Positions 1 to 64,000 of a DNA stretch of 64,000 nt are shown here, piece after piece (within the stretch, counting starts at the first letter, position 1; each line of letters opens with the position of its first letter). The position numbers were made by a program, and so were the translations under genes. The stretch is from a virus: positions 10,718 to 74,717 of the IMG/VR virus record IMGVR_UViG_3300008267_000780. One strand, 5' to 3'. The notes below the pieces were generated by a model. That model was not told the DNA's origin. It did not search any database and saw only the letters and a program-made list of their open reading frames with translations.

Positions 1-5
1 TTGAA

Positions 6-242
6 ATGTTAAAAATACTAAAGGAGTCAAAAATCTGTGATGGTATCCATATGTATGAAAATAATCCCGCAGTTGATGTATCCGATAAGGCTTATCAAAC
101 CGAAGTTTGGATTACTTTTTATCCTGAGCAGACCAAAGTTCTTCCGTTATATAAATTTACGGATTTTCTTCAAAACGGGAAAGAAATGGACAGAGGATGG
201 TTTACTAAATCACAATTTTTAAAAAGTGGAGGTACAATATGA
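6..242 (+). CDS. hypothetical protein (may be 5'-truncated); ends in KSGGTI
   Basis: 78-aa ORF coupled by ATGA overlap to the next gene; C-terminal xxGG tag. Confidence 0.6.
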   Translation: MLKILKESKICDGIHMYENNPAVDVSDKAYQTEVWITFYPEQTKVLPLYKFTDFLQNGKEMDRGWFTKSQFLKSGGTI

Positions 243-1573
243 ACATTGTTCAAGTAATGAAATTTGGGGGAGTTGATTTAAAATATTATAAAAATGCGGC
301 TGCACTTAATGGTAAAACGCTAAATAATGTTCAAATAGATGATGAGTGGGAGAATGCACAATATTATGCTTTAGAGGATTTCTATGCACTGCCGCCCGAA
401 CAAAAAATACCAATATTGATACAAATATCAAGAGTTTCGGGCAGTAAGATGTTTTTGGTTGGATTTTTTCAACACGAATTTCTTACAGCAAAAAATTATT
501 CGCGTGACGAAAATGTAAATTTAGAAATGATAATGAATCCTGTTGTCATTCCAAATTCGTATGGCTTTTACTACGAAGAAGAGGCGTATGATTTCTTTAT
601 GGACCTAAATGAGCGTTTTAATCAGCAGCAAACAGGCAATCCACCACCACAACCACCTGAAGAACAAAAAATTTTATTAGGCAGATTTGATATAAATTCT
701 GATAACATATTATACGTGTTTAGTTCTTCCATACAACCCGATGCGAGCGGTAACTTTATAGGAGAATATGTCACAACTTTAACGGATACAAATACGGCTT
801 CGACAAGTCCAAAATCTAAAGAGATAACTACGACTATTAATGGGGAAGAATATGATTTGTTGTTATTGTTTGACCAAGATTTTTCTGATAAAACATCTTT
901 GCCAATTCCTTCTACCTTTCCACAAGGAGGTGGTGGTCCGAAATCGCAAACTTGGTTTATTATTCCACTGAAAAACGATGGTACGGGTCACGGTACCCCA
1001 CCACCACAAATGCCTTCACAGGGCTCTCAAGGGTCACAGGGCTCTCAAGGGTCACAGGGCTCTCAAGGGTCACAGGGCTCTCAAGGTTCGGGTGGTTCAG
1101 GTGGTTCGGGTGGTTCAGGTGGCTCAGGCGGTTCAGGTGGCTCAGGTGGGTCAGGTGGTTCAGGCGGTTCAGGTGGCTCAGGCGGCTCAGGCGGCTCAGG
1201 CGGCTCAGGCGGCTCAGGCGGCTCAGGTGGCTCAGGTGGCTCAGGTGGCTCAAGTGGCTCAAGTGGTTCGCGAGGTGCAAGTACAGCGGGTTCAGCAGGA
1301 CGTGCAGGAACCTTAAATGGTGGTGGTGATGGTGGTGCTGTTTATGGTAGTACACAAACTTCAGACATACCTCTAATAGAAATGATTGCGGACAATCTGA
1401 ATAAAACGACAAACCAAGTACGTGGTCAATTAAGAACTGCGGGCTCTGCGATGATGTTCCTTGCATCAAATCCACAATCGGTTGAACCCATTAAACAAAA
1501 TTTAGGTTTATCGAATTCAAATATCTCGATGAATGAATTGGCAAAAAAAATAATTGAAAAAATAAGAGAATAA
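239..1573 (+). CDS. hypothetical protein with SQG/SGG low-complexity tract
   Basis: 444-aa ORF; MKFGG near the N-terminus; Gly-Ser repeat at about aa 260-345. Confidence 0.8.
   Translation: MNIVQVMKFGGVDLKYYKNAAALNGKTLNNVQIDDEWENAQYYALEDFYALPPEQKIPILIQISRVSGSKMFLVGFFQHEFLTAKNYSRDENVNLEMIMNPVVIPNSYGFYYEEEAYDFFMDLNERFNQQQTGNPPPQPPEEQKILLGRFDINSDNILYVFSSSIQPDASGNFIGEYVTTLTDTNTASTSPKSKEITTTINGEEYDLLLLFDQDFSDKTSLPIPSTFPQGGGGPKSQTWFIIPLKNDGTGHGTPPPQMPSQGSQGSQGSQGSQGSQGSQGSQGSGGSGGSGGSGGSGGSGGSGGSGGSGGSGGSGGSGGSGGSGGSGGSGGSGGSGGSSGSSGSRGASTAGSAGRAGTLNGGGDGGAVYGSTQTSDIPLIEMIADNLNKTTNQVRGQLRTAGSAMMFLASNPQSVEPIKQNLGLSNSNISMNELAKKIIEKIRE
1018..1270 (+). repeat. tandem 18-nt (tcacagggctctcaaggg) then 9-nt (ggYggYtca) repeats encoding (SQG)n(SGG)n
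   Basis: directly visible tandem repeat. Confidence 0.95.
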
Positions 1574-1578
1574 ATTAT

Positions 1579-2982
1579 ATGGCACAAAGAGGCACATTAG
1601 AATATTATCAGGACATTGTAAATGATACAACCAATCCTGAGTTAGTTAGAAATCAGGCACAAAAGCAAATTGACCGTTTGGCTTCAATTGGCTCTGCACA
1701 GGTTCAAACTGCGGCAACTACGGGCAATTTAGACCCTCAAATTCAAGCGGTCCTTAATGCGATGCAAGCGGCAGTAAATGCTTATGGGGGTAAATCAGCA
1801 AATCCACAGCAAATCAAACAAATTGTAGATGACGAAATTGCTAAAGCAAAAATCGATTTTTCTCAATTAAGCGATGGATTAAAGGCGATGCTTCAGTCTC
1901 AGACGAAAGTCGAATTGACTTTGCGTCAGATGGCTGCTGTGTCTACAAAAGTTGTAAGCAATGCCTTTATTAAGCGTCCACTTGTTCAAGATTTGTTATC
2001 CGACGTACAAGCGCGAAATAACGCTTATTTGTATGGAGGTGCGGGAACAGGAAAAACATATACTGCGGGTGAAATAGCAGATTTGTTGGATTGGGAATTA
2101 ATTACTTTGAACTGTAACCAATTTACTTCTCCGATTGATATTATAGGAGGTCAAACCATCGATGGATATCAAGAAGGTAAAGTCTCTATGGCTTGGGCAA
2201 ATGAAATCATTTCTCCTAATGGTGATAAAAGAAAAGTTTCAGGAGTTGTCTTATTGTTGGATGAGTTACCTAAACTTGACCCAAACACTGCAGGTTTGTT
2301 AAACGAAGCCTTGGCAAAAGTCAAAGATTTCAAATTTGATAAGGTTACAGGAGCAACAAAGCCACCAACAATTCTAAATGGTAGAAATGAAAAATTGGTT
2401 TTGGGTAACTTAATGGTTATTGCAACGGGTAACGTACCCTTGAATACTGTTGACCCTGATTACGAAGCGAACTTTAAACAGGATTTGTCTTTGCAAGACC
2501 GTTTTGTGGGAAGCACTTACAAAATTTTCGTGGATTATGAATACGAATTCAATTCTATTATGGAAGGATTTGCATTCATTTGGATTTACGGTACCAAATT
2601 ACGTGAAAAAATTATTTCACTGAATGCTACAGGGCAAGCGTTTGTTTCCATTCGTCTTATGATGAACCTGAAAGAAACTTACAAGGTTTATAGAGAGGTA
2701 GTCGATAAGAATAAGCAAAATGTTGGAAACCAAGCCTTTGATTTAATTACAGACCCTAAAACAGTCGTAGAGTCACTTGTTACTTTTTTGGATTTGTTCA
2801 AACCTGCAATCAAACAGGCAATTCAAGACGACCCAAATACCAATCTTGACAACTTCAAAATGGTCTTGGACGCAAAAAATAAAATGCCATATAATGCTAA
2901 AGCACCTGATTTTAACACTCAAGATGAAATTAACGAGGCAAATCGTATGATTACTGCATACGAGGCAAGCAAAAATTCATAA
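1579..2982 (+). CDS. MoxR/CbbQ/CobS-type AAA+ ATPase
   Basis: Walker A GGAGTGKT, Walker B LLLDE, ATGN sensor-1, QDLSLQDRF arginine-finger region. Confidence 0.85.
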   Translation: MAQRGTLEYYQDIVNDTTNPELVRNQAQKQIDRLASIGSAQVQTAATTGNLDPQIQAVLNAMQAAVNAYGGKSANPQQIKQIVDDEIAKAKIDFSQLSDGLKAMLQSQTKVELTLRQMAAVSTKVVSNAFIKRPLVQDLLSDVQARNNAYLYGGAGTGKTYTAGEIADLLDWELITLNCNQFTSPIDIIGGQTIDGYQEGKVSMAWANEIISPNGDKRKVSGVVLLLDELPKLDPNTAGLLNEALAKVKDFKFDKVTGATKPPTILNGRNEKLVLGNLMVIATGNVPLNTVDPDYEANFKQDLSLQDRFVGSTYKIFVDYEYEFNSIMEGFAFIWIYGTKLREKIISLNATGQAFVSIRLMMNLKETYKVYREVVDKNKQNVGNQAFDLITDPKTVVESLVTFLDLFKPAIKQAIQDDPNTNLDNFKMVLDAKNKMPYNAKAPDFNTQDEINEANRMITAYEASKNS

Positions 2983-2987
2983 TCTCT

Positions 2988-4658
2988 ATGGCTTTATTTG
3001 GTAATTGGTCGGGATATCCTATTGTTGGTTGGTCATTTGATGACCAAGAGAAGTTAATTGAAGCCATTAAAAAATTTAAGGATGATGGTCGTAGCACACC
3101 GACGGCTGCGGACTACGGTCAAAAAGAATATGATGAAGAAATTAGACGTTATAAACGGTTTTTTTATGATACAACCTTCAAAAAAGTTCTTTTTGATTTT
3201 GGTTTAAAATTCCAATTGGGAGGTTCAAAAGATAAATCGCGTATTATAACCACCGATAAACCTCAGGGTATTTTTGATTTTTCTTTGGCCTCAAAAGGCT
3301 TGTATAGGGTACCTGAATATTACTCAGAAAAGTTAGCAAAAGAAAAACCAAATAGGTTTGCTGAGTATGGTACACTCAGTGGTGTTGTGCCACCAAATTT
3401 TGTTCAACAAAGAAGCATTCTTGGTATTCGTCAATTTTACTTTATTGACGAAGACAAAATTGAGTACGTTTGTCAACAATATCAAAAAGGCACTGTTGCA
3501 ATTAAGGACAATGTAAAAGGCGCAAAATTGCAATTTGCAACCACTACAAAAAAAGTTTATTTGAAGTTTAAAAGGGTAGGTGGTAAAGTCAATTATGTTG
3601 AAATTTATTCTTTATTTTATTATACAAGTGTTTATGGAGCAGAGGGTTATGCGTTGAGACATTTACCTGCTATTATGGTTTGTCAATATTTTGAGAGTCT
3701 TGGAATTAAGTGTCGTTTTTATCCGACACGATTTGTTGTTTTTAGTTCAGACCATACCATAAGGGAAAAAGATTTGCTGACTGATGCAACTTTGCCTATG
3801 TATAATATTCGAAATTTTCTGACCGAGCCATATGATTATTTAACGGTACAACCATTTTTGGCAAAAGAATACGGTGAGGAGTTTGACCCCGCAATTGCTT
3901 TAGCAATTTCACAGGAAAGTTCAGGCACAATTTACACCAATGTTATTCAAGAAGCGCAAAAACAAGATTTGGTAGCCGATAACTATCCAACAGGAGGTAA
4001 TCCTGATTGGCAAGAAATTGATTACAGGGTTGGATTTGAGCGTTATAAAAATAAATATCAAGAATATGTCAAGGCAGGTATTTTTAAGGGTAAGGAAGTG
4101 AGACCCGAGGCACAAATACTGTTTCACTCAATGTCAATCAAATATTATCAGGATGTAATTCGTGATACAGCGCGAGATATTTGGGGGTCGCTTCAAATAG
4201 ATGAAATTATTACCCTTTCTCCATATTACGGTAAATTTATTGAATGGTGGATGAATTTTTGTGCAATGAAATTGCGGGATTATGTTCTATTGTTGAATAC
4301 AAAAGAACCACGAAAAGAAATGGAATATATTGCAAAAGAAATGAAAAACTTTTTGAGTGAATATGTTTATTATGTAAATAATAAAAATGTCACTTTTGGG
4401 GATACAGAATTTCGTGATAGGGTAATTTTTCGGTATATGGGGTCTATTTGCAATCAAGAATATTTAACATTAAACGATAATGTAAATAATGGTATTTTGG
4501 AAATTAATCCTGATATAAAAGGATATATAAGTAATTTAATAAACGACGTTGCTATTTATGCTGAAAATGAACCATTTCCTACGCCTGCAGAACAGATTGA
4601 AAAAATGGATTTATTAGCAGAAAATTTATATAATGAATTGGAAAGGGTAAACATATGA
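2988..4658 (+). CDS. putative AAA+ partner, possibly a degenerate vWA/CobT-like protein
   Basis: 556 aa directly after a MoxR-type ATPase; segment AIMVCQYFESLGIKCRFY resembles phage vWA-like partners; no clear MIDAS motif. Confidence 0.45.
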   Translation: MALFGNWSGYPIVGWSFDDQEKLIEAIKKFKDDGRSTPTAADYGQKEYDEEIRRYKRFFYDTTFKKVLFDFGLKFQLGGSKDKSRIITTDKPQGIFDFSLASKGLYRVPEYYSEKLAKEKPNRFAEYGTLSGVVPPNFVQQRSILGIRQFYFIDEDKIEYVCQQYQKGTVAIKDNVKGAKLQFATTTKKVYLKFKRVGGKVNYVEIYSLFYYTSVYGAEGYALRHLPAIMVCQYFESLGIKCRFYPTRFVVFSSDHTIREKDLLTDATLPMYNIRNFLTEPYDYLTVQPFLAKEYGEEFDPAIALAISQESSGTIYTNVIQEAQKQDLVADNYPTGGNPDWQEIDYRVGFERYKNKYQEYVKAGIFKGKEVRPEAQILFHSMSIKYYQDVIRDTARDIWGSLQIDEIITLSPYYGKFIEWWMNFCAMKLRDYVLLLNTKEPRKEMEYIAKEMKNFLSEYVYYVNNKNVTFGDTEFRDRVIFRYMGSICNQEYLTLNDNVNNGILEINPDIKGYISNLINDVAIYAENEPFPTPAEQIEKMDLLAENLYNELERVNI

Positions 4659-6019
4659 AAATAAGTCAAAGCGCGTTCAAAACGCTACAGGAAATACTAA
4701 AAAATTTACAAATTGCAAGCACCAATGGTGCCAAAGTTCAGAACCTTTTGGTTCTACAAAATCCAATTATTCCCGATACTTTTTTCATCAAGTATGACAT
4801 TGAATATATGTCAGCGGGTGAAAGAAAATTCGAGCCAAGGCTTACTCAAGTTGACGATGCGGGTCAGCCGATGGATATTAATGACCAATTTGATAACGTG
4901 TATCAGAGATACGCAAGTCCAAATTGGGGAGCCATCGAATATAAAGATGTTCCATCCTACAGCAAAACAAGTGTAGGGACTACGGGAGATGCGTATATAA
5001 TAAGACAATTTCTCAAACAGTTTTTTCCATTTATAAAAACATCTGTTAATAAATCAAGCCGCTCTGTCAGAGTTAAACTTCAAGAATTTCAGATAAATTT
5101 TATTTGGGAAGAAAATGGTACTCGGAAAAATTTTTTACTTGATGCCAAGCAATTGGACAATATTTTACAGCCCCTATTTGAAGGTCAAGGGTTTGACGGG
5201 ATGACAGATTCGTCTTATACAAAGCCTTTGCCGAAAATGTATAATGATGAGGGTTTTGAAGTGAGTTATGGGTACATATATTTATTTGTTGACCCTGAGA
5301 ATCTTAAAAATACTTACGAAGTAGGACTTGACGATTATACTATAACAAAAAAAGGAGTTCGGTCATATCGCTCTAAAGTGGCAAATGATGGTTCTCAATT
5401 GAGGTTTGAGATGCCTGAAAATACCTTTAATTTCATCAAAGGTTTTGCAGGTGCAAATAGTAATGCATCATCACAGACGACCAATCAAAGTGATTTAGTG
5501 ACTTTGGAAAGAGGTGAAGAAAATCAAAATATGACGGATAACGGAGAATCTTTAACGACTTTGGAACAAGAAATAATTGATTTTTTGGCAGACAAGAATT
5601 TGGGTGTGGAGTTGATTAGAATCCGTAATTTTTTCTTAGAGACTACAAATTATGTCGACAGTGATGTTAATCGTGCGATAAGTGATTTGCTTCAAAAAGA
5701 ATTAATCAATAATAACCAAAGTAGTAATAGTGGATTATTATATATTCTTACTCCAAAAGGTAAATCATATATTACACCAAAACAACCCTCTTTAGATAAT
5801 CAAAATGACCCTGACCAAATCGTATTTGATAGCAAAAATAAAAGTACATTGACAACAGGCGATATTGCTGCGATTGAGTTTATTACACAAAATTATACCA
5901 TTTTAAAAGATATGGAGAAAGAGTCTCCTGAATTATACAATGGTATTTCTGAGGGGTTAAGATTGATAATGAGCCTAACCAAAGACGGCACGGGTCAACT
6001 CGAGCCTTTCAAACCTTAG
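4655..6019 (+). CDS. polyvalent-type protein: LPD29-like domain plus winged HTH
   Basis: IRQFLKQFFPFIKTSV...GFDGMTD resembles LPD29; C-terminal LTTLEQEIIDFL...YILTPKGKSY is wHTH-like. Confidence 0.6.
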   Translation: MKISQSAFKTLQEILKNLQIASTNGAKVQNLLVLQNPIIPDTFFIKYDIEYMSAGERKFEPRLTQVDDAGQPMDINDQFDNVYQRYASPNWGAIEYKDVPSYSKTSVGTTGDAYIIRQFLKQFFPFIKTSVNKSSRSVRVKLQEFQINFIWEENGTRKNFLLDAKQLDNILQPLFEGQGFDGMTDSSYTKPLPKMYNDEGFEVSYGYIYLFVDPENLKNTYEVGLDDYTITKKGVRSYRSKVANDGSQLRFEMPENTFNFIKGFAGANSNASSQTTNQSDLVTLERGEENQNMTDNGESLTTLEQEIIDFLADKNLGVELIRIRNFFLETTNYVDSDVNRAISDLLQKELINNNQSSNSGLLYILTPKGKSYITPKQPSLDNQNDPDQIVFDSKNKSTLTTGDIAAIEFITQNYTILKDMEKESPELYNGISEGLRLIMSLTKDGTGQLEPFKP

Positions 6020-6024
6020 ATGAT

Positions 6025-7419
6025 TTGGAACTCAATGATGACGAATTAGGCGATGTTGATTTGACCGAATTCGATGAATTATCTGATTTTGTTGAGTCTG
6101 AATTAATGCCGAGTCCTTCACAAAATGACCGTCTTTATGCAATCTTGAAAACTGTGGAATTGATGCAGTTGACAGATAAATTAATTATTTCAACCAAGAA
6201 AATATTGGAATCAGTAAATTTCAATAATCAACAAAAGTACACTTTGCAAGAAATAGATGTTTTGGAAGACAACGGTTTTATGGAAAGGTCATCGATTGGT
6301 ATAACTCTTTCAACCAAGGGGCAAGACTTCATAAATGAATATGAATTAAAAAACAAACAAGTTCCCTCATCAATAATTTTAACTTTACCTGTTGATATTG
6401 AAAACTTGGATGCTCTTCAAAAGAATATTTTGATGATTTTGGATAAACCGCCTGCTCAAGGCAAAGGCACATTATATAATGAAATGGACCAATCTGAAAT
6501 ATGGGCAGAAGTCGACGAGACAATTGCAAATGAATATCTCAGAAATGATGTTAAATATGCATTGGATGTTTTGATTGGATTGAAATTGGTGACAGAATTA
6601 AATCACGTACCCGTAGAATATAGGTTGACCGATGATAAAAGAACAAGTGAAATTATAGCAAACATAAAAAATGAATTATCCCCGTTGACTCCAACAGTGG
6701 AAAAAATACTGCGAATTTTATACCGCTTCACGGGTAAATTATCCGCTGATAATATCAAAGATGATTTATCAAATATGAACATTATTCTTCCCCACAAAGC
6801 AATATTTAGTCGTTTAATTGCCTTGCGAGATAGGGGATTAGTTCGAGAAATTAATACATCTTATGGAGGTATTGTGTGGCAAATTACACCGTTAGGTAAC
6901 GAATATGTTGACAAACTACCAAAAGAAAAAACAGGCCGACAAATCAGAGAAGAAGAAAAACAAGCGAAAATTGAAAAAGACTTCGGTTCGCTTGACTATG
7001 ATTTTTACTTGGTTTTAAAAATTTTAAATGACACTATGGGGATGTTAACTGCAGGAACCGTAACAACAATTCTTCAACAGCAATTTAATAAAAAACCAAA
7101 GTGGGATGAATTTGCTGTTCTCTCCAAACTTCGTGGATTATTGTCGATGGGATTGGCTTTAGAAGATATTCAAAATTCAACTGAATATTTTGAAATCAGT
7201 GATTATGGAGAAGACGTTTTTAAATATTTGAGCGAACAGGAAAGCAAAGGATTATATCCAAAATCAAAACCAACAGAACAGACTGTTGCTGTGCGTCCAT
7301 CACCGACGGAAAGTGCAACCCTTAATTCTGTTGGGACCATTAAAAAAGGTAACGATGGAAACAATTGGGAAGTCAAAGAGAGTTCCAAAGGTGTAAAGCG
7401 TTGGGTAAAAATTAAATAA
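6025..7419 (+). CDS. multi-winged-helix protein with C-terminal RPSPTESAT..KKGNDGNNW..KRW motif; possibly the frameshifted continuation of the upstream ORF
   Basis: 3-4 wHTH-like repeats (ITLSTKG, YRLTDD, WQITPLG, FEISDYG); only a TTG start. Confidence 0.65.
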   Translation: MELNDDELGDVDLTEFDELSDFVESELMPSPSQNDRLYAILKTVELMQLTDKLIISTKKILESVNFNNQQKYTLQEIDVLEDNGFMERSSIGITLSTKGQDFINEYELKNKQVPSSIILTLPVDIENLDALQKNILMILDKPPAQGKGTLYNEMDQSEIWAEVDETIANEYLRNDVKYALDVLIGLKLVTELNHVPVEYRLTDDKRTSEIIANIKNELSPLTPTVEKILRILYRFTGKLSADNIKDDLSNMNIILPHKAIFSRLIALRDRGLVREINTSYGGIVWQITPLGNEYVDKLPKEKTGRQIREEEKQAKIEKDFGSLDYDFYLVLKILNDTMGMLTAGTVTTILQQQFNKKPKWDEFAVLSKLRGLLSMGLALEDIQNSTEYFEISDYGEDVFKYLSEQESKGLYPKSKPTEQTVAVRPSPTESATLNSVGTIKKGNDGNNWEVKESSKGVKRWVKIK

Positions 7420-7438
7420 ATAACAAAAAAATACGAAT

Positions 7439-10400
7439 ATGAATAATCAAGCAAAAATTAAACTTGAGAAAATAAAGAAACTGAAACTCCCTGAAAAAGT
7501 TAGGGCTACAGCGGACAAAATCGAACAAGGTTTGTCAAGTGCAGACGCGGCTACTCAAAAGAAGGCTGAAGATGCATTGAATAAACTTTATACGCAAATT
7601 AAAGCAGTCGCGGCCAAACAGCGTGAAGAAAAAACGGAAAAAGAAGTCAATGAAAAGACGATTGTTCCGCAGAATTCAGACATCGCGGCTCCTGAAGCCA
7701 AAAAAGAGTTGACAAAAAAAACGACTGTTGCAGATGACGTAATAGACAAGGCATTAAAAAACGACCCTGAACTTGCGGGATTTGGACGCTCTGATAAGCG
7801 TAGAGACGCAGGTAGAAAGGCTCTTCCCGCAGGAAGGCGTGTTGCACGAAAAGGATGGTCCAATCAGTTTGGTAAGTCGGACGGTGGTCGCGTTTATTAT
7901 GAAAACCGTGAAAATCGTAAAGACCGTAAAAGCCCTTCATACAAGTCAGGATACCCATACTTGGCAAAAGGGGGTAAAATTCACCCTATGGATGACGAAG
8001 ACGGAACTTTTTATGTAAACCTTTACAAAACCAAAGGAGACCAAATGATGTCAGTTGATGAGCGCGAATACAGTTCTAAAGCATCCGCTATGACCTACGC
8101 GATGATGAAGCGCGACTTTATGAAAGAGGGTGAAAGCATATTCGTGATGAATGATGACGGTGATGTGTTATACACATCTATAGGCACAAAAAAGATGGCT
8201 ATGGGTGGTAAATTCCCTTATCAAAACGCTCAAGTTGGTGACAGTGCTCGAGTTATTCTTGACAACAAAATGGGAACCATTATGGTCACATATGGTCGTC
8301 GTTTCCATTTAAAGTTTCCTGATGGTACGGAAAAGACTTATTCGGCTGAAGAATTGGAATTTTATCCTGATGATAATGTGATGGCCAAAGGTGGTGAATT
8401 GAAAAAAGGCGATAAAATTGTCGTGCTTGGTACGGAATTTGAATTTGTACGATATGAAATGGATTCAAGCCAAGGATATGACGAAGAACGTGTAATATTG
8501 AAAAATGAAAATGGTATTCGCTCTTATCCTAAAGATATGGTCGAAGCATATTCCCAATACGAAATGGCCAAAGGCGGCTATATGGCGAAAGGTGGTTCCG
8601 TATTAAAACCAATAAAAATTTTAATAAAAAACCTTGACGGCAAAATTGTGTATACAACTACAAGTAGTAACAAAGCCGCAGATTACTTAGTCCTTCACGA
8701 TAGAGATAATTTGACTGTAGAAACTGAAGATGGCGAAGTAATATTCGCAAATGGTCAATATATGGCCGATGGTGGATATATTCCGTATGATGGGGCAATG
8801 AATTCGTTTAGAGATTTTCAAGTTTATGTAAAACAACGAATTTCAGAATATCCTGAATTGAAGGAAGAAATTTTGGAGTTTTATTATCTTGCACAAAGTG
8901 AAATTGAAGAAGGGGGCTCTACGTATAGTGAAATAAGTAGAGGTTTTGAGGATATTGAAGACATAATTCGAGAACAAAAAATGGCCAAAGGTGGCTATAT
9001 GGCTGAGGGAGAAAACTATGAGTATGTAAATACGTTCAAGCGTTTTGATAGCAATGTGCCCGTTCCTGATGAGGATTTTAAAAAATTGGTGGATGCTTAT
9101 CACAAACAACTTTCGGGTGATAAACTTGCCGTTTCCAAGTATAAGGTTTTGAAACTTCAAATGGGCAACTATTTGGGTCATAAAACAGTTGAAGAAATGG
9201 AAGCGTACATTGAAAAAACCCACAATGCTCACAAAATGGCCAAAGGTGGCTATGTTGATATCGAAGCAAAATTAATCAAAGAATTGCAAAAATTACAACG
9301 CGATTTAAATAGCAACAGATTAAATACCTATAGAGAAGGAGATAATTCTGATGCCGAAAAGGCTCGACAGAGAGAGCGCGAATCTAAACTTGTTAGGTTC
9401 AATGAAATTTTAGAATTGCTTCGTGAAAACGACGCGAAGAAAATGGCCAAAGGTGGTACAATTAACAAACTCAAAGCCGATTCATACGCTTACGGTTTTA
9501 TGGAAGATTTTGATAAAACGAGAAGGATTGTCAAGATGAATTTTGGGGATGATACAAGAAAAGAATTTGAAAAAATAGTAAAGTCTAAGTTCTCTAAACA
9601 CAAAGTATTTGAAGATGGTGGCTATATGGCTGATGGTGGGGCAATCAAGGGGTCAAATCCATCAACGGGTGAAAAATTTGGGGTGGTAATAGGCTCATTA
9701 AAAAAAGAAGATGGACTTACAACTTTGACAATTCGGAGTAGTTATTCAGCAAGAATCAAATCGTATGAATTAACTTTTGATGAAAAAGGATTTTTAAGGT
9801 CGATTGGGGATTTTGGTCATACTATTGATGGAACTTACCCTGATATGAAGGGTGGTCATTTAAGTGTAAAAAATGTCGATGCTGACAACAAAAAAGAAAG
9901 TATAGACGCACTTGCCAAAATAACAAGCCCATCTTTTGCCAAAAAAGTTTATGATTATGTACAAGAAGAAAAAATGGCAAAAGGTGGACCAACGGGCGAT
10001 TACACCAATAGAAGGGACTTGAAATTAATCGTTATTAAAAACCCCAATAAGAGCGGGTCAAAGGATTATTTAACAATTGATAAAAAGGATTTCCTTGACG
10101 GGTTGCACAAATTTGAAGGTGGTGGTAGTTTGTCGAAAGGCTACACCTACATCAAAAGAGCCGATGTTAATCAAGTTGCCTATTACGATAAGAATGGCAA
10201 GACACAAATTGAGTTCAAACCTAAGAATGGATTTTGGGTGAGCAAAAAAGCACTTGTGGATGCGGGGATGAACGAAAGTAAAGCCGAACCTAAAAAGACA
10301 AGTTTAAATTTTGGCACTACATCAATGCGTAAAACATCAAGTGGTTGGATTGCCAAAAACAAGGTTTCTAATTATAAGGGTTACGATTGGGAAATCACTA

Positions 10401-11206
10401 CGATGAAGAGTATGCGTGGCGATTTGGTTAGTACCGCAGTCGGTGGGAAAAATGAAAAAAGTGGTAGTGGGTACACGATGTTTACCTATGTTATGTACCA
10501 AGACCCGAATGTTCGTTTGATAACATCAAAGCCATCAAGAATTACCGAAAAGGTTACTTTGGAACAACAAGAGAAAGCATTAAAAGAGTTTGAAACCAAG
10601 GTTACGGATAAATGGTATGCCGATGGTGGTAAAATTGGCTTTGAAGCCCTTTCCAAAAAAGTAGCGTCGCGATACGCAGGTAAAAAAGTTCAGCCCAAAT
10701 ATCAAGGCGAATATGGAAAGACTTACGATAAGGCTGAAGCAAAGGAAGTTGGCGACAAAGTAGCGGCAAAAGTTTATCGTATGCAGCAAGGTAAAATGGC
10801 TATGGGTGGTAAAATTGAACTTCCTTACGAATTAGACAAATATTTTACCAAGCCTGCAGGGACAATTGAAGTGGAAATGAGTAAGTTAATTCCTATTCGT
10901 GCACGAAAGGAAGGTATTGAAAATGCAGAAGTGTATATGAAGAAGGCTTACGATGGTAAAATGTCCAAGCGTAAACCTATTGAAATTTACAAAACGCGCA
11001 ATAAAAAATATCGCGTGAACGATGGTAACAGTACCTATGCTGTGGCTAAAAAGAATGGTTGGGAAACTATTTATGCAACTGTAGTTTCCAATCCTAATGT
11101 CTCAAAACGTGCCGAAAAAAGTACATTTGCAATAGCAAAAGAAATCAGAAAAGAAGGCGAAAAATGGAGTGATGCTGTAAAAAGAGTAAAGGAAAACAGA
11201 AAATGA
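7439..11206 (+). CDS. 1255-aa modular protein with about 15 [MFYL]xxGG linkers and a C-terminal ParB/Srx-like module
   Basis: repeated MAKGG/MADGG/MAMGG/FEDGG/YADGG; PIEIY..YRVNDGNSTYAVAKKNGW is ParB-like. Confidence 0.85.
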   Translation: MNNQAKIKLEKIKKLKLPEKVRATADKIEQGLSSADAATQKKAEDALNKLYTQIKAVAAKQREEKTEKEVNEKTIVPQNSDIAAPEAKKELTKKTTVADDVIDKALKNDPELAGFGRSDKRRDAGRKALPAGRRVARKGWSNQFGKSDGGRVYYENRENRKDRKSPSYKSGYPYLAKGGKIHPMDDEDGTFYVNLYKTKGDQMMSVDEREYSSKASAMTYAMMKRDFMKEGESIFVMNDDGDVLYTSIGTKKMAMGGKFPYQNAQVGDSARVILDNKMGTIMVTYGRRFHLKFPDGTEKTYSAEELEFYPDDNVMAKGGELKKGDKIVVLGTEFEFVRYEMDSSQGYDEERVILKNENGIRSYPKDMVEAYSQYEMAKGGYMAKGGSVLKPIKILIKNLDGKIVYTTTSSNKAADYLVLHDRDNLTVETEDGEVIFANGQYMADGGYIPYDGAMNSFRDFQVYVKQRISEYPELKEEILEFYYLAQSEIEEGGSTYSEISRGFEDIEDIIREQKMAKGGYMAEGENYEYVNTFKRFDSNVPVPDEDFKKLVDAYHKQLSGDKLAVSKYKVLKLQMGNYLGHKTVEEMEAYIEKTHNAHKMAKGGYVDIEAKLIKELQKLQRDLNSNRLNTYREGDNSDAEKARQRERESKLVRFNEILELLRENDAKKMAKGGTINKLKADSYAYGFMEDFDKTRRIVKMNFGDDTRKEFEKIVKSKFSKHKVFEDGGYMADGGAIKGSNPSTGEKFGVVIGSLKKEDGLTTLTIRSSYSARIKSYELTFDEKGFLRSIGDFGHTIDGTYPDMKGGHLSVKNVDADNKKESIDALAKITSPSFAKKVYDYVQEEKMAKGGPTGDYTNRRDLKLIVIKNPNKSGSKDYLTIDKKDFLDGLHKFEGGGSLSKGYTYIKRADVNQVAYYDKNGKTQIEFKPKNGFWVSKKALVDAGMNESKAEPKKTSLNFGTTSMRKTSSGWIAKNKVSNYKGYDWEITTMKSMRGDLVSTAVGGKNEKSGSGYTMFTYVMYQDPNVRLITSKPSRITEKVTLEQQEKALKEFETKVTDKWYADGGKIGFEALSKKVASRYAGKKVQPKYQGEYGKTYDKAEAKEVGDKVAAKVYRMQQGKMAMGGKIELPYELDKYFTKPAGTIEVEMSKLIPIRARKEGIENAEVYMKKAYDGKMSKRKPIEIYKTRNKKYRVNDGNSTYAVAKKNGWETIYATVVSNPNVSKRAEKSTFAIAKEIRKEGEKWSDAVKRVKENRK

Positions 11207-12318
11207 AACTATTAAAATTAACCAAACAGGAAGTTGCAAAACTTCAAAAGCAATACAAATTTGGGTCTGATTTATCCAAGCAAGACGTAGTAGTCAAAAT
11301 ATTTAACCCTTATGGTAGGGGAAGATGGTATTTGGTAAATCAAGACCCTAAGGACCCTGATTACATTTGGGCGATTGTAGATTTAGGGATGGGACCTGAA
11401 GTTGGCTCAGTGAGTTTGAGCGAACTGCAGAACCTGCGAATGCCTGTATATGGGTATAAATTCCCGTTGGAAAAAGACAGATTTACACAACGAAATGCTG
11501 TCGAAGTTTTTGAAGGATTGCAGCGCGGCAATTATTTTGCAGATGGTGGAGAAATCAAAGTAGAAGTTGCTCAAAAAGACATTTACAACAAAAATCATTA
11601 CAAAGGTATATTCCAAGATTCCGACAAAGACGGTGTTCCTGACATTGATGATGCACAACCGAAAAATCCAAAATTACAGGGAGAGGTTGAAGAGTTGAAG
11701 TTCTCTCAAGTGTTTGATAGGCTAATAAAAACGAAAAGGTCTTTGGACAAAATTATGAGGGCGGCTATCTCAAAACTCAAGGTGATTTCCCCTGTAGGAA
11801 GTACGATTTATGCTCGAACCAAAACGCCTTATTCCATAATCAACAAATTGATTAATAAAAAGTCTACGAGCCTTGAAAGAAGCAAATTGGGTGATGTTGA
11901 AGGTTTGACGGATTTAATTGGAACCACAGTAGTTGTCAAAAATTTGAGTGGTATCGAACAGGTATCAAAAGAATTAGACAAAGGCGCATTGGGTGAAATA
12001 TTGGAAAAAAAAGATTATTACGAAAACCCAAAAGCGGGTTATCGTGCAATTCACTACATCACCATTTTTGAGGGTGTTGCTATTGAAGTGCAATTGAAAA
12101 CTTATCGTCAAAAAGAAATCAATGAGGCCTCTCACCAAGCGTACAAATACGAAAATCTTGAAGCGGACCGTTTGTTGTATTTGACCAATTTGGCGAATGA
12201 GGCTGATATGGGAGACCGAAAAGCCCAAATAGAAATTGACAAAATTTTCCTCGATAAAAAAGCCTTAAAGGAATCTTTGTACAAAGACAAAGTCAGAGGA
12301 AATAAATTACCTTCGTAA
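11203..12318 (+). CDS. DUF2958-like domain + FADGG linker + RelA/SpoT (small alarmone synthetase-like) domain
   Basis: KIFNPYGRGRWY..VDLGMGPEVGSVSLSEL; DSDKDGVPDIDD Ca-binding-like loop; RTKTPYSIINK, DLIG, KDYYENPKAGYRAIH, EVQLKT. Confidence 0.8.
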   Translation: MKLLKLTKQEVAKLQKQYKFGSDLSKQDVVVKIFNPYGRGRWYLVNQDPKDPDYIWAIVDLGMGPEVGSVSLSELQNLRMPVYGYKFPLEKDRFTQRNAVEVFEGLQRGNYFADGGEIKVEVAQKDIYNKNHYKGIFQDSDKDGVPDIDDAQPKNPKLQGEVEELKFSQVFDRLIKTKRSLDKIMRAAISKLKVISPVGSTIYARTKTPYSIINKLINKKSTSLERSKLGDVEGLTDLIGTTVVVKNLSGIEQVSKELDKGALGEILEKKDYYENPKAGYRAIHYITIFEGVAIEVQLKTYRQKEINEASHQAYKYENLEADRLLYLTNLANEADMGDRKAQIEIDKIFLDKKALKESLYKDKVRGNKLPS

Positions 12319-12332
12319 TAAAATTTACACAT

Positions 12333-12764
12333 ATGAAAAATATAACCACTATCCTACAGGAGAAAAATGTGAAAGTCGACACTTTGCCCGACAACATTCA
12401 AAGTGCAATTGAAAATTCAATGAACCTTTTCGAAGACATTCAAACTTTAGAAGACACGTTGACTGAAGAGTCTACAGATGAAGAAAAAGCAGAATTCAAC
12501 GAATTAAAGGAAACCCACGAAGATTTTAACGAACAGATTCTTGGGGCAATTGACAATTTTCAAGAAGAACTTGAAGCAAAGAAAAAAGCCCAAAATAATG
12601 CAAGTCCTGCGCCTGCGCCTGCGCCTGAACCAAAACCTGCAACACCTCCATCATCAAATCCCGAACCCAAAAAAAAAGGAATTGGATTTGGTACTTTCAT
12701 TATCGGAGCGGCAGTTTTGATTGTAACTGCAGGTGCTGTTAATATGATGAGAAATAAGAACTAA
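12333..12764 (+). CDS. tail-anchored membrane protein (acidic coil, PA linker, C-terminal TM)
   Basis: GIGFGTFIIGAAVLIVTAGAV hydrophobic C-terminus. Confidence 0.8.
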   Translation: MKNITTILQEKNVKVDTLPDNIQSAIENSMNLFEDIQTLEDTLTEESTDEEKAEFNELKETHEDFNEQILGAIDNFQEELEAKKKAQNNASPAPAPAPEPKPATPPSSNPEPKKKGIGFGTFIIGAAVLIVTAGAVNMMRNKN

Positions 12765-12973
12765 TGGAAAAAATACCCCAACACTATTTTGCGTTTAATC
12801 CACAGTCTGTCCGTTGGATGGATATGGTGTTTGTTGCACCTATTATGATTTATGCGGGTGTGAAGGGGGATTTTAAACCATATGTGAAATTTTCACTCAT
12901 CGCGATTGGCTCTTTGACTTTTCTTTACAACGGCATTAATTATGTAACCAATTTGCAAAACGGAGAAAAATGA
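12764..12973 (+). CDS. small 2-TM membrane protein
   Basis: two hydrophobic segments; TAATG coupling. Confidence 0.7.
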   Translation: MEKIPQHYFAFNPQSVRWMDMVFVAPIMIYAGVKGDFKPYVKFSLIAIGSLTFLYNGINYVTNLQNGEK

Positions 12974-13263
12974 GTTACCGTATTACAAGATACACTTTTG
13001 AACAGGCTAAAAAATTGGGGGTGACTGTAAAGCCGTCCACAGTTCAAGGCAAAAAGATTGATGTATTCAAGAACGGAACGAAATTGGCCTCAGTTGGTGC
13101 TATAGGGTACAATGATTATCCAACATTTATGCGATTGGAGCGCGAGGGAAAGGTTCCTTCAGGAACAGCGAATTTGCGTCGGAAAGCATATAAAATCAGA
13201 CATCAAAAAGACAGAACCGTCCGTGGAAGTAATGGATGGTACGCTGACAAATTATTATGGTAA
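12970..13263 (+). CDS. Tlr6F/DUF5754-like basic protein
   Basis: KKIDVF..VGAIGYNDYP..RRKAYKIRH..GWYADKLLW pattern. Confidence 0.65.
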   Translation: MSYRITRYTFEQAKKLGVTVKPSTVQGKKIDVFKNGTKLASVGAIGYNDYPTFMRLEREGKVPSGTANLRRKAYKIRHQKDRTVRGSNGWYADKLLW

Positions 13264-13415
13264 TGGACAAGAAATTAAAAGTAGTAATCGTGGCCTCAGT
13301 AGGTATTGCTGCAATATTGATTGGAGTGTCTTTGCTCTTTATTCAAAGGGGTATTGACCGAAAAGCAATTACAGAAGAAGACCGAAATGTTTTAAGACAA
13401 ATTCGAATTTCATAA
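13263..13415 (+). CDS. 50-aa membrane protein (not in the ORF track)
   Basis: MDKKLKVVIVASVGIAAILIGVSLLFIQRG...; TAATG coupling. Confidence 0.7.
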   Translation: MDKKLKVVIVASVGIAAILIGVSLLFIQRGIDRKAITEEDRNVLRQIRIS

Positions 13416-13417
13416 TT

Positions 13418-14143
13418 ATGGAAATCAAGATACCTGCAATTCAAAAGGAGTGGAAAGTCCCTGCAAATCAACCACCTTGGAAAAGTCAAGCAACGGCTGT
13501 GATAAAAAAAATCAAGGCGAATTATAGTGGGCAAATGGCAAAAGCATCGCAATACACAGGGGTTCCTGTGAATATTTTGGTAGCGTTTGCCGCCACAGAA
13601 AGTGGAGGCGCGTTGAATCAAACTTTAAATGGTCCATCCAAAGGAATTATGCAAGTAAACCCTTCTTCGGCTTGGCAAGCACTATCTGACCAAATCAAAG
13701 TCGATACGATAGGTAGATTCTACCCCCTTTACCAATTGGCCCCTAATGCATTCGTGGTGAAAAAACCCGTTGCTACAAACTCAGTAGGAAAGGCTACGGA
13801 TTATTTGACCTTGAAACCTGTAACTACAGCGTCCGCATATCTTGGGCAAAGAATGGTCGCTGATGCGCAATTTGCTATTTATATGGGTTCGTTGTTATTG
13901 GCACAGTTAATAGCGGGTACAATCGCTAAAACAGGCCAAATCAGACTTGACCACATCATCATTAAATACAATGCGGGTACGGGACGATTCAGGCAGGTGG
14001 TAACGAGCAGAGGTTTGGAAAGCGCGAGTGTGGACACAACACAGTTGTATAATCAGTTACCAATTCCTGTTTCTCAAGCGTACATCGTCAAAATGATGGG
14101 AATAAATGGCTATTTAGATGTTCAAAAACAGGGTTTGGCGTAA
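13418..14143 (+). CDS. lytic transglycosylase (SLT-like), probably virion-associated
   Basis: AATESGG catalytic Glu, GIMQV, YNAG motifs. Confidence 0.8.
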   Translation: MEIKIPAIQKEWKVPANQPPWKSQATAVIKKIKANYSGQMAKASQYTGVPVNILVAFAATESGGALNQTLNGPSKGIMQVNPSSAWQALSDQIKVDTIGRFYPLYQLAPNAFVVKKPVATNSVGKATDYLTLKPVTTASAYLGQRMVADAQFAIYMGSLLLAQLIAGTIAKTGQIRLDHIIIKYNAGTGRFRQVVTSRGLESASVDTTQLYNQLPIPVSQAYIVKMMGINGYLDVQKQGLA

Positions 14144-14179
14144 ATAATATGACGGCATTGAACTGTAGAAAAAACTCAC

Positions 14180-14187
14180 TATTTTTG
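14180..14187 (+). promoter_or_regulatory. Bacteroidota -7 promoter element TATTTTTG
   Basis: matches TAnnTTTG in an intergenic gap before a gene run. Confidence 0.55.
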
Positions 14188-14213
14188 TTTTAATCAATTA
14201 ACTACATAATACT

Positions 14214-14333
14214 ATGGCAAATACTAAATCAGGATTCGTACCAATGGCTGTTGGGATTGCATTGTCTCTTGCAACAATTTATGTTATCGCATACTTTGCA
14301 GGCAAGGGATGGGAGAAAGCAACCGATAAGTAA
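14214..14333 (+). CDS. 39-aa membrane protein (not in the ORF track)
   Basis: MANTKSGFVPMAVGIALSLATIYVIAYFAGKGWEKATDK. Confidence 0.7.
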   Translation: MANTKSGFVPMAVGIALSLATIYVIAYFAGKGWEKATDK

Positions 14334-14335
14334 TT

Positions 14336-14830
14336 GTGAAAGGAATTTTCAAAGAAATATTGGATGCGACCCAAGGTCCGCACGCAAATGGAGTTCTCTA
14401 CGCAGGGGCTGTAGGACTTTTATTGTCCAATATTATTCCAACCCCCGCAGATGCTTTATATTTCCATCGTGAGAAAAAACTCAAGGAGAAATGGGACAAT
14501 AAAGAAATCACACCCGAAAAATATTGGCAAAAAACTGCAACCGCCTATTACGTGTATAAACCCGTATGGTGGGGACTTGTAATTAGTGCAATGTATTTTA
14601 CCAAAGGCGATGTCAAGGACAAAGCGAAGATAGGTTTGATGATTGTAGGAGCAGGAGCCGTAGTAGGGATAGTTTACAGAAATTACACAAAAGACATTCA
14701 AGATGTTCGTCGAGAAGTTTTGACTTCTATGGAGCCAAAGAAAAACATTACAGGTCCAAATAAGCCTGTGAAAGTTGGTCAATACAGGTCAGTTCTTCGA
14801 AAAGGAAACGTCTTAAAGTTTGTCGCTTAA
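14336..14830 (+). CDS. multi-TM membrane protein
   Basis: GTG start; three hydrophobic segments. Confidence 0.75.
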   Translation: MKGIFKEILDATQGPHANGVLYAGAVGLLLSNIIPTPADALYFHREKKLKEKWDNKEITPEKYWQKTATAYYVYKPVWWGLVISAMYFTKGDVKDKAKIGLMIVGAGAVVGIVYRNYTKDIQDVRREVLTSMEPKKNITGPNKPVKVGQYRSVLRKGNVLKFVA

Positions 14831-14840
14831 TAAAAAAGAA

Positions 14841-15194
14841 ATGGAAAATTTAACAGGAGCACCCGCAGCAGCCGCAGCACCCGCTGCCCCCGCAGCCCCC
14901 GCTGCACCCGCAGCACCTGCAGCACCCGTAATGGCGCAAGGTGGTAGTGTAGCAGATGCCGCACCGAAAATGGTAGAGGGTGGCGACGTTTCATCAATAG
15001 AAACCAATTGGGGAACTTGGATTGCAATTGGCTTGGTGTCACTTACGCTTGTTTCATTGATTTTACAGATTGCTGTACATCGCAAAAATTTAAAGAAAGT
15101 CGATGCAGACGATGAAGCATTGCAAAAAGATGTCAGGGAACTGAAAATGAATGTGAAAAAACAAATGGGCGAAAAGTATGAAACCTTGGCTTGA
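14841..15194 (+). CDS. membrane protein with (AAP)n linker and MAQGG/MVEGG motifs
   Basis: ATG at 14841; TM WIAIGLVSLTLVSLILQIAV. Confidence 0.75.
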   Translation: MENLTGAPAAAAAPAAPAAPAAPAAPAAPVMAQGGSVADAAPKMVEGGDVSSIETNWGTWIAIGLVSLTLVSLILQIAVHRKNLKKVDADDEALQKDVRELKMNVKKQMGEKYETLA

Positions 15195-15825
15195 CGAAGT
15201 CACGTATGGCAACCCAAATGATGAATTACTTCCCTATTTAGAAAAAGGGGAGTTTGATTTCGTATTCGAAGCACTCAAAAAATTCCCACCGCCTAAAAAT
15301 TCTTCGGAAACTACGCGGGATGAAATGAGAGAACTTATTTCGATTCAGAACTCTCCTGAGCAAAAAAACGAAGAAATTATGTCACGGTATTTGAACTATG
15401 ACAAAAATTTCGGAGATGTATTCAAAACTTATTGCAAAGACACAATAGGGGAAAATATGGATGACGTAATCGACCAAATTACAAAAGATGGTTTTTACGT
15501 CCTGACAAAATTAAAATTCTTTTACCAAAGGCCGCGTCCCTATCAGTTGGCACAATATTTAAGGGCGCGTCTTTTTCCTTATGCTGCAGCCACCGCTTTG
15601 ACACCTGCATATCCTTCAGGACACTCGTTTGAGTCATATGCTTTGGCAGAATATATTGGAAGTAAGTATCCCGAACATTATCAGTTTTTGACTGATTTAT
15701 CACACGATATATCAATTAGTCGATTATTTCTTGGATTGCATTTTGCCACTGATTTAGATTTTGGCAGATTTGCGGCTAAGAAATATGTAGGCTCAAAGCA
15801 ATTTGCAAGTAAATATGGAATATGA
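15178..15825 (+). CDS. PAP2/haloperoxidase-superfamily phosphatase
   Basis: KFFYQRPRP, YPSGHS and SRLFLGLHFATD motifs 1-3. Confidence 0.85.
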   Translation: MKPWLDEVTYGNPNDELLPYLEKGEFDFVFEALKKFPPPKNSSETTRDEMRELISIQNSPEQKNEEIMSRYLNYDKNFGDVFKTYCKDTIGENMDDVIDQITKDGFYVLTKLKFFYQRPRPYQLAQYLRARLFPYAAATALTPAYPSGHSFESYALAEYIGSKYPEHYQFLTDLSHDISISRLFLGLHFATDLDFGRFAAKKYVGSKQFASKYGI

Positions 15826-16228
15826 ATTTCTCGTAACACCAATCGGCAAGCCGAGAATGACCCAACGGGACAAGTGGTTAAATCCACCCCGTAAACCAAT
15901 ATTGAATTACAGAATTGCAAAACACGGTATTCAACATTATGCCTGTGAACAAAATTTTACTTTGCCCGAAATAATTAATGTTATTTTTGTTTTACCTGTT
16001 TCAGAATCTTGGAGCAATAAGAAAAAAACATCAATGATTGGGCAGCCACATCGCCAAAAACCCGATTTGGATAATATCCTCAAATTTTTGATGGATAGCC
16101 TTCTCCCAAACGGAGGTGATGAAGTTGTGCATACCATAAACGCCCGTAAAATTTGGGGTGAACACGGTAAAATATTAATTGAAACAAAAAATGACTCGAC
16201 AACGGAAAATCGAAACGAAGCCAATTGA
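15815..16228 (+). CDS. rusA: RusA-like Holliday junction resolvase
   Basis: PIGKPRMT and KPDLDNILKFLMDSL..DE motifs. Confidence 0.8.
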   Translation: MEYEFLVTPIGKPRMTQRDKWLNPPRKPILNYRIAKHGIQHYACEQNFTLPEIINVIFVLPVSESWSNKKKTSMIGQPHRQKPDLDNILKFLMDSLLPNGGDEVVHTINARKIWGEHGKILIETKNDSTTENRNEAN

Positions 16229-16625
16229 ACAATTATTCTCGGCATTGAGTGAGACGCTCAATGAAATTGGGTATATGCGAACCATTCACCTACTGAGAAA
16301 AGGTCAAGAAAACGTATGGAATTCAGACTTGAAAGTTGCTACTGATGCAGTTTGCAAGGTATTTAATATTTCTCCCGATGTGGTATTTGGTAAATCAAGA
16401 AAATATCCCCGAAAATATGCTTTCGCTATTTGGGTTTATTTATCGTACACCAAATTAAATTACACGCTCCCCGATTTAGTGAACTATACCCATAAGTCTT
16501 TGTCGACAATCAGCAAGGCTAAAGGCAGTATCGATAATCGAAAAAGCGTCACCGCATTTGAAAAGAAAATTAACGAAAAACTTGATGAATGCATACAAAT
16601 CATAAATGAAATCAAACCCGAATAA
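16191..16625 (+). CDS. DnaA domain-IV-like HTH protein
   Basis: VCKVFNISPDVVFGKSR..AIWVYL..TLPDL..HKSLSTI pattern. Confidence 0.6.
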   Translation: MTRQRKIETKPIEQLFSALSETLNEIGYMRTIHLLRKGQENVWNSDLKVATDAVCKVFNISPDVVFGKSRKYPRKYAFAIWVYLSYTKLNYTLPDLVNYTHKSLSTISKAKGSIDNRKSVTAFEKKINEKLDECIQIINEIKPE

Positions 16626-16627
16626 TT

Positions 16628-17602
16628 ATGGAAAATACAGAAAATGTGAATTCAGAAATCATTGATGATTTCTCCCCGCTTACTCAGGACAATGTAATCC
16701 AACGTGATTATACAAAACCAAATGTTGACTTCTCTCAAGTCAATGCAACCCCTATTGAAGAACCTGTATTCGTAGCCCCCTCTTTTGAGGATATGGATGC
16801 TAATTGGAATTCCAAAAATGTCGAAGAAGCACAAATTGTAGATGAAAAAGCAAGTGCTAATCCATATACAGAAAATCTTGACAAGAAAGACCAAAGAAAA
16901 GCATCAGCCGCATTGGTTGAAGCCCTTTTGGATGGATACACTCAATTGAACAAATTTGGGAATAAACTCGTTCAATTCAATCCTGAAAAAATACAGGGAA
17001 TGATGCGCTCAGGGGAAATAGACCCTGATTTGACCATTCCAATTAACGGTAGAAATATCGGAGTTCTTGATTATGTGAATGCATACAATGAAGAAACTTC
17101 CTCAGTTATTTCCGTTGATGATGACTTCAAAGACAAGGTACGTCCATTGTTAATTGAAGAGTTTATGGAGCGCAACATCGGGATGACCCGATTGCAATTG
17201 ATTGGATATTATTTTGGAACTGATTTATTGACTAAGGGAACCTTGGTTTATTCATTGAGGAAACAGAATCAAGCAGTATTGGATTCTTTGGTGGAAATTA
17301 GTCAAAATAACCGTCCCGCTCCAACACCTCAGGCAAGTCGTGTGCAACAGTCAGAACCAATTAGAGAAGAGGAACCTGTGAGAAAATCACAACGTGAATT
17401 CGTAGAGCCTGAAGAGGAATACGCAGTTGTCGAAGAGTTTGAACCCGTGACGGTAGTAAAAACTGCCAATGACGATGTTAGTCGCTCAAGAAGACCACAG
17501 GCAGGACCTAAGTTTGGTGACTCTGCAATTTTGGAGCAAATGGAACAAATCGCAAATGGTGAGCCTTCAGGTAAGCGTAGAGGTAGACCAAGGAAAAAAT
17601 AA
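16628..17602 (+). CDS. acidic hypothetical protein preceding the packaging ATPase
   Basis: 324-aa ORF; C-terminal KRRGRPRKK (AT-hook-like). Confidence 0.75.
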   Translation: MENTENVNSEIIDDFSPLTQDNVIQRDYTKPNVDFSQVNATPIEEPVFVAPSFEDMDANWNSKNVEEAQIVDEKASANPYTENLDKKDQRKASAALVEALLDGYTQLNKFGNKLVQFNPEKIQGMMRSGEIDPDLTIPINGRNIGVLDYVNAYNEETSSVISVDDDFKDKVRPLLIEEFMERNIGMTRLQLIGYYFGTDLLTKGTLVYSLRKQNQAVLDSLVEISQNNRPAPTPQASRVQQSEPIREEEPVRKSQREFVEPEEEYAVVEEFEPVTVVKTANDDVSRSRRPQAGPKFGDSAILEQMEQIANGEPSGKRRGRPRKK

Positions 17603-17610
17603 TATCAAAT

Positions 17611-18432
17611 ATGAGAGAACCATTATTGGGCGTAGCCGTCGGAAAGAAAGGTGTAGGTAAAACCTTTACGACCAATAGGGTCATAAAACAATATGTGATG
17701 GGTAATCCCGCTTCGGGAATTATGCCAAGAAAAGTTTTGATTTTAGATGCAAACGATGAATATACTGAGTACAAAGCGATTGCATTAAAAGATTTGATGT
17801 TGTTTAGTGTGCACCCTATGGTAGAAGCAAGAAGAATTAGGCCAATTCACGCGGATGGTAAAAAAATGACCTTGGACGATTTGGCAACCACTTTGAATTA
17901 CATTTTGGAAGTTTTTTCGGGTGGACTTTTATTGATTGAGGATATTAATCGTTTCACTTCTGATTTTATGCCTCAAGATTTGATGGGAGCAATTGCAACA
18001 AATCGACATCGTGATTTGGATATCATTTTGCACTATCAAGGAATAGGTCGTATTGGAACAAAAGTGTGGCAAAACATAAATTGGCTCAGGATGCATAAAA
18101 TTACTGAGTCAGCGATGCGACACGCGAAGAAGTTTGAAGACAAATATGAAATAATCCGCATATGCGAATTAATGGTCAATACACAATTCTTTGCAGGTAA
18201 CGAAAGGTACTATCAATATATTGATTGTGAGAATATGTGCTTTCAAGGTAAGGTAGATGAAAAGTTGTTTGCAGAAGCCTGTAAATTGTTTATTGAAGAG
18301 AATTATCGTAGAATTATTTCGCCTCTTTTACAAATTCGTGGAGTGGGTGACAAAAAGAAATTCACGGCTGATACTGCAATGAAGTCAGAAATGGAAAGAT
18401 TAAGGAAAATGTACTTGAAAAAACAATTGTAA
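17611..18432 (+). CDS. A32/FtsK-HerA-type genome packaging ATPase
   Basis: N-terminal Walker A GKKGVGKT, ILDANDEY, Walker B LLLIED, NRH..IILHYQ arginine-finger/Gln motif; small single-domain size. Confidence 0.75.
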   Translation: MREPLLGVAVGKKGVGKTFTTNRVIKQYVMGNPASGIMPRKVLILDANDEYTEYKAIALKDLMLFSVHPMVEARRIRPIHADGKKMTLDDLATTLNYILEVFSGGLLLIEDINRFTSDFMPQDLMGAIATNRHRDLDIILHYQGIGRIGTKVWQNINWLRMHKITESAMRHAKKFEDKYEIIRICELMVNTQFFAGNERYYQYIDCENMCFQGKVDEKLFAEACKLFIEENYRRIISPLLQIRGVGDKKKFTADTAMKSEMERLRKMYLKKQL

Positions 18433-18465
18433 GTTACTTTAAGTCTACTATGTAATCAATAAGCG

Positions 18466-18492
18466 AACCCCCTTTAAAACAGGGGGTTTTTT
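18466..18492 (+). terminator. rho-independent terminator
   Basis: aaccccct/agggggtt stem followed by a T-run. Confidence 0.8.
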
Positions 18493-18570
18493 ATTTTAAA
18501 TACTTGTAAATTACTATGCAAAATATATTTTAGGGAATACTTAATAGTTAATAGTCCATTTTATCCAAGG

Positions 18571-18578
18571 TATTTTTG
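18571..18578 (+). promoter_or_regulatory. Bacteroidota -7 promoter TATTTTTG for the capsid unit
   Basis: TAnnTTTG after the terminator, upstream of 18619/18773. Confidence 0.6.
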
Positions 18579-18618
18579 AAACTGTAAGCAGTCTGAACGG
18601 CTTATCAAACAAAAACTT

Positions 18619-18732
18619 ATGAACGTAGAATCTTTAAAAAAAATCGGAGGACAAGTCCTTTTAATTGTAGTCGGTGTATTAATTGCTAATGAAGTTCAAA
18701 AGCAAATTGACAAACGACGCGCAGCAATGTAA
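18619..18732 (+). CDS. 37-aa membrane protein co-transcribed with the MCP candidate (not in the ORF track)
   Basis: MNVESLKKIGGQVLLIVVGVLIANEVQKQIDKRRAAM; A-rich leader. Confidence 0.7.
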   Translation: MNVESLKKIGGQVLLIVVGVLIANEVQKQIDKRRAAM

Positions 18733-18772
18733 ATTCACAAAAACCAAAAACCTTAAAAAAAAAACTTAGACT

Positions 18773-19471
18773 ATGAGTAATATCCGTAAATACCTTGCTG
18801 ACGCACAGAATCGTGCTCACGAGGGCTTCTTGAATGCCGATGGCTTCTTTGATGACGATTTGAACTTCACCGCAGGTGATGATTTTATGTCTGCTAATGG
18901 CGACCCTATGCCTGCAGCGGCTCCAACCTCTCAGCCTTACATCATCCAAATTGCAAACACAGGTAGTGCTGTTTCCAATTTCAGTGTGTTGGGTTCATAC
19001 GAACAGTTGAGTGATACGGCAGCGTTCACTTCAGGTTCGTACACTTCAGGAAACGTGACGATTTCGTCTGCTATTCCTAACGTGACTTACCAACAGATGC
19101 TTTACCAATTTATGAACAACCCGTTCAGCATTGGTTTGACTTACATTCAGTCAGCATCAAGCACTCAGTTGTTGGAAACAATCAGCGTACAAACACGTGA
19201 CGCGAATGGTAACTTGGCACAAAAGCCATTGGTGCCAACCGTGGACCCATATCAGTTTCAGACTACAGTCCTTGCTCTCCGCTTCGGATACAGAATCGAT
19301 GGTTACACCAAATTGATTTTGAACCAAGTGTTAGCATCGACCACTGTGAAATTGTACTTGTACCCTGCAGACAACATCAATTTGGCTCGTGGATTGTCAG
19401 GTCGCGCTGTATCAAAAGATTTCAGCAGCCCAGGCATTGTGCGTGCTCAAACCGTGAAAATTCAGGGTTAA
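18773..19471 (+). CDS. candidate major capsid protein (single jelly-roll-like) with acidic N-terminal leader
   Basis: beta-strand-rich 232 aa; follows the packaging ATPase; own promoter and terminator; TTC/TAC/AAC codon preference suggests high expression; paralogues at 49961-50772. Confidence 0.65.
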   Translation: MSNIRKYLADAQNRAHEGFLNADGFFDDDLNFTAGDDFMSANGDPMPAAAPTSQPYIIQIANTGSAVSNFSVLGSYEQLSDTAAFTSGSYTSGNVTISSAIPNVTYQQMLYQFMNNPFSIGLTYIQSASSTQLLETISVQTRDANGNLAQKPLVPTVDPYQFQTTVLALRFGYRIDGYTKLILNQVLASTTVKLYLYPADNINLARGLSGRAVSKDFSSPGIVRAQTVKIQG

Positions 19472-19493
19472 TCCCTCTTTTGCGATTGAATAG

Positions 19494-19531
19494 AAAAGGG
19501 GCGAAGGCAAACAGCCTCGCCCCTTTTTTTT
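19494..19531 (+). terminator. rho-independent terminator after the MCP candidate
   Basis: aaaaggggcga...tcgccccttttttt. Confidence 0.85.
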
Positions 19532-19554
19532 AATACTCACAAACACAAATATTT

Positions 19555-19725
19555 ATGGCCTACAAAGTCAAATTGGGTAACAAGGATTACTTCACAGAAG
19601 AATTTTCTTCTGAGACGGAAGCAAAAAGAGCAAAGTATCACGCCATCATTGGCGCGAAAACTTTTCGTAGTGCATCAAAATCGATGGACACGAAAATTGT
19701 AAAAGTTGTAAAAAAGAAAAAATAA
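19555..19725 (+). CDS. 56-aa basic protein (not in the ORF track)
   Basis: MAYKVKLGNKDYFTEEF...KKKK; TAATG coupling. Confidence 0.65.
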   Translation: MAYKVKLGNKDYFTEEFSSETEAKRAKYHAIIGAKTFRSASKSMDTKIVKVVKKKK

Positions 19726-20108
19726 TGACAATCTACGAGTATATCGCGCGAAATAATCCCACAGGTGCTAAAAGGGTGATTGAATCTTTTGGTTATGTGG
19801 TGACACAACCTAAAAAAATGGGCGATAACCTTCGTATGTTGGTAGCGCAGGAAGGAGAGCCCGCATTAAAAGCGGTGGTAGACTTACACCCTGATAAAGA
19901 CTTGATTTTGGAAGTTTTCGGAAACAGTCAGGGCGTTAAAGGAACAGGAGATAATTTCTTTGGAGCCGACGGCCTACTTCAAAGCGCAGTTTTGAATAAC
20001 AACCAACAGCAAAATGATAGCAACAATAAAATGGTGCTTCAAACAAACACATTAATTGTGGCCTTATCACTCCTTGTAGTTGCAGGGTTAATATTAAAGA
20101 ATCGATGA
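19725..20108 (+). CDS. tail-anchored virion membrane protein
   Basis: C-terminal TM; NFFGADG motif. Confidence 0.75.
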   Translation: MTIYEYIARNNPTGAKRVIESFGYVVTQPKKMGDNLRMLVAQEGEPALKAVVDLHPDKDLILEVFGNSQGVKGTGDNFFGADGLLQSAVLNNNQQQNDSNNKMVLQTNTLIVALSLLVVAGLILKNR

Positions 20109-20647
20109 AAAATTTGAAACCTAACGAAATTTACGCTGTATCAGCGATGACCATCGACAACAATACTGAAGGGGTAAAAACTCTGATTACAAAGTATGGT
20201 GTCATTTTGCCAAAAAATGCAAGTCGCGCAGATGTTGACAAAGCATTTGCGGCACTTTTAAGAAAGAGCAAATCGTTTAGAAATGATTTTGCTTTATTGG
20301 CTGCGAATGAAAGTCAAAAGAGCGATAACTTCTCCAATTTTATGGAATTTTTAGGTATGTCAGGCAGAGGTATTGGAACCACAAGTGCTCCTTTAAAAAC
20401 TCCTGACCCAATTCCTGTGAAGACAAGTTTGCCGAACACAACTGCTAAAAAACCAAGTGCATTTGCTGAAGCGTTTGATGCTGATACAATCAGAAATGTC
20501 ATCAATACAGGATTGAATATTTGGGCTACCCGCTCAGGTACGACAGCCGCAACTACAAATGATTTACAATCAGGTAGGGATTCATTGAATCTACAACCTC
20601 AAAATGAATCTACACGGGGTATCGGTACTACAGGAATCATCAGTTAA
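20105..20647 (+). CDS. putative virion protein; C-terminal TM apparently missing
   Basis: 180 aa; FSNFMEFLGMSG motif; ends abruptly at GIGTTGIIS. Confidence 0.7.
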   Translation: MKNLKPNEIYAVSAMTIDNNTEGVKTLITKYGVILPKNASRADVDKAFAALLRKSKSFRNDFALLAANESQKSDNFSNFMEFLGMSGRGIGTTSAPLKTPDPIPVKTSLPNTTAKKPSAFAEAFDADTIRNVINTGLNIWATRSGTTAATTNDLQSGRDSLNLQPQNESTRGIGTTGIIS

Positions 20648-20653
20648 AAAGTA

Positions 20654-20878
20654 ATGGCAAACGAATTTCAAGACGCTTTAGACAATGTAAAAGAACTGAG
20701 TGGACAATCTACTCACGATACCTTTTTGAAGCAAAGCAAACGCATTATGAAGGGCAGTGCTACGGGTCTTGTAGTTGGTTTGATGTACGGATGGTACACT
20801 AAGAAAAATATTTATGTCACTGCGATACTTGGTGTAATTGCAGGAGGTGCAGTTAACTACTTTATTTTTTCAGAATAA
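20654..20878 (+). CDS. 2-TM membrane protein
   Basis: two Gly-rich hydrophobic segments. Confidence 0.75.
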   Translation: MANEFQDALDNVKELSGQSTHDTFLKQSKRIMKGSATGLVVGLMYGWYTKKNIYVTAILGVIAGGAVNYFIFSE

Positions 20879-20879
20879 T

Positions 20880-21299
20880 ATGACCTTGGATTCAGCAATA
20901 AAATATAAAGATTTTTCAAACCCAAGCATAGTGTTGGCAAGGCCCATCAATATCCAATCGGGTGCGGATGGTAGTCTATCGGTGAGCGGTCCTAAAGGAG
21001 CGGTACAATTAAAATTGACCAAACCGTTAACCATAACAAATGCTCAAGGGAAAAATGAAATCATAGAAAAAGGTGGTATTGTTTGGGGAATGCCATTGCA
21101 ATCAATAGCCGCGAACAATTCTTATTTGTATGAAACACAAGGAAGGGTTTATGTTTTAACGGTTGGTGTCAATGCTGAATTATACAATCCATCGTCAAGC
21201 CCAAGAAAGGGTGAAGAATCGAAAAAAGGTTTTCCTGTTTCCGTAATAGGATTGGGTTTAATTGCAATCGTGATAATTTATACAATAAACAAGTTATGA
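20880..21299 (+). CDS. tail-anchored membrane protein
   Basis: ATG at 20880; C-terminal TM. Confidence 0.7.
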   Translation: MTLDSAIKYKDFSNPSIVLARPINIQSGADGSLSVSGPKGAVQLKLTKPLTITNAQGKNEIIEKGGIVWGMPLQSIAANNSYLYETQGRVYVLTVGVNAELYNPSSSPRKGEESKKGFPVSVIGLGLIAIVIIYTINKL

Positions 21300-21397
21300 A
21301 AATTGCTGATGATAAAAAGAAAAAAGGTGGTGCATTGATGCTTGTAGGCTTTGCCTTACTCGCTTATGTTGTTTATAAAATAATCGAAAGTAAATGA
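21296..21397 (+). CDS. 33-aa membrane protein (not in the ORF track)
   Basis: MKIADDKKKKGGALMLVGFALLAYVVYKIIESK; ATGA overlaps on both sides. Confidence 0.65.
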   Translation: MKIADDKKKKGGALMLVGFALLAYVVYKIIESK

Positions 21398-21618
21398 AAA
21401 AAGAATATATTGAAGCCCTTGTTTTGATTGGAGCCATCGGTTTTGCTATTTATTTGGCAAGTCCCAAAGACTCCGTATTGAAGAGTGCAAAAGCGAATTC
21501 GCCAAATCCCACAGGACCTAAAGGGGGATTTGAGAATTTCACTGCAGACGAATTAACTTATGACGACCATTTGTATGGAAATGCAGATGGAGGATTAAAA
21601 GGTTTAACACTTAAATAA
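21394..21618 (+). CDS. membrane protein with FENFTAD/YGNADG motifs
   Basis: N-terminal TM. Confidence 0.75.
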   Translation: MKKEYIEALVLIGAIGFAIYLASPKDSVLKSAKANSPNPTGPKGGFENFTADELTYDDHLYGNADGGLKGLTLK

Positions 21619-21626
21619 ATAAAACT

Positions 21627-21716
21627 ATGACAAAAAACACTAAAACAATCTTGACTGTAGCCGTAGTTGCTACCGTTTTGTTCTTCGTTTTCAAGAAGCC
21701 TAAAACTGACGCTTAA
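21627..21716 (+). CDS. 29-aa membrane protein (not in the ORF track)
   Basis: MTKNTKTILTVAVVATVLFFVFKKPKTDA; aaaact leader. Confidence 0.6.
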   Translation: MTKNTKTILTVAVVATVLFFVFKKPKTDA

Positions 21717-21727
21717 TTTTCATCAAA

Positions 21728-22210
21728 ATGAATCGTGATGTATTATTGGGCGCGGGGGTCGTTTTGGCCTTTATCGTCCTTGTAAGCAGAGCCAAGAAAA
21801 ACCAAGTTTCCGAACCTTCAGGTGGCGGTGGTGGAGGTGGTATGGGCGGTCCTTTCGTTGCAGGAATACCTGCAGGACCTTTGACCGTGAATACTATTGT
21901 TCAACCCGCACGTCCCGCGAACCAAGGTCAAGTAATTACAACCTTGGGCACAAAAGACACTACTCCAACTGCAGCGGTTACAAGTTCTACTCAAGCCAAA
22001 GCAATTGATACTGCGACTAACACGGGTGGAATTATTCCTATAGGTCAAGGTGGAAGTTCTACTCCCACTTACAGCACAGGAACTGTTACTCAAGCGGATT
22101 TAAAGTCAGGTGTTGCAGGTAACACGGTTTTCAAGCCTTTCAGCGGAGCATCAATTGATGCAAAATTCTTGGGATTTGTAGGTTCAAGGCCTAAATTTGA
22201 ATTCAATTAA
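21728..22210 (+). CDS. membrane-anchored Gly/Thr-rich protein
   Basis: N-terminal TM; low-complexity body. Confidence 0.75.
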   Translation: MNRDVLLGAGVVLAFIVLVSRAKKNQVSEPSGGGGGGGMGGPFVAGIPAGPLTVNTIVQPARPANQGQVITTLGTKDTTPTAAVTSSTQAKAIDTATNTGGIIPIGQGGSSTPTYSTGTVTQADLKSGVAGNTVFKPFSGASIDAKFLGFVGSRPKFEFN

Positions 22211-22211
22211 T

Positions 22212-22493
22212 ATGTTGTCAGCAAATAAACTATACAAAGATTCAGGAACCACTTTGTCGTTCAAAGAATGGTTGGAGCGTGAAAAGGCAAAAGGCAAATT
22301 TATTCCTAACGTGCAAGCGATGGAAGAATTTGTAAATGCCGATGGTGGTGTTTCAGAGCAAGCCTCTGAAAAATCTCAAATCACAGCCAAATCAGTCGAG
22401 AACAAACAACTGTTTACTTCCGTGGCTCGAGTCGGTTTAATTGTTGTATTGGCATATTTCGTTTATCGAACTATCAAAAGTGAAGTTAAATAA
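22212..22493 (+). CDS. tail-anchored membrane protein with FVNADG motif
   Basis: ATG at 22212; C-terminal TM. Confidence 0.75.
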   Translation: MLSANKLYKDSGTTLSFKEWLEREKAKGKFIPNVQAMEEFVNADGGVSEQASEKSQITAKSVENKQLFTSVARVGLIVVLAYFVYRTIKSEVK

Positions 22494-22704
22494 CACTCAA
22501 ATAAAGCGCATACTGATTGCAGGGGGATTTTTCTTCCTGCTTTTGCGTTTTCGGGGATATTTAAATCCCGCGAAAGAAACTTTGTCTGCTAAAGACGAAT
22601 CTTTATCAGCGAGTGGTACGAAAACCGTTATTGATAGGGCGATTGACAAAATTAGAAGTGGCGGGGTAAAAGTTGCAAGCACTCCATCTGAAATAACAAA
22701 CTGA
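22480..22704 (+). CDS. membrane protein
   Basis: GTG at 22480; TM ILIAGGFFFLLL. Confidence 0.65.
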   Translation: MKLNNTQIKRILIAGGFFFLLLRFRGYLNPAKETLSAKDESLSASGTKTVIDRAIDKIRSGGVKVASTPSEITN

Positions 22705-23486
22705 TGAAAGAAGAAAGAATTGCTACCAAATATGCTCCCGTTACGCTTTGTGTGGTTTTGAAAACAGAGTTCCCTACCAAACTCAATTTGGTAGTGTTCG
22801 ATGCAAAAAACCCCAAAAGGAAATTCACTGAGCGTTACAAAACTGTTACAGGCGAAGAAACCCTGTATGTTCGAATGCCGTTGTCTCCTGATAACGCTGT
22901 CGTTCAAGTTTTTTCGCACGGTGGAATTGCAAAAAAGAATGACCCAAACTTCAGTATTGTAAGGGTTTACAAAAAAGGTTTGGAGCGTCGGTTTGATTTG
23001 AATGATATTGGGAATCCCCAAATACGCTCATTCGTCAAATTCGCGCAGAAATTTTGTTTTAATGTGAGTGAGTTGGAGCCCGAAGAAACTTATCGAAGTG
23101 ATGACGGTGAATACTTTATTCAGTTGAAGCAACAGATAAAAGATGCAAACGGAAAAGTGTTGGGTACGCCCGCACGTATTGGCCGTAGAACAGGTGTTAT
23201 TCAAGTGAGTAAAACCCAATTTGAGGCCTTTACAATTCCTATGCGTATGGCAATTTTGCTACACGAATTTTCCCATTTTTACTTGAATGAAAAAATGGAT
23301 GATGAAATGGAGGCAGACTTAAATGGATTGTTGATTTACCTTGGTCTTGGATATCCAAGAATTGAGGCTTATCAAGCGTTCCTCGAAACATTCAAAAATG
23401 CACCAAGCAATTTGAATAAGAAACGCTACGATATGATTAATAACTTCATCAACAATTTTGAGAAAATGGACATTGTAATAAAATAA
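22704..23486 (+). CDS. zincin metalloprotease (HExxH), candidate virion maturation protease
   Basis: AILLHEFSHFY followed by EMEAD third-ligand motif. Confidence 0.7.
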   Translation: MKEERIATKYAPVTLCVVLKTEFPTKLNLVVFDAKNPKRKFTERYKTVTGEETLYVRMPLSPDNAVVQVFSHGGIAKKNDPNFSIVRVYKKGLERRFDLNDIGNPQIRSFVKFAQKFCFNVSELEPEETYRSDDGEYFIQLKQQIKDANGKVLGTPARIGRRTGVIQVSKTQFEAFTIPMRMAILLHEFSHFYLNEKMDDEMEADLNGLLIYLGLGYPRIEAYQAFLETFKNAPSNLNKKRYDMINNFINNFEKMDIVIK

Positions 23487-23488
23487 AG

Positions 23489-23908
23489 ATGGCAGTTACA
23501 AATTGGAACACAGCACCTGATTACGATGAATGGGGCCCCGATAAGTCTTGGGGTTGTGAAGATTGGATACAATGGCACAAATTGCTCAAATTAAAATTTG
23601 GCGCAGTTAAAGCCAACTATATTTGGAATTATGCATATGCCCAAGGAACACAGGGAGCGTCCCATTGGAGTTGCAGGACAACAAATACTATGTTCCGAAA
23701 TTATGTGGCAAAGGAAGGTTTGAATCCATATGAAAGTGCGGGTGCATTTGCGCCTATTTTGAATGTTATTGGTGGCGCGGGCGATGTAGTCAGTGGCACG
23801 GGTGATTTACTGTCAGATATTGGTAAGAATTTAAAAATCATCGGGTACATCGCAATTTTGGGTGTAGCCGTGTATGTGGGAATAACCGTTTATAAGAAGA
23901 CAAAGTGA
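23489..23908 (+). CDS. tail-anchored membrane protein
   Basis: Trp-rich N-domain, C-terminal TM. Confidence 0.75.
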   Translation: MAVTNWNTAPDYDEWGPDKSWGCEDWIQWHKLLKLKFGAVKANYIWNYAYAQGTQGASHWSCRTTNTMFRNYVAKEGLNPYESAGAFAPILNVIGGAGDVVSGTGDLLSDIGKNLKIIGYIAILGVAVYVGITVYKKTK

Positions 23909-24066
23909 TGAAAAAGGAAATATTGTATGCGGGTGGTATTTTGGTTGCTTTGGGAGCGATTTATTTCATTGTGAAGCAATATAAAAAGAATCAAGATGGG
24001 TCAGCCGCGTTGGATGACAAGGAAATCGTTGATTTATTGAAAAAAATTGATTCGGCAAAAAAATGA
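23908..24066 (+). CDS. 52-aa membrane protein (not in the ORF track)
   Basis: MKKEILYAGGILVALGAIYFIVK...; coupled at both ends. Confidence 0.7.
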   Translation: MKKEILYAGGILVALGAIYFIVKQYKKNQDGSAALDDKEIVDLLKKIDSAKK

Positions 24067-24593
24067 GTACGGAAAAAGGATTAAAATATGGGTTTTTCTT
24101 TATCGCAGGGGTTGCAGTAATTCTTGGTGTTGTTCTATTGGGTAAAAAGAAGCCCGATGACGATGACGAAAATCCAAATCCTGAGCCTACACCAATGGAC
24201 CCTGTAATTGACCCTGTTCAAGCATCAGTTCCGCAAAATCTTGCAACTATTCTTGCAAGCAAGGACCCTATTGTAGCATTGAAGGGTAGGAAGATTTATG
24301 CAAAAGTTGCCAATGCAAAAGGTAGGAAAACCCCATATGTAAATGACGGTATGGTAAACAACCTTGCATTCGAATCACTGAACGGTGAGTATCTTGGGTA
24401 TCCTACAAGAGTCGGTAACGATTTAAATGGTGCTAAAGATGCATCAGGAAAAGTTTACAAGTGGATTAGAGTTACACTCGACACGAAATCGTGGAATAGG
24501 TATAACGATACCAAATCATTTTTGACCAAACAAACTTTTATGAATAACGGAAATAACTTTGCGTGGTTCAGGGAGGACGTAATTAAATTATAA
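24063..24593 (+). CDS. membrane-anchored protein, possible SH3b-like domain
   Basis: N-terminal TM, PEP linker, KWIRV...AWFREDVI. Confidence 0.6.
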   Translation: MSTEKGLKYGFFFIAGVAVILGVVLLGKKKPDDDDENPNPEPTPMDPVIDPVQASVPQNLATILASKDPIVALKGRKIYAKVANAKGRKTPYVNDGMVNNLAFESLNGEYLGYPTRVGNDLNGAKDASGKVYKWIRVTLDTKSWNRYNDTKSFLTKQTFMNNGNNFAWFREDVIKL

Positions 24594-25141
24594 TGAAAAA
24601 GCAAGCAATTGATAAAAATTTGAAATACGGGCTGTACGTTTTGTCGGCCCTTATTGGTGGTTTTGCAGTCGTAAAAATTGTAAAAGCAATTAAGGATAAT
24701 GCAGATAAAGGCGATGATGAAAACAAACCTGAGCCTGAGATTAAAACAGTTTATGTAGACACATACCTGTCAAAGTTGCCTTTAGGGGTGGATAATTTGA
24801 CTTGGGGCTCTAAAGTACCCGCTAAGTATTTGCCAACTTTTAATGCAAGCACAGCCGCGAGTACAGATGCAACATACAAAGCGAATGCAATACGCGTTCA
24901 AACTTTGTTAAATCAAAGACTTGCCGCTTTGGGAGGTGGATATCCTAAATTGGTAACAGATGGTATCATAGGTGGTGAAACAACAAAAGCAATGATTGTA
25001 GTTGCAAAGCAGTATGACAAAATGAATTTGTTGCCTTTAACCAAAAAAGAAGACATTAATAATTGGCTGACCTTTTTCAATGTAAAAACAATATCAGGAG
25101 ATTCCTCACAAACAGGTGAGTTTCCTTTTTTCAAAAAATAA
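24593..25141 (+). CDS. membrane-anchored protein with peptidoglycan-binding (PG_binding_1-like) domain
   Basis: N-terminal TM; RVQTLLN..LVTDGIIGGETTKAM. Confidence 0.65.
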   Translation: MKKQAIDKNLKYGLYVLSALIGGFAVVKIVKAIKDNADKGDDENKPEPEIKTVYVDTYLSKLPLGVDNLTWGSKVPAKYLPTFNASTAASTDATYKANAIRVQTLLNQRLAALGGGYPKLVTDGIIGGETTKAMIVVAKQYDKMNLLPLTKKEDINNWLTFFNVKTISGDSSQTGEFPFFKK

Positions 25142-25153
25142 GACGACAAGAAT

Positions 25154-25714
25154 ATGGACATAGATTCTTTTTTCACAGATGGCGACCTAAGTTTCGGAAT
25201 GGACGGTTCAAGCCCTAATTTCAAAAACCTTACAGGAACAGGTCAAAATGTTTCTCGCGGTCCCAAATATGGCGAGTATGAATTCAATAAGAACCCTGAA
25301 TATGGGTTTACTGATGATATTTATTCAAACGCTACGGGTACTTCAAGATTAAATCAACCTACGGAATGGTACGTTACCAAGTTGTCTGATGCAGACAAAA
25401 AAGACTGTAACAAATTACAGGGTGTAATGGATAATATCTCCAAGGATATTGATACCAACAATAAAAAAATGGCCACTGCAAAACGCGGTGAAAGAAGGGT
25501 TCTTGAAGAATATAACAAGGGTTTGGAATTGGCAGGTAAAAAAGTCTTGGAATTGATGAATGCGGCTAATTGCACCGTCATTCAGCAGGCAGAATTTAAT
25601 AAAGCGTTGGGTGTAGCGGGTTCCCCATCAAAATCATCAAAGGTGATTTTGTATGTTGGCATTGGCGTTGCTGCATTGGCTCTTGGAGTGGTACTTTACA
25701 AAAAATTTAAGTAA
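25154..25714 (+). CDS. tail-anchored coiled-coil virion protein
   Basis: FGMDG, FKNLTG, YSNATG motifs; C-terminal TM. Confidence 0.75.
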   Translation: MDIDSFFTDGDLSFGMDGSSPNFKNLTGTGQNVSRGPKYGEYEFNKNPEYGFTDDIYSNATGTSRLNQPTEWYVTKLSDADKKDCNKLQGVMDNISKDIDTNNKKMATAKRGERRVLEEYNKGLELAGKKVLELMNAANCTVIQQAEFNKALGVAGSPSKSSKVILYVGIGVAALALGVVLYKKFK

Positions 25715-26454
25715 TGAGAACAAACATCAGTAAACAGTTAGGATTGCCCGTTGCTCCCCCAAGAGCAAAAGCCCCATCTATAGAAAAACAGTTGGGTTTT
25801 GTGGCCGAATATGATAAGTCTTTGGATTCAAGCAACTTGAATTTCTTTGCGGAAAATGACAAGTATTTTAATGCTTCAGGAGAAACAAAGAACTTTAATG
25901 AGTACTATAAAGGGAGTGAAGCCTCAGTGCGCTCTGTATTAGAGGGCTTAAAAATAAACACGTCTGAAGACTTGGACTATCTTGAATCTGAGAAAAAAAG
26001 ATTTCAGGAAGGCAAGGCAACTTTAGAACGCGATATTAACGCCATCAAAATAAATCAAGCGCAAAAAGCATTTGGTACTCAAGCCTACACTCAGCGTGGA
26101 AAATATGTTTCTCAATTATGGTCCGTAGATAAAACAATCGAGGGAATTGACAAAAGAATTGCTGATGTCAAGGTTATTTTGGAGAAAAAAGCCGCAAAAG
26201 CGAAGGCTGATGCAGAAGCCGCTGCAGCGAAAATGAAAGCAGAGGCTGAAGCCGCAAAGCAGGCAAAAATTGCCGCGTTGAAAAAGCAGATTGCTGATTC
26301 AAAAGACCCAAGTGTAAAAAAACAACTTACTGACGAACTCACAGGACTTTTGCAAGAAGGAACTGAAGGGCTTAAATCAAACAAAATTGTTTTGATTGGT
26401 GGAGCCGTGGTTGTAATCGGTGTTTTGTATTACTTTTTTAGGAGCAAGCAATAA
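25714..26454 (+). CDS. tail-anchored coiled-coil virion protein
   Basis: YFNASG motif; AK-rich coil; C-terminal TM. Confidence 0.75.
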   Translation: MRTNISKQLGLPVAPPRAKAPSIEKQLGFVAEYDKSLDSSNLNFFAENDKYFNASGETKNFNEYYKGSEASVRSVLEGLKINTSEDLDYLESEKKRFQEGKATLERDINAIKINQAQKAFGTQAYTQRGKYVSQLWSVDKTIEGIDKRIADVKVILEKKAAKAKADAEAAAAKMKAEAEAAKQAKIAALKKQIADSKDPSVKKQLTDELTGLLQEGTEGLKSNKIVLIGGAVVVIGVLYYFFRSKQ

Positions 26455-26456
26455 TT

Positions 26457-26753
26457 ATGTCAATTCAATATCAAGGTGCGGGATACGATTCATTCGATGA
26501 ATTTATGACTGAAACAGGATTGGATAAAGATAATTTTGTTGACGCTAAGAAGTCAGCAAATACCTTTGGAATTAAGTTCAAAGAAACTTTCACCACTGAA
26601 TTTAAAAACCAATTCACAGAGGCTCAAGACAGGGCAAAAAGATTGGATTCTAAGCCAAAGGTATTGAATCCTATTCCTAATAGCCTTTTGTATTTTGGAT
26701 TGGTAACAGCGGGTATTTATTTGGCATATTCATTTATTTTCAAATCAGAATGA
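26457..26753 (+). CDS. tail-anchored membrane protein
   Basis: C-terminal TM. Confidence 0.7.
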   Translation: MSIQYQGAGYDSFDEFMTETGLDKDNFVDAKKSANTFGIKFKETFTTEFKNQFTEAQDRAKRLDSKPKVLNPIPNSLLYFGLVTAGIYLAYSFIFKSE

Positions 26754-27262
26754 AGAAAAAACTATTAATTATTGGGGGTGCTACAATTGTAGCCGCAATC
26801 GCGTTAAGGACGCTGTATAAGAACTTGTATTTGGCAGGTCAGTGGGATTTCAATATGGGGAGTTTTGGCGTTAAGTCATTCAAGCCCCTTGTTATCACAC
26901 AAACAATTGACTTTATCAATAAAAGCAATTTGAAATTGACTGTTAAAAACATTAAAATAGGTGTTTACAGCAATAATATTAGAATCGGTCAAATTGATAG
27001 GGCAAATGAGCAAACGATTGGTCCAAAAGGTATTTCCAAGTTTACCTTGGAATATGCTTTGACACCCACGTTGGGGAATCAAGCCGCCAAGGATGCAATC
27101 ACTAAAGTTGCGTCAACGTATTTACAGACAAAAGACTTGCCTGTGGATTTCGTTGGGTCTCTTGACGTTAAAACACCTTTTGGATTTGTGACCGTTCCCG
27201 TGAGATATTCTTCAACGGGGAAAAATTTATACAAATTGTGGTATGAATATATGAACGGATAA
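26750..27262 (+). CDS. membrane-anchored LEA_2/WHy-like protein
   Basis: N-terminal TM; FINKSNLKLTVKNIKIGVYSNNIRIG..TIGPKGISKF beta-sandwich pattern. Confidence 0.6.
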   Translation: MKKKLLIIGGATIVAAIALRTLYKNLYLAGQWDFNMGSFGVKSFKPLVITQTIDFINKSNLKLTVKNIKIGVYSNNIRIGQIDRANEQTIGPKGISKFTLEYALTPTLGNQAAKDAITKVASTYLQTKDLPVDFVGSLDVKTPFGFVTVPVRYSSTGKNLYKLWYEYMNG

Positions 27263-27266
27263 TTGC

Positions 27267-27274
27267 TATATTTG
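27267..27274 (+). promoter_or_regulatory. Bacteroidota -7 promoter TATATTTG
   Basis: TAnnTTTG upstream of the fibre/glycosylation gene run. Confidence 0.55.
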
Positions 27275-27294
27275 AGCAATAGTTGTGTACATAT

Positions 27295-27672
27295 ATGAAT
27301 ATTAAAAAGGATTTTTTTAAAGGAGTTAGTCTTTACGCCACTGAATCTTCGGTTCAAGAATCAGAAGTTCAAGTGCGATTGACTATTGGTCAGAGTGAAT
27401 CTGAGCCTATCAATTATCAATGGTGCATTAATTGGCAGCCCAATCGTAATACGAATTATAACGAGGTTATGGGTCGCAAAATTATCAATATCACTGAGGC
27501 TTTAGTGGCACCTATGTTGCATCAAGCAATGGTCAAGTGGGCAAGAACTCTTGACATTTCATTAGAAAATTTTAGTGGTTTCTTGTTCAAGAAAGACGAT
27601 GTTATTGGTGTTGCTATCTACGATAAGACAACCCCAAAAAAATTATGTCCAATTGAAGAATTACTTGGATGA
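27295..27672 (+). CDS. hypothetical protein
   Basis: ATG at 27295, coupled to the next gene. Confidence 0.7.
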   Translation: MNIKKDFFKGVSLYATESSVQESEVQVRLTIGQSESEPINYQWCINWQPNRNTNYNEVMGRKIINITEALVAPMLHQAMVKWARTLDISLENFSGFLFKKDDVIGVAIYDKTTPKKLCPIEELLG

Positions 27673-28550
27673 GCGTCAAAGTCGCAAGAAGTTCCCATTG
27701 GGTTATTAGGACTCTCGAGGGGAACGGTTTAGCCGTTTATTTAGGCGAAGACGATGTAATTTATGTAAAGGACCAAAACGGGTCCATACAGCCGTTAAAG
27801 GAACTTATTGGGTCCCTATCGGTGGATGTCCCTGAAGGTGGTTTTCAAAGTGGTACTTCAGGTACTTCGGGAAAAACAAATGGAACATCGGGTTCATCGG
27901 GAACGAGCGGTTCCAATGGGCAAGACGGAACGTCGGGTGAAAATGGATTGGACGGTACATCGGGGTCATCAGGTTCTTCAGGAAGTTCAGGAACAAGCGG
28001 CATTGACGGTTCGTCAGGCTCTTCAGGTTATAGCGGTGTGGATGGAAGTTCAGGAAGTTCGGGAACTTCAGGCGTAAATGGAATCGATGGCTCATCAGGA
28101 ACGAGCGGAAATGGCGGTACAAACGGAACGAGTGGTATCAATGGAACATCGGGCTCTTCAGGAAAAGATGGAGATATTGGGGCAAAGGGAAGCAATGGAA
28201 CCTCAGGCTCTTCGGGGGTTTGCGGTTCTTCAGGTACGAGCGGTGTAGGATATTCATTTGAGCAAATTGATAGTCGGTCAAAGACATTATTGGATTTTAC
28301 AAAAAGTCAAATTCTTTTCCTAAATTTGAATAATAACACGACACTAAATTTTGCAGGTTTTCCTGTTGGAATATTTTATCTGATAGTAAAGCAAGGTATT
28401 GGTAACTACAGTGTTACATTCCCTTATGTCCTTAAACAAGCAAAAGGGTTTGAATATGTTCCAAGCATTTTCCCGAATGCTGTAGATGTGTTACAATTTA
28501 TGTGCGATGGCACATCATTTTATGTGATTGACTGCAAAAAAGAATACTAA
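27669..28550 (+). CDS. short Gly-X-Y (GTS/GSS) fibre protein
   Basis: about 130 aa of Gly-X-Y; C-terminal beta domain; N-terminus shared with 28550. Confidence 0.75.
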   Translation: MSVKVARSSHWVIRTLEGNGLAVYLGEDDVIYVKDQNGSIQPLKELIGSLSVDVPEGGFQSGTSGTSGKTNGTSGSSGTSGSNGQDGTSGENGLDGTSGSSGSSGSSGTSGIDGSSGSSGYSGVDGSSGSSGTSGVNGIDGSSGTSGNGGTNGTSGINGTSGSSGKDGDIGAKGSNGTSGSSGVCGSSGTSGVGYSFEQIDSRSKTLLDFTKSQILFLNLNNNTTLNFAGFPVGIFYLIVKQGIGNYSVTFPYVLKQAKGFEYVPSIFPNAVDVLQFMCDGTSFYVIDCKKEY

Positions 28551-29320
28551 TGACCACAAGCGTTTTAACCACGAGTTTAGCAAGGAACATAAATACCGTT
28601 GAAGGTAATGGTCTTTATATTTTCCTCGATGACTCGGATTATGTGTTAAAGTTAAAAGACGTTGATGGAAATATACAGCCTGTTTCAGACTTCGTAGGAA
28701 GTGGTGGAACAAGCGGTGGTGGTATTCAATCAATCAATGCCTTAACAGCGGCTGCTCAATTTTTGACAACGGGTACTTCGGGTAGTGATTTTGCCGTACA
28801 GTCTTCAGGGAATACACACACTTTCAATTTGCCTGATGCGAGTACGAGTGCACGCGGTGTGGTAAGTACGGGCCCTCAAAATATTAAAGGTGTCAAAACA
28901 TTTACGGACAACGCATTTTTTCAAGGGGATGTGGACATTTTGGGTACGCTCACAGCGGAAGCCAAATCGTTCTTGATTCCTCACCCCGACCCCGATAAAC
29001 AAGGGTGGGATTTACAACACGGAAACTTAGAAGGTGGTGAACACGCGATTTATTATCGAGGCCGCATTCAAGGGACAAATATGATATATCTACCTTCATA
29101 TTGGAAGTTTTTGGTTAGTCAACACAGCATCACGGTGCATTTGACAAGTGCCAAAGGCGACTTCAATTATTTCGTAGAAGATGTGACTTTAGAAAGTATT
29201 CGAATTGCAAAATCCGTAGGAGATTGGTTTTCCTACGATTGCTATTTCATAATTCACGCTGAACGACGAGATATTGGCAAATTGAAGGTGGAGATTACAC
29301 CTCAAGAAAAGCAATATTGA
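28550..29320 (+). CDS. fibre/spike protein
   Basis: QNIKGVKTF repeat and KSFLIPHP...LEGGEHAIYYRG..LPSYW C-terminal domain typical of phage fibres. Confidence 0.65.
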   Translation: MTTSVLTTSLARNINTVEGNGLYIFLDDSDYVLKLKDVDGNIQPVSDFVGSGGTSGGGIQSINALTAAAQFLTTGTSGSDFAVQSSGNTHTFNLPDASTSARGVVSTGPQNIKGVKTFTDNAFFQGDVDILGTLTAEAKSFLIPHPDPDKQGWDLQHGNLEGGEHAIYYRGRIQGTNMIYLPSYWKFLVSQHSITVHLTSAKGDFNYFVEDVTLESIRIAKSVGDWFSYDCYFIIHAERRDIGKLKVEITPQEKQY

Positions 29321-31287
29321 TGAAAAGAATACTCCATTTAATACCTCACCTCAGTACGGGTGGGTGCCCCCAATTCGCTTACGACTTATTAAGAAAAACC
29401 AAAGACACCACAGATGCTTATGTGGTGGAATATGCATTCATTGCTTGGGACTATGTCGTTCAAAGAAATCGAATTATTGATTTAATGAAAGACAGGTTTT
29501 ACTCTTTGGGAGAACAGAAAGAGCAACTGTTTGACATTATTGATACGATTAAGCCTGATGTTATCCATATTCAAGAATTTCCCGAATATTTTATGGACGA
29601 TGAAATTGCCCGTAAATTGTACGATAATAATCGGGAATATGTAATTGTAGAAACGAGTCACGACAGCGGGTTCAATCCCGCGAATAAGCGTTTTTTCTCA
29701 GACCATTTAGCATTGATAAGCCAATGGCAAATTGATAAATTTAAAGATTACGATATCCCAATAACTCTATTGGAAAGTGACATCGAATACAAAACCAAAA
29801 CTCAAAATCAGAGAGAAGAAGGGTTGTTAAAACTTGGATTAGACCCAAAGAAAAAACACGTTTTAAACGTGGGGTTATGGACAAGCAGAAAAAACCAAGC
29901 GGAAGTCTTAGAGTACGCAAAAGAACTCGAAAGGTACCCTGACATAGAATTTCATTTTGTTGGAAATCAGGCCCCTAATTTCGAGAATTATTGGGGTCCA
30001 CTGATTCACAATCTACCATCAAATGTGCAAGTTTGGGGAGAACGTAGTGATGTAAATAGTTTTTACGAGTGTATGGACCTGTTCCTGTTTACATCCCGAG
30101 GAACCAATGGCGATATGGAAACGAGCCCGTTGGTGCTAAGAGAGGCGACAGGGCACCAAATGCCGATATTGATGTATAACCTGCCTGTCTACCTCGATTA
30201 CTACAACAAATTCCCGAATATCAAATATTTAACCGACTTCAAAACAAACGTAAATTTGATTTTGTCGCTATTAAAAATTCAAGAAGAATTCCCGAGCAAA
30301 TTATTCAAATTTGATTACGGAATTACGGATAACAAAATCTTCATTAACTATCAAAAAGACAGCAAAATGGAGGTTTGGTTTTCAATATGCGATACCGACA
30401 CAAAGCACGCAATTTATGCTTTCAAAGGAGAGTTTGAATACAAATCCTCAATGTGGGTAATTCCTATTCCGAAAGATGCTTTCGACAATATTTACAATTC
30501 AAAAGGAAATTTCAGAGGGTATGAAATATCTGTTTGGGACAGTTTGCAAGAAAACCAATTAGAGAGCGAAATTATTTGGTTAAATAAGAATTTACCTATC
30601 CCAAATTATAAAGTATTCGAAACTAATCCTTGGAATTTCACTTGGTCCAACTACAATGAAATGTTCATTGATAAATATTATGAAAAAACAAACATCGTGG
30701 TTGGTAAGGTTTGCTTAGATATTGGGGCAAATGATGGTTTATTTACTGAATGGTTACTGAGCCAAGGTTCTGAAAAAATTTATGCAATTGAATGCGACCC
30801 AAGATGCATAAAATTTTTAAATAAAAAATTCAATTCCAATAAAAATGTGACTGTAATAAACAAGGCTTTATGGAAGGAAAATCAAAACGAAATGAAACTT
30901 TATTACGTTGATGATACTTCGGTGTTTAGTAGTTTGAAAGAAGAGGGAAATTGTAAGGGTAAAAATTATTATGGTGTTTGCTCTTGGGATTTTACAACTT
31001 TGATTAGTAAACACAATATCAATAAAATAGACTTATTCAAAATAGATATTGAGGGCGCAGAATATGAGGTATTTGAATCGATGACAAATGAGCAAGTTAA
31101 TCAAATCAATTCATTCTTAATCGAAATACATTTAAACACTAACGGTCAAGTTTATAAAATAACGGACAGATTAAAAATGTTAGGTTATGAAATACAGTTC
31201 AGAGAGCATAAAAATAACAGTTTGATAAATAATGAATTGGATTGGAAAAATTATGAATGGGCTTATTTAACAGCAACTAAAAAATAA
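29320..31287 (+). CDS. GT4 glycosyltransferase + FkbM methyltransferase fusion
   Basis: HLSTGGCPQ, RKNQ, ETSPLVLREA; LDIGANDG and KIDIEGAE. Confidence 0.85.
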   Translation: MKRILHLIPHLSTGGCPQFAYDLLRKTKDTTDAYVVEYAFIAWDYVVQRNRIIDLMKDRFYSLGEQKEQLFDIIDTIKPDVIHIQEFPEYFMDDEIARKLYDNNREYVIVETSHDSGFNPANKRFFSDHLALISQWQIDKFKDYDIPITLLESDIEYKTKTQNQREEGLLKLGLDPKKKHVLNVGLWTSRKNQAEVLEYAKELERYPDIEFHFVGNQAPNFENYWGPLIHNLPSNVQVWGERSDVNSFYECMDLFLFTSRGTNGDMETSPLVLREATGHQMPILMYNLPVYLDYYNKFPNIKYLTDFKTNVNLILSLLKIQEEFPSKLFKFDYGITDNKIFINYQKDSKMEVWFSICDTDTKHAIYAFKGEFEYKSSMWVIPIPKDAFDNIYNSKGNFRGYEISVWDSLQENQLESEIIWLNKNLPIPNYKVFETNPWNFTWSNYNEMFIDKYYEKTNIVVGKVCLDIGANDGLFTEWLLSQGSEKIYAIECDPRCIKFLNKKFNSNKNVTVINKALWKENQNEMKLYYVDDTSVFSSLKEEGNCKGKNYYGVCSWDFTTLISKHNINKIDLFKIDIEGAEYEVFESMTNEQVNQINSFLIEIHLNTNGQVYKITDRLKMLGYEIQFREHKNNSLINNELDWKNYEWAYLTATKK

Positions 31288-31305
31288 ATTATTAAAATTA
31301 AATAT

Positions 31306-33069
31306 ATGACAAACATAGAAACCCCTTTATTTAGAGTAGAGTATGTAAAAGACGAAAACAAGATTTTTGTTTACTACAATGAGAAAAATCCAATTGATGT
31401 CAGTATTTCAGTAGCCGATATAGATTCAAAGCACGCGATTTACGCGTTTGATTCTCATTTCAGGGACTATTCAGGATGTTGGAATGTTCCCGTTCCCTTG
31501 GGCGCATTGCATCACTACAATCGCACGGGATACTTCAGGGGATATGAGGTTTCTATTTACACTGCGGACAGAACTACGCTGTTGGAACAACATACAATTT
31601 GGTACAACGAAAATGCTCCAAAATTTGAGAGAGTTTTGTTCCCGACAGACCCTTGGAATTTGACGTGGATTAACTATACGGAAATGTTTGTTGAAGACTT
31701 TTACAATCCACTCCAAATGAATATCAAAGGTGTATGCTTGGATATCGGGGCTAACGATGGACTGTACACCGAATATTTGCTGCGTAATGGAGCGGAAAGG
31801 GTTTATGCAGTAGAATGTGACCCTCGAAGCATTAAGTTTCTGAACAAGCGATTCAATGGCGACACAAGGGTTGTAATTGTTGACAAAGGTTTATGGAATG
31901 CAAACCAAAACGGTGTAAAGTTAGCCTACAAAGAAGATACAAGCACTGTTTCATCCATCAAAACTGAAGTTCATCACTTCGATGAAAACAATTATTTCTA
32001 CATCGATACTTGGGATTATGCAACCCTAAAAAGCAAAATGAATATCAGCAAAGTAGATTTTTTCAAAATTGATATTGAAGGTGCGGAATATGAGGTTTTC
32101 GAATCAATGACCGATGATGACATTTGCGAAATTGAAGGTTTTATGGTTGAAATTCATTGGAACTCAAATGGTCGTATTTATGGTATCACCGATAGATTGC
32201 AAAGATTAGGATACTCAATCGAACTTCGCAGACACACCGTGGACAATGCTGTAATAGAGAACCGTGATGAATGGAAGGACTACGACCTGTGCACATTCTA
32301 CGCTTCAAAAAAAAAAGAACCTCGGAAGTTTAGTTTAGTCATTCATCACTTACAAACGACTCTGTTGACTGATGTTGAAAAGCAAAGTCGTGATAAAATT
32401 GATTTTCTAATTTATTTGTTGAAAAAAGATTCTCGTTTTAGTGAGGTCAAGTGGTATCGTCATATGAATGCTCCTTGGAAAGAATTACCCACTACCGAAA
32501 ATTGCAATAGACCAAATGCGGTGTCTATGGAACAATTTCCAAATGGCACGAATGAATATGGGCAAACTGCCCTAACACCTGCACATTATGGTTGTTTTAG
32601 AGCATTCAATGATGCCATTCAGATGAAGTTCAATCAGGATTTTTCAGCAACAATGGTATTTGAGGGGGACGCGGACATTCAGGATGTGAATCAATACATT
32701 GAATGCCTATATGCTGCATTGTGCGAGGCCGACAAAAATCAAATTGACTTCATTTCATTCGGAGGCGCGTATCATTTAGAAACAGGCGATTTATTGGCGC
32801 ATCCTGTAGAACGCATTGATGCTTTGCCTTTTGGGTGGATTTCGAAACACGTTCCTTTTGCGCATTCGATAATTATTCCTCAGAGATACATCAGACAGAT
32901 GATGCACGCCTTTGCAAAGGAGCCTTGGGATGTTGCTGATTTATTTTTTATCAATCATTTTAATATGAATCCTGACAGAAGGCAATTTGTAAGTGAAATT
33001 CAACTCAGTCATCAAATTGATGGGTATTCACTAATTGACAAAAAGATTAAAAATTACTTAATCAAATGA
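31306..33069 (+). CDS. FkbM methyltransferase + GT-A (GT25-like) domain
   Basis: LDIGANDG, KIDIEGAE; HYGCFRAF..VFEGDA. Confidence 0.8.
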   Translation: MTNIETPLFRVEYVKDENKIFVYYNEKNPIDVSISVADIDSKHAIYAFDSHFRDYSGCWNVPVPLGALHHYNRTGYFRGYEVSIYTADRTTLLEQHTIWYNENAPKFERVLFPTDPWNLTWINYTEMFVEDFYNPLQMNIKGVCLDIGANDGLYTEYLLRNGAERVYAVECDPRSIKFLNKRFNGDTRVVIVDKGLWNANQNGVKLAYKEDTSTVSSIKTEVHHFDENNYFYIDTWDYATLKSKMNISKVDFFKIDIEGAEYEVFESMTDDDICEIEGFMVEIHWNSNGRIYGITDRLQRLGYSIELRRHTVDNAVIENRDEWKDYDLCTFYASKKKEPRKFSLVIHHLQTTLLTDVEKQSRDKIDFLIYLLKKDSRFSEVKWYRHMNAPWKELPTTENCNRPNAVSMEQFPNGTNEYGQTALTPAHYGCFRAFNDAIQMKFNQDFSATMVFEGDADIQDVNQYIECLYAALCEADKNQIDFISFGGAYHLETGDLLAHPVERIDALPFGWISKHVPFAHSIIIPQRYIRQMMHAFAKEPWDVADLFFINHFNMNPDRRQFVSEIQLSHQIDGYSLIDKKIKNYLIK

Positions 33070-35213
33070 GAATCGCACATATTCAACCAAGCGTAATTTC
33101 AGTCCCCCCAAATGGATGGGGGGCAATTGAAAAAATCATTTGGGAATACAAAATGGTTTTGAATCAGTTAGGACACGTCTGCGAAGTAGTCAATTTGCAA
33201 GATTTAAAGGCCGAAGAATGGGACGTTGTTCATTGCCATATGTTTGACCAAGCATTGTGGTTGGCCGAACAAAAAATCCCATATTTCTATTCTCACCACG
33301 ACCATCATTCGATAGTGTGGGGTGAAGAAAGTGCTAACTATCAATTAAATCTGAAAGCAATGAGACTTGCTGAGGTTGCCTTTGTTCACGCGAAAAGTAG
33401 TATTGAGGTCTTCAAAAATATCCCTTATTATTTGAGTCACGGTGTCAATACTGAATTCTTTAATTTTGTAGAGCCGAAAGGTATTGATGAGCCAAATATT
33501 ATTATTGTAGGAAACAATGGTTTGGCGGGGACTGAGAAAGTATTTGACCGAAAAGGATTCAGATATGCAATAGAGGCGGCACGTGAATTAAAGTGGTCAA
33601 TTACTATGGTTGGCCCCAAAGCAACCCAAGAACAGTTTCTTAGGGAAAACCCTGATTTGCAGTATGAAAAATTAAGGTTGGTTTTTGATGCGGACGAAGA
33701 GCAGTTGAAGAAAGAACTACAGAATGCTCATTTAATGATTCACGCTACGTTTGTAGAGGCAGGTCATCCCCCTTTAACACCGTTGGAAGCAATGTCTTGC
33801 GGGGTCCCTGTAATTGGCACACCAATGGGTGACGATGTGCCTCAAATAGTATGTGAAAGAACTACCGAAAGCGTAGTGGAAGGAATTAAACAATTTGTAT
33901 TTCAGAGACACGCATTAATTGAAGAAGCACGTCAAATTGCCGAAAATTACGATTGGAAAATTATTGTAGAAAATAATTTATTGAAATGGTATTTTGAGGT
34001 ATTGGACCGAAACAATATGGCTAACACGGCCCGTAGAATTTACCATCAATCGACCATCAATAAAGTGCAAGACACTATGATGTTCAAGTATTTAGATGGT
34101 GCAAGGGTTGATTTGGTTGGCAGTAGCGACTTTAAATACAAATCAGAATTATTTATTCAAGACACTCAAGAAGTTATTTACGGTTGTGAAATAAAATGCG
34201 GGATGTTCGCACAATCTGCAAGAAAATATCATCGTAACTATGCTTGGAAAATCACAGATGAAAAGGGGAACGAATTCATTCAACCTTACGATGCAAAAAA
34301 CAAAAGGGTTTACGTGGCCATCGAAAGTTCAAGTTTAGGAGATTCCTTGGCTTGGATGCCGATTATAGAAGAGTTCAGATTGGTTCACTCCTGTAAATTG
34401 ATTGTAAGCACTTTTTGGAACGATATGTTCAAGGATGCATATCCTGAAATTGAATTTATCAGGGCAGGTACACCCGTGAATAATATTTACGCGATGTACA
34501 GAATAGGTTGGTATTATGAAAACGATGGATTGGATGTTCATTTTGGACATCATTCGAGGGATTTTCGCAAATTCTCACTGCAAGGTACGGCCTGTGATAT
34601 ATTGGGCTTGCCCGACATTGAAGTCAAACCCAAAATAAAAGAAGTTGAAGGTCAAAAATTCAATAAAAAATATGTGGTTATTGCACCTCACGCTTCGAGT
34701 CATTGCAAATATTGGCACAATGAAGAAGGATGGGCTAAAGTGGTCGAATTTTTAAACGACTTGGGATATGAAGTTTGGAACATCTCAAAAGAGTCTGCAT
34801 CAAGCGATTGGGAGAATTCTAAGTTGCCAAAAAACGCCTTAAAAAATGTAATTGATAAGACAGGAGACATACATATAGACGAAAGGATTTCTCAAATAAA
34901 ATCCTCATCTTTGTTTATTGGATTAGGGAGCGGACTTTCGTGGTTGGCTTGGGCCTGTAGTACACCTGTTGTCCTAATAAGTGGTTTCTCAAGGCCTGTA
35001 AGCGAATTTACGGATTGTACCCGTGTCTTTAATCAAAATGTGTGTAATGGATGCTTTAACGATTACAGGCTTGATGCAGGTAATTGGAATTGGTGCCCTA
35101 AATATGAAAATACTGACAAAATGTATGAATGCAGTAAGTCGATTACTCCTGAACAAGTAATTGATGCAATTAGGAAAACACTAAACAAGCACCAAACAGC
35201 ACCCGATGGCTAA
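33066..35213 (+). CDS. GT4 + Aah/TibC-like (BAHT) protein O-heptosyltransferase fusion
   Basis: VPPNGWGAIEK, RKGF, PLEAMSCG; SSSLGDSLAW, FIGLGSGLSWLAWA, ISGFS, CNGC..WNWCP..ECSKSI Cys cluster. Confidence 0.8.
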   Translation: MRIAHIQPSVISVPPNGWGAIEKIIWEYKMVLNQLGHVCEVVNLQDLKAEEWDVVHCHMFDQALWLAEQKIPYFYSHHDHHSIVWGEESANYQLNLKAMRLAEVAFVHAKSSIEVFKNIPYYLSHGVNTEFFNFVEPKGIDEPNIIIVGNNGLAGTEKVFDRKGFRYAIEAARELKWSITMVGPKATQEQFLRENPDLQYEKLRLVFDADEEQLKKELQNAHLMIHATFVEAGHPPLTPLEAMSCGVPVIGTPMGDDVPQIVCERTTESVVEGIKQFVFQRHALIEEARQIAENYDWKIIVENNLLKWYFEVLDRNNMANTARRIYHQSTINKVQDTMMFKYLDGARVDLVGSSDFKYKSELFIQDTQEVIYGCEIKCGMFAQSARKYHRNYAWKITDEKGNEFIQPYDAKNKRVYVAIESSSLGDSLAWMPIIEEFRLVHSCKLIVSTFWNDMFKDAYPEIEFIRAGTPVNNIYAMYRIGWYYENDGLDVHFGHHSRDFRKFSLQGTACDILGLPDIEVKPKIKEVEGQKFNKKYVVIAPHASSHCKYWHNEEGWAKVVEFLNDLGYEVWNISKESASSDWENSKLPKNALKNVIDKTGDIHIDERISQIKSSSLFIGLGSGLSWLAWACSTPVVLISGFSRPVSEFTDCTRVFNQNVCNGCFNDYRLDAGNWNWCPKYENTDKMYECSKSITPEQVIDAIRKTLNKHQTAPDG

Positions 35214-38200
35214 AAACATTTTAATCACACCCTATAGGAATTCCACGAATCCTTTAGAGTTACCAAAAATAGACTTCATAAATGGCTCTACGGCCATTAC
35301 GCTTCAAGTTGAAGAAACTACACAGTCGATAACTTATGTTGGTTCTGCAGGCACGCTTTTGCAAATCAATAATGATTTAACAGGCACAACCGTATCCACA
35401 AAAAACATTGCAATTACAGGTGTTATTAAAAACACAGGTATAACCTCGAATTCGGGGTTAAATGATTTTGTGGTAGTTGATATTGCTACGGGTCAGTTTT
35501 ACTACCGTAGTGCACCAACGGGTACTTCAGGTTCTTCGGGTCAAAGCGGCACAAGCGGAACTTCAGGAGCCAACGGCTCTTCGGGTACTTCGGGAGCCAA
35601 CGGCTCAAGTGGTACTTCAGGGGCCAATGGTTCGTCAGGTACCTCAGGGGCGAATGGCTCATCAGGAACATCGGCATCAAGTGGAACTTCAGGCTCTACA
35701 GGTTCGTCGGGAACTTCAGGTGCAAATGGTTCATCAGGGACATCAGGTGTAAATGGTTCATCAGGAACATCAGGAACATCGGGTGAAAATGGTAGTTCGG
35801 GAACATCGGGAGAAAATGGCTCTTCAGGAACATCAGGTGAAAATGGTAGTTCAGGAACATCGGGCGAAAATGGCTCAAGTGGAACATCAGGTGAAAATGG
35901 TAGTTCGGGAACATCGGGTGAAAATGGTTCAAGTGGAAGTTCGGGTACTTCAGGAGCAAACGGAAGTTCAGGAACTTCAGGCGCAAATGGAACATCAGGT
36001 ACATCGGGAGGCAGTGGAGCGTCAATAAGTGATGGTTGGGATTGGGGTACACCAATTAATGCAACCAAAATGTATTCAAGCAATGGTGCTTTGGATTCAT
36101 CCTCAGTCTTATTGAATATTTCGGAAACTTCGTTGACATCTCAAAACTATGCGAGTCAATTTTCATTGATTGGTATTGGTTCAAAAATTACAACACGGGG
36201 TGGATTGTTTGGAGCAAATGTGACGGAATGGGAAGTTACATCTGTAACCGATTCAGGCACATATTATGAATTTGGTGTAACTTATCTTTCAGGTACTCAA
36301 TGGACTCCATCAACGGGAGACGATATTTTATGTGATTTTGCTATTGCGGGTCAAGCGGGAACAAGTGGAACTGCGGGAACGTCAGGTGCCAATGGTTCTT
36401 CGGGAACGTCAGGGGCGAATGGCACATCAGGCACATCAGGAGAAAATGGAACAAGCGGAACATCGGGCTCTACAGGTTCATCAGGAACTTCGGGAGCGGG
36501 GGTTGCTAATTATTATGCTCAATATAGCAGTAGCGTATCACAGGCTATTGCAGTAGTTAATACCCCTCAAGTTATCACTTATAATACCGTCGAAATAGAA
36601 AATGGTATTAGTTTTTCAGGAGGTCAAATAACCGTACAATACTCAGGTATTTACGAATTTAGTTTTTCTCCACAAGTTGAAAAAACACAGGGTGGTACAG
36701 CAGTCAACGTAGATTTTTTCATTAGAAAAAACGGATTTGACGTAATCAGAACAGATTCTATCATTGGATTGGTATCCAATAGTCAATTACAACTTCCTTT
36801 TGTTTCTTTGACTTTAGAGTTGTTACAAAATGACTTTATTGAGTTACTATTTGCATCCTCAAGTACGTTTGTTCAAATAACTGCGGAAGCCGCTAAAACT
36901 ACACCATTTGTGGCCCCCGCTGCACCATCTGTAATTGTAAGCCTTAAAAATATTGGTGTTGCAGCGGTGGCTTATACCTCTACATCAGGAAGTTCAGGAC
37001 AAAGTGGTACTGCAGGGGTTTCGGGAACAAGTGGTTCTACAGGAACTTCAGGTTCTTCAGGCGAAAGCGGAACAGCAGGTACTTCGGGTATTGCAGGTAC
37101 TTCGGGTACTTCGGGCGATAGTGGTTCAAGTGGAACGTCAGGAACAGGAGGTTCGTCAGGTTCTTCAGGCGATAGTGGTTCAAGTGGAACTTCAGGAACA
37201 GGTGGTTCAAGCGGTACTTCAGGAACAGGAGGTTCATCGGGTTCTTCAGGAAATAGTGGTTCAAGTGGAACTTCAGGAACAGGAGGTTCAAGTGGTACTT
37301 CAGGAACAGGAGGTTCATCGGGTTCTTCAGGAAATAGTGGTTCAAGTGGAACTTCAGGAACAGGCGGTTCGTCAGGTTCTTCAGGGAATAGTGGTTCAAG
37401 CGGCACTTCAGGAACAGGAGGTTCGTCAGGTTCTTCAGGCGATAGTGGTTCAAGTGGAACTTCAGGAACAGGCGGTTCAAGCGGTACTTCAGGAACAGGA
37501 GGTTCAAGCGGTACTTCAGGAACAGGAGGTTCGTCAGGTTCTTCAGGCGATAGTGGTTCAAGTGGAACTTCAGGAACAGGCGGTTCGTCAGGTTCTTCAG
37601 GCGATAGTGGTTCAAGTGGTACTTCAGGAACAGGCGGTTCAAGTGGTACTTCAGGTTCATCGGGTTCAAGCGGAAGCACGGGGACATCGGGCTCAACGGG
37701 CTCAAGCGGGTCAAGCGGAAGCGCAGGAACGTCAGGTTCAACAGGTTCAAGCGGAAGTGCAGGAACCTCAGGCTCTACAGGTTCATCAGGAACGTCAGGC
37801 TCTACGGGTTCATCGGGAACATCGGCATCAAGTGGAAGTTCAGGTAGCGCAGGTACTTCAGGAGAAAGCGGTAGCGCAGGTACTTCAGGTTCTACAGGTT
37901 CAAGCGGTTCAAGCGGAAGCACGGGGACATCGGGCTCAACGGGCTCAAGCGGGTCAAGCGGAAGCGCAGGAACAGGCGGTTCAAGCGGTACTTCAGGAAC
38001 AGGAGGTTCGTCAGGTTCGTCAGGCGATAGTGGTTCAAGTGGAACTTCAGGAACAGGCGGTTCAAGCGGTACTTCAGGAACAGGCGGTTCGTCAGGTTCT
38101 TCAGGCGATAGTGGTTCAAGTGGAACTTCAGGAACAGGCGGTTCAAGTGGTACTTCAGGTTCATCGGGTTCAAGCGGAAGCACGGGGACATCGGGCTCAA

Positions 38201-41200
38201 CGGGCTCAAGCGGGTCAAGCGGAAGCGCAGGAACGTCGGGTTCAACAGGAACAAGTGGTAGCACGGGAACATCGGGTTCTTCAGGAACAAGTGGAAGCAC
38301 GGGTTCAAGCGGTTCAACAGGTTCAAGTGGTACTTCGGGCTCAAGCGGTACGAGCGGTAGCACGGGTTCAAGTGGTACAAGCGGTTCTACAGGAACTTCG
38401 GGTTCTGCAGGAAGTGCAGGCTCAAGTGGTTCAACGGGTTCTTCAGGAACATCGGGCTCAAGCGGTACAAGCGGTAGCACAGGTTCTTCGGGTTCTACAG
38501 GTTCTTCAGGCACATCAGGTTCATCAGCAACTTCGGGCTCTGCAGGCTCTTCGGGAACTGCGGGTTCTGCAGGTTCATCAGGAACTTCAGGGGCAAATGG
38601 TTCATCGGGAACAAGCGGAAGCGCGGGTTCTTCGGGTTCTACAGGTTCATCAGGCACATCAGGCTCAAGCGGAACATCAGGAAGCGCGGGTTCAAGCGGT
38701 TCAACAGGTTCAAGTGGTACATCGGGCTCAAGCGGTACGAGCGGTAGCACGGGCTCAAGTGGTTCTACGGGTTCTTCAGGAACATCAGGTTCTACAGGTT
38801 CTTCGGGGTCTACAGGAACATCAGGTTCTACAGGAACTTCAGGTTCAAGTGGTTCATCAGGAACTTCGGGCGCAAATGGTTCAAGCGGAACGAGCGGAAG
38901 TGCGGGTTCAAGCGGTTCAACGGGTTCATCAGGAACGAGCGGCTCAAGTGGAACGAGCGGAAGTACAGGCTCAAGCGGTTCAACAGGGTCCTCAGGAACT
39001 TCAGGTTCTTCAGGAACATCGGCATCAAGCGGAACTTCAGGAACTGCAGGTACTTCAGGAAGTGCAGGAACTTCAGGTGAAAACGGTTCTTCAGGAACGT
39101 CAGGCTCAAGCGGAAGTGCGGGTTCAACAGGTTCTTCAGGAACCTCAGGTTCAAGCGGAACGAGTGGTAGCACAGGCTCAAGTGGTTCTACAGGCTCAAG
39201 TGGTACTTCGGGTTCGTCAGCAACTTCAGGCTCTACGGGTTCATCAGGAACCTCGGGAGCGAATGGCTCTTCAGGTACTTCAGGTTCATCAGGAAGTGCA
39301 GGTACGAGTGGTTCAACAGGCTCAAGCGGAACCTCAGGTTCTTCAGGAACAAGCGGAAGCACAGGTTCAAGCGGTTCAACAGGCTCAAGCGGAACCTCAG
39401 GTACATCAGCAACTTCGGGTTCTGCAGGTTCAAGCGGTACATCGGGTTCTACGGGTTCATCGGGAACATCGGGTTCTGCAGGTTCATCAGGAACCTCAGG
39501 TTCTGTAGGTTCTTCAGGAACTTCGGGTTCTGCAGGCTCAAGCGGTACAAGTGGAAGCACGGGTTCAAGTGGTTCAACAGGTTCATCAGGAACGTCAGGT
39601 ACGTCAGCAACGTCGGGTTCTGCGGGTTCAAGCGGTTCAACAGGTTCAAGCGGAACGTCAGGCTCAAGCGGTACGAGCGGTAGCACGGGTTCAAGTGGTT
39701 CTACGGGTTCAAGTGGTACTTCGGGTTCTACGGGTTCAAGCGGCACTTCGGGTGCAAATGGTTCAAGTGGTACAAGCGGTTCTGCAGGTTCGTCAGGAAC
39801 TGCAGGTTCTGCAGGTTCATCAGGAACCTCAGGTGCAAATGGCTCATCAGGTACATCGGGTTCATCAGGAAGCGCAGGCTCAAGTGGTTCAACGGGTTCA
39901 AGCGGAACATCGGGTTCTTCAGGAACAAGCGGAAGCACGGGTTCAAGCGGTTCTACGGGTTCATCAGGAACTTCGGGTTCTGCAGGAACCTCAGGTTCAA
40001 GTGGTTCTTCAGGAACATCGGGAGCGAATGGTTCAAGCGGAACGAGCGGAAGTGCGGGTTCAAGCGGGTCAACAGGTTCATCAGGAACGAGCGGCTCAAG
40101 CGGAACAAGCGGAAGCACAGGGTCAAGTGGGTCAACAGGTTCATCAGGAACGTCAGGTTCATCAGGAACTTCGGCATCGAGCGGAAGTTCAGGAAGCGCA
40201 GGTACTTCAGGAAGTGCAGGAACATCAGGGGCAAATGGTTCATCAGGAACTTCAGGTTCTTCAGGAAGCGCAGGCTCATCGGGCTCTACGGGTTCTTCAG
40301 GAACGTCAGGTTCAAGCGGAACAAGCGGAAGTGCGGGTTCAAGCGGCTCTACGGGTTCTTCAGGAACGAGTGGTAGCGCGGGTTCTTCAGGCACATCAGG
40401 TTCTGCAGGCTCTTCAGGAACATCAGGAGCAAACGGCTCAAGTGGCACATCGGGCTCTTCAGGAAGCGCGGGCTCTTCGGGTTCTACAGGAAGTTCAGGA
40501 ACCTCGGGTTCAAGTGGAACGAGCGGTAGCACAGGTTCTTCGGGTTCTACGGGCTCTTCAGGCACATCAGGCTCAAGCGGAACATCCGCATCAAGTGGTT
40601 CTTCGGGTACATCGGGTTCCGCAGGTTCTTCAGGAACCTCGGGAGCAAATGGCTCTTCAGGAACTTCGGGCTCTGCAGGTAGTGCGGGCTCAAGTGGTTC
40701 AACAGGCTCTTCAGGAACATCAGGGTCAAGCGGAACATCAGGAAGCACAGGTTCAAGTGGTTCTACGGGTTCGTCAGGAACTTCGGGTTCTTCAGCAACA
40801 TCAGGCTCTGCGGGTTCTTCGGGAACGGCAGGCTCTTCAGGTTCTTCGGGAACTTCGGGCGCAAACGGCTCAAGTGGTACTTCAGGTTCTGCAGGTTCTA
40901 CAGGCTCAAGTGGTACTTCGGGTTCTACAGGCTCAAGTGGTACTTCGGGTTCTTCAGGAACTTCGGGCACAGCGGGTTCAAGTGGTACTTCAGGAAGTAC
41001 AGGCTCAAGCGGTTCTACGGGTTCATCAGGAACGAGTGGTTCTTCAGGCACCTCGGGTGCAAACGGTTCAAGCGGAACTTCGGGTTCTTCGGGTAGTGCG
41101 GGGTCAAGTGGCTCTACAGGCTCATCAGGAACATCAGGTTCAAGCGGTACAAGTGGTAGCACAGGTTCTTCAGGCTCTACGGGTTCTTCAGGGACATCAG

Positions 41201-44200
41201 GCTCATCAGCAACTTCGGGCTCTGCAGGTTCGTCAGGGACTTCAGGAAGTGCGGGTTCATCAGGTACTTCGGGAGCAAATGGTTCGAGCGGAACAAGCGG
41301 TAGCGCAGGTTCTTCGGGTTCTACAGGTTCATCAGGCACCTCAGGTTCAAGCGGAACAAGCGGAAGTGCAGGCTCAAGCGGTTCTACGGGTTCAAGCGGA
41401 ACATCAGGCTCTGCAGGTTCAAGTGGCACTTCGGGTTCTGCAGGTTCTTCAGGAAGTGCGGGCTCATCAGGTACTTCAGGCGCAAATGGTTCAAGCGGAA
41501 CAAGCGGAAGCGCAGGTTCTTCAGGAAGCACAGGTTCATCAGGAACATCGGGTTCTTCAGGAACAAGCGGTAGCACGGGTTCTTCGGGGTCTACAGGCTC
41601 AAGCGGAACAAGCGGTAGCGCAGGTTCTTCAGGAACATCGGCATCAAGTGGAAGTTCAGGAAGCGCAGGTACATCAGGAAGTTCAGGAACATCAGGGGCC
41701 AACGGCTCAAGCGGTACTTCAGGTTCTGCAGGCAGTGCGGGCTCAAGTGGTTCTACAGGTTCAAGTGGTACTTCGGGTTCATCAGGAACAAGTGGTAGCA
41801 CGGGTTCAAGTGGTTCGACAGGTTCATCAGGTTCTACAGGCTCATCAGGTTCTACAGGGACTTCAGGCTCAAGCGGTTCATCAGGAACTTCAGGAGCAAA
41901 CGGTTCAAGTGGTACAAGCGGTAGTGCGGGTTCGTCAGGTTCCACAGGTTCTTCAGGGACATCAGGCTCAAGCGGAACATCAGGAAGCGCGGGTTCAAGC
42001 GGCTCTACGGGCTCTTCAGGCACATCAGGTTCTTCAGCAACTTCGGGTTCTGCAGGTTCATCAGGAACTGCAGGCTCTGCAGGTTCTTCGGGAACTTCAG
42101 GTGCAAATGGCTCAAGCGGTTCAAGCGGAACAAGTGGTAGTTCGGGTTCTTCAGGCTCTACAGGTTCTTCAGGAACATCAGGTTCAAGCGGAACAAGCGG
42201 AAGCGCGGGTTCTTCGGGTTCAACGGGTTCAAGCGGTACAAGCGGCTCTTCAGGAACATCGGCATCAAGCGGAAGTTCAGGAAGCGCAGGCACATCAGGT
42301 AGTTCGGGTACTTCAGGAGCAAATGGTTCAAGTGGCTCAAGTGGAACAAGTGGTTCTTCAGGAAGCGCAGGTTCAACAGGGTCATCAGGCTCATCAGGAA
42401 CTTCGGGTTCGAGCGGAACAAGTGGTTCAACAGGTTCAAGCGGCTCTACGGGCTCAAGTGGGTCTACGGGTACATCGGGTTCAAGCGGTTCAAGCGGAAC
42501 TTCGGGAGCAAATGGTTCAAGTGGTTCATCAGGAACAAGTGGTAGTGCAGGTTCAAGTGGAACAAGTGGTTCTGCGGGTTCATCAGGAACATCAGGCTCT
42601 GCAGGCTCTTCGGGAACTTCAGGCACAGCGGGTTCAAGTGGAACATCAGGAACACGTGGTTCTTCAGGTTCATCAGGCTCTACAGGTTCTTCAGGGACTT
42701 CGGGTTCATCAGGAACAAGTGGTAGCACGGGTTCATCAGGCTCTACAGGTTCAAGCGGAACATCAGGCTCTTCGGGAACATCTGCATCAAGCGGAAGTTC
42801 AGGAAGCGCGGGTACATCGGGCTCAAGCGGAACTTCAGGAGCGAATGGTTCGTCAGGTACTTCGGGCTCTTCAGGAAGTGCGGGTTCAAGCGGTTCAACA
42901 GGTTCTTCAGGCACATCAGGCTCAAGCGGTACATCAGGAAGCGCAGGTTCAAGTGGTTCTACAGGTTCTTCAGGAACAAGCGGTAGCGCAGGTTCTTCAG
43001 GCACATCGGGTTCTGCAGGCTCGTCAGGCACATCAGGTGCAAATGGCTCATCAGGAACATCGGGTTCTTCAGGTAGTGCGGGTTCATCGGGTTCTACGGG
43101 TTCTTCAGGAACATCAGGCTCAAGCGGTACATCAGGAAGCGCAGGTTCTTCAGGCTCTACAGGCTCAAGTGGAACAAGCGGTAGCGCAGGTTCTTCAGGC
43201 ACATCAGGTTCTGCAGGCTCTTCAGGCACATCAGGTGCAAACGGTTCAAGTGGTACAAGTGGCTCAAGCGGAAGCGCAGGTTCAAGCGGTTCTACGGGAA
43301 GTTCAGGAACCTCGGGTTCAAGTGGAACAAGTGGTAGCACAGGTTCAAGCGGGTCAACAGGTTCAAGCGGAACGAGTGGTAGTGCAGGTTCTTCAGGAAC
43401 ATCAGGCTCGGCAGGTTCAAGCGGAACGAGTGGTAGCGCAGGTTCTTCAGGCACATCAGGCACAGCAGGTTCAAGTGGTACTTCGGGAACACGTGGTTCT
43501 TCAGGTTCATCAGGTTCTACAGGAACGAGCGGTTCAAGCGGAACAAGTGGAAGCACAGGTTCAAGCGGCTCTACGGGCTCAAGTGGTACTTCGGGTTCGT
43601 CAGGAACCTCGGCATCAAGCGGAAGTTCAGGAAGTGCGGGTACCTCAGGTAGTTCAGGAACTTCAGGGGCAAATGGCTCAAGTGGCTCAAGTGGAACAGC
43701 AGGTTCTTCAGGAAGCGCGGGTTCTTCAGGTTCTACAGGTTCTTCGGGAACAAGTGGTTCATCAGGAACGAGTGGTAGCACGGGCTCAAGCGGTTCTACA
43801 GGCTCAAGTGGGTCTACGGGAACATCGGGGTCAAGTGGCTCAAGCGGAACATCAGGGGCAAATGGCTCAAGTGGTTCTTCAGGAACGAGCGGAAGCGCAG
43901 GCTCATCAGGAACTTCGGGTTCAGCGGGCTCATCAGGAACGAGCGGAAGCGCAGGTTCAAGCGGAACAAGTGGTAGCGCAGGTTCAAGCGGGTCAACGGG
44001 CTCTTCGGGAACTTCAGGCTCAAGTGGCTCGTCGGGTACATCGGGTGCCAACGGCTCAAGTGGCTCAAGCGGAACAGCAGGTTCTTCAGGAAGTGCGGGT
44101 TCTACGGGTTCTTCAGGGTCTTCAGGCACAGCAGGGTCGTCAGGTACGGCAGGTTCTTCGGGTAGTGCGGGCTCAAGTGGCTCTACAGGCTCAAGCGGTA

Positions 44201-47200
44201 CTGCGGGCTCAAGCGGCTCTTCAGGCACATCGGGTGCAAATGGCTCAAGTGGTTCTGCAGGTTCAAGTGGTACTTCAGGAACAGCAGGTTCAAGTGGTAC
44301 TTCAGGAACGCGAGGTTCGTCAGGGTCATCAGGCTCTACAGGTTCAAGTGGGTCTACGGGTACGTCAGGCTCAAGCGGTTCAAGTGGCACATCGGGCTCG
44401 AGCGGGTCTTCAGGCACATCAGGAGCGAATGGTTCAAGCGGCTCTTCAGGAACAAGTGGTTCTTCAGGAAGCACGGGTTCAAGTGGGTCTACGGGTTCAT
44501 CAGGAACAGCAGGTTCTTCAGGAAGTGCGGGTTCTACAGGGTCTTCAGGCTCTTCAGGAACAGCAGGTTCATCAGGTACATCGGCATCAAGTGGTAGTTC
44601 AGGAAGTGCAGGCACATCAGGCGCAAATGGCTCGAGCGGCTCAAGCGGAACGAGCGGTTCTTCAGGAAGCGCGGGTTCTACAGGGTCTTCAGGCTCTTCA
44701 GGAACAGCAGGTTCATCAGGCACATCGGGTTCTGCGGGTAGTGCAGGCTCAAGCGGCTCTACGGGCTCAAGCGGTACATCAGGCTCAAGCGGGTCTTCGG
44801 GTACATCAGGTGCAAATGGCTCAAGCGGTTCAAGTGGAACAAGCGGGTCTGCAGGTTCAAGTGGTTCTACGGGCTCATCGGGTTCGTCAGGAACTGCAGG
44901 TTCAAGCGGTACTGCAGGTTCTTCAGGTTCTACAGGCTCAAGCGGGTCTACGGGCTCAAGCGGAACTGCGGGTTCAAGCGGGTCTTCAGGCACATCGGGT
45001 GCAAATGGCTCAAGCGGTTCAAGTGGAACAAGTGGTTCTGCGGGGTCTTCGGGAACTTCGGGAACAGCGGGGTCAAGCGGTACTTCAGGAACTCGGGGTT
45101 CATCGGGTTCATCGGGTTCGACAGGCTCAAGTGGTTCAACGGGTACATCAGGCTCAAGCGGTTCGAGCGGAAGCGCGGGTACGTCAGGTGCAAACGGTTC
45201 GAGCGGAACAAGCGGTTCTTCAGGAAGTGCGGGTTCTACAGGCTCTTCAGGCTCTTCAGGAACAAGTGGTTCAAGCGGAACAAGCGGAAGTGCAGGTTCA
45301 AGCGGTTCTACAGGCTCAAGTGGGTCTACGGGTACTTCGGGCTCAAGTGGCTCAAGCGGAAGTGCAGGCACATCAGGTGCAAACGGTTCTTCAGGAACGG
45401 CAGGTTCTTCAGGAAGCGCAGGTTCAAGTGGGTCTACGGGTTCTTCAGGAACTGCAGGTTCTTCAGGTAGTGCAGGTTCTACGGGTTCTTCGGGTTCTTC
45501 AGGAACTGCGGGTTCGAGTGGAACTTCGGGCTCATCAGGAAGCGCAGGTTCAAGCGGAAGCGCGGGTACATCGGGTGCAAATGGTTCAAGCGGAACTTCG
45601 GGCTCATCAGGAAGTGCAGGTTCTACGGGCTCATCAGGTTCGTCAGGAACTGCAGGCTCAAGTGGAACATCAGGAACGAGGGGTTCTTCAGGCTCAAGCG
45701 GTTCTACGGGTTCCTCAGGCTCCACAGGAACCTCAGGCTCAAGCGGAAGCGCAGGCACATCAGGTGCAAACGGTTCTTCAGGAACGTCAGGTTCTTCAGG
45801 AAGCGCAGGTTCAAGTGGGTCGACAGGGTCAAGTGGAACATCAGGTTCTTCAGGAAGTGCGGGTTCTACAGGCTCATCAGGTTCTTCGGGAACAGCGGGT
45901 TCATCAGGAACATCGGCATCAAGTGGAAGTTCAGGAAGCGCAGGTACTTCAGGGGCAAACGGTTCTTCGGGTACTTCGGGCTCATCAGGAAGCGCAGGTT
46001 CTACGGGCTCATCAGGCTCAAGCGGAACAGCGGGCTCATCAGGAAGCGCAGGTTCGAGTGGCTCTACAGGGTCAAGCGGAACAGCGGGCTCATCAGGAAG
46101 TGCAGGTTCTACGGGTTCAAGCGGTTCTACGGGTACATCGGGCTCAAGCGGTTCGAGTGGAAACACGGGGGCAGCGGGGTCAAGCGGAACGAGTGGGTCT
46201 TCAGGTAGCGCAGGTTCAACGGGTTCGAGCGGGTCTTCAGGAACTGCGGGTTCTTCAGGAACATCGGGCACAAGAGGTTCATCAGGTTCAAGTGGGTCTA
46301 CAGGTTCGAGTGGTTCTACGGGTACATCAGGCTCAAGCGGTTCGAGTGGAAACACAGGAGCAGCGGGGTCAAGCGGAACGAGCGGGTCTTCAGGAAGTGC
46401 AGGTTCGACAGGTTCAAGTGGTTCTACAGGTACATCGGGCTCAAGCGGTTCGAGTGGAAACACGGGCGCAGCGGGTTCAAGTGGAACGAGCGGGTCTTCA
46501 GGCAGCGCAGGTTCGACAGGTTCAAGTGGTTCTACGGGTACATCGGGCTCAAGCGGTTCGAGTGGAAACACAGGTGCTGCGGGTTCAAGTGGAACGAGCG
46601 GTTCGAGTGGAAACACAGGTGCGGCAGGTTCTTCGGGAACTTCAGGCTCAAGCGGCTCAAGTGGTAACACAGGTGCGGCAGGTTCAAGCGGAACGAGCGG
46701 TTCGAGTGGAAACACAGGAGCGGCAGGTTCTTCGGGAACTTCAGGCTCAAGCGGCTCAAGTGGTAACACAGGTGCGGCAGGTTCAAGCGGAACGAGCGGT
46801 TCGAGTGGAAACACGGGTGCGGCAGGTTCATCAGGGACTTCAGGTGCAAACGGTGCTGCGGGCTCAAGCGGAACAAGCGGTTCATCAGGAACTTCAGGCG
46901 CAAACGGAGCGGCAGGTTCTTCAGGAACGTCGGGTACACGAGGTTCATCAGGAACTTCGGGCGCAAACGGAGCAAACGGTTCGTCAGGAACTTCAGGCGC
47001 AAACGGAGCAAATGGTTCGTCAGGAACTTCGGGAGCAAATGGAGCGGCAGGTTCTTCGGGAACTTCGGGCGCAAATGGAGCGGCAGGTTCCTCGGGAACT
47101 TCGGGTACACGTGGTTCAAGTGGAACATCGGGTGCAAATGGAGCAAATGGTTCATCAGGTACGTCAGGCGCGAATGGAGCAAACGGTTCATCAGGTACAT

Positions 47201-47757
47201 CAGGCGCGAATGGGGCGGCAGGTGCTGCAGGTTCATCAGGTACGAGCGGTACGAGCGTAGCGGTGAGCGGTACGACAAACAGAATCGTTAAATTCACTGC
47301 ATCGACCACGATAGGAAACGCAAACGCGTCCGACGATGGAACGACATTCGAAGTATTGAATACGGTTGGATTTAAGGCAGCCAAATCGTTAGCGGTAGGT
47401 GCTTTGTCACCATCCGCAACCACAGGACGAATTGATGCTTCAAACGACATCGTAGCGTTCTCTACATCAGACAAACGATTCAAAGAAAACGTGAAGCGAA
47501 TTGAAAACGCTCTCGAGAAAATCAAGACAATCGGTGGATACTCATTCGATTGGCGCGAGGAAGGCTTCGAGGCTCACGGATTCAAAGGAAGTGATGTCGG
47601 AGTAATCGCGCAGGAAATCGAATCAGTGTTGCCCGAAATCGTGAAGGTGAAAGCCAACGGATTCAAGGGTGTACGTTACGAAAAAATTATCGCCTTGGTG
47701 ATTGAAGCAATCAAGGAGTTGGATGACAAAGTTGAACAATTAAAGAAGCAACAGTAA
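35206..47757 (+). CDS. giant 4183-aa Gly-X-Y (Ser/Thr/Ala) fibre with C1q/BclA-like internal domain and C-terminal peptidase S74 chaperone
   Basis: about 3400 contiguous Gly-X-Y residues; beta domain at about 36505-36960; SDKRFKEN..GVIAQE..VRYEKIIALVIEAIKEL. Confidence 0.9.
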   Translation: MAKNILITPYRNSTNPLELPKIDFINGSTAITLQVEETTQSITYVGSAGTLLQINNDLTGTTVSTKNIAITGVIKNTGITSNSGLNDFVVVDIATGQFYYRSAPTGTSGSSGQSGTSGTSGANGSSGTSGANGSSGTSGANGSSGTSGANGSSGTSASSGTSGSTGSSGTSGANGSSGTSGVNGSSGTSGTSGENGSSGTSGENGSSGTSGENGSSGTSGENGSSGTSGENGSSGTSGENGSSGSSGTSGANGSSGTSGANGTSGTSGGSGASISDGWDWGTPINATKMYSSNGALDSSSVLLNISETSLTSQNYASQFSLIGIGSKITTRGGLFGANVTEWEVTSVTDSGTYYEFGVTYLSGTQWTPSTGDDILCDFAIAGQAGTSGTAGTSGANGSSGTSGANGTSGTSGENGTSGTSGSTGSSGTSGAGVANYYAQYSSSVSQAIAVVNTPQVITYNTVEIENGISFSGGQITVQYSGIYEFSFSPQVEKTQGGTAVNVDFFIRKNGFDVIRTDSIIGLVSNSQLQLPFVSLTLELLQNDFIELLFASSSTFVQITAEAAKTTPFVAPAAPSVIVSLKNIGVAAVAYTSTSGSSGQSGTAGVSGTSGSTGTSGSSGESGTAGTSGIAGTSGTSGDSGSSGTSGTGGSSGSSGDSGSSGTSGTGGSSGTSGTGGSSGSSGNSGSSGTSGTGGSSGTSGTGGSSGSSGNSGSSGTSGTGGSSGSSGNSGSSGTSGTGGSSGSSGDSGSSGTSGTGGSSGTSGTGGSSGTSGTGGSSGSSGDSGSSGTSGTGGSSGSSGDSGSSGTSGTGGSSGTSGSSGSSGSTGTSGSTGSSGSSGSAGTSGSTGSSGSAGTSGSTGSSGTSGSTGSSGTSASSGSSGSAGTSGESGSAGTSGSTGSSGSSGSTGTSGSTGSSGSSGSAGTGGSSGTSGTGGSSGSSGDSGSSGTSGTGGSSGTSGTGGSSGSSGDSGSSGTSGTGGSSGTSGSSGSSGSTGTSGSTGSSGSSGSAGTSGSTGTSGSTGTSGSSGTSGSTGSSGSTGSSGTSGSSGTSGSTGSSGTSGSTGTSGSAGSAGSSGSTGSSGTSGSSGTSGSTGSSGSTGSSGTSGSSATSGSAGSSGTAGSAGSSGTSGANGSSGTSGSAGSSGSTGSSGTSGSSGTSGSAGSSGSTGSSGTSGSSGTSGSTGSSGSTGSSGTSGSTGSSGSTGTSGSTGTSGSSGSSGTSGANGSSGTSGSAGSSGSTGSSGTSGSSGTSGSTGSSGSTGSSGTSGSSGTSASSGTSGTAGTSGSAGTSGENGSSGTSGSSGSAGSTGSSGTSGSSGTSGSTGSSGSTGSSGTSGSSATSGSTGSSGTSGANGSSGTSGSSGSAGTSGSTGSSGTSGSSGTSGSTGSSGSTGSSGTSGTSATSGSAGSSGTSGSTGSSGTSGSAGSSGTSGSVGSSGTSGSAGSSGTSGSTGSSGSTGSSGTSGTSATSGSAGSSGSTGSSGTSGSSGTSGSTGSSGSTGSSGTSGSTGSSGTSGANGSSGTSGSAGSSGTAGSAGSSGTSGANGSSGTSGSSGSAGSSGSTGSSGTSGSSGTSGSTGSSGSTGSSGTSGSAGTSGSSGSSGTSGANGSSGTSGSAGSSGSTGSSGTSGSSGTSGSTGSSGSTGSSGTSGSSGTSASSGSSGSAGTSGSAGTSGANGSSGTSGSSGSAGSSGSTGSSGTSGSSGTSGSAGSSGSTGSSGTSGSAGSSGTSGSAGSSGTSGANGSSGTSGSSGSAGSSGSTGSSGTSGSSGTSGSTGSSGSTGSSGTSGSSGTSASSGSSGTSGSAGSSGTSGANGSSGTSGSAGSAGSSGSTGSSGTSGSSGTSGSTGSSGSTGSSGTSGSSATSGSAGSSGTAGSSGSSGTSGANGSSGTSGSAGSTGSSGTSGSTGSSGTSGSSGTSGTAGSSGTSGSTGSSGSTGSSGTSGSSGTSGANGSSGTSGSSGSAGSSGSTGSSGTSGSSGTSGSTGSSGSTGSSGTSGSSATSGSAGSSGTSGSAGSSGTSGANGSSGTSGSAGSSGSTGSSGTSGSSGTSGSAGSSGSTGSSGTSGSAGSSGTSGSAGSSGSAGSSGTSGANGSSGTSGSAGSSGSTGSSGTSGSSGTSGSTGSSGSTGSSGTSGSAGSSGTSASSGSSGSAGTSGSSGTSGANGSSGTSGSAGSAGSSGSTGSSGTSGSSGTSGSTGSSGSTGSSGSTGSSGSTGTSGSSGSSGTSGANGSSGTSGSAGSSGSTGSSGTSGSSGTSGSAGSSGSTGSSGTSGSSATSGSAGSSGTAGSAGSSGTSGANGSSGSSGTSGSSGSSGSTGSSGTSGSSGTSGSAGSSGSTGSSGTSGSSGTSASSGSSGSAGTSGSSGTSGANGSSGSSGTSGSSGSAGSTGSSGSSGTSGSSGTSGSTGSSGSTGSSGSTGTSGSSGSSGTSGANGSSGSSGTSGSAGSSGTSGSAGSSGTSGSAGSSGTSGTAGSSGTSGTRGSSGSSGSTGSSGTSGSSGTSGSTGSSGSTGSSGTSGSSGTSASSGSSGSAGTSGSSGTSGANGSSGTSGSSGSAGSSGSTGSSGTSGSSGTSGSAGSSGSTGSSGTSGSAGSSGTSGSAGSSGTSGANGSSGTSGSSGSAGSSGSTGSSGTSGSSGTSGSAGSSGSTGSSGTSGSAGSSGTSGSAGSSGTSGANGSSGTSGSSGSAGSSGSTGSSGTSGSSGTSGSTGSSGSTGSSGTSGSAGSSGTSGSAGSSGTSGSAGSSGTSGTAGSSGTSGTRGSSGSSGSTGTSGSSGTSGSTGSSGSTGSSGTSGSSGTSASSGSSGSAGTSGSSGTSGANGSSGSSGTAGSSGSAGSSGSTGSSGTSGSSGTSGSTGSSGSTGSSGSTGTSGSSGSSGTSGANGSSGSSGTSGSAGSSGTSGSAGSSGTSGSAGSSGTSGSAGSSGSTGSSGTSGSSGSSGTSGANGSSGSSGTAGSSGSAGSTGSSGSSGTAGSSGTAGSSGSAGSSGSTGSSGTAGSSGSSGTSGANGSSGSAGSSGTSGTAGSSGTSGTRGSSGSSGSTGSSGSTGTSGSSGSSGTSGSSGSSGTSGANGSSGSSGTSGSSGSTGSSGSTGSSGTAGSSGSAGSTGSSGSSGTAGSSGTSASSGSSGSAGTSGANGSSGSSGTSGSSGSAGSTGSSGSSGTAGSSGTSGSAGSAGSSGSTGSSGTSGSSGSSGTSGANGSSGSSGTSGSAGSSGSTGSSGSSGTAGSSGTAGSSGSTGSSGSTGSSGTAGSSGSSGTSGANGSSGSSGTSGSAGSSGTSGTAGSSGTSGTRGSSGSSGSTGSSGSTGTSGSSGSSGSAGTSGANGSSGTSGSSGSAGSTGSSGSSGTSGSSGTSGSAGSSGSTGSSGSTGTSGSSGSSGSAGTSGANGSSGTAGSSGSAGSSGSTGSSGTAGSSGSAGSTGSSGSSGTAGSSGTSGSSGSAGSSGSAGTSGANGSSGTSGSSGSAGSTGSSGSSGTAGSSGTSGTRGSSGSSGSTGSSGSTGTSGSSGSAGTSGANGSSGTSGSSGSAGSSGSTGSSGTSGSSGSAGSTGSSGSSGTAGSSGTSASSGSSGSAGTSGANGSSGTSGSSGSAGSTGSSGSSGTAGSSGSAGSSGSTGSSGTAGSSGSAGSTGSSGSTGTSGSSGSSGNTGAAGSSGTSGSSGSAGSTGSSGSSGTAGSSGTSGTRGSSGSSGSTGSSGSTGTSGSSGSSGNTGAAGSSGTSGSSGSAGSTGSSGSTGTSGSSGSSGNTGAAGSSGTSGSSGSAGSTGSSGSTGTSGSSGSSGNTGAAGSSGTSGSSGNTGAAGSSGTSGSSGSSGNTGAAGSSGTSGSSGNTGAAGSSGTSGSSGSSGNTGAAGSSGTSGSSGNTGAAGSSGTSGANGAAGSSGTSGSSGTSGANGAAGSSGTSGTRGSSGTSGANGANGSSGTSGANGANGSSGTSGANGAAGSSGTSGANGAAGSSGTSGTRGSSGTSGANGANGSSGTSGANGANGSSGTSGANGAAGAAGSSGTSGTSVAVSGTTNRIVKFTASTTIGNANASDDGTTFEVLNTVGFKAAKSLAVGALSPSATTGRIDASNDIVAFSTSDKRFKENVKRIENALEKIKTIGGYSFDWREEGFEAHGFKGSDVGVIAQEIESVLPEIVKVKANGFKGVRYEKIIALVIEAIKELDDKVEQLKKQQ
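36985..47255 (+). repeat. about 10.3-kb degenerate 9-nt-period coding repeat (GSS/GTS/GST/GSA/GAN)
   Basis: directly visible. Confidence 0.95.
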
Positions 47758-48344
47758 TGGCAGTACCAACATCAAATATAAGTATGAGCGCAATTTACGG
47801 GGAGGCCAACGTAGGTGGCCCCCCGAGCGACTTGGCGGTTAGTGACTTATTCAAATTGTCATATTTTGAAAGTAACGCTTTCGGTGGTCCCTTGGCATAT
47901 AATGCTTGGGGTATTTATGGAAATGCGAGTGGCGCAGACAGAATTTATGGACTTTCGGCAAGTAACACCAATAATAACTTTAATCAATTTGCGAGCAAAG
48001 TTTACTATATGGATAATTCAACGTATGCTAACTATGTAGATGTAGTCAACAATTTAGTAGCACCCCCCCCTCCTGACCCACCTGATTTGAACGATATAAC
48101 TGTTTTTTGTAGATTATATGATTCTACAGGTGTTTATCAATATAGTTTGTTTCAGTCCTTAATAGCCGCAGGTGGTAGTGCAAGTCAAATATTTAGTAAC
48201 ACGACTGAACCTATTTTGGCAGTAGCATATTGGGAAGTTCAGTTTCAGCCATCGAGTCCTATGTTTGCAGGTACAACGTGTAATATAGATATAAATAATA
48301 TTAGTAGCATCAAATTCATCAGGGTACATTGGCACTTACTTTGA
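47757..48344 (+). CDS. fibre-associated protein (true C-terminus possibly in another frame, ending 48360)
   Basis: MAVPTSNISMSAIYGE N-terminus typical of genes after S74 fibres; TAATG coupling. Confidence 0.7.
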   Translation: MAVPTSNISMSAIYGEANVGGPPSDLAVSDLFKLSYFESNAFGGPLAYNAWGIYGNASGADRIYGLSASNTNNNFNQFASKVYYMDNSTYANYVDVVNNLVAPPPPDPPDLNDITVFCRLYDSTGVYQYSLFQSLIAAGGSASQIFSNTTEPILAVAYWEVQFQPSSPMFAGTTCNIDINNISSIKFIRVHWHLL

Positions 48345-48361
48345 TATTTCAATAGGTTAAG

Positions 48362-48369
48362 TAAATTTG
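48362..48369 (+). promoter_or_regulatory. Bacteroidota -7 promoter TAAATTTG
   Basis: TAnnTTTG upstream of ATG 48390. Confidence 0.5.
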
Positions 48370-48389
48370 AAGTGAATAAAAATGTAACT

Positions 48390-48647
48390 ATGGAAAAAAT
48401 ATTATTATCAGAAGAAGAATTAAATGAATCACGAATCATTTCTCAAATTCAAAATGACTTGAATTCTCAAATCGCGACTTTCACAAGACAAATTGAATCG
48501 TTAAAATCCAAGCGTAAATATGCAATCCAAGAATTCACAGAATTAGAGGAAAAAAACAAAGTCTTTTATGAGCATATTACTAAGAAATACGGTGTTGGAA
48601 GCATTGATTTGGACACGGGTGAGTTTACCCTAATAAATATCAAATGA
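48390..48647 (+). CDS. coiled-coil phage protein (KYGxGSIDLDTGEF type)
   Basis: ATG at 48390; heptad pattern. Confidence 0.7.
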   Translation: MEKILLSEEELNESRIISQIQNDLNSQIATFTRQIESLKSKRKYAIQEFTELEEKNKVFYEHITKKYGVGSIDLDTGEFTLINIK

Positions 48648-49117
48648 TAGTTGTTTTTTATGGGAAAAGAAACTCAGGCAAGACAACTCTTTGCCGTGAG
48701 TTTTATGGTTGGGTAAAACAGAATTTGCCTCTCAGATGTCATTACTTAGATGCAGACAAACTTCGGTTTGTTTATGGTCTAAAAGGATTCTCTGAGCAAA
48801 CAGAAAGAGCATTGGTACAAAAAGCGATGGAAATATCGCGTTATGAGGAAAGTTTAAATGACGTTGTTTTGATTAGTATTTCTTTTGCATATAAGGACCA
48901 AAGAGAAGTTTTTGAAGAAAACAGGGGAATTTTATGGATACCTTTGACACACGATGAGTCTCAAAGGCCCACGAATAAAAAAGAATTTGAAAACGCTCAG
49001 TTCGAAAAATTGGAAAATGAAATTGACACATCGCAAAATGATGTGAAATCGGCATTAAATACAGTAATCCAACGCTACAAAGATTTTTGTGTAACTTCGC
49101 AATACAAGGGGAAATGA
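48644..49117 (+). CDS. adenylyl-sulfate-kinase-like P-loop protein
   Basis: FYGKRNSGKTT, LDADKLR..GFSEQ. Confidence 0.6.
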   Translation: MIVVFYGKRNSGKTTLCREFYGWVKQNLPLRCHYLDADKLRFVYGLKGFSEQTERALVQKAMEISRYEESLNDVVLISISFAYKDQREVFEENRGILWIPLTHDESQRPTNKKEFENAQFEKLENEIDTSQNDVKSALNTVIQRYKDFCVTSQYKGK

Positions 49118-49335
49118 CAACTCAACAGCAACAAAGCGCAATGATTGAAAAATGGGTAAATCGCATACTTCTTGGAATATGCGCATTTTTCTGTGCTCAA
49201 TTATTTGCGGATATGAAAACTCAACGTCACGACATAGAAGAAGTGAAATTGAGTAACGCGAGAATTGAAACGGAAATAAAGTACATCAGAGAAATGGTGG
49301 AGCCGTATCGAAATAATAAAGTAGTTAACAATTAA
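49114..49335 (+). CDS. small membrane/coiled-coil protein
   Basis: TM followed by a coil. Confidence 0.65.
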   Translation: MTTQQQQSAMIEKWVNRILLGICAFFCAQLFADMKTQRHDIEEVKLSNARIETEIKYIREMVEPYRNNKVVNN

Positions 49336-49341
49336 AAAATT

Positions 49342-49644
49342 ATGCCAATACCTGTAGCAATAGCGGCAGCATTAATCACAACGGCAGGTAGTACGGCTGT
49401 AGGTGGTTTAGATGTTGTCTCAAAACGAAAACTCGAAAAAAACCTTGCTAAATTAAACGCTGCGGAGGCCGAGGCTCTTCAAAAGCAATTAGCAAAAGAA
49501 AAGGATGCTCAAACCAAATTGATTTTACTGCAGGATGCTGCGGATAAAGCGCAAAAAAGAAGCACGACGAATATAATTATTGGCTCTGCAATCGGCTTAA
49601 TTGGCTTGATTGCGGCAATTATTGCATTAAAAAACAAAAAGTAA
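49342..49644 (+). CDS. membrane protein
   Basis: hydrophobic N- and C-termini. Confidence 0.75.
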   Translation: MPIPVAIAAALITTAGSTAVGGLDVVSKRKLEKNLAKLNAAEAEALQKQLAKEKDAQTKLILLQDAADKAQKRSTTNIIIGSAIGLIGLIAAIIALKNKK

Positions 49645-49961
49645 TGGAGTTTTCAAAAGAAGTAAAAAACGCGGTCATCATTGCAGTTGCGACAATTACT
49701 TTATATGTGCTGTTGAAACCAAAGAAAAATAGTCTTAGCAAGCCTATGAAGGCGACTAAAGACGAACTGAGTCAAAAGCAAAATGCTCGAACCATTTTGG
49801 ATGCTTACTTAAATGCAGTTGATGCAAAAGAATCATCAACAGCACTACAGAAATTGAACGCAATTTTTGCGGACGAATATTCAATGAAGGTGTATAAAAC
49901 AAAGAGTGGCAGTTATGTAGCGCGAACCTTAGACGGTAAAGATGTATTAGTAGCAAAATAA
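49644..49961 (+). CDS. membrane-anchored protein
   Basis: N-terminal TM. Confidence 0.75.
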   Translation: MEFSKEVKNAVIIAVATITLYVLLKPKKNSLSKPMKATKDELSQKQNARTILDAYLNAVDAKESSTALQKLNAIFADEYSMKVYKTKSGSYVARTLDGKDVLVAK

Positions 49962-50410
49962 TGGCCACGTTCAATCCAATCATAACGACATATCCAAATG
50001 ACGCAATCAGAGTTACAAGCGCGTCTGATATTAGTTATGAAACGGTGAACGCAAGTGTGGGTACGGGTTACTATTATGATTTCAAAAGTTTTTATCAATT
50101 TTCATCGGTCTTAGAGCAACTTCTTGAACCCATATACTTGCTGAAATTTAGTAAACAGGGTGACAGGAATGTTTACTATATGAATAATACAATTGACCCA
50201 TATCAGGGTACATCGGCATTGTCTATAGATACCGAATTTCTTGATTACAGGTTTGATTCAAACAACGCTTTCATCCCAAGAATTCTTGGAAATACAACCT
50301 TGTTTTATCGCTTCGATATTCACGAATTAAGTAATGAAGATTTATTGACAAGGGGAGAAAGTAATTTTGGAATGATAGATTTTTACGAAGATTACGAAAT
50401 AGATTTCTGA
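49961..50410 (+). CDS. paralogue of the MCP candidate's C-terminal two-thirds (minor capsid protein?)
   Basis: ISY..QLLEPI..TIDPYQ..YRFD..LGNTT aligns with MCP VTY..QLLETI..TVDPYQ..YRID..LASTT. Confidence 0.7.
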   Translation: MATFNPIITTYPNDAIRVTSASDISYETVNASVGTGYYYDFKSFYQFSSVLEQLLEPIYLLKFSKQGDRNVYYMNNTIDPYQGTSALSIDTEFLDYRFDSNNAFIPRILGNTTLFYRFDIHELSNEDLLTRGESNFGMIDFYEDYEIDF

Positions 50411-50772
50411 TGCCCGCCAAAAAAATGATATTAAATATTGAAAACCATACGCCCTATCCCGCGTATATTTCTCTTTTAGGTGGTCTTCAGGACCCAAACC
50501 AATATAATATCAATGCTCAAACAGAATATTTGTATGATATCGGTAACTACAATTGGGCGACATCAAGCATATGGACTTTACAATTCAAAAGGGTTGGAGC
50601 ATCGACTTTCAGTGTACAACAGGGGCCTACAAACGGAAGTTCACAGGCATTTTTGATAAATTTAAATCTTTCAAGTTTAGGGTTGTTCAATACGCTTAGA
50701 GTGAGTTCAACCATATTTCTTCTGTACACTTTCAATGATTACTACGAGTTTGGTACACTTACAATAAACTAA
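50410..50772 (+). CDS. beta-rich protein whose N-terminus resembles the MCP's first strands
   Basis: MILNIENHTPYPAYISLLGG vs MCP YIIQIANTGSAVSNFSVLGS. Confidence 0.55.
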   Translation: MPAKKMILNIENHTPYPAYISLLGGLQDPNQYNINAQTEYLYDIGNYNWATSSIWTLQFKRVGASTFSVQQGPTNGSSQAFLINLNLSSLGLFNTLRVSSTIFLLYTFNDYYEFGTLTIN

Positions 50773-50794
50773 AAACCACCCCGAAAGGTGGTTT
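50773..50794. terminator. hairpin between convergent gene blocks
   Basis: aaaccacc-ccgaaa-ggtggttt. Confidence 0.65.
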
Positions 50795-50888
50795 ACAGTC
50801 TGAAGGAACAGTCACTTCTCAATAGAATCTTTAAAATCGTCGAATTCAAAATACTTTAATATTTTGCAACAACGACACGAATTTAGTG

Positions 50889-51674
50889 TCAATCATCTGT
50901 ATAAGCAAGTTTTGCATAAAGGCCCTTTTTTGTGGGCTTTTTGTCGTTTATAATGATGACTCTTTCTTCATCATCAAGGGTCAAAACTGCACCTCCTTCA
51001 ACTTGGTCGTCAAAACTTAAAGCCCTTGAACCCAAGGAGTCTTTTGGCAGTAGTTTAGACAACTGTTTCAACACGATTTTCTTTAGCATCCAAAATTGAC
51101 TGTCTTTTGCGTCATTGAAATACAGTTCGTTTCTATTTTGAAGATTCTCCACAATCGTTTCCAATTCTTTCTTAGACATCACCTTGAAGACCTTTTCTTC
51201 ATCGCGCGTTTTGACCATCGCGTAAATGTGAGTTAAAGAAATCGATGTTCTCAAATCGTCTTTGGGTTTGTGACGTAGAATTGGGTCAAGTCCAAGTTCA
51301 TAATCGAAGTCATCCGCCTCGTGCACAGACTCACACCAAATTGATTTTACGCCATTATTTCGCATCAAGAGTGTGATTACACCTTTGTAGCCTAAAATAG
51401 GCTTAATTTGGCCCTTGTAGGGCAAAAAGAAAAACTCTCCGACTGATGGATTGGGGCTCAAACCCAATTCTGCACAATGAATGATTGCCGCAAACAGGTT
51501 GCGAGGATTTTTTTGGAATGCAAACAGCATTTCTTCATTTCTCCTGACTTCAGTTAAAACAACTTGTTTGAACTGAGCGGGCGATATGGAATGATTTTTC
51601 AACAAATCGACCAATACCTTTTGTTCAAAAGTGTCGAGTTGAATACTAAATTTTGTTAAAAGGGCGTTATCCAT
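50889..51674 (-). CDS. recT: RecT-family ssDNA annealing protein
   Basis: AELGLSP..FFLPYKG..LGYKG..DFDYELGL..MLKKIVLKQLSKLLP. Confidence 0.85.
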   Translation of the reverse strand: MDNALLTKFSIQLDTFEQKVLVDLLKNHSISPAQFKQVVLTEVRRNEEMLFAFQKNPRNLFAAIIHCAELGLSPNPSVGEFFFLPYKGQIKPILGYKGVITLLMRNNGVKSIWCESVHEADDFDYELGLDPILRHKPKDDLRTSISLTHIYAMVKTRDEEKVFKVMSKKELETIVENLQNRNELYFNDAKDSQFWMLKKIVLKQLSKLLPKDSLGSRALSFDDQVEGGAVLTLDDEERVIIINDKKPTKKGLYAKLAYTDD

Positions 51675-51681
51675 TGGTTTT

Positions 51682-51897
51682 TTATTTTGATTTAATTAGG
51701 GTTAGGGCTTCTTTCATCATCCTGACTTTTTTCAAATCTGAGGGCGTGTAGCCGTGTATGTCAAGCAACCTATTAAAAGTTGCTATTCTCTGTTCAATCA
51801 GAATTACAGATTCGTCTTTGGTGTGATTTGGAAGCAACTCATTTACAATTTCAATAGCATCTTTTGCTTCGGGAAAAGGAATAAAGGTTTCGTACAT
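51682..51897 (-). CDS. hypothetical protein
   Basis: 71-aa ORF coupled within the minus-strand run. Confidence 0.6.
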   Translation of the reverse strand: MYETFIPFPEAKDAIEIVNELLPNHTKDESVILIEQRIATFNRLLDIHGYTPSDLKKVRMMKEALTLIKSK

Positions 51898-53114
51898 TAT
51901 GGTTTTGGATTGATGTCAACAAGTGATTTCTGACCTATGTGAATGAATAAATTTTCTTTGGTTAAAATTTGTTGTCTGTTTGGATATTCATCGGCAAATT
52001 TCAATTCCCATCCGTGGTCTTTGTGAAATATTTTGTTCTCAAAAACGCGTCTGCGAAAAATTGAAGGGTTGTTACCATAATTGTTCATTTTTACCTCTTG
52101 CCATTTTAAAAATCCATTTTGCATTTCATAAAAGTGCCTGTAATTTTTTGGGAAAGGGTTTTTCCAATAATATTCATTCAAAGAAGTTTCTGACTTGATT
52201 TCGTCGGATTGAATTTCAAATACCTGAGAGAACATAATTTGGTCAAATGCGGAATGCTTTTTCAAATAATTGATGTGTTTGCCTAAATCGAGGGGTTTCA
52301 CTGATTCCCAATCGTCTTCAAGCAAAAATACAAATTCGCTTGGTCCCATTAGGTGTTTAATCATATTGAACTTATCTACATAATCAAATTGACCATCACT
52401 GTTAAAAGTTACTACGTGCGCTTTTTTACCGAACAAGGCATCCAAATACAATTCCATTTTATATCGCTCCTCAGAAGTACTTCGGTCATCCAAAACCCAA
52501 ACCTCATTGAACATAGTCCTGTAGTTTGGATTGTGTTTCTGAAGAGATTTCAGTGTGCGCAGGAAATAGTCAAAACGTCTGCCTGATGAAATTATCAAAT
52601 TAGGGGCCACGTGAGGCTCGTAATTGATGTAATAGCCATATTCGTCATCTCCATACAATAACTTCAAATTAGGATACCTATTGGCCATAACTTCAGGTGT
52701 TAAATCAGGTTGATGGTGAGTCTCATAAATGTTTCCCTCATATTCGCCCCTGTGCTCCAAATATGGAACAGCCACCAAGCATTTAATATTGTAGGTTTCT
52801 ATTGTACCCATCAACAAAGTTGCATCAGATGGTGTGAGATGCTCAAGTATGTCGCCTAAAATGATGTAATCATACATCAAAATGTTAACGGTCATAATAC
52901 TTTGCTGATAAATGGTATTGTATTTTGCTGCAAGGTTAAATTGAGGAATGTAGGGGTCCCAAATTTCCACTGCGTCCATTGGAATTTTTAAAAGGTCCGC
53001 ATAGGTTCCTGAGCCCGCTCCAACGTCAAGGACGCGGGGATTAGAGGTGTTCTGTAGTTCTAAGAGAATGTGCTCTCGAACATTGTGTTTGAATTTGTTA
53101 TTTGAATAGGGCAT
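51897..53114 (-). CDS. class I SAM methyltransferase + GT2-like glycosyltransferase fusion
   Basis: VLDVGAGSG, GDILEHL; VLDDRS, FLLEDDW. Confidence 0.8.
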   Translation of the reverse strand: MPYSNNKFKHNVREHILLELQNTSNPRVLDVGAGSGTYADLLKIPMDAVEIWDPYIPQFNLAAKYNTIYQQSIMTVNILMYDYIILGDILEHLTPSDATLLMGTIETYNIKCLVAVPYLEHRGEYEGNIYETHHQPDLTPEVMANRYPNLKLLYGDDEYGYYINYEPHVAPNLIISSGRRFDYFLRTLKSLQKHNPNYRTMFNEVWVLDDRSTSEERYKMELYLDALFGKKAHVVTFNSDGQFDYVDKFNMIKHLMGPSEFVFLLEDDWESVKPLDLGKHINYLKKHSAFDQIMFSQVFEIQSDEIKSETSLNEYYWKNPFPKNYRHFYEMQNGFLKWQEVKMNNYGNNPSIFRRRVFENKIFHKDHGWELKFADEYPNRQQILTKENLFIHIGQKSLVDINPKP

Positions 53115-53115
53115 T

Positions 53116-53910
53116 TTAGTAGAATACTTGTTTGATTTTAGGTAAAAGGGCTCTTTGTTCGCAAGTTTCATTTAGGTGGCACTTGTTACACCTTTTGAGT
53201 TCGGGATATGCTTTCCAACCGTTTGGAGATTTCATTTCTCTTTTTAGTGCTTGAGAAACATTTTTGACTCCCTCCAAGTGTTCCATTTCTTTGCTTGGGT
53301 CTACCAAAACTTCAAAAATTCGGACATCCATTGGGTCCTTGGTATTGAATACAAAAAAGTAAAAAGGCACATCATCTGTCTTGAATTTTTCTTTAGCAAT
53401 AATTTTGTAGTGAACGGCTTGGGTTAATATTTTTTCCTTCTGTTCAAGGAAGTCTTCGTGCCAACCCAATTCATTCCATTTGTCATCCACTAAACCTGAG
53501 TATTTAAGGTCAATGATACACTTTTTACCATTCCATTTTGCAATAATATCGGTGGTGCAAGACATATTCAATTTTGTGCTCACCAACTTTTTGCCAAAAC
53601 TCAGCATTTTAATGTTCATTGCTTTTAAAAGGGCTCTACAAAAAATGGCACTTTGATTGGCGCGTTCATAATCTTCTGACAACCTTTCTTTTGCTGTCCC
53701 TTTGTAAACCGTATCGGGTTCGGGTGGTGTTCCGTCACCATAAGCGGGAAGACCTCCTGTGGCCATATATTCAAAATATTGACCAAGTTTCATTGCTTTG
53801 GTCGGCACAGATTGAATACCATCGAGGTATTTTGCTTTCACAACTAAGCCACATTCTTCTTTCACCCGATATTCGGCAAAAGACTTCATAAAAGATTGAC
53901 TAATTTTCAT
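53116..53910 (-). CDS. PD-(D/E)XK exonuclease (RecE/Cas4-like), likely RecT partner
   Basis: TDII..IIDLKY..QAVHY; C-terminal CNKC..C. Confidence 0.75.
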   Translation of the reverse strand: MKISQSFMKSFAEYRVKEECGLVVKAKYLDGIQSVPTKAMKLGQYFEYMATGGLPAYGDGTPPEPDTVYKGTAKERLSEDYERANQSAIFCRALLKAMNIKMLSFGKKLVSTKLNMSCTTDIIAKWNGKKCIIDLKYSGLVDDKWNELGWHEDFLEQKEKILTQAVHYKIIAKEKFKTDDVPFYFFVFNTKDPMDVRIFEVLVDPSKEMEHLEGVKNVSQALKREMKSPNGWKAYPELKRCNKCHLNETCEQRALLPKIKQVFY

Positions 53911-54115
53911 TTGGTGTATGTTTTAAAAAAAAGGTTTTAAAAAATGATTCACTCACGGCCATTTGGATTAAGACAAGATTGCTCCAATTTATTGCAGCAT
54001 AAAATTTGCCTTCTTTTTTTCTCAGCAGTATATCGAAACGTCGGCATACAAAATATTTGCTCTCGTCTGTCAGTGACAATGCTTTAGTGAAATAATCCTC
54101 TACACTGTTTTCCAT
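53900..54115 (-). CDS. hypothetical protein
   Basis: 71-aa ORF overlapping its neighbours. Confidence 0.55.
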   Translation of the reverse strand: MENSVEDYFTKALSLTDESKYFVCRRFDILLRKKEGKFYAAINWSNLVLIQMAVSESFFKTFFLKHTPNEN

Positions 54116-54588
54116 AAATGCAAAATGTCATTGAGGGTTTGTCCCTGATTTAATACATAACAATTAGACTCAAGTTGTCTTTCAATTAACCAATCGTTCC
54201 AATTATCCATTACAAGTTGTATTAGGCTCATCGGAGACCCACGACGTTCCATCCGCTTATAATATTCTTTTTTGCAGTTCAGAGCGGGTACTACTATAGA
54301 AAAATCAATAAAGTTTTCTTGTAAACACTGACGAACATTTTCGTGACTACTGACAAATACAAAGTCAAGAAAATCGTGTTTCATTTGAAATTTAATGTGG
54401 TCAATATAGTTTTGAGGAAAATCAGGATTTGGCATTCTTGAGCCACTATGAGTCATAAGAAAATCTCCATTAGGGTCCGTAAGCCAATTCCATTGACTTG
54501 AATCAAGGTCAACACACATAAAATTAGAATTGCGCGCTGCATAAGTTTTTCCAATCGCAGGAAAGCCTGAAATTACTTTTGTAGCCAT
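54100..54588 (-). CDS. P-loop kinase-like protein
   Basis: VISGFPAIGKT, DLDSS, FPQNYIDHI, VSSH. Confidence 0.7.
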   Translation of the reverse strand: MATKVISGFPAIGKTYAARNSNFMCVDLDSSQWNWLTDPNGDFLMTHSGSRMPNPDFPQNYIDHIKFQMKHDFLDFVFVSSHENVRQCLQENFIDFSIVVPALNCKKEYYKRMERRGSPMSLIQLVMDNWNDWLIERQLESNCYVLNQGQTLNDILHLWKTV

Positions 54589-54842
54589 AAAAAATTACGG
54601 GTGTTAAAATTTAATTCGTAGTTTTTGATTTCCTGATACCGTGGCTTGTTTTCTTCAACGAATTCCATTTCAAGCAATTTAACATAACTATCAAGCCAAA
54701 ACCTTGCTTCTTTCAAAGAATCAAAACCATAATCAGGTTGCCTTTGAAGCGGAAACCAAAAGAGATTAAAAAATTTTCTGTCAATTGCATACCCGCCTTG
54801 CGAAAATTCGCGAATTCGAAATTGTAGTTTTTTTGTTTTCAT
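54573..54842 (-). CDS. hypothetical protein
   Basis: 89-aa ORF. Confidence 0.6.
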   Translation of the reverse strand: MKTKKLQFRIREFSQGGYAIDRKFFNLFWFPLQRQPDYGFDSLKEARFWLDSYVKLLEMEFVEENKPRYQEIKNYELNFNTRNFLWLQK

Positions 54843-54845
54843 ATA

Positions 54846-55100
54846 TTAGTTGTTAGTTGTTTTTTTTGACCAACCCCGTCCATCCCACATCACTTGACCT
54901 GTCTTTGTTTCTTTCACGCTTACATCAGCCACAAGGGTCTCAGAAGTCTCCCGTAACAAATTGGTAAGGATGTACCCTTTTTCTTTGAAATTAGGGTCAT
55001 TGCAAACCTGTTCAAGCACTTTCCTTGCAGTATGCTTACTCTTTGCTTCGACGCTTATAGGCTTATCGATATCAAGAAAGTAATACTTGTAGATTTTCAT
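54846..55100 (-). CDS. hypothetical protein
   Basis: 84-aa ORF. Confidence 0.6.
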   Translation of the reverse strand: MKIYKYYFLDIDKPISVEAKSKHTARKVLEQVCNDPNFKEKGYILTNLLRETSETLVADVSVKETKTGQVMWDGRGWSKKTTNN

Positions 55101-55140
55101 TAATTTCGAAGTGATTTACTGCAATGGTAAGTCGTGTGCA

Positions 55141-55172
55141 AAAGGGGAGTTTTGCCAACTGACTCCCCTTTT
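55141..55172 (-). terminator. rho-independent terminator
   Basis: aaaggggagt...actccccttt inverted repeat directly after the 55171 stop. Confidence 0.7.
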
Positions 55173-55512
55173 ATTTTTGACCGTATCCTAAATCTTTTTT
55201 AACAGTCCTTGTATGTTTTTGACGTGATACCCATTCGTCACCGCGCAAATGCGGGTTTTCTTCTTGGACCTTTTGCCATTGACGTGCTATTGACGCTTGG
55301 TGTTCAAAAGTGCCCTTGGAATAAAGGCTGAAAAACTGTTTTGCGCTCAGTAATTCAAAGTCAATCTTATTTTTAGGTGCATCTATATGATACCAATAAT
55401 TACAAGTTGTTCGGAGCAAGTTGTCACGGAGACTTGGGTCTTGTTCTAACAACACCTTTACGTTGTGTTTTACATCACCGCGTTTGCCATTTATTTTAAA
55501 ATGCTGTTTCAT
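55171..55512 (-). CDS. hypothetical phage protein
   Basis: 113 aa; SIARQWQKVQEENPHLRG. Confidence 0.65.
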   Translation of the reverse strand: MKQHFKINGKRGDVKHNVKVLLEQDPSLRDNLLRTTCNYWYHIDAPKNKIDFELLSAKQFFSLYSKGTFEHQASIARQWQKVQEENPHLRGDEWVSRQKHTRTVKKDLGYGQK

Positions 55513-55904
55513 ATATCAGTATTTTGGATTTCGTAAAATTGAATGGCATTTTTGATTGTTTCAAAAATCTGTCTGTGAGATTGAGACTCGCCCTCGCTGT
55601 CACAGCCAACAATCAAACCATTGTTGAAAAAAGGACCATAAACATTTCCTTTGGCGGCTTGAAAAGAAAATGCTCCTTTAACGTAGCCATCGCCCTTGAT
55701 AAGACTTTCTTCGTCTACAAAGCAAGTGTCCATATGAGATTTTGATTCAACAGCGGAAACGATTGGTAAGTAAAAACCTTTTTCAATCATTTCGCATTCA
55801 AGGCCCATCGCATCATACATAGATTGTAGACCACCTTCGATTTCGACTTCGTAAACAGTCCTGCTTACTACGTCAATTTTTATGCATTTCATAATTTTAT
55901 CCAT
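55509..55904 (-). CDS. DUF3846-like protein
   Basis: LQSMYDAMG..FVDEESL..NGLIVG pattern. Confidence 0.55.
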   Translation of the reverse strand: MDKIMKCIKIDVVSRTVYEVEIEGGLQSMYDAMGLECEMIEKGFYLPIVSAVESKSHMDTCFVDEESLIKGDGYVKGAFSFQAAKGNVYGPFFNNGLIVGCDSEGESQSHRQIFETIKNAIQFYEIQNTDI

Positions 55905-56079
55905 TGTCCTTTTTAGTAGCGTTCATCAATATTGCAATCCTTGCAGGTAGAACAAATTCCATATTACAAGAATCGCAACACTTACCTAATACGTTTAATG
56001 GAAACGCATTGTTTCCATAGCCCACAAATAGCACACGGCAAATCGGGCATTTTTTTAGAGAGTTTCCCATTGTTTTCAT
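55897..56079 (-). CDS. small Zn-finger protein
   Basis: CPIC..GYGNNAFP..CCDSCN. Confidence 0.65.
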   Translation of the reverse strand: MKTMGNSLKKCPICRVLFVGYGNNAFPLNVLGKCCDSCNMEFVLPARIAILMNATKKDNG

Positions 56080-56139
56080 TTTTGACAATTCAATATTACA
56101 AACGAAAACTTATTTTGCAAAATAATTTTTGTGAATGGA

Positions 56140-56547
56140 TTAAAATTTTATTGAAAAGGGCAAAAAAGCCTTTTCGGGCTCCAAATACTTCTTCAATTCG
56201 TTATAAACGACAATTGCTGTTGGACGGTCTGAAGCCATTTTTTTGCCTTTAAAGAACATAAATGCTTGCTGTTTAGAGGTATCCATACAGCCAAAACAAA
56301 AAGTCCGTTTACTTGGCGGGTAAGTTTCCATCAGATAAGGCTGTAGAGTCGCAAACTCCTGACCATTCTCAAGATAGTTGTGATAAGTAAAGTAGTATCC
56401 ATTGAGGCACACTTCTTTAAAATTTTGGTTATCAAATATTTTTCGATTTCGCTCAAGGACATTGTATCCTTGATTTGTCATATAATCCAACATCGTTTCG
56501 TCGTCCAAGACTTTTTCGAAGCGCATAGGTGTAAGTTGTAAATTCAT
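56140..56547 (-). CDS. hypothetical protein
   Basis: 135-aa ORF. Confidence 0.65.
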   Translation of the reverse strand: MNLQLTPMRFEKVLDDETMLDYMTNQGYNVLERNRKIFDNQNFKEVCLNGYYFTYHNYLENGQEFATLQPYLMETYPPSKRTFCFGCMDTSKQQAFMFFKGKKMASDRPTAIVVYNELKKYLEPEKAFLPFSIKF

Positions 56548-56552
56548 ATTTT

Positions 56553-57284
56553 TTAATATTCTAACTGTTTGTAGGAAAACTGCTCGGCATCCAAGTATTC
56601 GTAAACTTTACGACGGTTCTCGACGGTGTCGCGATAATAAATGCAATCGGTTCGGTAAGCCTCAAAATCATTCTCGAGGATTTCGGCAATCGCTGACATC
56701 ATTTCAAAACACTTGTACCGAATACCACGGTAAAGCAAATTAACTCTTGGGTCTTCGCTTGGAATTACAATTGGGTTCTTTTGTTTGATACCATTTTGAA
56801 ATTCGTGATAAGCAACACTTCTACCCAATACTGCAAGGGCGGCCAAGCGAATAACTTTCCAATCGTTCCCCTGAGCCTTTTTGTAAGTGTTGTCACTGAT
56901 TATCCCAAGTTTGTGGGCAATAACCCAATAGGCACTATTGATATCCGTGCCCGTGATTACTCCATACGATGCATCATAATCATAATTGGTTTGATTCACG
57001 GGATATTTATCGGGCACTTTCCAATTTGGGTTTTGCTGTAAAAACCTCATTGCATCATTTTTGACCAATTTGAAAATGAACAATTTGTTTGCAGGAAAAC
57101 TTTTTGTATCACGACTCTTATAAATCGTTTCTACACCTTGGTAGACAATTTGAGTCATAAATTTCGTTTCCCTGTAAACAAAGTTCTCACCCATCTTAAC
57201 CAAACGGTTGAAAACGGATTTGGGATTTGCACTTGGTTGAAAACGACTTTCAATAATTCCAAATGTTTCGCTCTTTTTTGCCAT
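56553..57284 (-). CDS. minimal family-B DNA polymerase palm-like protein
   Basis: DINSAY (motif A-like) and YRTDCIYY (motif C-like); no exonuclease domain. Confidence 0.55.
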   Translation of the reverse strand: MAKKSETFGIIESRFQPSANPKSVFNRLVKMGENFVYRETKFMTQIVYQGVETIYKSRDTKSFPANKLFIFKLVKNDAMRFLQQNPNWKVPDKYPVNQTNYDYDASYGVITGTDINSAYWVIAHKLGIISDNTYKKAQGNDWKVIRLAALAVLGRSVAYHEFQNGIKQKNPIVIPSEDPRVNLLYRGIRYKCFEMMSAIAEILENDFEAYRTDCIYYRDTVENRRKVYEYLDAEQFSYKQLEY

Positions 57285-57333
57285 TGTGAATCACGAAATT
57301 AAGCAAACAAAAATTATTTCCAAAAATAATTTA

Positions 57334-58377
57334 TCAAATTGTTCCACCACGTTTGAATTTGTCAATTGCGGCTGTGGTTTGTGCAATAATCGAAGCCCGT
57401 TCTGCTAAGTATTGTTTCTTCGTCAGAATCTTTGCATCATACAGTCCTTTTGAATCAGCCAATAAACGCTCTTGACGGTCAAGGGCCTTTTGAATGTTTT
57501 CTGCACGACGCTTATCGAATTTGGGCTCGGCTTTTTTCTGAGGTTCTTTTTTGATTGGTTCCTCTTTAGGTGCAACTTTTACTGTGGGTCTTTCTCGGCC
57601 ACGAATGTCTTTTTTACGAGCCTTTTCCCTTTTTTGCTTGGCAAGTTCTTTTCGACGTTTTACGATTTCCCTCCGTCGCGACCTACGCTCCTCCAATGTT
57701 TCTTCCGAAAGGACCATCGGTTGCGCCTCTTCAAAAGTTTCCGAAGGTATGATTTGCTGTCCACCGACATAAATGGTAAACTGAATGAAATAAGAATCAG
57801 GTCTGCCATCGTCTTGCATATTTGGACGTACTCTAACCTCTCCCTCCCAATAAGGCTCACTTTCATTTTCAGGCATTTCGCCCTGAATGTAGTCACGAAC
57901 ACTTTCAACGATTTCGTTTAAGCCACTACCCTCATAGGTGTATTCGCTCAGTTCTATAATTCCCGTGCTACCGTATTCACCCGCGTTAACTTCAAACCGT
58001 AGATTTTTACCTCCTGTTTCTGCAGTCAAGTCAACATCAATAAAATTGTCAAGGTCAAACCAAAAAACACCACTTAATAAAGTGATTGGAATACTTAATG
58101 GATTGACGAAATCTCCGACATTGATTACACCCGACCCTGTCAAAGCGCGGTCTACTGATTCACGGATATCAGCAATTTTGACCTCTCGGCTGCTCAAGCC
58201 TTTGTATTCAGGGTAAATTTTTTCTTTAATGAAGGCCGTAAGTTCTTTGCCTTTTAAAGGTTTTTCCTGTTTTTCAAGTTCTTTGGAAACAGTCTTTCTG
58301 ACCTTTTGATAGAGACGGGAGGCCCTCGAAATTTTTCGTCGAGTTTCCTGAGTTACTTTTTTTTTCTTGTTAGCCAT
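57334..58377 (-). CDS. basic/acidic blocky protein ending FKRGGTI
   Basis: 347 aa; Lys/Arg-rich termini and acidic core. Confidence 0.75.
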   Translation of the reverse strand: MANKKKKVTQETRRKISRASRLYQKVRKTVSKELEKQEKPLKGKELTAFIKEKIYPEYKGLSSREVKIADIRESVDRALTGSGVINVGDFVNPLSIPITLLSGVFWFDLDNFIDVDLTAETGGKNLRFEVNAGEYGSTGIIELSEYTYEGSGLNEIVESVRDYIQGEMPENESEPYWEGEVRVRPNMQDDGRPDSYFIQFTIYVGGQQIIPSETFEEAQPMVLSEETLEERRSRRREIVKRRKELAKQKREKARKKDIRGRERPTVKVAPKEEPIKKEPQKKAEPKFDKRRAENIQKALDRQERLLADSKGLYDAKILTKKQYLAERASIIAQTTAAIDKFKRGGTI

Positions 58378-58455
58378 TAGTGAAGGGATGCGAAGGTATA
58401 TGATGTTGAATTTGCAAGCAAATAAATTTTTACACTATAGTCTTAGGCCCTGTAA

Positions 58456-58689
58456 TTACGCGGGTTTATACTCTAATGTACCTTGTTCGTCAATATCTAC
58501 ATCTACAAGCATTATGACCAATCGTTTTGCGGGGTTTCTACTGTCTTGAAATACGACGGGCCTGTCTTTAGAAAACAGTAAACTCACGGACATATCCTTA
58601 GGGTTGCTTATTGTCTCGGTCCAAGGATTTGACATTACTTCAAAAAATTCTTCGTTTCCAAGTGTGATTTTAAATGCGGTATGTTTCAT
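58456..58689 (-). CDS. hypothetical protein
   Basis: 77-aa ORF. Confidence 0.55.
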   Translation of the reverse strand: MKHTAFKITLGNEEFFEVMSNPWTETISNPKDMSVSLLFSKDRPVVFQDSRNPAKRLVIMLVDVDIDEQGTLEYKPA

Positions 58690-58723
58690 ATTATGTATTT
58701 TTGCGTGTTATCCATTGTGATTT

Positions 58724-58758
58724 AGGGGTGGTCATTGCTCAATTTGGCCGCCCCTTTT
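58724..58758. terminator. hairpin in the divergent intergenic region
   Basis: aggggtggtca...tggccgccccttttt-like stem. Confidence 0.5.
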
Positions 58759-58832
58759 CGTTGCAAATATGAATAGAATCCCGACCATTTGGTTTCACAA
58801 TTTGGTCAATGAATAGTTTTCTTTGTAAGTGT

Positions 58833-58840
58833 TATATTTG
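58833..58840 (+). promoter_or_regulatory. Bacteroidota -7 promoter TATATTTG
   Basis: TAnnTTTG just upstream of ATG 58848. Confidence 0.55.
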
Positions 58841-58847
58841 TAAGTAA

Positions 58848-59483
58848 ATGAAGGTGAACCGTTTTACCCTGATTGTGATTTCTGCCTTTTCGGTAGGGGT
58901 TCTTTATGCTTTGGGTAAAAGCCCTAAAAAATTTAATCCCCTTGGCAAGAAGGCAATTTTTGTTGGTGACTCACATACAGCGGGTTTTGGATGGGGATGG
59001 CAAGACGCACTCGCCAAAAAATATGGATTCACCATTCAGCAAAATTTAAGTAAGGGTGGATACCGAACTGACCAATTGCTACCGATTCTTCAAGACTACC
59101 TCAAAACAGCAAAGGGTGCGGAAATCTTATTTATCTATGCAGGGGCAAATGATAATTTCAGTTTGGTACAAAATCAAAAAGCAACTCAGAATGTACAGAA
59201 AATGGTGGATGCAGGGCGTAATGCAGGCATTGACAATATCTATGTAATTTCAGGATACAGGTCAAGCAAGGTCATTTATGATTTGAAGAGGTATGGTGAC
59301 TACATTGAAAAGAGTGATGCATACAAAGAGGGGCTCGCAAAAAATATCAAAAACGCTGTAGTGGTTCCAATTTGGGAAGAAGCGGATTACAAAATGAGCA
59401 CTGATTCATTACACCTTATCCAATCGGCCCAAAAGAAATTTGCTGATTATATCGGGGCGCAAATATTTAAAGACACCAAATGA
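58848..59483 (+). CDS. membrane-anchored SGNH/GDSL esterase
   Basis: FVGDSHT, GG, GAND and DSLH blocks; N-terminal TM. Confidence 0.85.
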   Translation: MKVNRFTLIVISAFSVGVLYALGKSPKKFNPLGKKAIFVGDSHTAGFGWGWQDALAKKYGFTIQQNLSKGGYRTDQLLPILQDYLKTAKGAEILFIYAGANDNFSLVQNQKATQNVQKMVDAGRNAGIDNIYVISGYRSSKVIYDLKRYGDYIEKSDAYKEGLAKNIKNAVVVPIWEEADYKMSTDSLHLIQSAQKKFADYIGAQIFKDTK

Positions 59484-60172
59484 AATTAACCGAAACTGAT
59501 AAAAAAATCATTTTGATTGTGGCGGCCCTCTTTGGGGTTGTAGTTGCTGTTAACGTATCAGCGGCTCCATCAAATCGAAAAGCAAAAAGCAAATGGAGGT
59601 TTTCAAAATACCCTCTCCTTTGGGATACAGTTTTGCGCGGTGAGGCAAAAACTTGGAATGATTACAACTTCTATACTTCAAAGTTGAATTCACGGGTGAA
59701 TGCAAAAGACACGTTACCCTTTTCAAGCAAATTACTCACACAAATGACCATAGGAAAGGTTATTGAATACCAAAGTATGTCGAGGTCAGGTAAAGGGCAA
59801 TTGTGGGCAACAGGGCACTTTCAAATCATTCCATCAACTCTGAAATCAATGTATGGAAAAGCGCGGTTAAATCTTGATTCAATTTACAATGAACAGAACC
59901 AAACCAAAATTGCTGATGCGCTAATCGATGCTGAAAGCACTTTGCCGAAGTATTTGAATGGTAAAATTGACGACACCGATGTTAATTTGAAAAAGGCTGC
60001 GCTTGACATTGCAACAGTTTGGTCAAGCATAGGAGTACCTTATGCTCTTACAAATTATAAAGGTGTGTATCGTCCATACAATGCATCGTATTATGGAGGC
60101 GATAAGGCAAGTGTCAGCACCGAAGTCGTTCAAAAAGTTTTACGTGAACAACGTAAAGCACTACAAGGTTAA
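59480..60172 (+). CDS. membrane-anchored lysozyme-like muramidase/transglycosylase
   Basis: GEAKTWNDYN, MTIGKV..Q, ATGHFQIIPSTL, NQTKIA, VWSSI. Confidence 0.7.
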   Translation: MKLTETDKKIILIVAALFGVVVAVNVSAAPSNRKAKSKWRFSKYPLLWDTVLRGEAKTWNDYNFYTSKLNSRVNAKDTLPFSSKLLTQMTIGKVIEYQSMSRSGKGQLWATGHFQIIPSTLKSMYGKARLNLDSIYNEQNQTKIADALIDAESTLPKYLNGKIDDTDVNLKKAALDIATVWSSIGVPYALTNYKGVYRPYNASYYGGDKASVSTEVVQKVLREQRKALQG

Positions 60173-60429
60173 TCGAAATCGGTCATTATAAATATTGGGT
60201 ATTCATCATCGTTACGAAGTGAACCCAACACATTGAAATCGAAGTGTTCAATAGCGTCTTCAAGAGTCATACCATCGTCTTCTACCAATGTTTGAATTGC
60301 TAAGTCATAATCATAAATCAAACGATAGTGTTGCAAGTCAACACCAATAACAGCCTTGTCAAAACCATCAGCCTTGAGAAATTCCACGTCGGGATACGTC
60401 TCGATAATTTGTTCTAATTTGTTGTTCAT
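60169..60429 (-). CDS. conserved phage hypothetical protein
   Basis: LKADGFDKAVIG..EDAIEHFDFNVLG. Confidence 0.7.
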   Translation of the reverse strand: MNNKLEQIIETYPDVEFLKADGFDKAVIGVDLQHYRLIYDYDLAIQTLVEDDGMTLEDAIEHFDFNVLGSLRNDDEYPIFIMTDFD

Positions 60430-60481
60430 ACAGCGTAATTTGGGCGTAAAGTAAAGAAAAAAAATTGATTAATCCATTAAC

Positions 60482-60489
60482 TATATTTG
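60482..60489 (+). promoter_or_regulatory. Bacteroidota -7 promoter TATATTTG
   Basis: TAnnTTTG upstream of ATG 60494. Confidence 0.5.
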
Positions 60490-60493
60490 TATT

Positions 60494-61003
60494 ATGAATA
60501 AAAAAGAAATCATACTTATAGCCGCAGCCGCTACAGGATTATACTTGGTGCTTCGTGGATTGAAAAAAAATAATCCAAAAGGTCTTGGAGAAGAGTTTAA
60601 GAATGCTATCGGGGATGTATTCAAGAAAAAGAAGACTTTTGGTCAACGCGCGAATGCAACGCGATGCGAAACCAATCTTGAGCGGTTAGGTCGTTTGTTT
60701 CCGAATGAGGACCAATACAATGCTGAAGTGGGAAAAGCATATCAGACCCAAGGCTCTAATTTTAACTCTTGGGCAAAATCTGACGCTAAACCTTGTTTTG
60801 TAGTTGGTGCGGACCAAGGAGGTCTTCAAGGCGGGGTAAATAACTTCACTGCAAATGATGATTTCTTTAACGGCAACGGCTGTAAAAAGCCTATGAAGTC
60901 GGCATACAATAATTACATCGGCTCAGATGGACAAGGAACTTACTTCAATGCACACGGGGATATGTCGTTAGACAATCTTGTACGTTCATACAAAAGACCA
61001 TAA
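60494..61003 (+). CDS. membrane-anchored virion protein with repeated F/Y-x-N/G-x-x-G motifs
   Basis: N-terminal TM; NNFTANDDFFNGNG, YIGSDG, YFNAHG. Confidence 0.75.
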   Translation: MNKKEIILIAAAATGLYLVLRGLKKNNPKGLGEEFKNAIGDVFKKKKTFGQRANATRCETNLERLGRLFPNEDQYNAEVGKAYQTQGSNFNSWAKSDAKPCFVVGADQGGLQGGVNNFTANDDFFNGNGCKKPMKSAYNNYIGSDGQGTYFNAHGDMSLDNLVRSYKRP

Positions 61004-61221
61004 TGATGAATTTTGAAAATTTAAAAAAGAACACAACAGCAATTATTGCAATAATTATCCTGACTTTAAGTTATGCAATTTTATTCAGCATAATTTTTTG
61101 GGATTTTCCAACAGACCAAAAAGATATATATTTTACTATCGCAGGCGGGGTTACATCTATCGTGACTATGATAGTTTCATATTATTTTGGGTCAAGTAAA
61201 AATCAAAACGACGAAAAATGA
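61003..61221 (+). CDS. holin-like 2-TM protein
   Basis: two TMs, VSYYFGSS; precedes the endolysin candidate. Confidence 0.6.
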   Translation: MMNFENLKKNTTAIIAIIILTLSYAILFSIIFWDFPTDQKDIYFTIAGGVTSIVTMIVSYYFGSSKNQNDEK

Positions 61222-61799
61222 AATTTGACCAATCAAAAATCGAAAAGACCCTAAAGAATAAAGCATATGCGTATTTCGAAAATGGGGAGTACAATTTGAA
61301 TATCGTAGGTATTCGGAATTCAGACACAGGTAAGCGAGTGACCAATCAATTTGATGATTGGATGACAATTTCTTACAAAGAGAATGGAGTTTGGAAATAT
61401 TTAGAGTGGCCTTGCACCGTAGACAATGGTGATGGTAGTGCGCGTCTCGTAGAAGGGCAATATCGAGGTTCATTCACCATTGGATTGCACCAAGGGAAAT
61501 ACAAGGCATTGAAGCAATGTAAGCCTCTGAAAGTTTACAGAGATTGGAACTTGAAAGATGGGACTTATGATGAAAGCAAAATTTATGATGATGTCGCAGG
61601 ATTAAACATTCACAAAGCAGGAGCAGATAGCCAACAGGTTAACAATTGGAGTGAGGGATGTCAAGTCTTTAAGAAATCAGCGAATTTTGATGAATTTATG
61701 AAAATTATTGACCTATCAGTACCGTTGCACGGCAAAATTTTCACCTACACCTTGATAAACAGTAATGACATAAATATTGCAAATACCCCAATAGTTTAA
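61218..61799 (+). CDS. endolysin candidate, L,D-transpeptidase (YkuD)-like Cys enzyme
   Basis: LNIVGIR..FDD; GLNIH..WSEGCQV His/Cys motif. Confidence 0.7.
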   Translation: MKFDQSKIEKTLKNKAYAYFENGEYNLNIVGIRNSDTGKRVTNQFDDWMTISYKENGVWKYLEWPCTVDNGDGSARLVEGQYRGSFTIGLHQGKYKALKQCKPLKVYRDWNLKDGTYDESKIYDDVAGLNIHKAGADSQQVNNWSEGCQVFKKSANFDEFMKIIDLSVPLHGKIFTYTLINSNDINIANTPIV

Positions 61800-61802
61800 A
61801 TT

Positions 61803-62087
61803 ATGACAGCGGCAAAAAAAGTAAGTGCTAACACCTTGCCTGTTAGTTTTGACCAATTTAGAAAAAACCCTGTGGCAGCAGTCGCATTTTGTATGCTTGC
61901 GGCAGTAGGCTATCTTTATTACGATTTGAGAAATGGCTATAAAGACCAAATAGACTCTTCAAACAAAAAAATCGATAATTTGGATGTGAAAATTGACAAA
62001 TTAGGTAGTGCATTAAAAAAGTCAGATTCTGCGCTTAGTGCAGCAATAACTGAATTAAGAATTATTAACACAATGAAAAAATTATGA
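61803..62087 (+). CDS. membrane + coiled-coil protein (lysis cassette)
   Basis: TM followed by heptads. Confidence 0.65.
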   Translation: MTAAKKVSANTLPVSFDQFRKNPVAAVAFCMLAAVGYLYYDLRNGYKDQIDSSNKKIDNLDVKIDKLGSALKKSDSALSAAITELRIINTMKKL

Positions 62088-62485
62088 AAAAGACATTAGT
62101 AATTTTTGGATTATTATTTATTTTCTTGGAAGTGTTTCAACCATTAGGGGCTATCAACGCCCCTAAAGTTGATGAATTAGAGACTATGCTAAAGAAAATT
62201 GAAAACAACTTGAAAAGTGCCTCACAGGTAACATCTTTGGCCAAAGCGAAGGGTGAAAAGTTGGTTGCAAGTAAAGTTCAAGAAAAAAACGAATTGAAGA
62301 AAAGCGTTCAAAAACTCACTGAAAAGGTTGAAATTTTTGCTGTGAAAATGACTGAAGCAGGAATAGATACCGCTACAAAAACTGATAATTTTAGATACGA
62401 AGGCCCATTGTACGAAGAGTGGCTTGAATATCAAAAAAATGGAGGCGAATCTGATTTCGAATACTACAGACTATACAAAAAATGA
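62084..62485 (+). CDS. signal/TM + coiled-coil protein (i-spanin-like?)
   Basis: N-terminal hydrophobic segment, coil. Confidence 0.55.
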   Translation: MKKTLVIFGLLFIFLEVFQPLGAINAPKVDELETMLKKIENNLKSASQVTSLAKAKGEKLVASKVQEKNELKKSVQKLTEKVEIFAVKMTEAGIDTATKTDNFRYEGPLYEEWLEYQKNGGESDFEYYRLYKK

Positions 62486-62904
62486 AATTGATAAAAGCAT
62501 TTATCATTCTGTTGACGTTAACAGGATGTTCGGCAAAATGGCACTTGAATCAAGCAATAAAGAAAAATCCCGCGATGGCGCAAATTAGCGTCTACGGGAT
62601 TGATACTATTTTTGTTCGGGATAGTATTTTGATGACAGACACGTTTACCACGACAGAAGTCGATACAGTGACTATAACCAAGGATGGGGTGACAACTGTT
62701 GTTTACCGTGACCACGATGTTATTCGCGTCAGGACAATTGTAAAGGCTGATACTATTCGCTACACAAAGACAATTACCCTACCACCACAAATCAAATTTA
62801 TTGATAGAAAAAAAGGCTACGAGAAGTATGCTCCTTATTTGGGTTTTTTACTTCTGATTCTTTTGATGATTTCGATTCTAAAAAACACACGGAGGGGTTG
62901 GTGA
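62482..62904 (+). CDS. lipoprotein with C-terminal TM (spanin-like?)
   Basis: lipobox LTLTGC; DT-rich beta repeats; C-terminal TM. Confidence 0.6.
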   Translation: MKLIKAFIILLTLTGCSAKWHLNQAIKKNPAMAQISVYGIDTIFVRDSILMTDTFTTTEVDTVTITKDGVTTVVYRDHDVIRVRTIVKADTIRYTKTITLPPQIKFIDRKKGYEKYAPYLGFLLLILLMISILKNTRRGW

Positions 62905-63110
62905 TGTCTTTAATTAAGAACAAGGATTACTTTATCATCGGTTGCTTAGGAAAGGCTCAAAGAGAACCTATTCGCCAATGGATGAAAGACAATAACAAAA
63001 CTTCACCCGTAGTTCCTGAAGAGGGACCAAATGCAAATGATTGCATTACTTTGGTGGATTATAAAGATTGGATAAAAACTCAGCAATGGCCAAATGGATA
63101 TCCAACGTAA
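62904..63110 (+). CDS. hypothetical protein
   Basis: ATG at 62904 coupled by TGATG. Confidence 0.55.
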   Translation: MSLIKNKDYFIIGCLGKAQREPIRQWMKDNNKTSPVVPEEGPNANDCITLVDYKDWIKTQQWPNGYPT

Positions 63111-63126
63111 TGTAGTAAATATTTAC

Positions 63127-63134
63127 TAAATTTG
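63127..63134 (+). promoter_or_regulatory. Bacteroidota -7 promoter TAAATTTG for the tRNA
   Basis: TAnnTTTG just upstream of the tRNA. Confidence 0.6.
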
Positions 63135-63142
63135 CGTTCTAT

Positions 63143-63214
63143 TGCGGGGAAGTGTATTGGTTGCATTTGTGGCTCATAACCACGAGGTAGTGGGTTCGAT
63201 TCCTACCCCCGCAA
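63143..63214 (+). tRNA. tRNA-Met(CAT), initiator-like sequence; no encoded CCA
   Basis: acceptor tgcgggg/ccccgca; anticodon arm tgtgg-ctCATaa-ccacg; T arm gtggg-TTCGATT-cctac. Confidence 0.85.
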
Positions 63215-63226
63215 CAAATTACAAAT

Positions 63227-63868
63227 ATGGAACTTGAAAAATATGTGTATCCCGAAAATCACGGTGCGTTAGTAGAGGCCTTTTATGATGAAATTTATCA
63301 CGGCCACGAATACGACAGGTATTTCAAAATTCAACCACACGACATTGTTATTGATTGCGGAGGCTTTGTAGGCCTTTTTACCAATTATGCGCTATCTCAG
63401 GGCGCGAGTACCGTTATCACCGTAGAGTGCGAACCTGAGTATTGGAAATGCTTGATTAAAAATGTCAAGTCGTATGACGCTCAAGTAATATTTGGGCGCG
63501 TGTTTCAAGACGACATACCAACTACGAATCCTGATGTGGCTCCATCATATTCAATTGAAGGAATAATGAATCTGAAAAATCTACCTAAGGTCGATATGGT
63601 GAAGATGGATATTGAAGGAGCAGAATGGGGCGTTTTAATTAATATGGATGATGATGTGATGAAGCGGGTGGACAGATGGGCGATTGAAGTGCATTTGGAG
63701 TGGAGTCAGAATGACACGGTGTGGGCAGGTCACGGTAGAGACTTTGACGGGCACCTTTTAAGCAAACTTGTTTTCGTGATGGAGAAATTCTCCAAGAATG
63801 GATTCAAAGTCAATTATGAGCAGATACACAAGAGTTGCAGACTTGCAATGTTGTATGCATACAAATAA
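63227..63868 (+). CDS. FkbM-family methyltransferase
   Basis: IDCGGFVGLF, KMDIEGAE, IEVH. Confidence 0.8.
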   Translation: MELEKYVYPENHGALVEAFYDEIYHGHEYDRYFKIQPHDIVIDCGGFVGLFTNYALSQGASTVITVECEPEYWKCLIKNVKSYDAQVIFGRVFQDDIPTTNPDVAPSYSIEGIMNLKNLPKVDMVKMDIEGAEWGVLINMDDDVMKRVDRWAIEVHLEWSQNDTVWAGHGRDFDGHLLSKLVFVMEKFSKNGFKVNYEQIHKSCRLAMLYAYK

Positions 63869-63897
63869 GATTTAGTGTTTAGTTTCCGCAAAAATAT

Positions 63898-63919
63898 GGC
63901 CCCTGTGGGGCCTTTTTTT
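63898..63919 (+). terminator. rho-independent terminator
   Basis: ggcccc-tgt-ggggcc followed by T7. Confidence 0.75.
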
Positions 63920-64000
63920 GTTTAATGGGTACTTGTACCCCATTTACCCCTTTTCCTTTCCCTGAGGGCCTCCTTTTCACTATTAGGCCTAACCCTGTTA

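What the first reader, a model, noticed from the sequence alone, without database searches (positions are those of the whole stretch)
1..64000. Restriction-site purge strong enough to remove Pro-Gly from the proteome
Seen by eye in sampled stretches, not counted exhaustively: no GATC, AGCT, CATG, CTAG, CCGG or CTGG, and one CCAG, while GTAC, TCGA, TGCA and GGCC are common. In the parts of the 10-kb Gly/Ser repeat I read, GGA is never followed by TCN, and NCT/NCC codons never precede GGN. Every Pro-Gly encoding (CCN GG) contains CCAG, CTGG or CCGG. I found only one PG in the real proteins (MCP SSPGI, about 19430). Motifs I recall as PG-containing in their families are rewritten: YNAGTG (SLT YNAGPG), GFPAIGKT (GFPGxGK), FPFIK (LPD29 FPGVK) and TVDNG/LVEGQY in the endolysin. 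Inference: anti-restriction selection overrides protein constraint and may explain why the Gly-X-Y fibres lack Pro in the Y position.
Basis: partly seen in the sequence, partly recalled or inferred. Interest (0 to 1): 0.78.

Follow-up and report, generated by a model that had tools for sequence, protein, structure and literature searches.

The report
Restriction-site purge that forbids Pro-Gly
A common freshwater virus has removed seven 4-letter DNA words, almost certainly targets of DNA-cutting host defences, so completely that the amino-acid pair Pro-Gly cannot be spelled and survives at one spot in its proteins; the strategy is well known and this protein-level cost also occurs in other phages.

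Summary
The 74.7-kb genome that holds the window has no GATC, AGCT, CTAG, CCGG or CTGG, one CATG and one CCAG. Shuffling synonymous codons predicts 100-320 copies of each word. Pro-Gly occurs once, against 48 expected (79 with the giant fibre).

The cause acts on DNA. Out-of-frame CCNGG is also absent (37 expected). G000 and a relative differ at 3,009 bases, yet neither holds a purged word beyond the shared CCAGG.

Comparison with 86 related loci refines the reading. The word shared across the family is CCNGG, and Pro-Gly is missing even where CCAG/CTGG are common. Relatives also purge GGNCC, GGCC, GCNGC and ACNGT, and with them lose Gly-Pro, Trp-Pro, Ala-Ala and Thr-Val. These states switch 4-14 times on the family tree. 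In partly purged relatives, the sites that remain are mostly those that cannot be removed silently.

One rewritten motif is verified: the Walker A motif reads FPAIGKT here, and 7 of 8 cultured-phage homologues have FPGxGK. The SLT example fails.

Staphylococcus phage K shows the same effect (no GGNCC or GCNGC, so no Gly-Pro or Ala-Ala). This scan has already recorded several similar cases on other DNA. This is an extreme, family-wide example of known restriction-site avoidance. The host and its enzymes remain inferred.

The parts
1..64000 (.). Purge of GATC, AGCT, CATG, CTAG, CCGG and CCAG/CTGG across the whole window; it continues over the remaining 10.7 kb of the contig.
   Evidence: counts; synonymous-shuffle expectations of 102-319 per word; 3,009 mismatches to L001 without any purged word created.
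19430..19435 (+). The only Pro-Gly codon pair (CCA GGN) and the only CCAG/CCNGG site in the genome.
   Evidence: The same SPG[IV]V[RK] site is kept in the closer relatives and in the purge-relaxed L020 and L057, encoded by CCAGG 17 times, CCTGG 9 times and CCGGG once.
18773..19471 (+). Putative capsid protein (232 aa) that carries the retained Pro-Gly near its C-terminus.
   Evidence: It lies directly after the HerA/FtsK-like ATPase gene. The AlphaFold model has low confidence (pLDDT 55) with a beta-sandwich core. Fold matches are weak (Z <= 6) and include jelly-roll capsid proteins of phiCjT23, FLiP and PR772. The capsid role is not proven.
54544..54567 (-). Walker A motif G-F-P-A-I-G-K-T of a 162-aa P-loop protein (phrog_4182); Pro-Ala stands where homologues have Pro-Gly.
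   Evidence: Homologues in PBS1, Serratia 2050HW, PaBG, Morganella MP1, Tenacibaculum PTm5, Salmonella PMBT31 and Acinetobacter Navy71 read FPG[x]GK[ST]; only LP65 reads FPAMGKT.
2035..2058 (+). Walker A motif GGAGTGKT of the AAA_5/MoxR-like ATPase.
   Evidence: Canonical AAA+ ATPases have GPPGxGK (my own knowledge); this was not tested against homologues here.
35206..47757 (+). Giant 4,183-aa collagen-like fibre: 1,119 Gly-X-Y triplets, Ser/Thr/Ala-rich, with no Pro at X or Y.
   Evidence: Ser before Gly uses only TCA, TCG, AGC or AGT, which explains the excess of CAGG.
27669..28550 (+). Smaller collagen-like fibre protein with 39 triplets and no Pro at X or Y.
   Evidence: (PF01391, E 2.8e-17).
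17611..18432 (+). HerA/FtsK-like packaging ATPase, used as the family marker to collect relatives.

Best explanation
The virus is under strong, continuing selection to carry no copy of a set of short DNA words. The most likely reason is that these words are recognition sites of restriction-type nucleases in its freshwater hosts, which are probably Bacteroidota.

Most sites are removed by context-dependent synonymous codon choice. CCNGG in reading frame is always Pro-Gly, because Pro is CCN and Gly is GGN. In this genome every CCNGG contains CCGG, CCAG or CTGG, so removing the word means removing the dipeptide. Proteins were therefore changed (for example to PN, AG, NG, DG or PA) everywhere except one capsid-protein site.

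The same logic links other words to dipeptides: GGNCC to Gly-Pro, GGCC to Trp-Pro, GCNGC to Ala-Ala and ACNGT to Thr-Val. These pairs disappear in relatives that purge those words.

Shown: the absences, that they act at the DNA level, that they are maintained, that they switch on and off among relatives, and one rewritten motif.

Inferred: that restriction enzymes are the selective agent, and the identity of the host.
For: Absence against a codon-preserving null, in all three frames: out-of-frame CCNGG is 0 against 37 expected.

Context-specific codon choice.

G000 and L001 are 84% identical over 19 kb with 3,009 mismatches, yet neither holds a purged word beyond the shared CCAGG. About 8.9% of random single changes would create one. 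None of 40 population variants seen in three other lake or river runs creates one (P about 0.02).

Five of the six purged words are 4-bp palindromes, and further depleted words are mostly 6-bp palindromes. A CCAG-specific methyltransferase is documented (PMC10689673).

Across 74 related loci, purge states change 4-14 times per word on the ATPase tree, while ACGT, GTAC, TGCA and GTNAC are never purged. This fits changing host enzyme repertoires.

Each dipeptide is missing wherever its word is missing. A relaxed relative (G005) has PG 24 against 32 expected and GP 15 against 32.

In partly purged relatives, residual sites are nearly all the in-frame, non-removable ones: CCNGG 13/13, 5/5 and 3/3; GCNGC 12/13 and 12/12.

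The Walker A Pro-Gly is replaced.

The same word-and-dipeptide loss is seen in Staphylococcus phage K, whose relatives are reported to avoid Sau3AI and Sau96I sites (PMC6346686).
Against: No host, restriction enzyme or methylome is known for this virus.

GATC, CCGG and CCNGG are purged in nearly the whole family, down to about 40% ATPase identity. That breadth could point to something intrinsic to the viruses rather than to individual hosts.

CCAG/CTGG (and CAGG/CCTG in other clades) are non-palindromic 4-mers, which is unusual for Type II avoidance.

A search for the DpnII family in four Bacteroidota MAGs that hold relatives found nothing. This is a weak negative, because the MAGs are incomplete and GATC enzymes belong to several families.

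Many G000 proteins have no recognisable family, so a virus-encoded nuclease cannot be excluded.
Confidence: 0.8

Rival explanations
1. The virus makes or packages its own site-specific nucleases to destroy host DNA, as chloroviruses do. It protects itself by carrying no sites rather than by methylation.
For: GATC, CCGG and CCNGG are purged almost family-wide. No DNA methyltransferase is recognisable in G000. Earlier notes of this scan link purges in giant viruses to virus-encoded restriction cassettes (not checked here).
Against: No restriction-endonuclease family was detected in any G000 protein scanned against Pfam, PHROGs or PADLOC. The nucleases found are RusA and a RecT-associated PDDEXK exonuclease. 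Six or more specificities would be needed, and they would have to switch many times within the family.
Confidence: 0.07
2. The words are avoided because host methyltransferases would mark them, and the marked sites are attacked by methylation-dependent (Type IV) nucleases in the next host or disturb viral functions. The avoided event would be modification, not cleavage of unmodified DNA.
For: Having no sites protects equally against both classes. Rusinov et al. note that Type IV sites overlap CCNGG and CCGG (PMC6286503). The word sets CCAG, CCGG and CCTG resemble a CCDG-type motif in some clades (L005-L009).
Against: Nothing here distinguishes this from classical restriction. The sequence signature is identical.
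Confidence: 0.08
3. Selection acts on proteins: Pro-Gly is disfavoured, for example by a protease or a folding problem, and the DNA words are lost as a by-product.
For: Pro-Gly is the most depleted dipeptide.
Against: Out-of-frame CCNGG is also absent (0 against 37 expected). GATC, AGCT, CATG and CTAG, which force no amino-acid change, are absent too. A family member with a relaxed purge has near-normal Pro-Gly.
Confidence: 0.01
4. Mutation bias, such as deamination of methylated cytosines, eroded the words without selection.
For: Several of the words contain cytosines that common methyltransferases modify (my own knowledge).
Against: The counts are zero, not merely low. GATC carries adenine methylation, which is not mutagenic. 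CTAG, an expected decay product of CCAG-type sites, is itself absent. There are 3,009 substitutions between G000 and L001 without a single site created. One site is conserved in the capsid gene.
Confidence: 0.02
5. The pattern is an assembly or database artefact.
For: None.
Against: In 18 freshwater, lake, river and 'fungus'-labelled metagenome runs from 12 studies, at least 97% of the sampled 31-mers of a 9-kb stretch are present. Contigs of four runs match with 0 differences over 7-10 kb, although these runs may include the source sample. More than 80 independent related contigs show related but different purges.
Confidence: 0.005

Closest known systems
Staphylococcus phage K (Kayvirus) and Rosenblumvirus podoviruses, which avoid Sau3AI (GATC) and Sau96I (GGNCC) sites (PMC6346686)
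   Same: Complete loss of 4-5-bp restriction words. In the first 50 kb of phage K I counted GATC 0; GGNCC 0 with Gly-Pro 0 (16 expected); GCNGC 0 with Ala-Ala 0 (20 expected). Pro-Gly is normal there at 18 against 16. Dipeptide loss through N-interrupted palindromes therefore exists in a textbook phage.
   Different: The host and its enzymes are known there. Those are tailed phages of Firmicutes. Different words are involved; here it is CCNGG with Pro-Gly, plus non-palindromic CCAG/CTGG. I found no paper that states the dipeptide consequence.
Restriction-site (short palindrome) avoidance in dsDNA phages, surveyed by Rusinov et al. 2018 (PMC6286503) and reviewed in PMC8410138
   Same: Under-representation of Type II recognition palindromes, strongest in non-temperate phages, and achieved through codon choice.
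   Different: This case is absolute (zero copies of five words in 75 kb). It runs through a whole virus family and reaches amino-acid sequence. The review says only that a non-synonymous contribution 'cannot be excluded'. The survey does not mention amino acids.
Earlier cases in this scan: proteomes without Pro-Gly, Gly-Pro, Ala-Ala or Trp-Pro in a Clostridia phage, freshwater and wastewater phages, an Acinetobacter-type phage and archaeal viruses
   Same: The same logic (CCNGG, GGNCC, GCNGC, GGCC) and the same verdict: an extreme case of a known strategy.
   Different: This case is in a putatively tailless virus family with a HerA-type ATPase. It has family-wide tree mapping and adds ACNGT with Thr-Val, non-palindromic 4-mers and the signature of residual in-frame sites. 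Those earlier notes were not re-checked here.
CCAG-specific methyltransferase of Helicobacter pylori A45 (PMC10689673)
   Same: It shows that a 4-bp asymmetric CCAG specificity exists in bacterial R-M-type systems. This matches the non-palindromic word purged here.
   Different: It comes from an unrelated bacterium. No cognate nuclease is shown, and there is no link to this virus's host.

Membership tests
Restriction-site avoidance (anti-restriction by loss of recognition words) | Specific short words lie far below expectation under a null that keeps composition, protein sequence and codon usage. | tested here: met
   0-1 observed against 102-319 expected per word; the minimum in 100 shuffles was 83.
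Restriction-site avoidance (anti-restriction by loss of recognition words) | The avoided words are palindromes or known R-M specificities. | tested here: met
   GATC, AGCT, CATG, CTAG and CCGG are 4-bp palindromes with classical Type II enzymes (my own knowledge). CCAG has a documented methyltransferase. Further depleted words are mainly 6-bp palindromes.
Restriction-site avoidance (anti-restriction by loss of recognition words) | Avoidance acts on DNA: all frames, both strands, through synonymous choice wherever possible. | tested here: met
Restriction-site avoidance (anti-restriction by loss of recognition words) | The word set differs among related viruses, tracking host repertoires. | tested here: met
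   4-14 state changes per word on the ATPase tree of 74 loci. That the differences track hosts is not shown.
Restriction-site avoidance (anti-restriction by loss of recognition words) | The host encodes nucleases that cut the avoided words. | not testable with these tools
   The host is unknown. MAG titles (6 of 12 Bacteroidota) and names such as Maribacter and Flavobacterium only suggest the phylum. The DpnII family was not found in 4 MAGs, which is inconclusive.
Self-protection by a virus-encoded DNA methyltransferase | A DNA methyltransferase gene with N6/N4 (DPPY-like) or C5 (PCQ) motifs. | tested here: not met
   No Pfam, PHROG or PADLOC DNA-methyltransferase hit was found. The only methyltransferase domains are FkbM-type or an unclassified SAM domain fused to sugar enzymes. 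There is a 13-bit DrmMII-like hit with E 0.006. No DPPY or PCQ motif occurs in any ORF.
Virus-encoded restriction system (chlorovirus type) | A recognisable restriction endonuclease gene in the virus. | tested here: inconclusive
   None was detected in the scanned proteins, but many ORFs have no family and restriction enzymes are hard to recognise.
First-entering (T5 pre-early type) site-free block | The purge is confined to one end of the genome. | tested here: not met
   The zero counts hold over all 74.7 kb.

The most novel reading that the evidence does not exclude
In this virus family, DNA-level evasion of defences has been maintained long enough to fix the chemistry of its proteins. Pro-Gly, and in most members also Gly-Pro and Trp-Pro (and in some Ala-Ala and Thr-Val), are excluded from whole proteomes.

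With both Gly-Pro and Pro-Gly unspellable, a Gly-X-Y repeat cannot contain proline at all. That would have forced the evolution of the proline-free, Ser/Thr-rich (probably glycosylated) collagen-like fibres seen here.

More generally, missing dipeptides would give a read-out, from protein sequence alone, of which interrupted-palindrome restriction specificities a virus lineage has faced.
Probability: 0.35. Interest if true: 0.7.

Novelty: new member of a known kind. Interest (0 to 1): 0.5.

Why it matters
This case shows how far selection from DNA-targeting defences can reach. Beyond bending codon usage, it deletes whole dipeptides from a proteome and rewrites a Walker A motif.

It also gives a simple rule. 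Five interrupted palindromes are built from fourfold-degenerate codon boxes, and each maps to one dipeptide: CCNGG to PG, GGNCC to GP, GCNGC to AA, ACNGT to TV and GTNAC to VT. In addition, GGCC maps to WP.

Three practical consequences follow:
- Dipeptide gaps could serve as a quick fingerprint of restriction pressure in uncultured viruses.
- Motif-based annotation and homology models should expect rewritten Pro-Gly and Gly-Pro motifs in such viruses.
- Phage engineering for host-range work can use the same rule.

The mechanism itself is not new.

Tried and rejected

**No cultured relative.** Megablast, blastn and tblastn of the window, the ATPase and the capsid-like gene against the phage collection found nothing.

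**SLT motif.** phmmer of the SLT-like protein against the PDB gave no hit. A family profile reached MltC and EmtA, which read YNGGAGS, so the 'YNAGPG rewritten' example is not supported.

**AAA+ ATPase.** The PDB search returned only midasin at low score, which is not informative for the Walker A motif.

**RecT as an outgroup.** All 120 homologues are themselves depleted in Pro-Gly and Gly-Pro (6 against 67 expected), so they are not an outgroup.

**Host enzymes.** The DpnII family was absent from four Bacteroidota MAGs that hold relatives. This is uninformative.

**Pro in fibres of relaxed relatives.** G005, G006 and G007 have no collagen-like gene, so whether fibres regain Pro could not be tested.

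**Softer depletion of dipeptides with few allowed codon pairs.** The effect is weak (Spearman 0.18). Only Asp-Gln, with 1 of 4 codon pairs allowed, stands out at O/E 0.52.

**Capsid-like protein model.** The pLDDT is 55 and the C-terminal Pro-Gly region is below 50. Fold matches have Z <= 6 and are generic beta-sandwiches, so nothing can be said about why that Pro-Gly is kept.

**Population variants.** Only about 57 variant letters were found in four runs, 40 of them listed. None creates a purged word, but the test is weak (P about 0.02), and the runs may include the source sample.

**Lactobacillus phage LP65.** It has the only homologue with FPAMGKT. It is only partly depleted in CCNGG (17 against 54) and Pro-Gly (13 against 26), so it is not a clean parallel.


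Full report
**What the sequence is.** The window is bases 10718-74717 of a single 74,717-bp IMG/VR virus contig. The contig is linear, with CheckV completeness 89%. It has no relative among cultured phages at the DNA or protein level.

Its genes include:
- a HerA/FtsK-like ATPase, followed by a 232-aa beta-sandwich protein that is a putative capsid protein (the fold evidence is weak);
- many small membrane proteins;
- glycosyltransferase/FkbM fusion enzymes, collagen-like fibres, RecT, a PDDEXK exonuclease and RusA.

In 18 freshwater, lake, river and 'fungus'-labelled metagenome runs from 12 studies (2017-2024), at least 97% of the sampled 31-mers of a 9-kb stretch are present. Contigs from four of these runs match with 0 differences over 7-10 kb. 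Some of these runs may include the source sample. The sequence is real and the virus is widespread.

**Check of the observation.**
- In the window, GATC, AGCT, CATG, CTAG and CCGG occur 0 times and CCAG/CTGG once. The next most depleted 4-mer has O/E 0.62.
- Over the whole contig the only additions are one CATG at genome position 214. GTAC, TCGA, TGCA and GGCC are common.
- With proteins and codon usage held fixed and synonymous codons shuffled, the expected counts are GATC 309, AGCT 191, CATG 102, CTAG 120, CCGG 122, CCAG 137 and CTGG 319.
- Pro-Gly occurs once against 47.5 expected outside the giant fibre (79 with it). It lies at SSPGI in ORF 18773-19471 and is encoded by the single CCAGG at 19430.
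- The codon-context statements hold without exception: NCT/NCC never precede Gly, GGA never precedes TCN, His before G is CAC 59 to 1, and Asp before C is GAC 105 to 0.

**DNA level or protein level.** Every encoding of Pro-Gly is CCNGG, and each of the four versions contains CCGG, CCAG or CTGG, so the dipeptide cannot be spelled.

The direction of cause is clear from three results:
- CCNGG is also absent out of frame: 0 against 37 expected from shuffles.
- Four of the purged words never force an amino-acid change.
- A family member with a relaxed purge has near-normal Pro-Gly (see below).

The purge is actively maintained. G000 and L001 are 84% identical over 19 kb, with 3,009 mismatches. About 8.9% of random single changes would create a purged word, yet neither genome holds one beyond the shared CCAGG. 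None of 40 listed population variants creates one, although that test is weak.

**The family picture changes the reading.** The ATPase retrieved 86 related loci from IMG/VR and from MAGs. Its family has more than 600 members in metagenomes.

- Nearly all loci lack GATC, CCGG and CCNGG. Most also lack GGCC, CGCG and GGNCC.
- Pro-Gly is 0-1 in nearly all loci, including those where CCAG and CTGG are common (for example L010-L012 and L038). The shared causal word is therefore CCNGG. It is reached by three routes: CCAG/CTGG purged, CAGG/CCTG purged, or CCWGG alone purged.
- The same logic extends to other words. Where GGNCC is 0, Gly-Pro is 0. Where GGCC is 0, Trp-Pro is 0 (0 against 85 expected, pooled). 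Where GCNGC is 0, Ala-Ala is 0 (about 20 expected per locus). Where ACNGT is close to 0, Thr-Val is close to 0. GTNAC is never purged.
- On an ATPase tree of 74 loci, purge states change many times: CTAG 14, CATG 12, GCGC 11, CGCG 9, CAGG 9, GGCC 8, GGNCC 8, GCNGC 8, CCNGG 7, CCAG 7, AGCT 5, ACNGT 5, CCGG 5 and GATC 4. ACGT, GTAC and TGCA are never purged.

This mosaic pattern is what changing host enzyme repertoires would produce.

**Natural experiments.** Whole genomes of five relatives were fetched.

- G005 is relaxed: Pro-Gly 24 against 32 expected and Gly-Pro 15 against 32. The family's proteins therefore accept these dipeptides when the DNA constraint is lifted.
- In partly purged genomes, the sites that remain are mostly the ones that cannot be removed silently. 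In G006, CCNGG 13 are all Pro-Gly and GGNCC 3 are all Gly-Pro. In G008, CCNGG 5 are all Pro-Gly and 12 of 13 GCNGC are Ala-Ala. In G009, CCNGG 3 of 3, GCNGC 12 of 12 and ACNGT 12 of 16 are in frame.
- In unpurged states the in-frame share is only 30-77%. Silent sites go first; sites that encode the dipeptide go last.

G000 sits at the complete end of this range for Pro-Gly. It has relaxed GGNCC (99 sites), with Gly-Pro at 30 against 47.5 and Trp-Pro at 2 against 8.3, both still low. Its Gly-Pro sites are shared with the sister genomes L001-L003. GGNCC-purged relatives have MP, AP, GS or GK at those positions.

**Protein rewriting.**
- At the Pro-Gly positions of the tolerant relatives, purged members carry PN, AG, NG, GG, DG, SG or PP. 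One residue of the pair is kept and the other is replaced by a turn-compatible one.
- The P-loop protein at 54100-54588 (minus strand; phrog_4182) reads SGFPAIGKT. Seven of eight sampled homologues from cultured phages of unrelated hosts read FPG[x]GK[ST].
- The SLT example is not supported. The family reads YNAG[TY][GY], and the nearest solved homologues (MltC) read YNGGAGS.
- One Pro-Gly resists. SPG[IV]V[RK] near the C-terminus of the capsid-like protein is kept in the closer relatives and in the purge-relaxed L020 and L057; the more distant L012 and L013 read TPP there. It is encoded by CCAGG or CCTGG. From my own knowledge, several CCWGG/CCNGG enzymes need two sites to cut. That could make a single site tolerable, but it was not tested.

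**Fibres.** The 1,165 Gly-X-Y triplets of G000 have no Pro at X or at Y. The Y position is forced, because Pro-Gly cannot be spelled. The X position (Gly-Pro) is not forbidden in G000 today, but it was forbidden under the GGNCC purge that most of the family, including the sister clade, still shows. The idea that the purge made these collagens proline-free is therefore plausible as history, but not demonstrated. The relaxed relatives have no collagen-like genes with which to test it.

**Agent.** No DNA methyltransferase or restriction endonuclease is recognisable in G000. The virus therefore seems to rely on having no sites.

- Host restriction enzymes are the best-supported agent, by analogy with known cases: the words are palindromes and known specificities, and the sets differ by lineage.
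- CCAG is non-palindromic, but a CCAG-specific methyltransferase is documented (PMC10689673).
- The host is unknown. MAG titles (6 of 12 Bacteroidota) and source names (Maribacter, Flavobacterium) point weakly to Bacteroidota.
- A virus-encoded nuclease and methylation-dependent restriction are not excluded.

**Comparison with what is known.** Restriction-site avoidance is classical (PMC6286503, PMC8410138). In Staphylococcus phage K, I counted in the first 50 kb: GATC 0; GGNCC 0 with Gly-Pro 0 (16 expected); GCNGC 0 with Ala-Ala 0 (20 expected). Pro-Gly is normal there. The dipeptide effect is therefore present in a textbook phage.

I found no paper that states this consequence. This scan has recorded the same phenomenon on at least seven other genomes. 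One of those notes gave me the Trp-Pro/GGCC lead, which I then tested.

**Verdict.** The mechanism is known, and this is an unusually complete, family-wide case.

Noticed in passing
Most are 6-bp palindromes.
   Followed up: no
L001-L086 (relatives): Non-palindromic 4-mers are purged in alternating clades: CCAG/CTGG in 41 of 74 loci, CAGG/CCTG in 15 of 74, and both in L005-L009, L032, L034 and L037 (together CCDG/CHGG). No enzyme class was assigned; only a CCAG methyltransferase precedent was found.
   Followed up: partly
window 12001-32000: Contigs from lake and river metagenomes of four different studies match this virus with 0 differences over 7-10 kb. The population is remarkably uniform across sites and years, unless these are all one campaign or the source sample.
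   Followed up: partly
window 27342-28675: The collagen-like repeat recruits many foreign contigs (depth 41-59 against about 10-20). Their loose ends contain TCTGG, AGCT, GGATC, CTAG and CCGG. Related Ser-Gly repeats in the same waters therefore use the very words purged here.
   Followed up: no
window 50889-51674 (-), RecT: The 120 closest RecT homologues in public data, down to 32% identity, together hold 6 Pro-Gly (67 expected) and 3 Gly-Pro. This suggests the same purge in a wide set of, probably, Bacteroidota viruses.
   Followed up: partly
all non-repeat proteins of the contig: Met-Gln is low (8 against 20 expected) although no purged word forces it; this is unexplained. Asp-Gln is at 0.52 of expectation, and only GAC-CAA is an allowed codon pair for it.
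   Followed up: partly
window 51897-53171 (-): A 424-aa protein has an N-terminal SAM-methyltransferase motif (VLDVGAGSG; the Methyltransf_23 hit is below the cut-off) and an unassigned C-terminal part. It sits among recombination genes. It has no DNA-methyltransferase motifs, and its substrate is unknown.
   Followed up: partly
L097 and L128 (Lactobacillus phage LP65): This is the only sampled cultured-phage homologue with Pro-Ala in the Walker A motif (FPAMGKT). The phage is itself moderately depleted in CCNGG (17 against 54) and Pro-Gly (13 against 26).
   Followed up: partly
window 7439-11206 and neighbouring genes: Earlier first-stage notes on this genome describe diglycine-punctuated polyproteins and shared [FY]xNA[DN]G motifs. 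I did not examine them. The many xxGG and xADG motifs are compatible with the Pro-Gly ban.
   Followed up: no

Follow-up and report, generated by a model that had tools for sequence, protein, structure and literature searches.

A seven-residue Gly-Gly peptide marks the module joints of a polyvalent effector array in an uncultured freshwater virus

In a 64,000-nucleotide stretch of DNA (the window) from an uncultured freshwater virus, whose host probably belongs to the Bacteroidota, one gene encodes a phage-type polyvalent (multi-effector) protein built like beads on a string, in which ~14 small unrelated modules are joined and a seven-residue Gly-Gly peptide, here called the seam, occupies each joint. 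It is at seams that relatives and co-occurring strains swap, delete and reorder whole cassettes in frame, and we infer that a factor of the virus or of its host recognises this peptide. A literature search found no paper describing this motif. When a virus infects a bacterium, polyvalent proteins are believed to be the first of its weapons to arrive. A seam at every joint, combined with swaps in natural populations, offers a concrete, mutable handle on how modules are assembled, exchanged and, if they come apart at all, separated. The seam suggests a natural system of in-frame module shuffling and delimits hundreds of uncharacterised mini-domains that could be screened for function. It also makes the question of whether polyvalent proteins are cut, and by what, directly testable, including in a cultured Phocaeicola phage.

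The array gene, P0001 (7439..11206; this and all other features below are on the plus strand), was delimited as an open reading frame with a translation of 1255 aa. It lies on an IMG/VR virus contig and combines several unrelated domains in one polypeptide, in the order conserved N-terminal region, ~13 small cassettes, ParB/Srx module and conserved C-terminal helical tail. The N-terminal region (7439..7975; aa 1-179) consists of a helix and, after it, a basic stretch that is mostly disordered, and has pLDDT values below 50 for most of its length in an AF2 model. Segment clustering places this type of region first in ~94 of 120 homologues, and it holds many nearly invariant columns in alignment A1, which consists of 48 sequences of array homologues. 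The cassettes measure 46-168 aa each. Segments between seams span 46-179 aa overall, plus two 6-aa tandem seams, in good agreement with the modules of roughly 45-170 aa proposed in the initial annotation. Median module size is ~76 aa; almost none of the modules has a Pfam match, and no match to P0001 exceeded the Pfam threshold.

The last module (10811..11203; aa 1125-1255) carries a ParB/Srx fold and, C-terminal to it, a helical hairpin (AKEIRKEGEKWSDAVKRV). A ParB-like module had been proposed from the sequence, and Foldseek aligns this part of the model with Noc, ParB and sulfiredoxin at probability 1.0 and an E value of about 4e-3 (4.5e-3), despite the lack of a match between P0001 and the ddrB-ParB model. 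No stretch of the family is more conserved than the hairpin: 7 of the 11 invariant A1 columns are located in the tail, and the tail is kept in the main array genes of related loci, even in those that lack ParB. The AF2 model, which covers aa 56-1255, predicts at least 12 separately folded modules. All 15 seams lie in segments with pLDDT<50 and have confidently folded modules on either side, the pattern for which the initial annotation had proposed an AlphaFold check.

The 15 motifs listed in the initial annotation are all in frame at the positions given there for the first base of the hydrophobic residue. The pattern [MFYLW][AE].GG occurs 15 times in the reading frame, compared with a mean of 0.25 and a maximum of 4 in 2000 shuffles of the same protein. 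From 923 unique junctions in 120 homologues we derived the seven-residue consensus M/F/Y, A/E, x, G, G, x, I/M/V/L/T. The seam therefore runs two residues beyond Gly-Gly, a point missed previously. Across these junctions position -4 is nearly always M/F/Y and position +2 nearly always I/M/V/L/T, the latter preference lying outside the search pattern used to collect the junctions. Met is enriched 17.7-fold at -4, with Lys enriched just before it, and the aliphatic residues I and V are depleted at this hydrophobic position; F and Y prevail there in distant lineages, where M is rare. Pro occurs at +1 in only 1 of 923 junctions and at +2 in none, against a background of 2.7%. Five Gly-Gly dipeptides of P0001 are not seams: KSDGG (aa 149), IEEGG (aa 489), DMKGG (aa 805), the overlap within EGGG, and AVGG (aa 1002). 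Unlike the seams, IEEGG sits within a confidently folded helical module of the AF2 model.

Homology searches yielded 460 relatives of P0001, all of them metagenomic proteins with ~3-22 motifs apiece. Cassette gain and loss at Gly-Gly boundaries had been named as a way of checking the modular reading, and homologues have indeed acquired, lost and rearranged modules precisely at the motif. Segments cut at seams cluster at tight lengths (59-60, 66-66 and 30-30 aa) and occur in many different orders, one cassette having 28 different neighbours on its left and 21 on its right. Pairs of homologues with only the left cassette in common show an identity of ~0.4 before the seam and ~0.1 immediately beyond it, and pairs sharing only the right cassette show the mirror-image drop. 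The ends of ungapped HSPs are ~3-fold enriched within 5 residues of Gly-Gly. Metagenome contigs contain two joints that lead in frame from one seam to another: 9238->10625, and 9462->9988, which occurs in two runs. Moreover, 6 of the 22 loose contig ends listed fall inside seam windows, which span 6.9% of the stretch. The collapse of identity at the seam, together with the in-frame contig joints, indicates that modules are exchanged at this peptide.

Individual seams differ in the traces that they carry. Gly-Gly is nearly invariant in A1 at seam 1 (LAKGG-KI, 7961..7981), which includes a loose contig end at 7976, and at seam 2 (MAMGG-KF, 8195..8215). Seam 3 (MAKGG-EL, 8381..8401) is an in-frame motif with pLDDT<50, near which contigs from three runs diverge at 8363-8370 and run on into other seams (MMADGG, MVKGG). 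Seams 4 and 5 form the tandem MAKGG-YMAKGG-SV (8564..8602; motif starts at 8564 and 8582), with a loose end at 8596. Seam 6 (MADGG-YI, 8762..8782) is again an in-frame motif with pLDDT<50. Both a loose end and a contig boundary fall at 8981, the first base of seam 7 (MAKGG-YM, 8981..9001). Seam 8 (MAKGG-YV, 9236..9256) contains a loose end at 9249 and the start of the joint 9238->10625, which ends in seam 14 (YADGG-KI, 10616..10636), where Ala and both Gly residues are invariant in 48 of 48 A1 sequences. The joint 9462->9988 connects seam 9 (MAKGG-TI, 9443..9463) to seam 12 (MAKGG-PT, 9974..9994); seam 12 is the sole junction among the 923 with Pro right after Gly-Gly. Between them lie seams 10 and 11, the tandem FEDGG-YMADGG-AI (9608..9646; motif starts at 9608 and 9626), with loose ends at 9615 in two runs. 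Seam 13 (FEGGG-SL, 10112..10132), an in-frame motif with pLDDT<50, has three base changes in one run (10112, 10114 and 10119), which by hand translate to MEDGG. At seam 15 (MAMGG-KI, 10796..10816), M and Gly-Gly are nearly invariant in A1.

Seams also occur outside the array gene, and the initial annotation overlooked those at protein C-termini and in a membrane protein. Canonical copies in the genome are limited to P0001, P0002, P0148 and a 117-aa membrane protein. P0002 (11203..12318; 371 aa), the next gene, has a start that overlaps the P0001 stop. The initial annotation placed FADGG exactly between a DUF2958-like and a RelA/SpoT region, and Pfam upholds this arrangement: DUF2958 (E 1.7e-13, aa 6-93) is followed by the seam FADGG-EI (nt 11536-11556; motif aa 111-115) and then by RelA_SpoT (E 8e-16, aa 205-317). 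P0148, the first gene of the cluster, encodes 835 aa (L001:8452-10959) and enters the window with its 3' end (1..242). Two seams lie near the N-terminus of its product, which also has tandem winged helices and, at the C-terminal end, an ART-like domain with a borderline relationship to ART-PolyVal, and which terminates in the seam FLKSGG-TI-stop (nt 216-242) on a tail that the AF2 model predicts to be disordered. Of its relatives, 31/34 terminate as GG-x-[ILV]-stop, exactly two residues beyond Gly-Gly, and more distant relatives likewise end in a seam. The small single-pass membrane protein (14841..15194) has an Ala/Pro-rich N-terminus, the seam VMAQGG-SV, a weaker seam MVEGG-DV, a TM helix and a basic helix. 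In nearly all of its 17 orthologues a seam-like motif is kept ahead of the TM helix, with diverged flanks. Beyond this lineage, a small module in a tape-measure-like protein of the cultured Phocaeicola phage BM127P2 has seams on both sides, and the tape-measure-like protein of the cultured phages BM127P1-4 bears two seams. Conservation of the seam in ART-like C-termini, a membrane protein and a tape-measure-like protein argues for a recognised peptide and not just a hinge. Some called proteins start with MAKGG or MADGG and may be gene-calling artefacts on fragments.

Processing into separate units has been predicted for polyvalent proteins on the grounds that the targets of their domains are unrelated (Iyer, Burroughs, Anand, de Souza, Aravind 2017, PMC5512222). 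P0001 has in common with these proteins many unrelated small domains per polypeptide, a viral origin and extensively mosaic orthologues, and its setting seems to share their ParB/Srx, RelA/SpoT, ART and kinase-type effectors and uncharacterised domains; for both, it is predicted that they are delivered into the host and split into units. The modules of P0001 are unusually small in comparison and hardly any has a Pfam match. The text of PMC5512222 does not contain the words linker, glycine, diglycine or GG motif, and so describes no conserved junction peptide. The processing enzyme proposed there, an MPTase zincin that many but not all polyvalent proteins carry within the polypeptide, is absent from P0001 and its genome, where MPTase-PolyVal (PF18818) gave no match at E<=1.

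We tentatively take the seam to be a processing site, cut at or beside Gly-Gly, while judging this to be somewhat short of an even chance. A protease would cut at or adjoining Gly-Gly in the array, freeing the cassettes as separate small effectors, and the DUF2958-RelA/SpoT neighbour would likewise be split at its own seam. Cutting might take place while the particle matures or once the proteins have reached the host. Where Gly-Gly is followed by only two residues at a protein end, cleavage would release little, and the same applies to proteins that start with MAKGG or MADGG. Such terminal placements suit a docking peptide at least as well as a cleavage site. The seam could instead be an uncut addressing handle, bound in a pocket of a particle component or of a delivery machine, by which the array, P0148, the membrane protein and the tape measure proteins of other phages are loaded into the particle or passed through the entry channel. 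The array would then stay whole as a flexible chain, its many seam copies being a by-product of cassettes that carry their own. The complete seam on a disordered tail at the extreme C-termini of P0148 and its relatives favors such docking, as do the proteins called with a seam at their start, if these are not artefacts of gene calling on fragments. The unlike hydrophobic preferences at -4 and +2 are what two distinct pockets would produce, and the confinement of the seam to the effector cluster and one membrane protein, as opposed to a genome-wide spread, its presence in a tape-measure-like protein and the failure of protease searches to find an enzyme point the same way. In known phages the tape measure protein is delivered whole, and encapsulin cargo-loading peptides are likewise short and C-terminal. 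However, one tag per protein would be enough for docking, yet there is a seam at every joint, even at joints with fixed neighbours, and effector domains that hit unrelated targets favor release, as was argued for polyvalent proteins in general (PMC5512222). We regard docking without cleavage as possible, but on the improbable side.

A reading with no reader at all, in which the seam is merely a flexible hinge and recombination joint, would have seam DNA supply short homology for in-frame exchange and its residues persist by descent as a harmless linker. Breakpoints within seams, the location of seams in low-confidence linkers and the tandem double seams, of which 159 exist among the proteins collected and which resemble scars of out-of-register exchange, all agree with this. 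Seam codons are also biased beyond amino-acid need: in P0001, GCC is used for Ala in 7/13 seam codons versus 14/76 elsewhere (p=0.011), and GGT for the first seam Gly in 13/15 versus 32/76 elsewhere (p=0.002). Part of the conservation may thus stem from descent or from homogenisation by recombination. Nonetheless, all four Ala and all four Gly codons occur in seams, and -4 and +2 are tightly restricted though their codons differ. Seams are retained at a C-terminus with nothing to hinge and in a membrane protein with diverged flanks. Those at junctions whose neighbours never change, and which are thus never shuffled, are among the most conserved A1 columns, invariant down to 27% overall identity. 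We consider a pure hinge unlikely. Much less probable still are internal translation starts, in which the A-rich codons before the seam ATG (a common DNA form is AAA ATG GCC AAA GGT GG) would let ribosomes initiate at each seam and yield a nested set of shorter products. The enrichment of Met with Lys ahead of it, and proteins called from MAKGG, would fit, but 4 of the 15 P0001 seams carry F, Y or L in place of Met, distant lineages mostly have F/Y, the products would be nested C-terminal forms and not separate modules, and both GG-x-hydrophobic and the C-terminal seams would be left unexplained.

If the seam is a processing site, the candidate enzyme would be a putative zinc metalloprotease of 260 aa (22704..23486) with HEFSH and DDExEAD motifs. 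This HExxH protein was the only protease candidate found, and its link to the seam is purely conjectural. The HExxH motif is invariant across six related genomes at 52-95% identity, and matches to Pfam M56, M48 and PhageMetallopep are sub-threshold. In six related genomes no profile match was obtained for C5 (PF00770), C48 (PF02902), S77 (PF03420), S78 (PF04586) or ClpP (PF00574), nor, as a weak negative, for C39 (PF03412); RadC and Prok-JAB protease models likewise found no match. Because Terminase_6N and HK97 capsid models find nothing in this lineage either, the protease-profile negatives are uninformative. A bolder version strikes us as doubtful: a maturation protease not described before, for which the HExxH protein might qualify, would use the seam as its cleavage code, and the virus would be a large one of Bacteroidota, possibly tailless and membrane-containing. 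If true, it would imply a polyprotein strategy like that of ASFV or adenovirus, with one gene encoding a swappable set of ~14 mini-effectors cut at Gly-Gly; cleavage by this code would also shorten the membrane protein and leave the ART-like protein with a Gly-Gly C-terminus.

Several known systems resemble the seam in part. Clan CE proteases (adenain, ASFV pS273R acting on pp220 and pp62, and Ulp/SENP) cut after Gly-Gly, including in polyproteins of large DNA viruses, and were the analogy offered by the initial annotation. That analogy does not hold in detail: the adenain consensus has M/I/L at P4 and G-G at P2-P1, whereas the seam, counted from the presumed cut, has its hydrophobic residue at P5 and Ala/Glu at P4; the lack of C5 and C48 matches in six genomes adds a weak negative. 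Ubiquitin-like precursors such as polyubiquitin carry a short cap after Gly-Gly, which resembles the 'GG + 2 residues + stop' ends of P0148 relatives, but the array modules are not ubiquitin-like repeats. In double-glycine leader systems a C39 peptidase acts on leaders with hydrophobic residues at -4, -7 and -12; position -4 of the seam is Ala and its upstream side shows no periodic hydrophobics, so it does not match.

Among phages, the prohead-protease codes of T4 gp21 and the phiKZ/SPN3US type (phiKZ gp175) are short motifs shared by a number of proteins that are packaged or ejected, frequently more than once per protein, and the ART Alt of T4 is trimmed as well as packaged and injected. Such codes also occur in capsid proteins. 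The T4 and phiKZ motifs end in Glu, mark the major capsid protein and have a known protease, whereas the seam is centred on Gly-Gly and was sought but absent in candidate capsid-region genes. Encapsulin cargo-loading peptides, short sequences of Gly and hydrophobic residues that are often at the extreme C-terminus, direct cargo inside a protein shell. Their likeness to the seam is in mode of action only, with no sequence relationship and no shell partner identified, and unlike them the seam is mostly internal and repeated up to ~20 times. Tape measure proteins, for example that of mycobacteriophage TM4, can hold small functional modules inside a polypeptide that itself passes into the host envelope. 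In BM127P2 an embedded module of this kind is bracketed by the seam; P0001 is without a long coiled coil or tape-measure features, and the virus of this window may lack any tail.

The surroundings of the array are consistent with the polyvalent effector setting suggested earlier. Besides its own ParB/Srx fold, RelA_SpoT and DUF2958 adjoin it in P0002, and the ART-like domain of P0148 is a borderline ART-PolyVal neighbour. Zeta_toxin and DUF2958 are found by Pfam in array homologues, DUF2958 being fused into the array in some of them, and a gene upstream of the array has a weak match to LPD29.

The initial annotation had placed 15 diglycine motifs in the plus-strand open reading frame at 7439-11206, and we find every one of them in place in its 1255-residue product, an effector array designated P0001. 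Matches to [MFYLW][AE].GG are expected only 0.25 times in this protein and never exceed 4 in 2000 shuffles of the same protein, versus the 15 observed. Searches among 5.8 billion proteins yield 460 relatives of P0001, every one an unnamed metagenomic protein, and these carry roughly 3-22 copies of the motif each. The 923 unique junctions reveal that the conserved peptide, which we term the seam, reaches past the two glycines. Relative to GG, M, F or Y occupies position -4, where the aliphatic residues I and V are depleted, followed by A or E at -3 and usually K, D or H at -2. On the far side of GG, position +2 accepts almost exclusively I, M, V, L or T. Of the 923 junctions, one has proline at +1 and none has it at +2. 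The restriction at +2 is an independent result, because this position was absent from the search pattern.

A structural model of P0001 residues 56-1255 (mean pLDDT 60.5) was generated with AlphaFold2 from 48 aligned sequences. In this check, which the initial annotation had suggested, the linkers are predicted to be disordered between independent folds: all 15 seams have pLDDT values below 50, with confident small modules on either side. Some of these low-confidence segments are just 4-7 residues long, and the modules flanking them are small beta or helical units. IEEGG at residue 489, a diglycine that is not a seam, lies within a helical module of the model. The last module matches the ParB/Srx fold (Noc, ParB and sulfiredoxin; probability 1.0, E about 4e-3) and is followed by a 25-residue helical tail; of the 11 columns that never vary in the family alignment, seven fall here. 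This tail is found in the main array genes of related loci, also where the ParB module is missing. The start of the next gene, P0002 (11203-12318, 371 residues), overlaps the P0001 stop codon. Its FADGG motif (residues 111-115) does separate the two regions named by the initial annotation, which correspond to Pfam DUF2958 (residues 6-93) and RelA_SpoT (residues 205-317).

The P0001 gene was detected in 20 sequencing runs from 16 studies, labeled as freshwater, lake-water or 'fungus' metagenomes, and 30 related IMG/VR loci share its gene order, some with three array genes or split arrays. No match to P0001 was obtained by tblastn in cultured phages, none of the GTDB genomes encodes a relative, and the match among plasmids, from Ensifer, is confined to the ParB-like end. 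Among described classes, the polyvalent proteins come closest, and P0001 is well supported as a polyvalent effector array as defined by Iyer et al. 2017. That paper (PMC5512222) mentions no linker or glycine motif in its text, and full-text literature searches with the seam pentapeptides returned nothing relevant. What the window adds is the seven-residue definition of the seam, its terminal and membrane-protein contexts, joints at the population level, and a cultured phage in which seam cleavage can be tested.

To compare module content among relatives, 120 homologues were cut at the motif and the resulting cassettes were clustered. Cassettes are tight in length (59-60, 66-66 and 30-30 residues) and are arranged in many different orders, with the head and the tail of the protein staying constant; one cassette has 28 different left neighbors and 21 different right neighbors. 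In homologue pairs that have only the left cassette in common, an identity of about 0.4 persists as far as the seam and drops to about 0.1 immediately past GG; the mirror-image profile is seen for pairs that have only the right cassette in common. Because this analysis relied on our own cuts, it was repeated with ungapped BLAST on full-length proteins, where an approximately 3-fold excess of segment ends falls within 5 residues of GG.

Contigs from four of the 20 runs holding the P0001 gene contain two in-frame joints. One (9238 to 10625) skips 462 codons, and the other (9462 to 9988) skips 175 codons and is present in two runs, about as deeply covered as the full-length path. The four joint ends all fall inside seam windows, which make up 6.9% of the stretch, as do 6 of the 22 loose ends among those listed. 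Four further loose ends diverge just upstream of seam 3 and continue into other seams and other cassettes. In one joint the shorter side matches over only 23 letters, and possible extra sequence between the two sides of a joint is not distinguishable in these contigs. Cassette clustering, BLAST segment ends and contig joints thus agree with the expectation that modules are gained and lost at GG boundaries, and it is firmly established that the seam is a joint at which cassettes are swapped. The 90%-identity cluster includes two proteins, P0140 and P0146, that are identical to P0001 where aligned and lack 72 and 28 internal residues (window positions 10103-10320). Both deletions begin at residue 889, just before seam 13, and neither removes a whole cassette; they may be real variants or assembly artifacts.

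Synonymous codons vary at the seam, with all four alanine and all four glycine codons in use, and show a bias in favor of ATG-GCC-AAA-GGT-GG. Of the alanine codons, 7 of 13 in seams are GCC versus 14 of 76 elsewhere (p=0.011); of the first-glycine codons, 13 of 15 are GGT versus 32 of 76 elsewhere (p=0.002). A DNA pattern for a tandem double seam, which was too strict, had no match in IMG/VR.

Beyond P0001, the canonical seam is present in only three other open reading frames of this genome. In P0002 it separates the two domains. The cluster opens with P0148 (835 residues; locus L001 8452-10959, ending at window position 242), which has seams near its N-terminus and at its extreme C-terminus, where it reads FLKSGG-TI-stop. 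Among 34 P0148 relatives, 31 end in GG, one residue and I, L or V, and two of the remaining three seem to be truncated; more distant relatives end in LEVGGIIF, FEKGGKI, FDLGGIL or FDFGGTL. The C-terminal tail is predicted by AlphaFold2 to be disordered and adjoins a confident C-terminal domain, which is 45% identical to a protein scoring just below the Pfam ART-PolyVal threshold. By this sequence similarity, P0148 is a possible Alt-like ADP-ribosyltransferase. Residues 155-325 form tandem winged-helix domains (VIA Z about 12 to MarR/PadR folds), and these, not the C-terminal domain, take up the match lists in fold searches with the model. The third protein (14841-15194) is a 117-residue single-pass membrane protein. 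A seam-like motif separates its Ala/Pro-rich N-terminus from its transmembrane helix, and almost all of 17 divergent orthologues retain this motif. Outside this lineage, the cultured Phocaeicola phage BM127P2 encodes an 832-residue tape-measure-like protein with coiled-coil and transmembrane segments (L035 3907-6405; OP172695.1 12253-14751), in a record where every gene is annotated as hypothetical. It has the small 'HSQGG' module of P0148 ('HSQGG...EGGE', roughly 65 residues), bracketed by the seams FAKGG-QV and YAEGG-QV. These two seams are found in the tape-measure-like protein of the Phocaeicola phages BM127P1-4 (OP172694-OP172697). It is firmly established that selection acts on the seam peptide itself in several unrelated protein contexts.

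A 347-residue reading frame in the recombination/replication region (57334-58377, minus strand) ends in FKRGG-TI-stop, with a two-residue cap as in P0148. A MoxR-type AAA_5 ATPase (1579-2982, plus strand; E 2.6e-10) lies between the two seam-bearing genes and is conserved in most related loci that reach that far upstream. Further conserved genes of the cluster occupy 239-1573, 2988-4658 and 4655-7419.

We infer a biochemical role for the seam, and tentatively favor that of a protease site. Such a site would account for a peptide kept at every joint, even at those that never shuffle, for the exclusion of proline near the presumed scissile bond, and for the stringing together of domains with unrelated targets. 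The seam might instead serve, uncut, as a docking or addressing handle, a somewhat less probable reading that nonetheless gives the best account of complete seams at C-termini and N-termini. A hinge and recombination joint that needs no reader would account for the codon bias and the tandem scars; this reading is unlikely and leaves the terminal seams, the conserved seam of the membrane protein and the strict rule at +2 unaccounted for. That seams are internal translation starts is very improbable, since F and Y stand for M in many seams and lineages.

The analogy with adenain and the African swine fever virus protease that accompanied the original proposal of cleavage fails on register; for the enzyme the test is weak. 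No C5/C48-like cysteine protease was detected in the full genome by HMM search, a weak negative in this lineage. Models for C39, C48, C5, S78, S77, ClpP, MPTase-PolyVal, RadC and Prok-JAB had no match in this genome, nor did those also run on five relatives, three of them rated 100% complete, find one there. These negatives are uninformative, because the Terminase_6N and HK97 capsid models find no match either. RadC-type JAB cassettes occur in 2 of 81 short homologues and are absent from this genome and the five relatives, and therefore do not provide a general seam protease. Self-cleavage at Asp-Gly or Asn-Gly was rejected because Lys precedes GG about as often as Asp does. A candidate zincin is encoded at 22704-23486 (plus strand, 260 residues), as judged from its HEFSH...DDExEAD motif, invariant in six genomes at 52-95% identity; its Pfam zincin matches (M56, M48, PhageMetallopep) are all sub-threshold. 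Profile and PDB sequence searches with this HExxH family, P0148 and the 444- and 556-residue neighbors gave nothing usable, and an Atlas look-up yielded solely a weak DUF7192 lead for the 556-residue protein.

Several other features of the genome were noted. Terminase and HK97 capsid models have no match in six related genomes, and the virus may not be a tailed phage, judging from window positions 12333-27262 and the whole genome. That region encodes many small transmembrane proteins, a PAP2 phosphatase (15178-15825), an SLT transglycosylase (13418-14143), a 273-residue P-loop protein with weak resemblance to HerA/FtsK ATPases (17611-18432) and candidate capsid proteins of 324 and 232 residues (16628-17602 and 18773-19471, respectively). 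One complete relative has inverted terminal repeats. Upstream of P0001, the plus-strand reading frames at 4655-6019 and 6025-7419 (454 and 464 residues) correspond to a single frame of 969-1036 residues in the close relatives L002 and L003, reflecting either a gene split here or a break introduced by sequencing or assembly; LPD29 is weakly matched by the first half. Collagen-like G-S-S and G-T-S triplets make up almost all of a 4183-residue reading frame (35206-47757, plus strand; Ser 38%, Gly 30%), which terminates with a Peptidase_S74 endosialidase-chaperone domain (E 5e-16) and has a G+C content of about 54% versus about 38% for the genome. A tRNA-Met (CAT) gene is located at 63143-63215 on the plus strand.

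Follow-up and report, generated by a model that had tools for sequence, protein, structure and literature searches.

We analysed a window of 64,000 nucleotides (IMGVR_UViG_3300008267_000780:10718-74717) taken from the 74.7-kb record of an uncultured, large, tailless, membrane-containing bacterial virus, which has many relatives. Positions below are those of the window, and the features given as start..end lie on the + strand. The record has no match to Terminase_6N or Phage_capsid, and its ATPase 17611 matches DUF87/HerA weakly. The genomic kit for jelly-roll tailless viruses is present, an FtsK/HerA-A32 type ATPase adjoining the coat gene. As in PRD1, PM2, FLiP and the Sphaerolipoviridae, many single-pass membrane proteins follow this pair (about 25 single-pass transmembrane (TM) ORFs), and the block includes a lytic transglycosylase; genomes are of 10-30 kb in those viruses, versus 75-130 kb here. 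To our knowledge, neither a protease nor a common peptide signal has been described for them. Here, a six-residue peptide found on the coat-protein leader recurs on several small membrane proteins that are otherwise unrelated, and a conserved zinc protease lies nearby. We know of no such virion-wide peptide signal in tailless membrane-containing bacterial viruses.

Results

The coat protein and its leader

The candidate major capsid protein (18773..19471, 232 aa) is predicted to be made of a helix (aa2-16), a disordered acidic leader (aa17-50) and a single jelly-roll core (aa52-232). In the AF2 model, obtained with a 68-sequence alignment, pLDDT is about 97 across the core but drops under 50 at aa18-41, and the leader is not docked on its own core. 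The beta-sandwich is modelled confidently; its matches to viral jelly rolls reach only Z 5-6.6 (best: grapevine fanleaf virus, PR772 penton P31, FLiP, phiCjT23 and PBCV-1), with Foldseek E-values of 3e-3 or weaker. A single jelly roll fits the model, which, not being diagnostic, might also suit a penton or minor protein. More than 1277 homologues were found, in 598 clusters at 50% identity, across which the leader motif is retained down to ~28-30% identity. Leaderless paralogues begin directly at the core.

Three conserved hexads occupy the leader. The first, FLNADG (aa19-24, 18827..18844), is the most distant from the core, lies beside the conserved helix and is the best conserved: 23 homologues show no change at A22, D23, G24 or F25, and a consensus FxxADG holds in 68 sequences down to 28% identity. 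The middle one, LNFTAG (aa30-35, 18860..18877), reads LSFTAG in most relatives, with F32 invariant and L30, S31 and T33 at ≥90% in the coat homologue alignment. It belongs to a unit, NFTA-x-[DE][DE]-F, that the coat leader shares with 21394 and 60494. The third, FMSANG (aa38-43, 18884..18901), sits about 9 aa ahead of the core; among aligned sequences G43 is invariant and A41 is at ≥90%.

Membrane proteins bearing the motif

The peptides listed in the initial annotation were all found in the genes it named (e.g. FFGADG at aa78 of 19725). The tail-anchored protein 19725 (19725..20108) has a conserved N-domain, a variable linker and a C-terminal TM helix (aa105-123); FFGADG (aa78-83, 19956..19973) forms a conserved island in the linker. 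Of 80 full-length homologues, ~70 have F-x-G-A-D-[GAS] or differ from it at one residue; Ala or Ser replaces the final Gly in roughly one homologue in four, and distant orthologues have YLNAVG or YLNAAG. The motif-like FLGMSG of 20105 (aa82-87, 20348..20365) is replaced in orthologues by FSNANG, YSNAVG or YKNACG, and in one of them (L008) by some six tandem F-D-G-S-V-G units. In tail-anchored 22212, FVNADG (aa40-45, 22329..22346) corresponds to an EF-x-NADG that orthologues keep down to 48% identity, the two most distant being degenerate (MLNLLG).

The 74-aa, N-anchored protein 21394 carries near its C-terminus a bipartite element (aa46-66, 21529..21591), FENFTAD at aa46 and YGNADG at aa61, which resembles MCP aa31-44 and 60494 aa110-128. 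Tail-anchored 25154 (TM aa164-182) has FGMDG (aa14), FKNLTG (aa23) and YSNATG (aa57) in its leader (25193..25339), and orthologues of 29-35% identity keep its N-terminal D[LM]SFG[MF][DT]G. In the leader of the coiled-coil, tail-anchored 25714, YFNASG (aa51-56, 25864..25881) aligns with YFDATG, FLSADG or FLNAGG in orthologues of 25-76% identity. Beyond the interval first annotated, N-anchored 60494 has FFNGNG, YIGSDG and YFNAHG near its C-terminus (60863..60958). Two of the proposed instances fared less well. ENLTG (aa2 of 14841), which is unconserved even in an 88%-identical orthologue, was dropped; FLGFVG (aa147 of 21728) is weak, being retained in the closest relative and in none of the others.

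The bearers had been described as otherwise unrelated, and BLAST agrees: the strongest matches between them (E 0.003-0.04) span motif segments, as between MCP aa31-49 and 60494 aa117-137 (57% identity, E=0.003), and the remaining ones are far from significant. The flexibility ascribed to these segments is borne out by the model for the coat leader; for the other proteins it is suggested by gappy, variable alignments. In these, linkers vary in sequence and length among orthologues, and the motif stays as a fixed island at aligned positions, as in 19725, 22212, 25154 and 25714. By the positive-inside rule, the motif would face the cytoplasm and capsid side in all bearers.

Frequency of the motif

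In the 74.7-kb genome, 8 proteins hold 10 copies of the pattern [FY]-x-[NGS]-A-x-G, for about 1.5 expected, and none of 1000 shuffles inside 15-40-aa windows, a control for local composition, reached this count. The pattern as first proposed gave 11 copies for 1.57 expected (whole-protein shuffles), and [FY].NA[DSTNH]G gave 7 for 0.12; all these shuffle figures are generous, the pattern having been fixed post hoc. In an unbiased count, Y.NA.G ranked second of 12,417 exact gapped patterns, some others having similar z-scores. As initially supposed, the motif is commoner in the particle-building (morphogenetic) block, with 7 copies in 5,970 aa, than elsewhere (3 in 17,914 aa, p=0.0035). Enrichment was also found in 12 of 14 diverse related loci (2-6 matches per 20-kb locus versus 0.2-0.5 expected), and the motif was found again in independent protein families of relatives.

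Conservation is stronger evidence than these counts. In full, the conserved short linear signal reads [ED]-x-[FY]-x-[NGS]-A-[DSN]-G and lies on disordered segments of coat and membrane proteins; the data support a real, selected signal on the coat leader and on several membrane proteins of the particle-building block.

A zincin metallopeptidase among the bearers

The initial annotation had placed an HEFSH metalloprotease amid the motif bearers. Gene 22704 (22704..23486, 260 aa) does encode one, with an N-terminal beta-sandwich (aa1-94) and a C-terminal HExxH domain (aa105-258). The candidate active-site motif HEFSH (aa187, 23262-23276) lies, as zincins (MA clan) require, on a modelled helix (178-194), and all 30 homologues retain H187, E188, H191, E201, E203 and D205. 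The last three open a helix (201-214) in the metal-free AF2 model (pLDDT 88), and E201 or E203 is the candidate third zinc ligand. The C-terminal domain best matches BepA/YfgC (M48; 6sar_A; Z 8.6 over 118 aa, rmsd 4.0, 16% identity), then 3c37 (Z 6.8), Ste24 (Z 6.2-6.3) and abylysin (Z 6.1), moderate values that are close to the level at which a common arrangement alone may be reflected.

By sequence, 22704 matches no Pfam family at E≤0.1 and falls short of the Pfam gathering threshold of the M48, M56 (cowrin) and minigluzincin profiles. With its 30 homologues, Pfam matches were sub-threshold only (PhageMetallopep 0.0021 at best, M56 0.016, M48 0.026, and SprT), and a profile search of the PDB returned nothing relevant. 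Like the M48/M56 cowrins and minigluzincins (BepA/YfgC, HtpX, Ste24, BlaR1, abylysin), it has an HExxH helix followed by a conserved-Glu helix; unlike them it is soluble, has the N-terminal beta-sandwich, and places its candidate Glu just 10-12 residues past the second His. Fold model and invariant residues support a credible zincin with intact catalytic residues and a probable M48/M56-like fold.

This core gene is present in nearly every relative. Wherever a related locus has room for a protease gene, an HE[FY][SA]H protease accompanies the leader motif, even where the coat protein is at 30% identity, and also in a complete 102-kb relative. Among the window proteins scanned, 22704 was the sole peptidase recognised, and no Ulp1-like or prohead protease was seen. 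As a homologue of adenain/Ulp1 or of the assemblin-type prohead proteases, 22704 was ruled out, its fold and motif being those of a zincin.

Predicted association of protease and leader

Pairing of peptide and protease, as proposed initially, was modelled with the coat leader (aa1-60). The predicted complex scored 0.57, versus 0.02 for the best of 3 controls; in this range a pass is wrong more often than it is right, except where the pairing is likely beforehand. Of 80 solved complexes, 58 reach the pass mark, as do 2 of 110 mismatched pairs; passing scores ≤0.60 comprise only 7 of the 80 solved complexes together with both passing mismatches. Runs shared at least 49% of contacts, with partner pLDDT of at least 46. 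Because the score came without contact information, binding could be through the helix and not through the motif. The prediction lends weak support to an association, fitting binding equally with cutting.

Discussion

The hexapeptide is most likely a virion-wide signal for cutting or docking. We tentatively favour, with slightly less than an even chance, a reading in which it is recognised by the zinc protease 22704, which cleaves there or right next to it as particles assemble. The soluble, M48/M56-like zincin would read the motif on coat and membrane proteins. A cut would free the coat protein, 25154 and 25714 of a helical leader of ~40-55 aa; in 19725, 20105 and 22212 it would detach the N-domain from the membrane anchor. 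Before being cut, the leader may gather the proteins. We infer recognition by 22704, cleavage, the scissile bond and the topology.

The position of the motif in a disordered stretch right before the folded coat core suits cutting. A related peptide, [MFY]-A-x-G-G, is found 15 times along a neighbouring 1255-aa multi-module protein (7439-11206) and is conserved in relatives, a layout typical of processing. The motif, with its hydrophobic anchor, small residues and Gly, also resembles viral maturation sites. Adenain (AVP) cuts at (M/I/L)XGX-G and (M/I/L)XGG-X in pIIIa, pVI, pVII, pVIII, pX and pTP, and the sites of poxvirus I7 and ASFV pS273R are AG-X and GG-X. The likeness to adenovirus and poxvirus maturation drawn at the outset is apt as an analogy. 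In both cases a short consensus of hydrophobic anchor and small residues recurs in flexible segments of unrelated virion proteins, some of them membrane-active; one virus-encoded protease is a core morphogenetic gene; and a jelly-roll capsid, here a probable one, goes with an A32/FtsK-type packaging ATPase. Over-representation and conservation of the consensus in particle-building proteins are found here as in the adenain, I7 and gp21 systems. The likeness does not extend to the molecules: adenain, I7 and pS273R are Ulp1-like cysteine proteases of eukaryotic viruses, whereas here the enzyme is an HExxH metallopeptidase, of another clan, in a bacterial virus, and would cut only by our reading; the coat is modelled as a single jelly roll, not a double one. 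The accepted evolutionary model places acquisition of the maturation protease in eukaryotes (PMC6260650), so a maturation protease here would be of independent origin.

A parallel to loading followed by cutting is T4, where a capsid targeting sequence and the gp21 prohead protease act on IPI-III, Alt, gp23 and others. There too, unrelated proteins have a leader peptide in common, which takes them into the particle as it assembles and is afterwards cut off at a short consensus; T4 differs as a tailed HK97-fold phage without membrane, whose serine protease belongs to the herpesvirus-assemblin type and whose motif is L/I-x-E.

Several observations speak against cutting. The last Gly is variable among 19725 homologues, metalloproteases mostly prefer a hydrophobic P1' residue over small ones, and we know of no virion maturation protease among M48/M56-type enzymes. 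A cut would not require the tandem copies seen in the coat leader and in 60494 (three each) and in the L008 orthologue of 20105 (about six), which are typical of multivalent binding, and the coat-leader copy conserved best is the core-distal one.

These arrays favour the docking peptide that had been offered as the alternative, and which is equally alive beside cleavage. The hexapeptide would be an uncut, multivalent docking or sorting peptide, by which the coat protein and certain membrane proteins attach to a single shared partner (the coat jelly-roll core, an assembly factor or the 22704 beta-sandwich being candidates), a reading we hold possible, if rather doubtful. Viral membrane proteins would be sorted into the capsid-enclosed patch of host membrane, and the membrane tied to the shell. 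The copies are acid-flanked and aromatic-anchored, lie in disordered regions, were amplified in one relative, would all be on the soluble, capsid-facing side, and are most conserved beside the helix; the protease-leader score suits binding as well. Endocytic coat-adaptor motifs (DPF/DPW, NPF, clathrin box) are likewise short, aromatic and acid-flanked, occur repeatedly in disordered stretches of membrane-associated proteins and are recognised by a coat component, an analogy for docking only, with no sequence or evolutionary relation to the hexapeptide. On the other side, AF2 left the leader undocked on its own core, the intact protease universal in the same block would need a different job, and the small-residue pattern is commoner in cut sites than in binding motifs.

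Docking and cutting may also be combined, although we consider this unlikely: the hexapeptide would be a coat-sorting code by which the lattice or an assembly factor selects membrane proteins and zips the membrane to the shell, the zincin then erasing the code. If true, erasure would render assembly irreversible, and the system would parallel, in a bacterial virus, the coating of vesicles driven by adaptor motifs. Its maturation protease would have an origin separate from that of adenain in the eukaryotic jelly-roll viruses.

That motif and protease are unrelated is distinctly unlikely. The zincin would then process another protein, or act in entry, in lysis or on host proteins, and the hexapeptide would be a conserved structural turn or another modification site, e.g. 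for glycosylation. An obvious alternative substrate exists: the neighbouring multi-module protein (7439-11206), whose 15 [MFYL]xxGG linkers are conserved in relatives. A-x-G is however common to both motif classes (YADGG, FADGG versus NADGG), which argues for one reader rather than two. As to glycosylation, several copies coincide with N-x-[ST] sequons (NFT, NLT, NAT, NAS), and large putative glycosyltransferase-like genes lie at 29320-35213. N-glycosylation is nevertheless excluded as the common function, because 39 of 104 non-redundant instances have Gly or Ser in place of the Asn, the +2 residue is more commonly Asp than Ser or Thr, and the middle hexad is SFTAG, not NFTAG, in most relatives.

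Finally, that the motif is a chance product of acidic, Asn/Gly-rich disordered composition is very improbable and is largely refuted by conservation: the pattern was fitted after inspection, other exact patterns score similarly and two proposed instances (14841, 21728) are unconserved, but local shuffles never match the observed count, the motif holds its aligned positions while flanking linkers diverge and change length, and it recurs in independent families. One further copy, YGNASG in 47757 (47916..47933), lies in a region rich in G, N, A and S and is an uncertain member.

A hexapeptide shared between the coat leader and membrane proteins

The initial annotation had listed peptides of a common type in the leader of the candidate major capsid (coat) protein, encoded by gene 18773 (genes are named by their start coordinates), and in several small membrane proteins; all were found in the sequence. 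The pattern given there occurs 11 times versus 1.57 expected from whole-protein shuffles, and the tighter [FY].NA[DSTNH]G 7 times versus 0.12. Because the copies occupy Asp/Asn/Gly-rich stretches, the test was redone with shuffling confined to windows of 15, 25 or 40 residues: [FY].[NGS]A.G is present 10 times in 8 proteins for about 1.5 expected, a count equalled by none of 1000 shuffles. An unbiased count over all proteins ranked Y.NA.G second among 12,417 exact gapped patterns. Since our pattern was fitted post hoc, after inspection, and other gapped patterns reach similar z-scores in the unbiased count, these single-genome statistics are supportive rather than decisive. The copies are concentrated in the morphogenetic block, i.e. 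the particle-building genes around the coat gene, with 7 in its 5,970 aa and 3 in the 17,914 aa of the other genes (Fisher p=0.0035). Two bearers lie outside the block, the membrane protein 60494 and 47757, the gene directly after the putative giant fibre gene.

Judged from alignments of related metagenomic viruses, it is conservation that settles the motif as real. Residues A22, D23, G24 and F25 of the coat leader are invariant in 23 homologues (64-86% identity), and 68 sequences, down to 28% identity, share the consensus Y-F-x-x-A-x-x-x-x-N-x-x-F-x-x-A-D-G, followed by at least one extra [FY]xxA[DN]G copy in a leader of variable length and then by the conserved TSQPYI that opens the core. 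In the membrane proteins, the motif forms an island amid linkers that diverge in sequence and length. Orthologues of 19725 have NF[FILY]GADG, changing to YLNAVG or YLNAAG, those of 22212 have EF-x-NADG, those of 25714 YFNASG, YFDATG, FLSADG or FLNAGG, and those of 25154 an N-terminal D[LM]SFG[MF]DG. For 19725, F-x-G-A-D-[GAS] or a one-residue variant is found in the linker of about 70 of 80 full-length homologues. Among 14 diverse related loci, 12 (coat identity 30-75%) contain 1-6 matches each, versus 0.2-0.5 expected; all but one of these have 2-6, and the matches are spread over 1-6 different proteins. The remaining two loci, both small, have none. The pooled logo reads [ED]-x-[FY]-x-[NGS]-A-[DSN]-G. 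Two of the peptides originally proposed, ENLTG (14841) and FLGFVG (21728), failed the conservation test and were dropped or downgraded. The bearers are otherwise unrelated, as had been stated: BLAST among them gave nothing significant beyond the motif segments, and a longer unit, NFTA-x-[DE][DE]-F-x-x-x-N-G, is common to the coat leader, 21394 and 60494.

Other functions for the motif were rejected. N-glycosylation does not fit, since aromatic-x-N-x-[ST] is not enriched (14 versus 11.6) and the Asn is often Gly or Ser. An EF-hand-like/DxDxDG calcium loop, a sortase/exosortase-type anchor and an isopeptide tag do not fit an aromatic position 1, a TM helix at least 20 residues away and the lack of an invariant reactive residue.

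In the orthologue of 20105 from the related locus L008 (11171-12154), the motif region has grown to about six tandem 16-residue units, each with F-D-G-S-V-G, which is a fast change in copy number of the signal. Compared with a 93%-identical orthologue (L001, 11335-12112), the window gene (20105-20647, + strand) has undergone a deletion that takes away its C-terminal TM anchor, together with the small membrane ORF that follows; the window protein ends in ...GIGTTGIIS, without anchor.

The assembly block and the coat candidate

The source record (74.7 kb, of which the window covers 64 kb) is 89% complete according to CheckV, and has no match to Terminase_6N or an HK97-type capsid. The assembly block spans 12.3-29.3 kb, with every gene on the + strand. 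It includes an SLT transglycosylase (13418), a PAP2 lipid phosphatase (15178-15825), which adjoins the assembly genes, RusA (15815-16228), a 273-aa ATPase with weak HerA/DUF87 matches (17611), the 232-aa coat candidate (18773), isolated by a gap of about 340 nt and a terminator-like hairpin, and a series of small ORFs, mostly with one predicted TM helix, N- or C-terminal. This is the gene kit typical of tailless internal-membrane viruses. In 50,697 phage records, tblastn with the coat sequence detected no counterpart, and thus no cultured relative.

Homologues of 18773 number more than 1277 in a 90%-clustered collection, and form 598 clusters at 50% identity. An AF2 model built on the 68-sequence alignment has a helix (aa 2-16), a disordered stretch (aa 17-50, pLDDT <50 at 18-41), in agreement with the flexible segment proposed initially, and a very confident beta-sandwich (aa 52-232). 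Its structural matches are middling (Z 5-6.6) and largely viral jelly rolls: grapevine fanleaf virus, the PR772 penton P31, the FLiP and phiCjT23 capsids, and PBCV-1. As modelled, 18773 is a single rather than a double jelly roll. An abundant, conserved protein with a transcription unit of its own, it fits the role of major capsid protein, although it could still be a penton or a second capsid protein.

A leaderless paralogue of 149 aa (49961-50410, + strand), which matches the family profile at E=8e-6, is encoded 30 kb further downstream and may itself be a second capsid protein or a penton. A 120-aa ORF (50410-50772) directly follows it. In a complete 102-kb relative (G001, 100% complete, loci L039-L044), the coat jelly roll is present six times, once in a canonical leader-bearing gene and five times without leader. 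The leaderless paralogues start exactly at the core, so that the leader is a module that can be separated from it. A tandem fusion of two leaderless copies makes up a 397-aa protein (L036, 10001-11194), a natural single-to-double jelly-roll fusion inside one family. Locus L036 does not stand as a leaderless double jelly-roll exception, since its 102-kb genome also has the leader-bearing coat gene and a homologue of the protease 22704.

A zincin encoded among the motif bearers

The HEFSH metalloprotease announced at 22704 (22704-23486, + strand, 260 aa) has the intact active-site residues of a zincin, with H187, E188, H191, E201, E203 and D205 invariant in 30 homologues aligned; in all, it has 1710 homologues. 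Its AF2 model (pLDDT 88) combines an N-terminal beta-sandwich (aa 1-94) with an alpha/beta domain, in which the HExxH helix precedes a helix opening with conserved Glu residues. The catalytic domain matches BepA/YfgC of family M48 best (Z 8.6, rmsd 4.0, 118 aa), followed at Z 6-7 by the putative M48 peptidase 3c37, Ste24/ZMPSTE24 and abylysin. Pfam matches to PhageMetallopep, M56, M48 and SprT-like are all sub-threshold. Given these moderate fold matches and sub-threshold hits, we filed 22704 as a probable zincin of M48/M56-like fold, outside every curated family. Pfam and PHROGs offered no family for the coat candidate, the protease or the motif bearers, profile searches of the PDB with the coat and protease alignments returned nothing relevant, and Foldseek against the PDB gave weak matches for both models. 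Among the window proteins scanned, 22704 is the sole peptidase recognised.

Cleavage or docking

The motif can still be read in two ways, as a signal for cleavage or for docking, and these are compatible with each other. We tentatively put first, at a little under an even chance, that 22704 would recognise the motif and cut it, possibly after a docking step. An intact, universal protease shares the block with the motif bearers. The motif brings together a hydrophobic anchor, small residues and Gly at flexible domain borders, as do adenain and poxvirus cleavage sites, and the final leader copy is about 9 residues ahead of the coat core. In addition, a neighbouring 1255-aa multi-module protein (7439-11206, + strand) contains 15 copies of [MFYL]-x-x-G-G linkers, mostly MAKGG and MADGG, whose A-[DK]-G core the motif also has (YADGG, FADGG versus NADGG). 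Linkers of the form [MFY]A[KD]GG are also present in orthologues of L001, L008, L018, L021 and L034, and such [MFY]-A-x-G-G punctuation, kept in relatives, is hard to explain without processing; by their sequence, these linkers could form another class of zincin substrate.

The proposed pairing of protease and leader was modelled with aa 1-60 of the coat protein. The score of 0.57, versus 0.02 for the best of three controls, passes a mark that 58 of 80 solved complexes and 2 of 110 mismatches also attain, and gives the pairing weak support, as scores of 0.60 or less comprise just 7 of the 80 solved complexes and both passing mismatches; the contacts themselves are not given by it. Between runs, at least 49% of contacts agree, with a partner pLDDT of at least 46. 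The part of the leader placed in the predicted complex may be its helix, not the motif.

Docking without any cleavage is a rather unlikely but serious alternative. It would account for the occurrence of copies in tandem (three each in the coat leader and 60494, and about six F-D-G-S-V-G units in a 20105 orthologue), for the acidic flanks of the motif, and for the best-conserved leader copy being the one that adjoins the conserved helix. From the positive-inside rule and the tail-anchored layouts, we infer that all copies face the cytoplasm, later the capsid side of the membrane, a location shared with the coat and the soluble protease.

That motif and protease are unrelated seems improbable. 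A 22704 homologue accompanies the leader-bearing coat gene in each related locus with room for it, including that with a 30%-identity coat. Five loci are devoid of the protease (L011-L014 and L033), four of them also without an MCP-profile match among the ORFs called; the source records of L033 and L013, which were searched, are fragments of 26% and 8% completeness. Neither motif without protease nor protease without motif was encountered in the related loci, so phyletic patterns cannot separate the hypotheses. A chance origin of the motif is, given its conservation, very improbable.

Relation to known maturation systems

Work on PRD1 and PM2 has long raised the question of how tailless membrane-lined phages select their membrane proteins and fasten the vesicle to the capsid, and to our knowledge no sorting or maturation signal has been described for these phages. 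Our literature search found no description of this virus group, the motif or the protease role. The observation is solid, and the mechanism is a proposal: a conserved six-residue code, carried by the coat leader and membrane proteins and paired with a core zincin, is present in uncultured viruses of 75-130 kb, an abundant group for which metagenomes contain more than 1,200 coat homologues. Such a code would predict virion components, as well as mature coat-protein ends, from sequence alone. By function, the closest counterparts are the maturation systems of adenovirus, poxvirus and ASFV and the targeting-sequence/gp21 system of T4. Neither the adenain-type nor the gp21 protease family includes 22704; the virus described here has a bacterial host, and its coat protein is modelled as a single jelly roll. 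According to the standard view of how jelly-roll viruses evolved, the maturation protease was acquired in eukaryotes, and by the eukaryotic branch only (PMC6260650). If cleavage is true, virion maturation by a dedicated protease would have arisen independently in bacterial jelly-roll viruses.

Other genes of the region

Several genes are unusual for a tailless phage: a fusion of DUF2958 with a RelA/SpoT-type nucleotidyltransferase (11203-12318) and, as further accessory enzymes, PAP2, RusA and a membrane-anchored GDSL lipase/acylhydrolase (58848-59483). The product of 23489-23908 is tail-anchored, with a Trp/Cys-rich N-domain of no recognised family, and that of 24593-25141 has a weak PG_binding_3 match; together with the SLT transglycosylase 13418, they may provide the virion with several membrane-anchored functions directed at the wall. 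Finally, a 4183-aa ORF (35206-47757, + strand), at 53-56% G+C within a 38% G+C genome, is probably a giant fibre; upstream of it lie collagen-repeat genes (27669, with a Pfam Collagen match) and three large ORFs (29320-35213).
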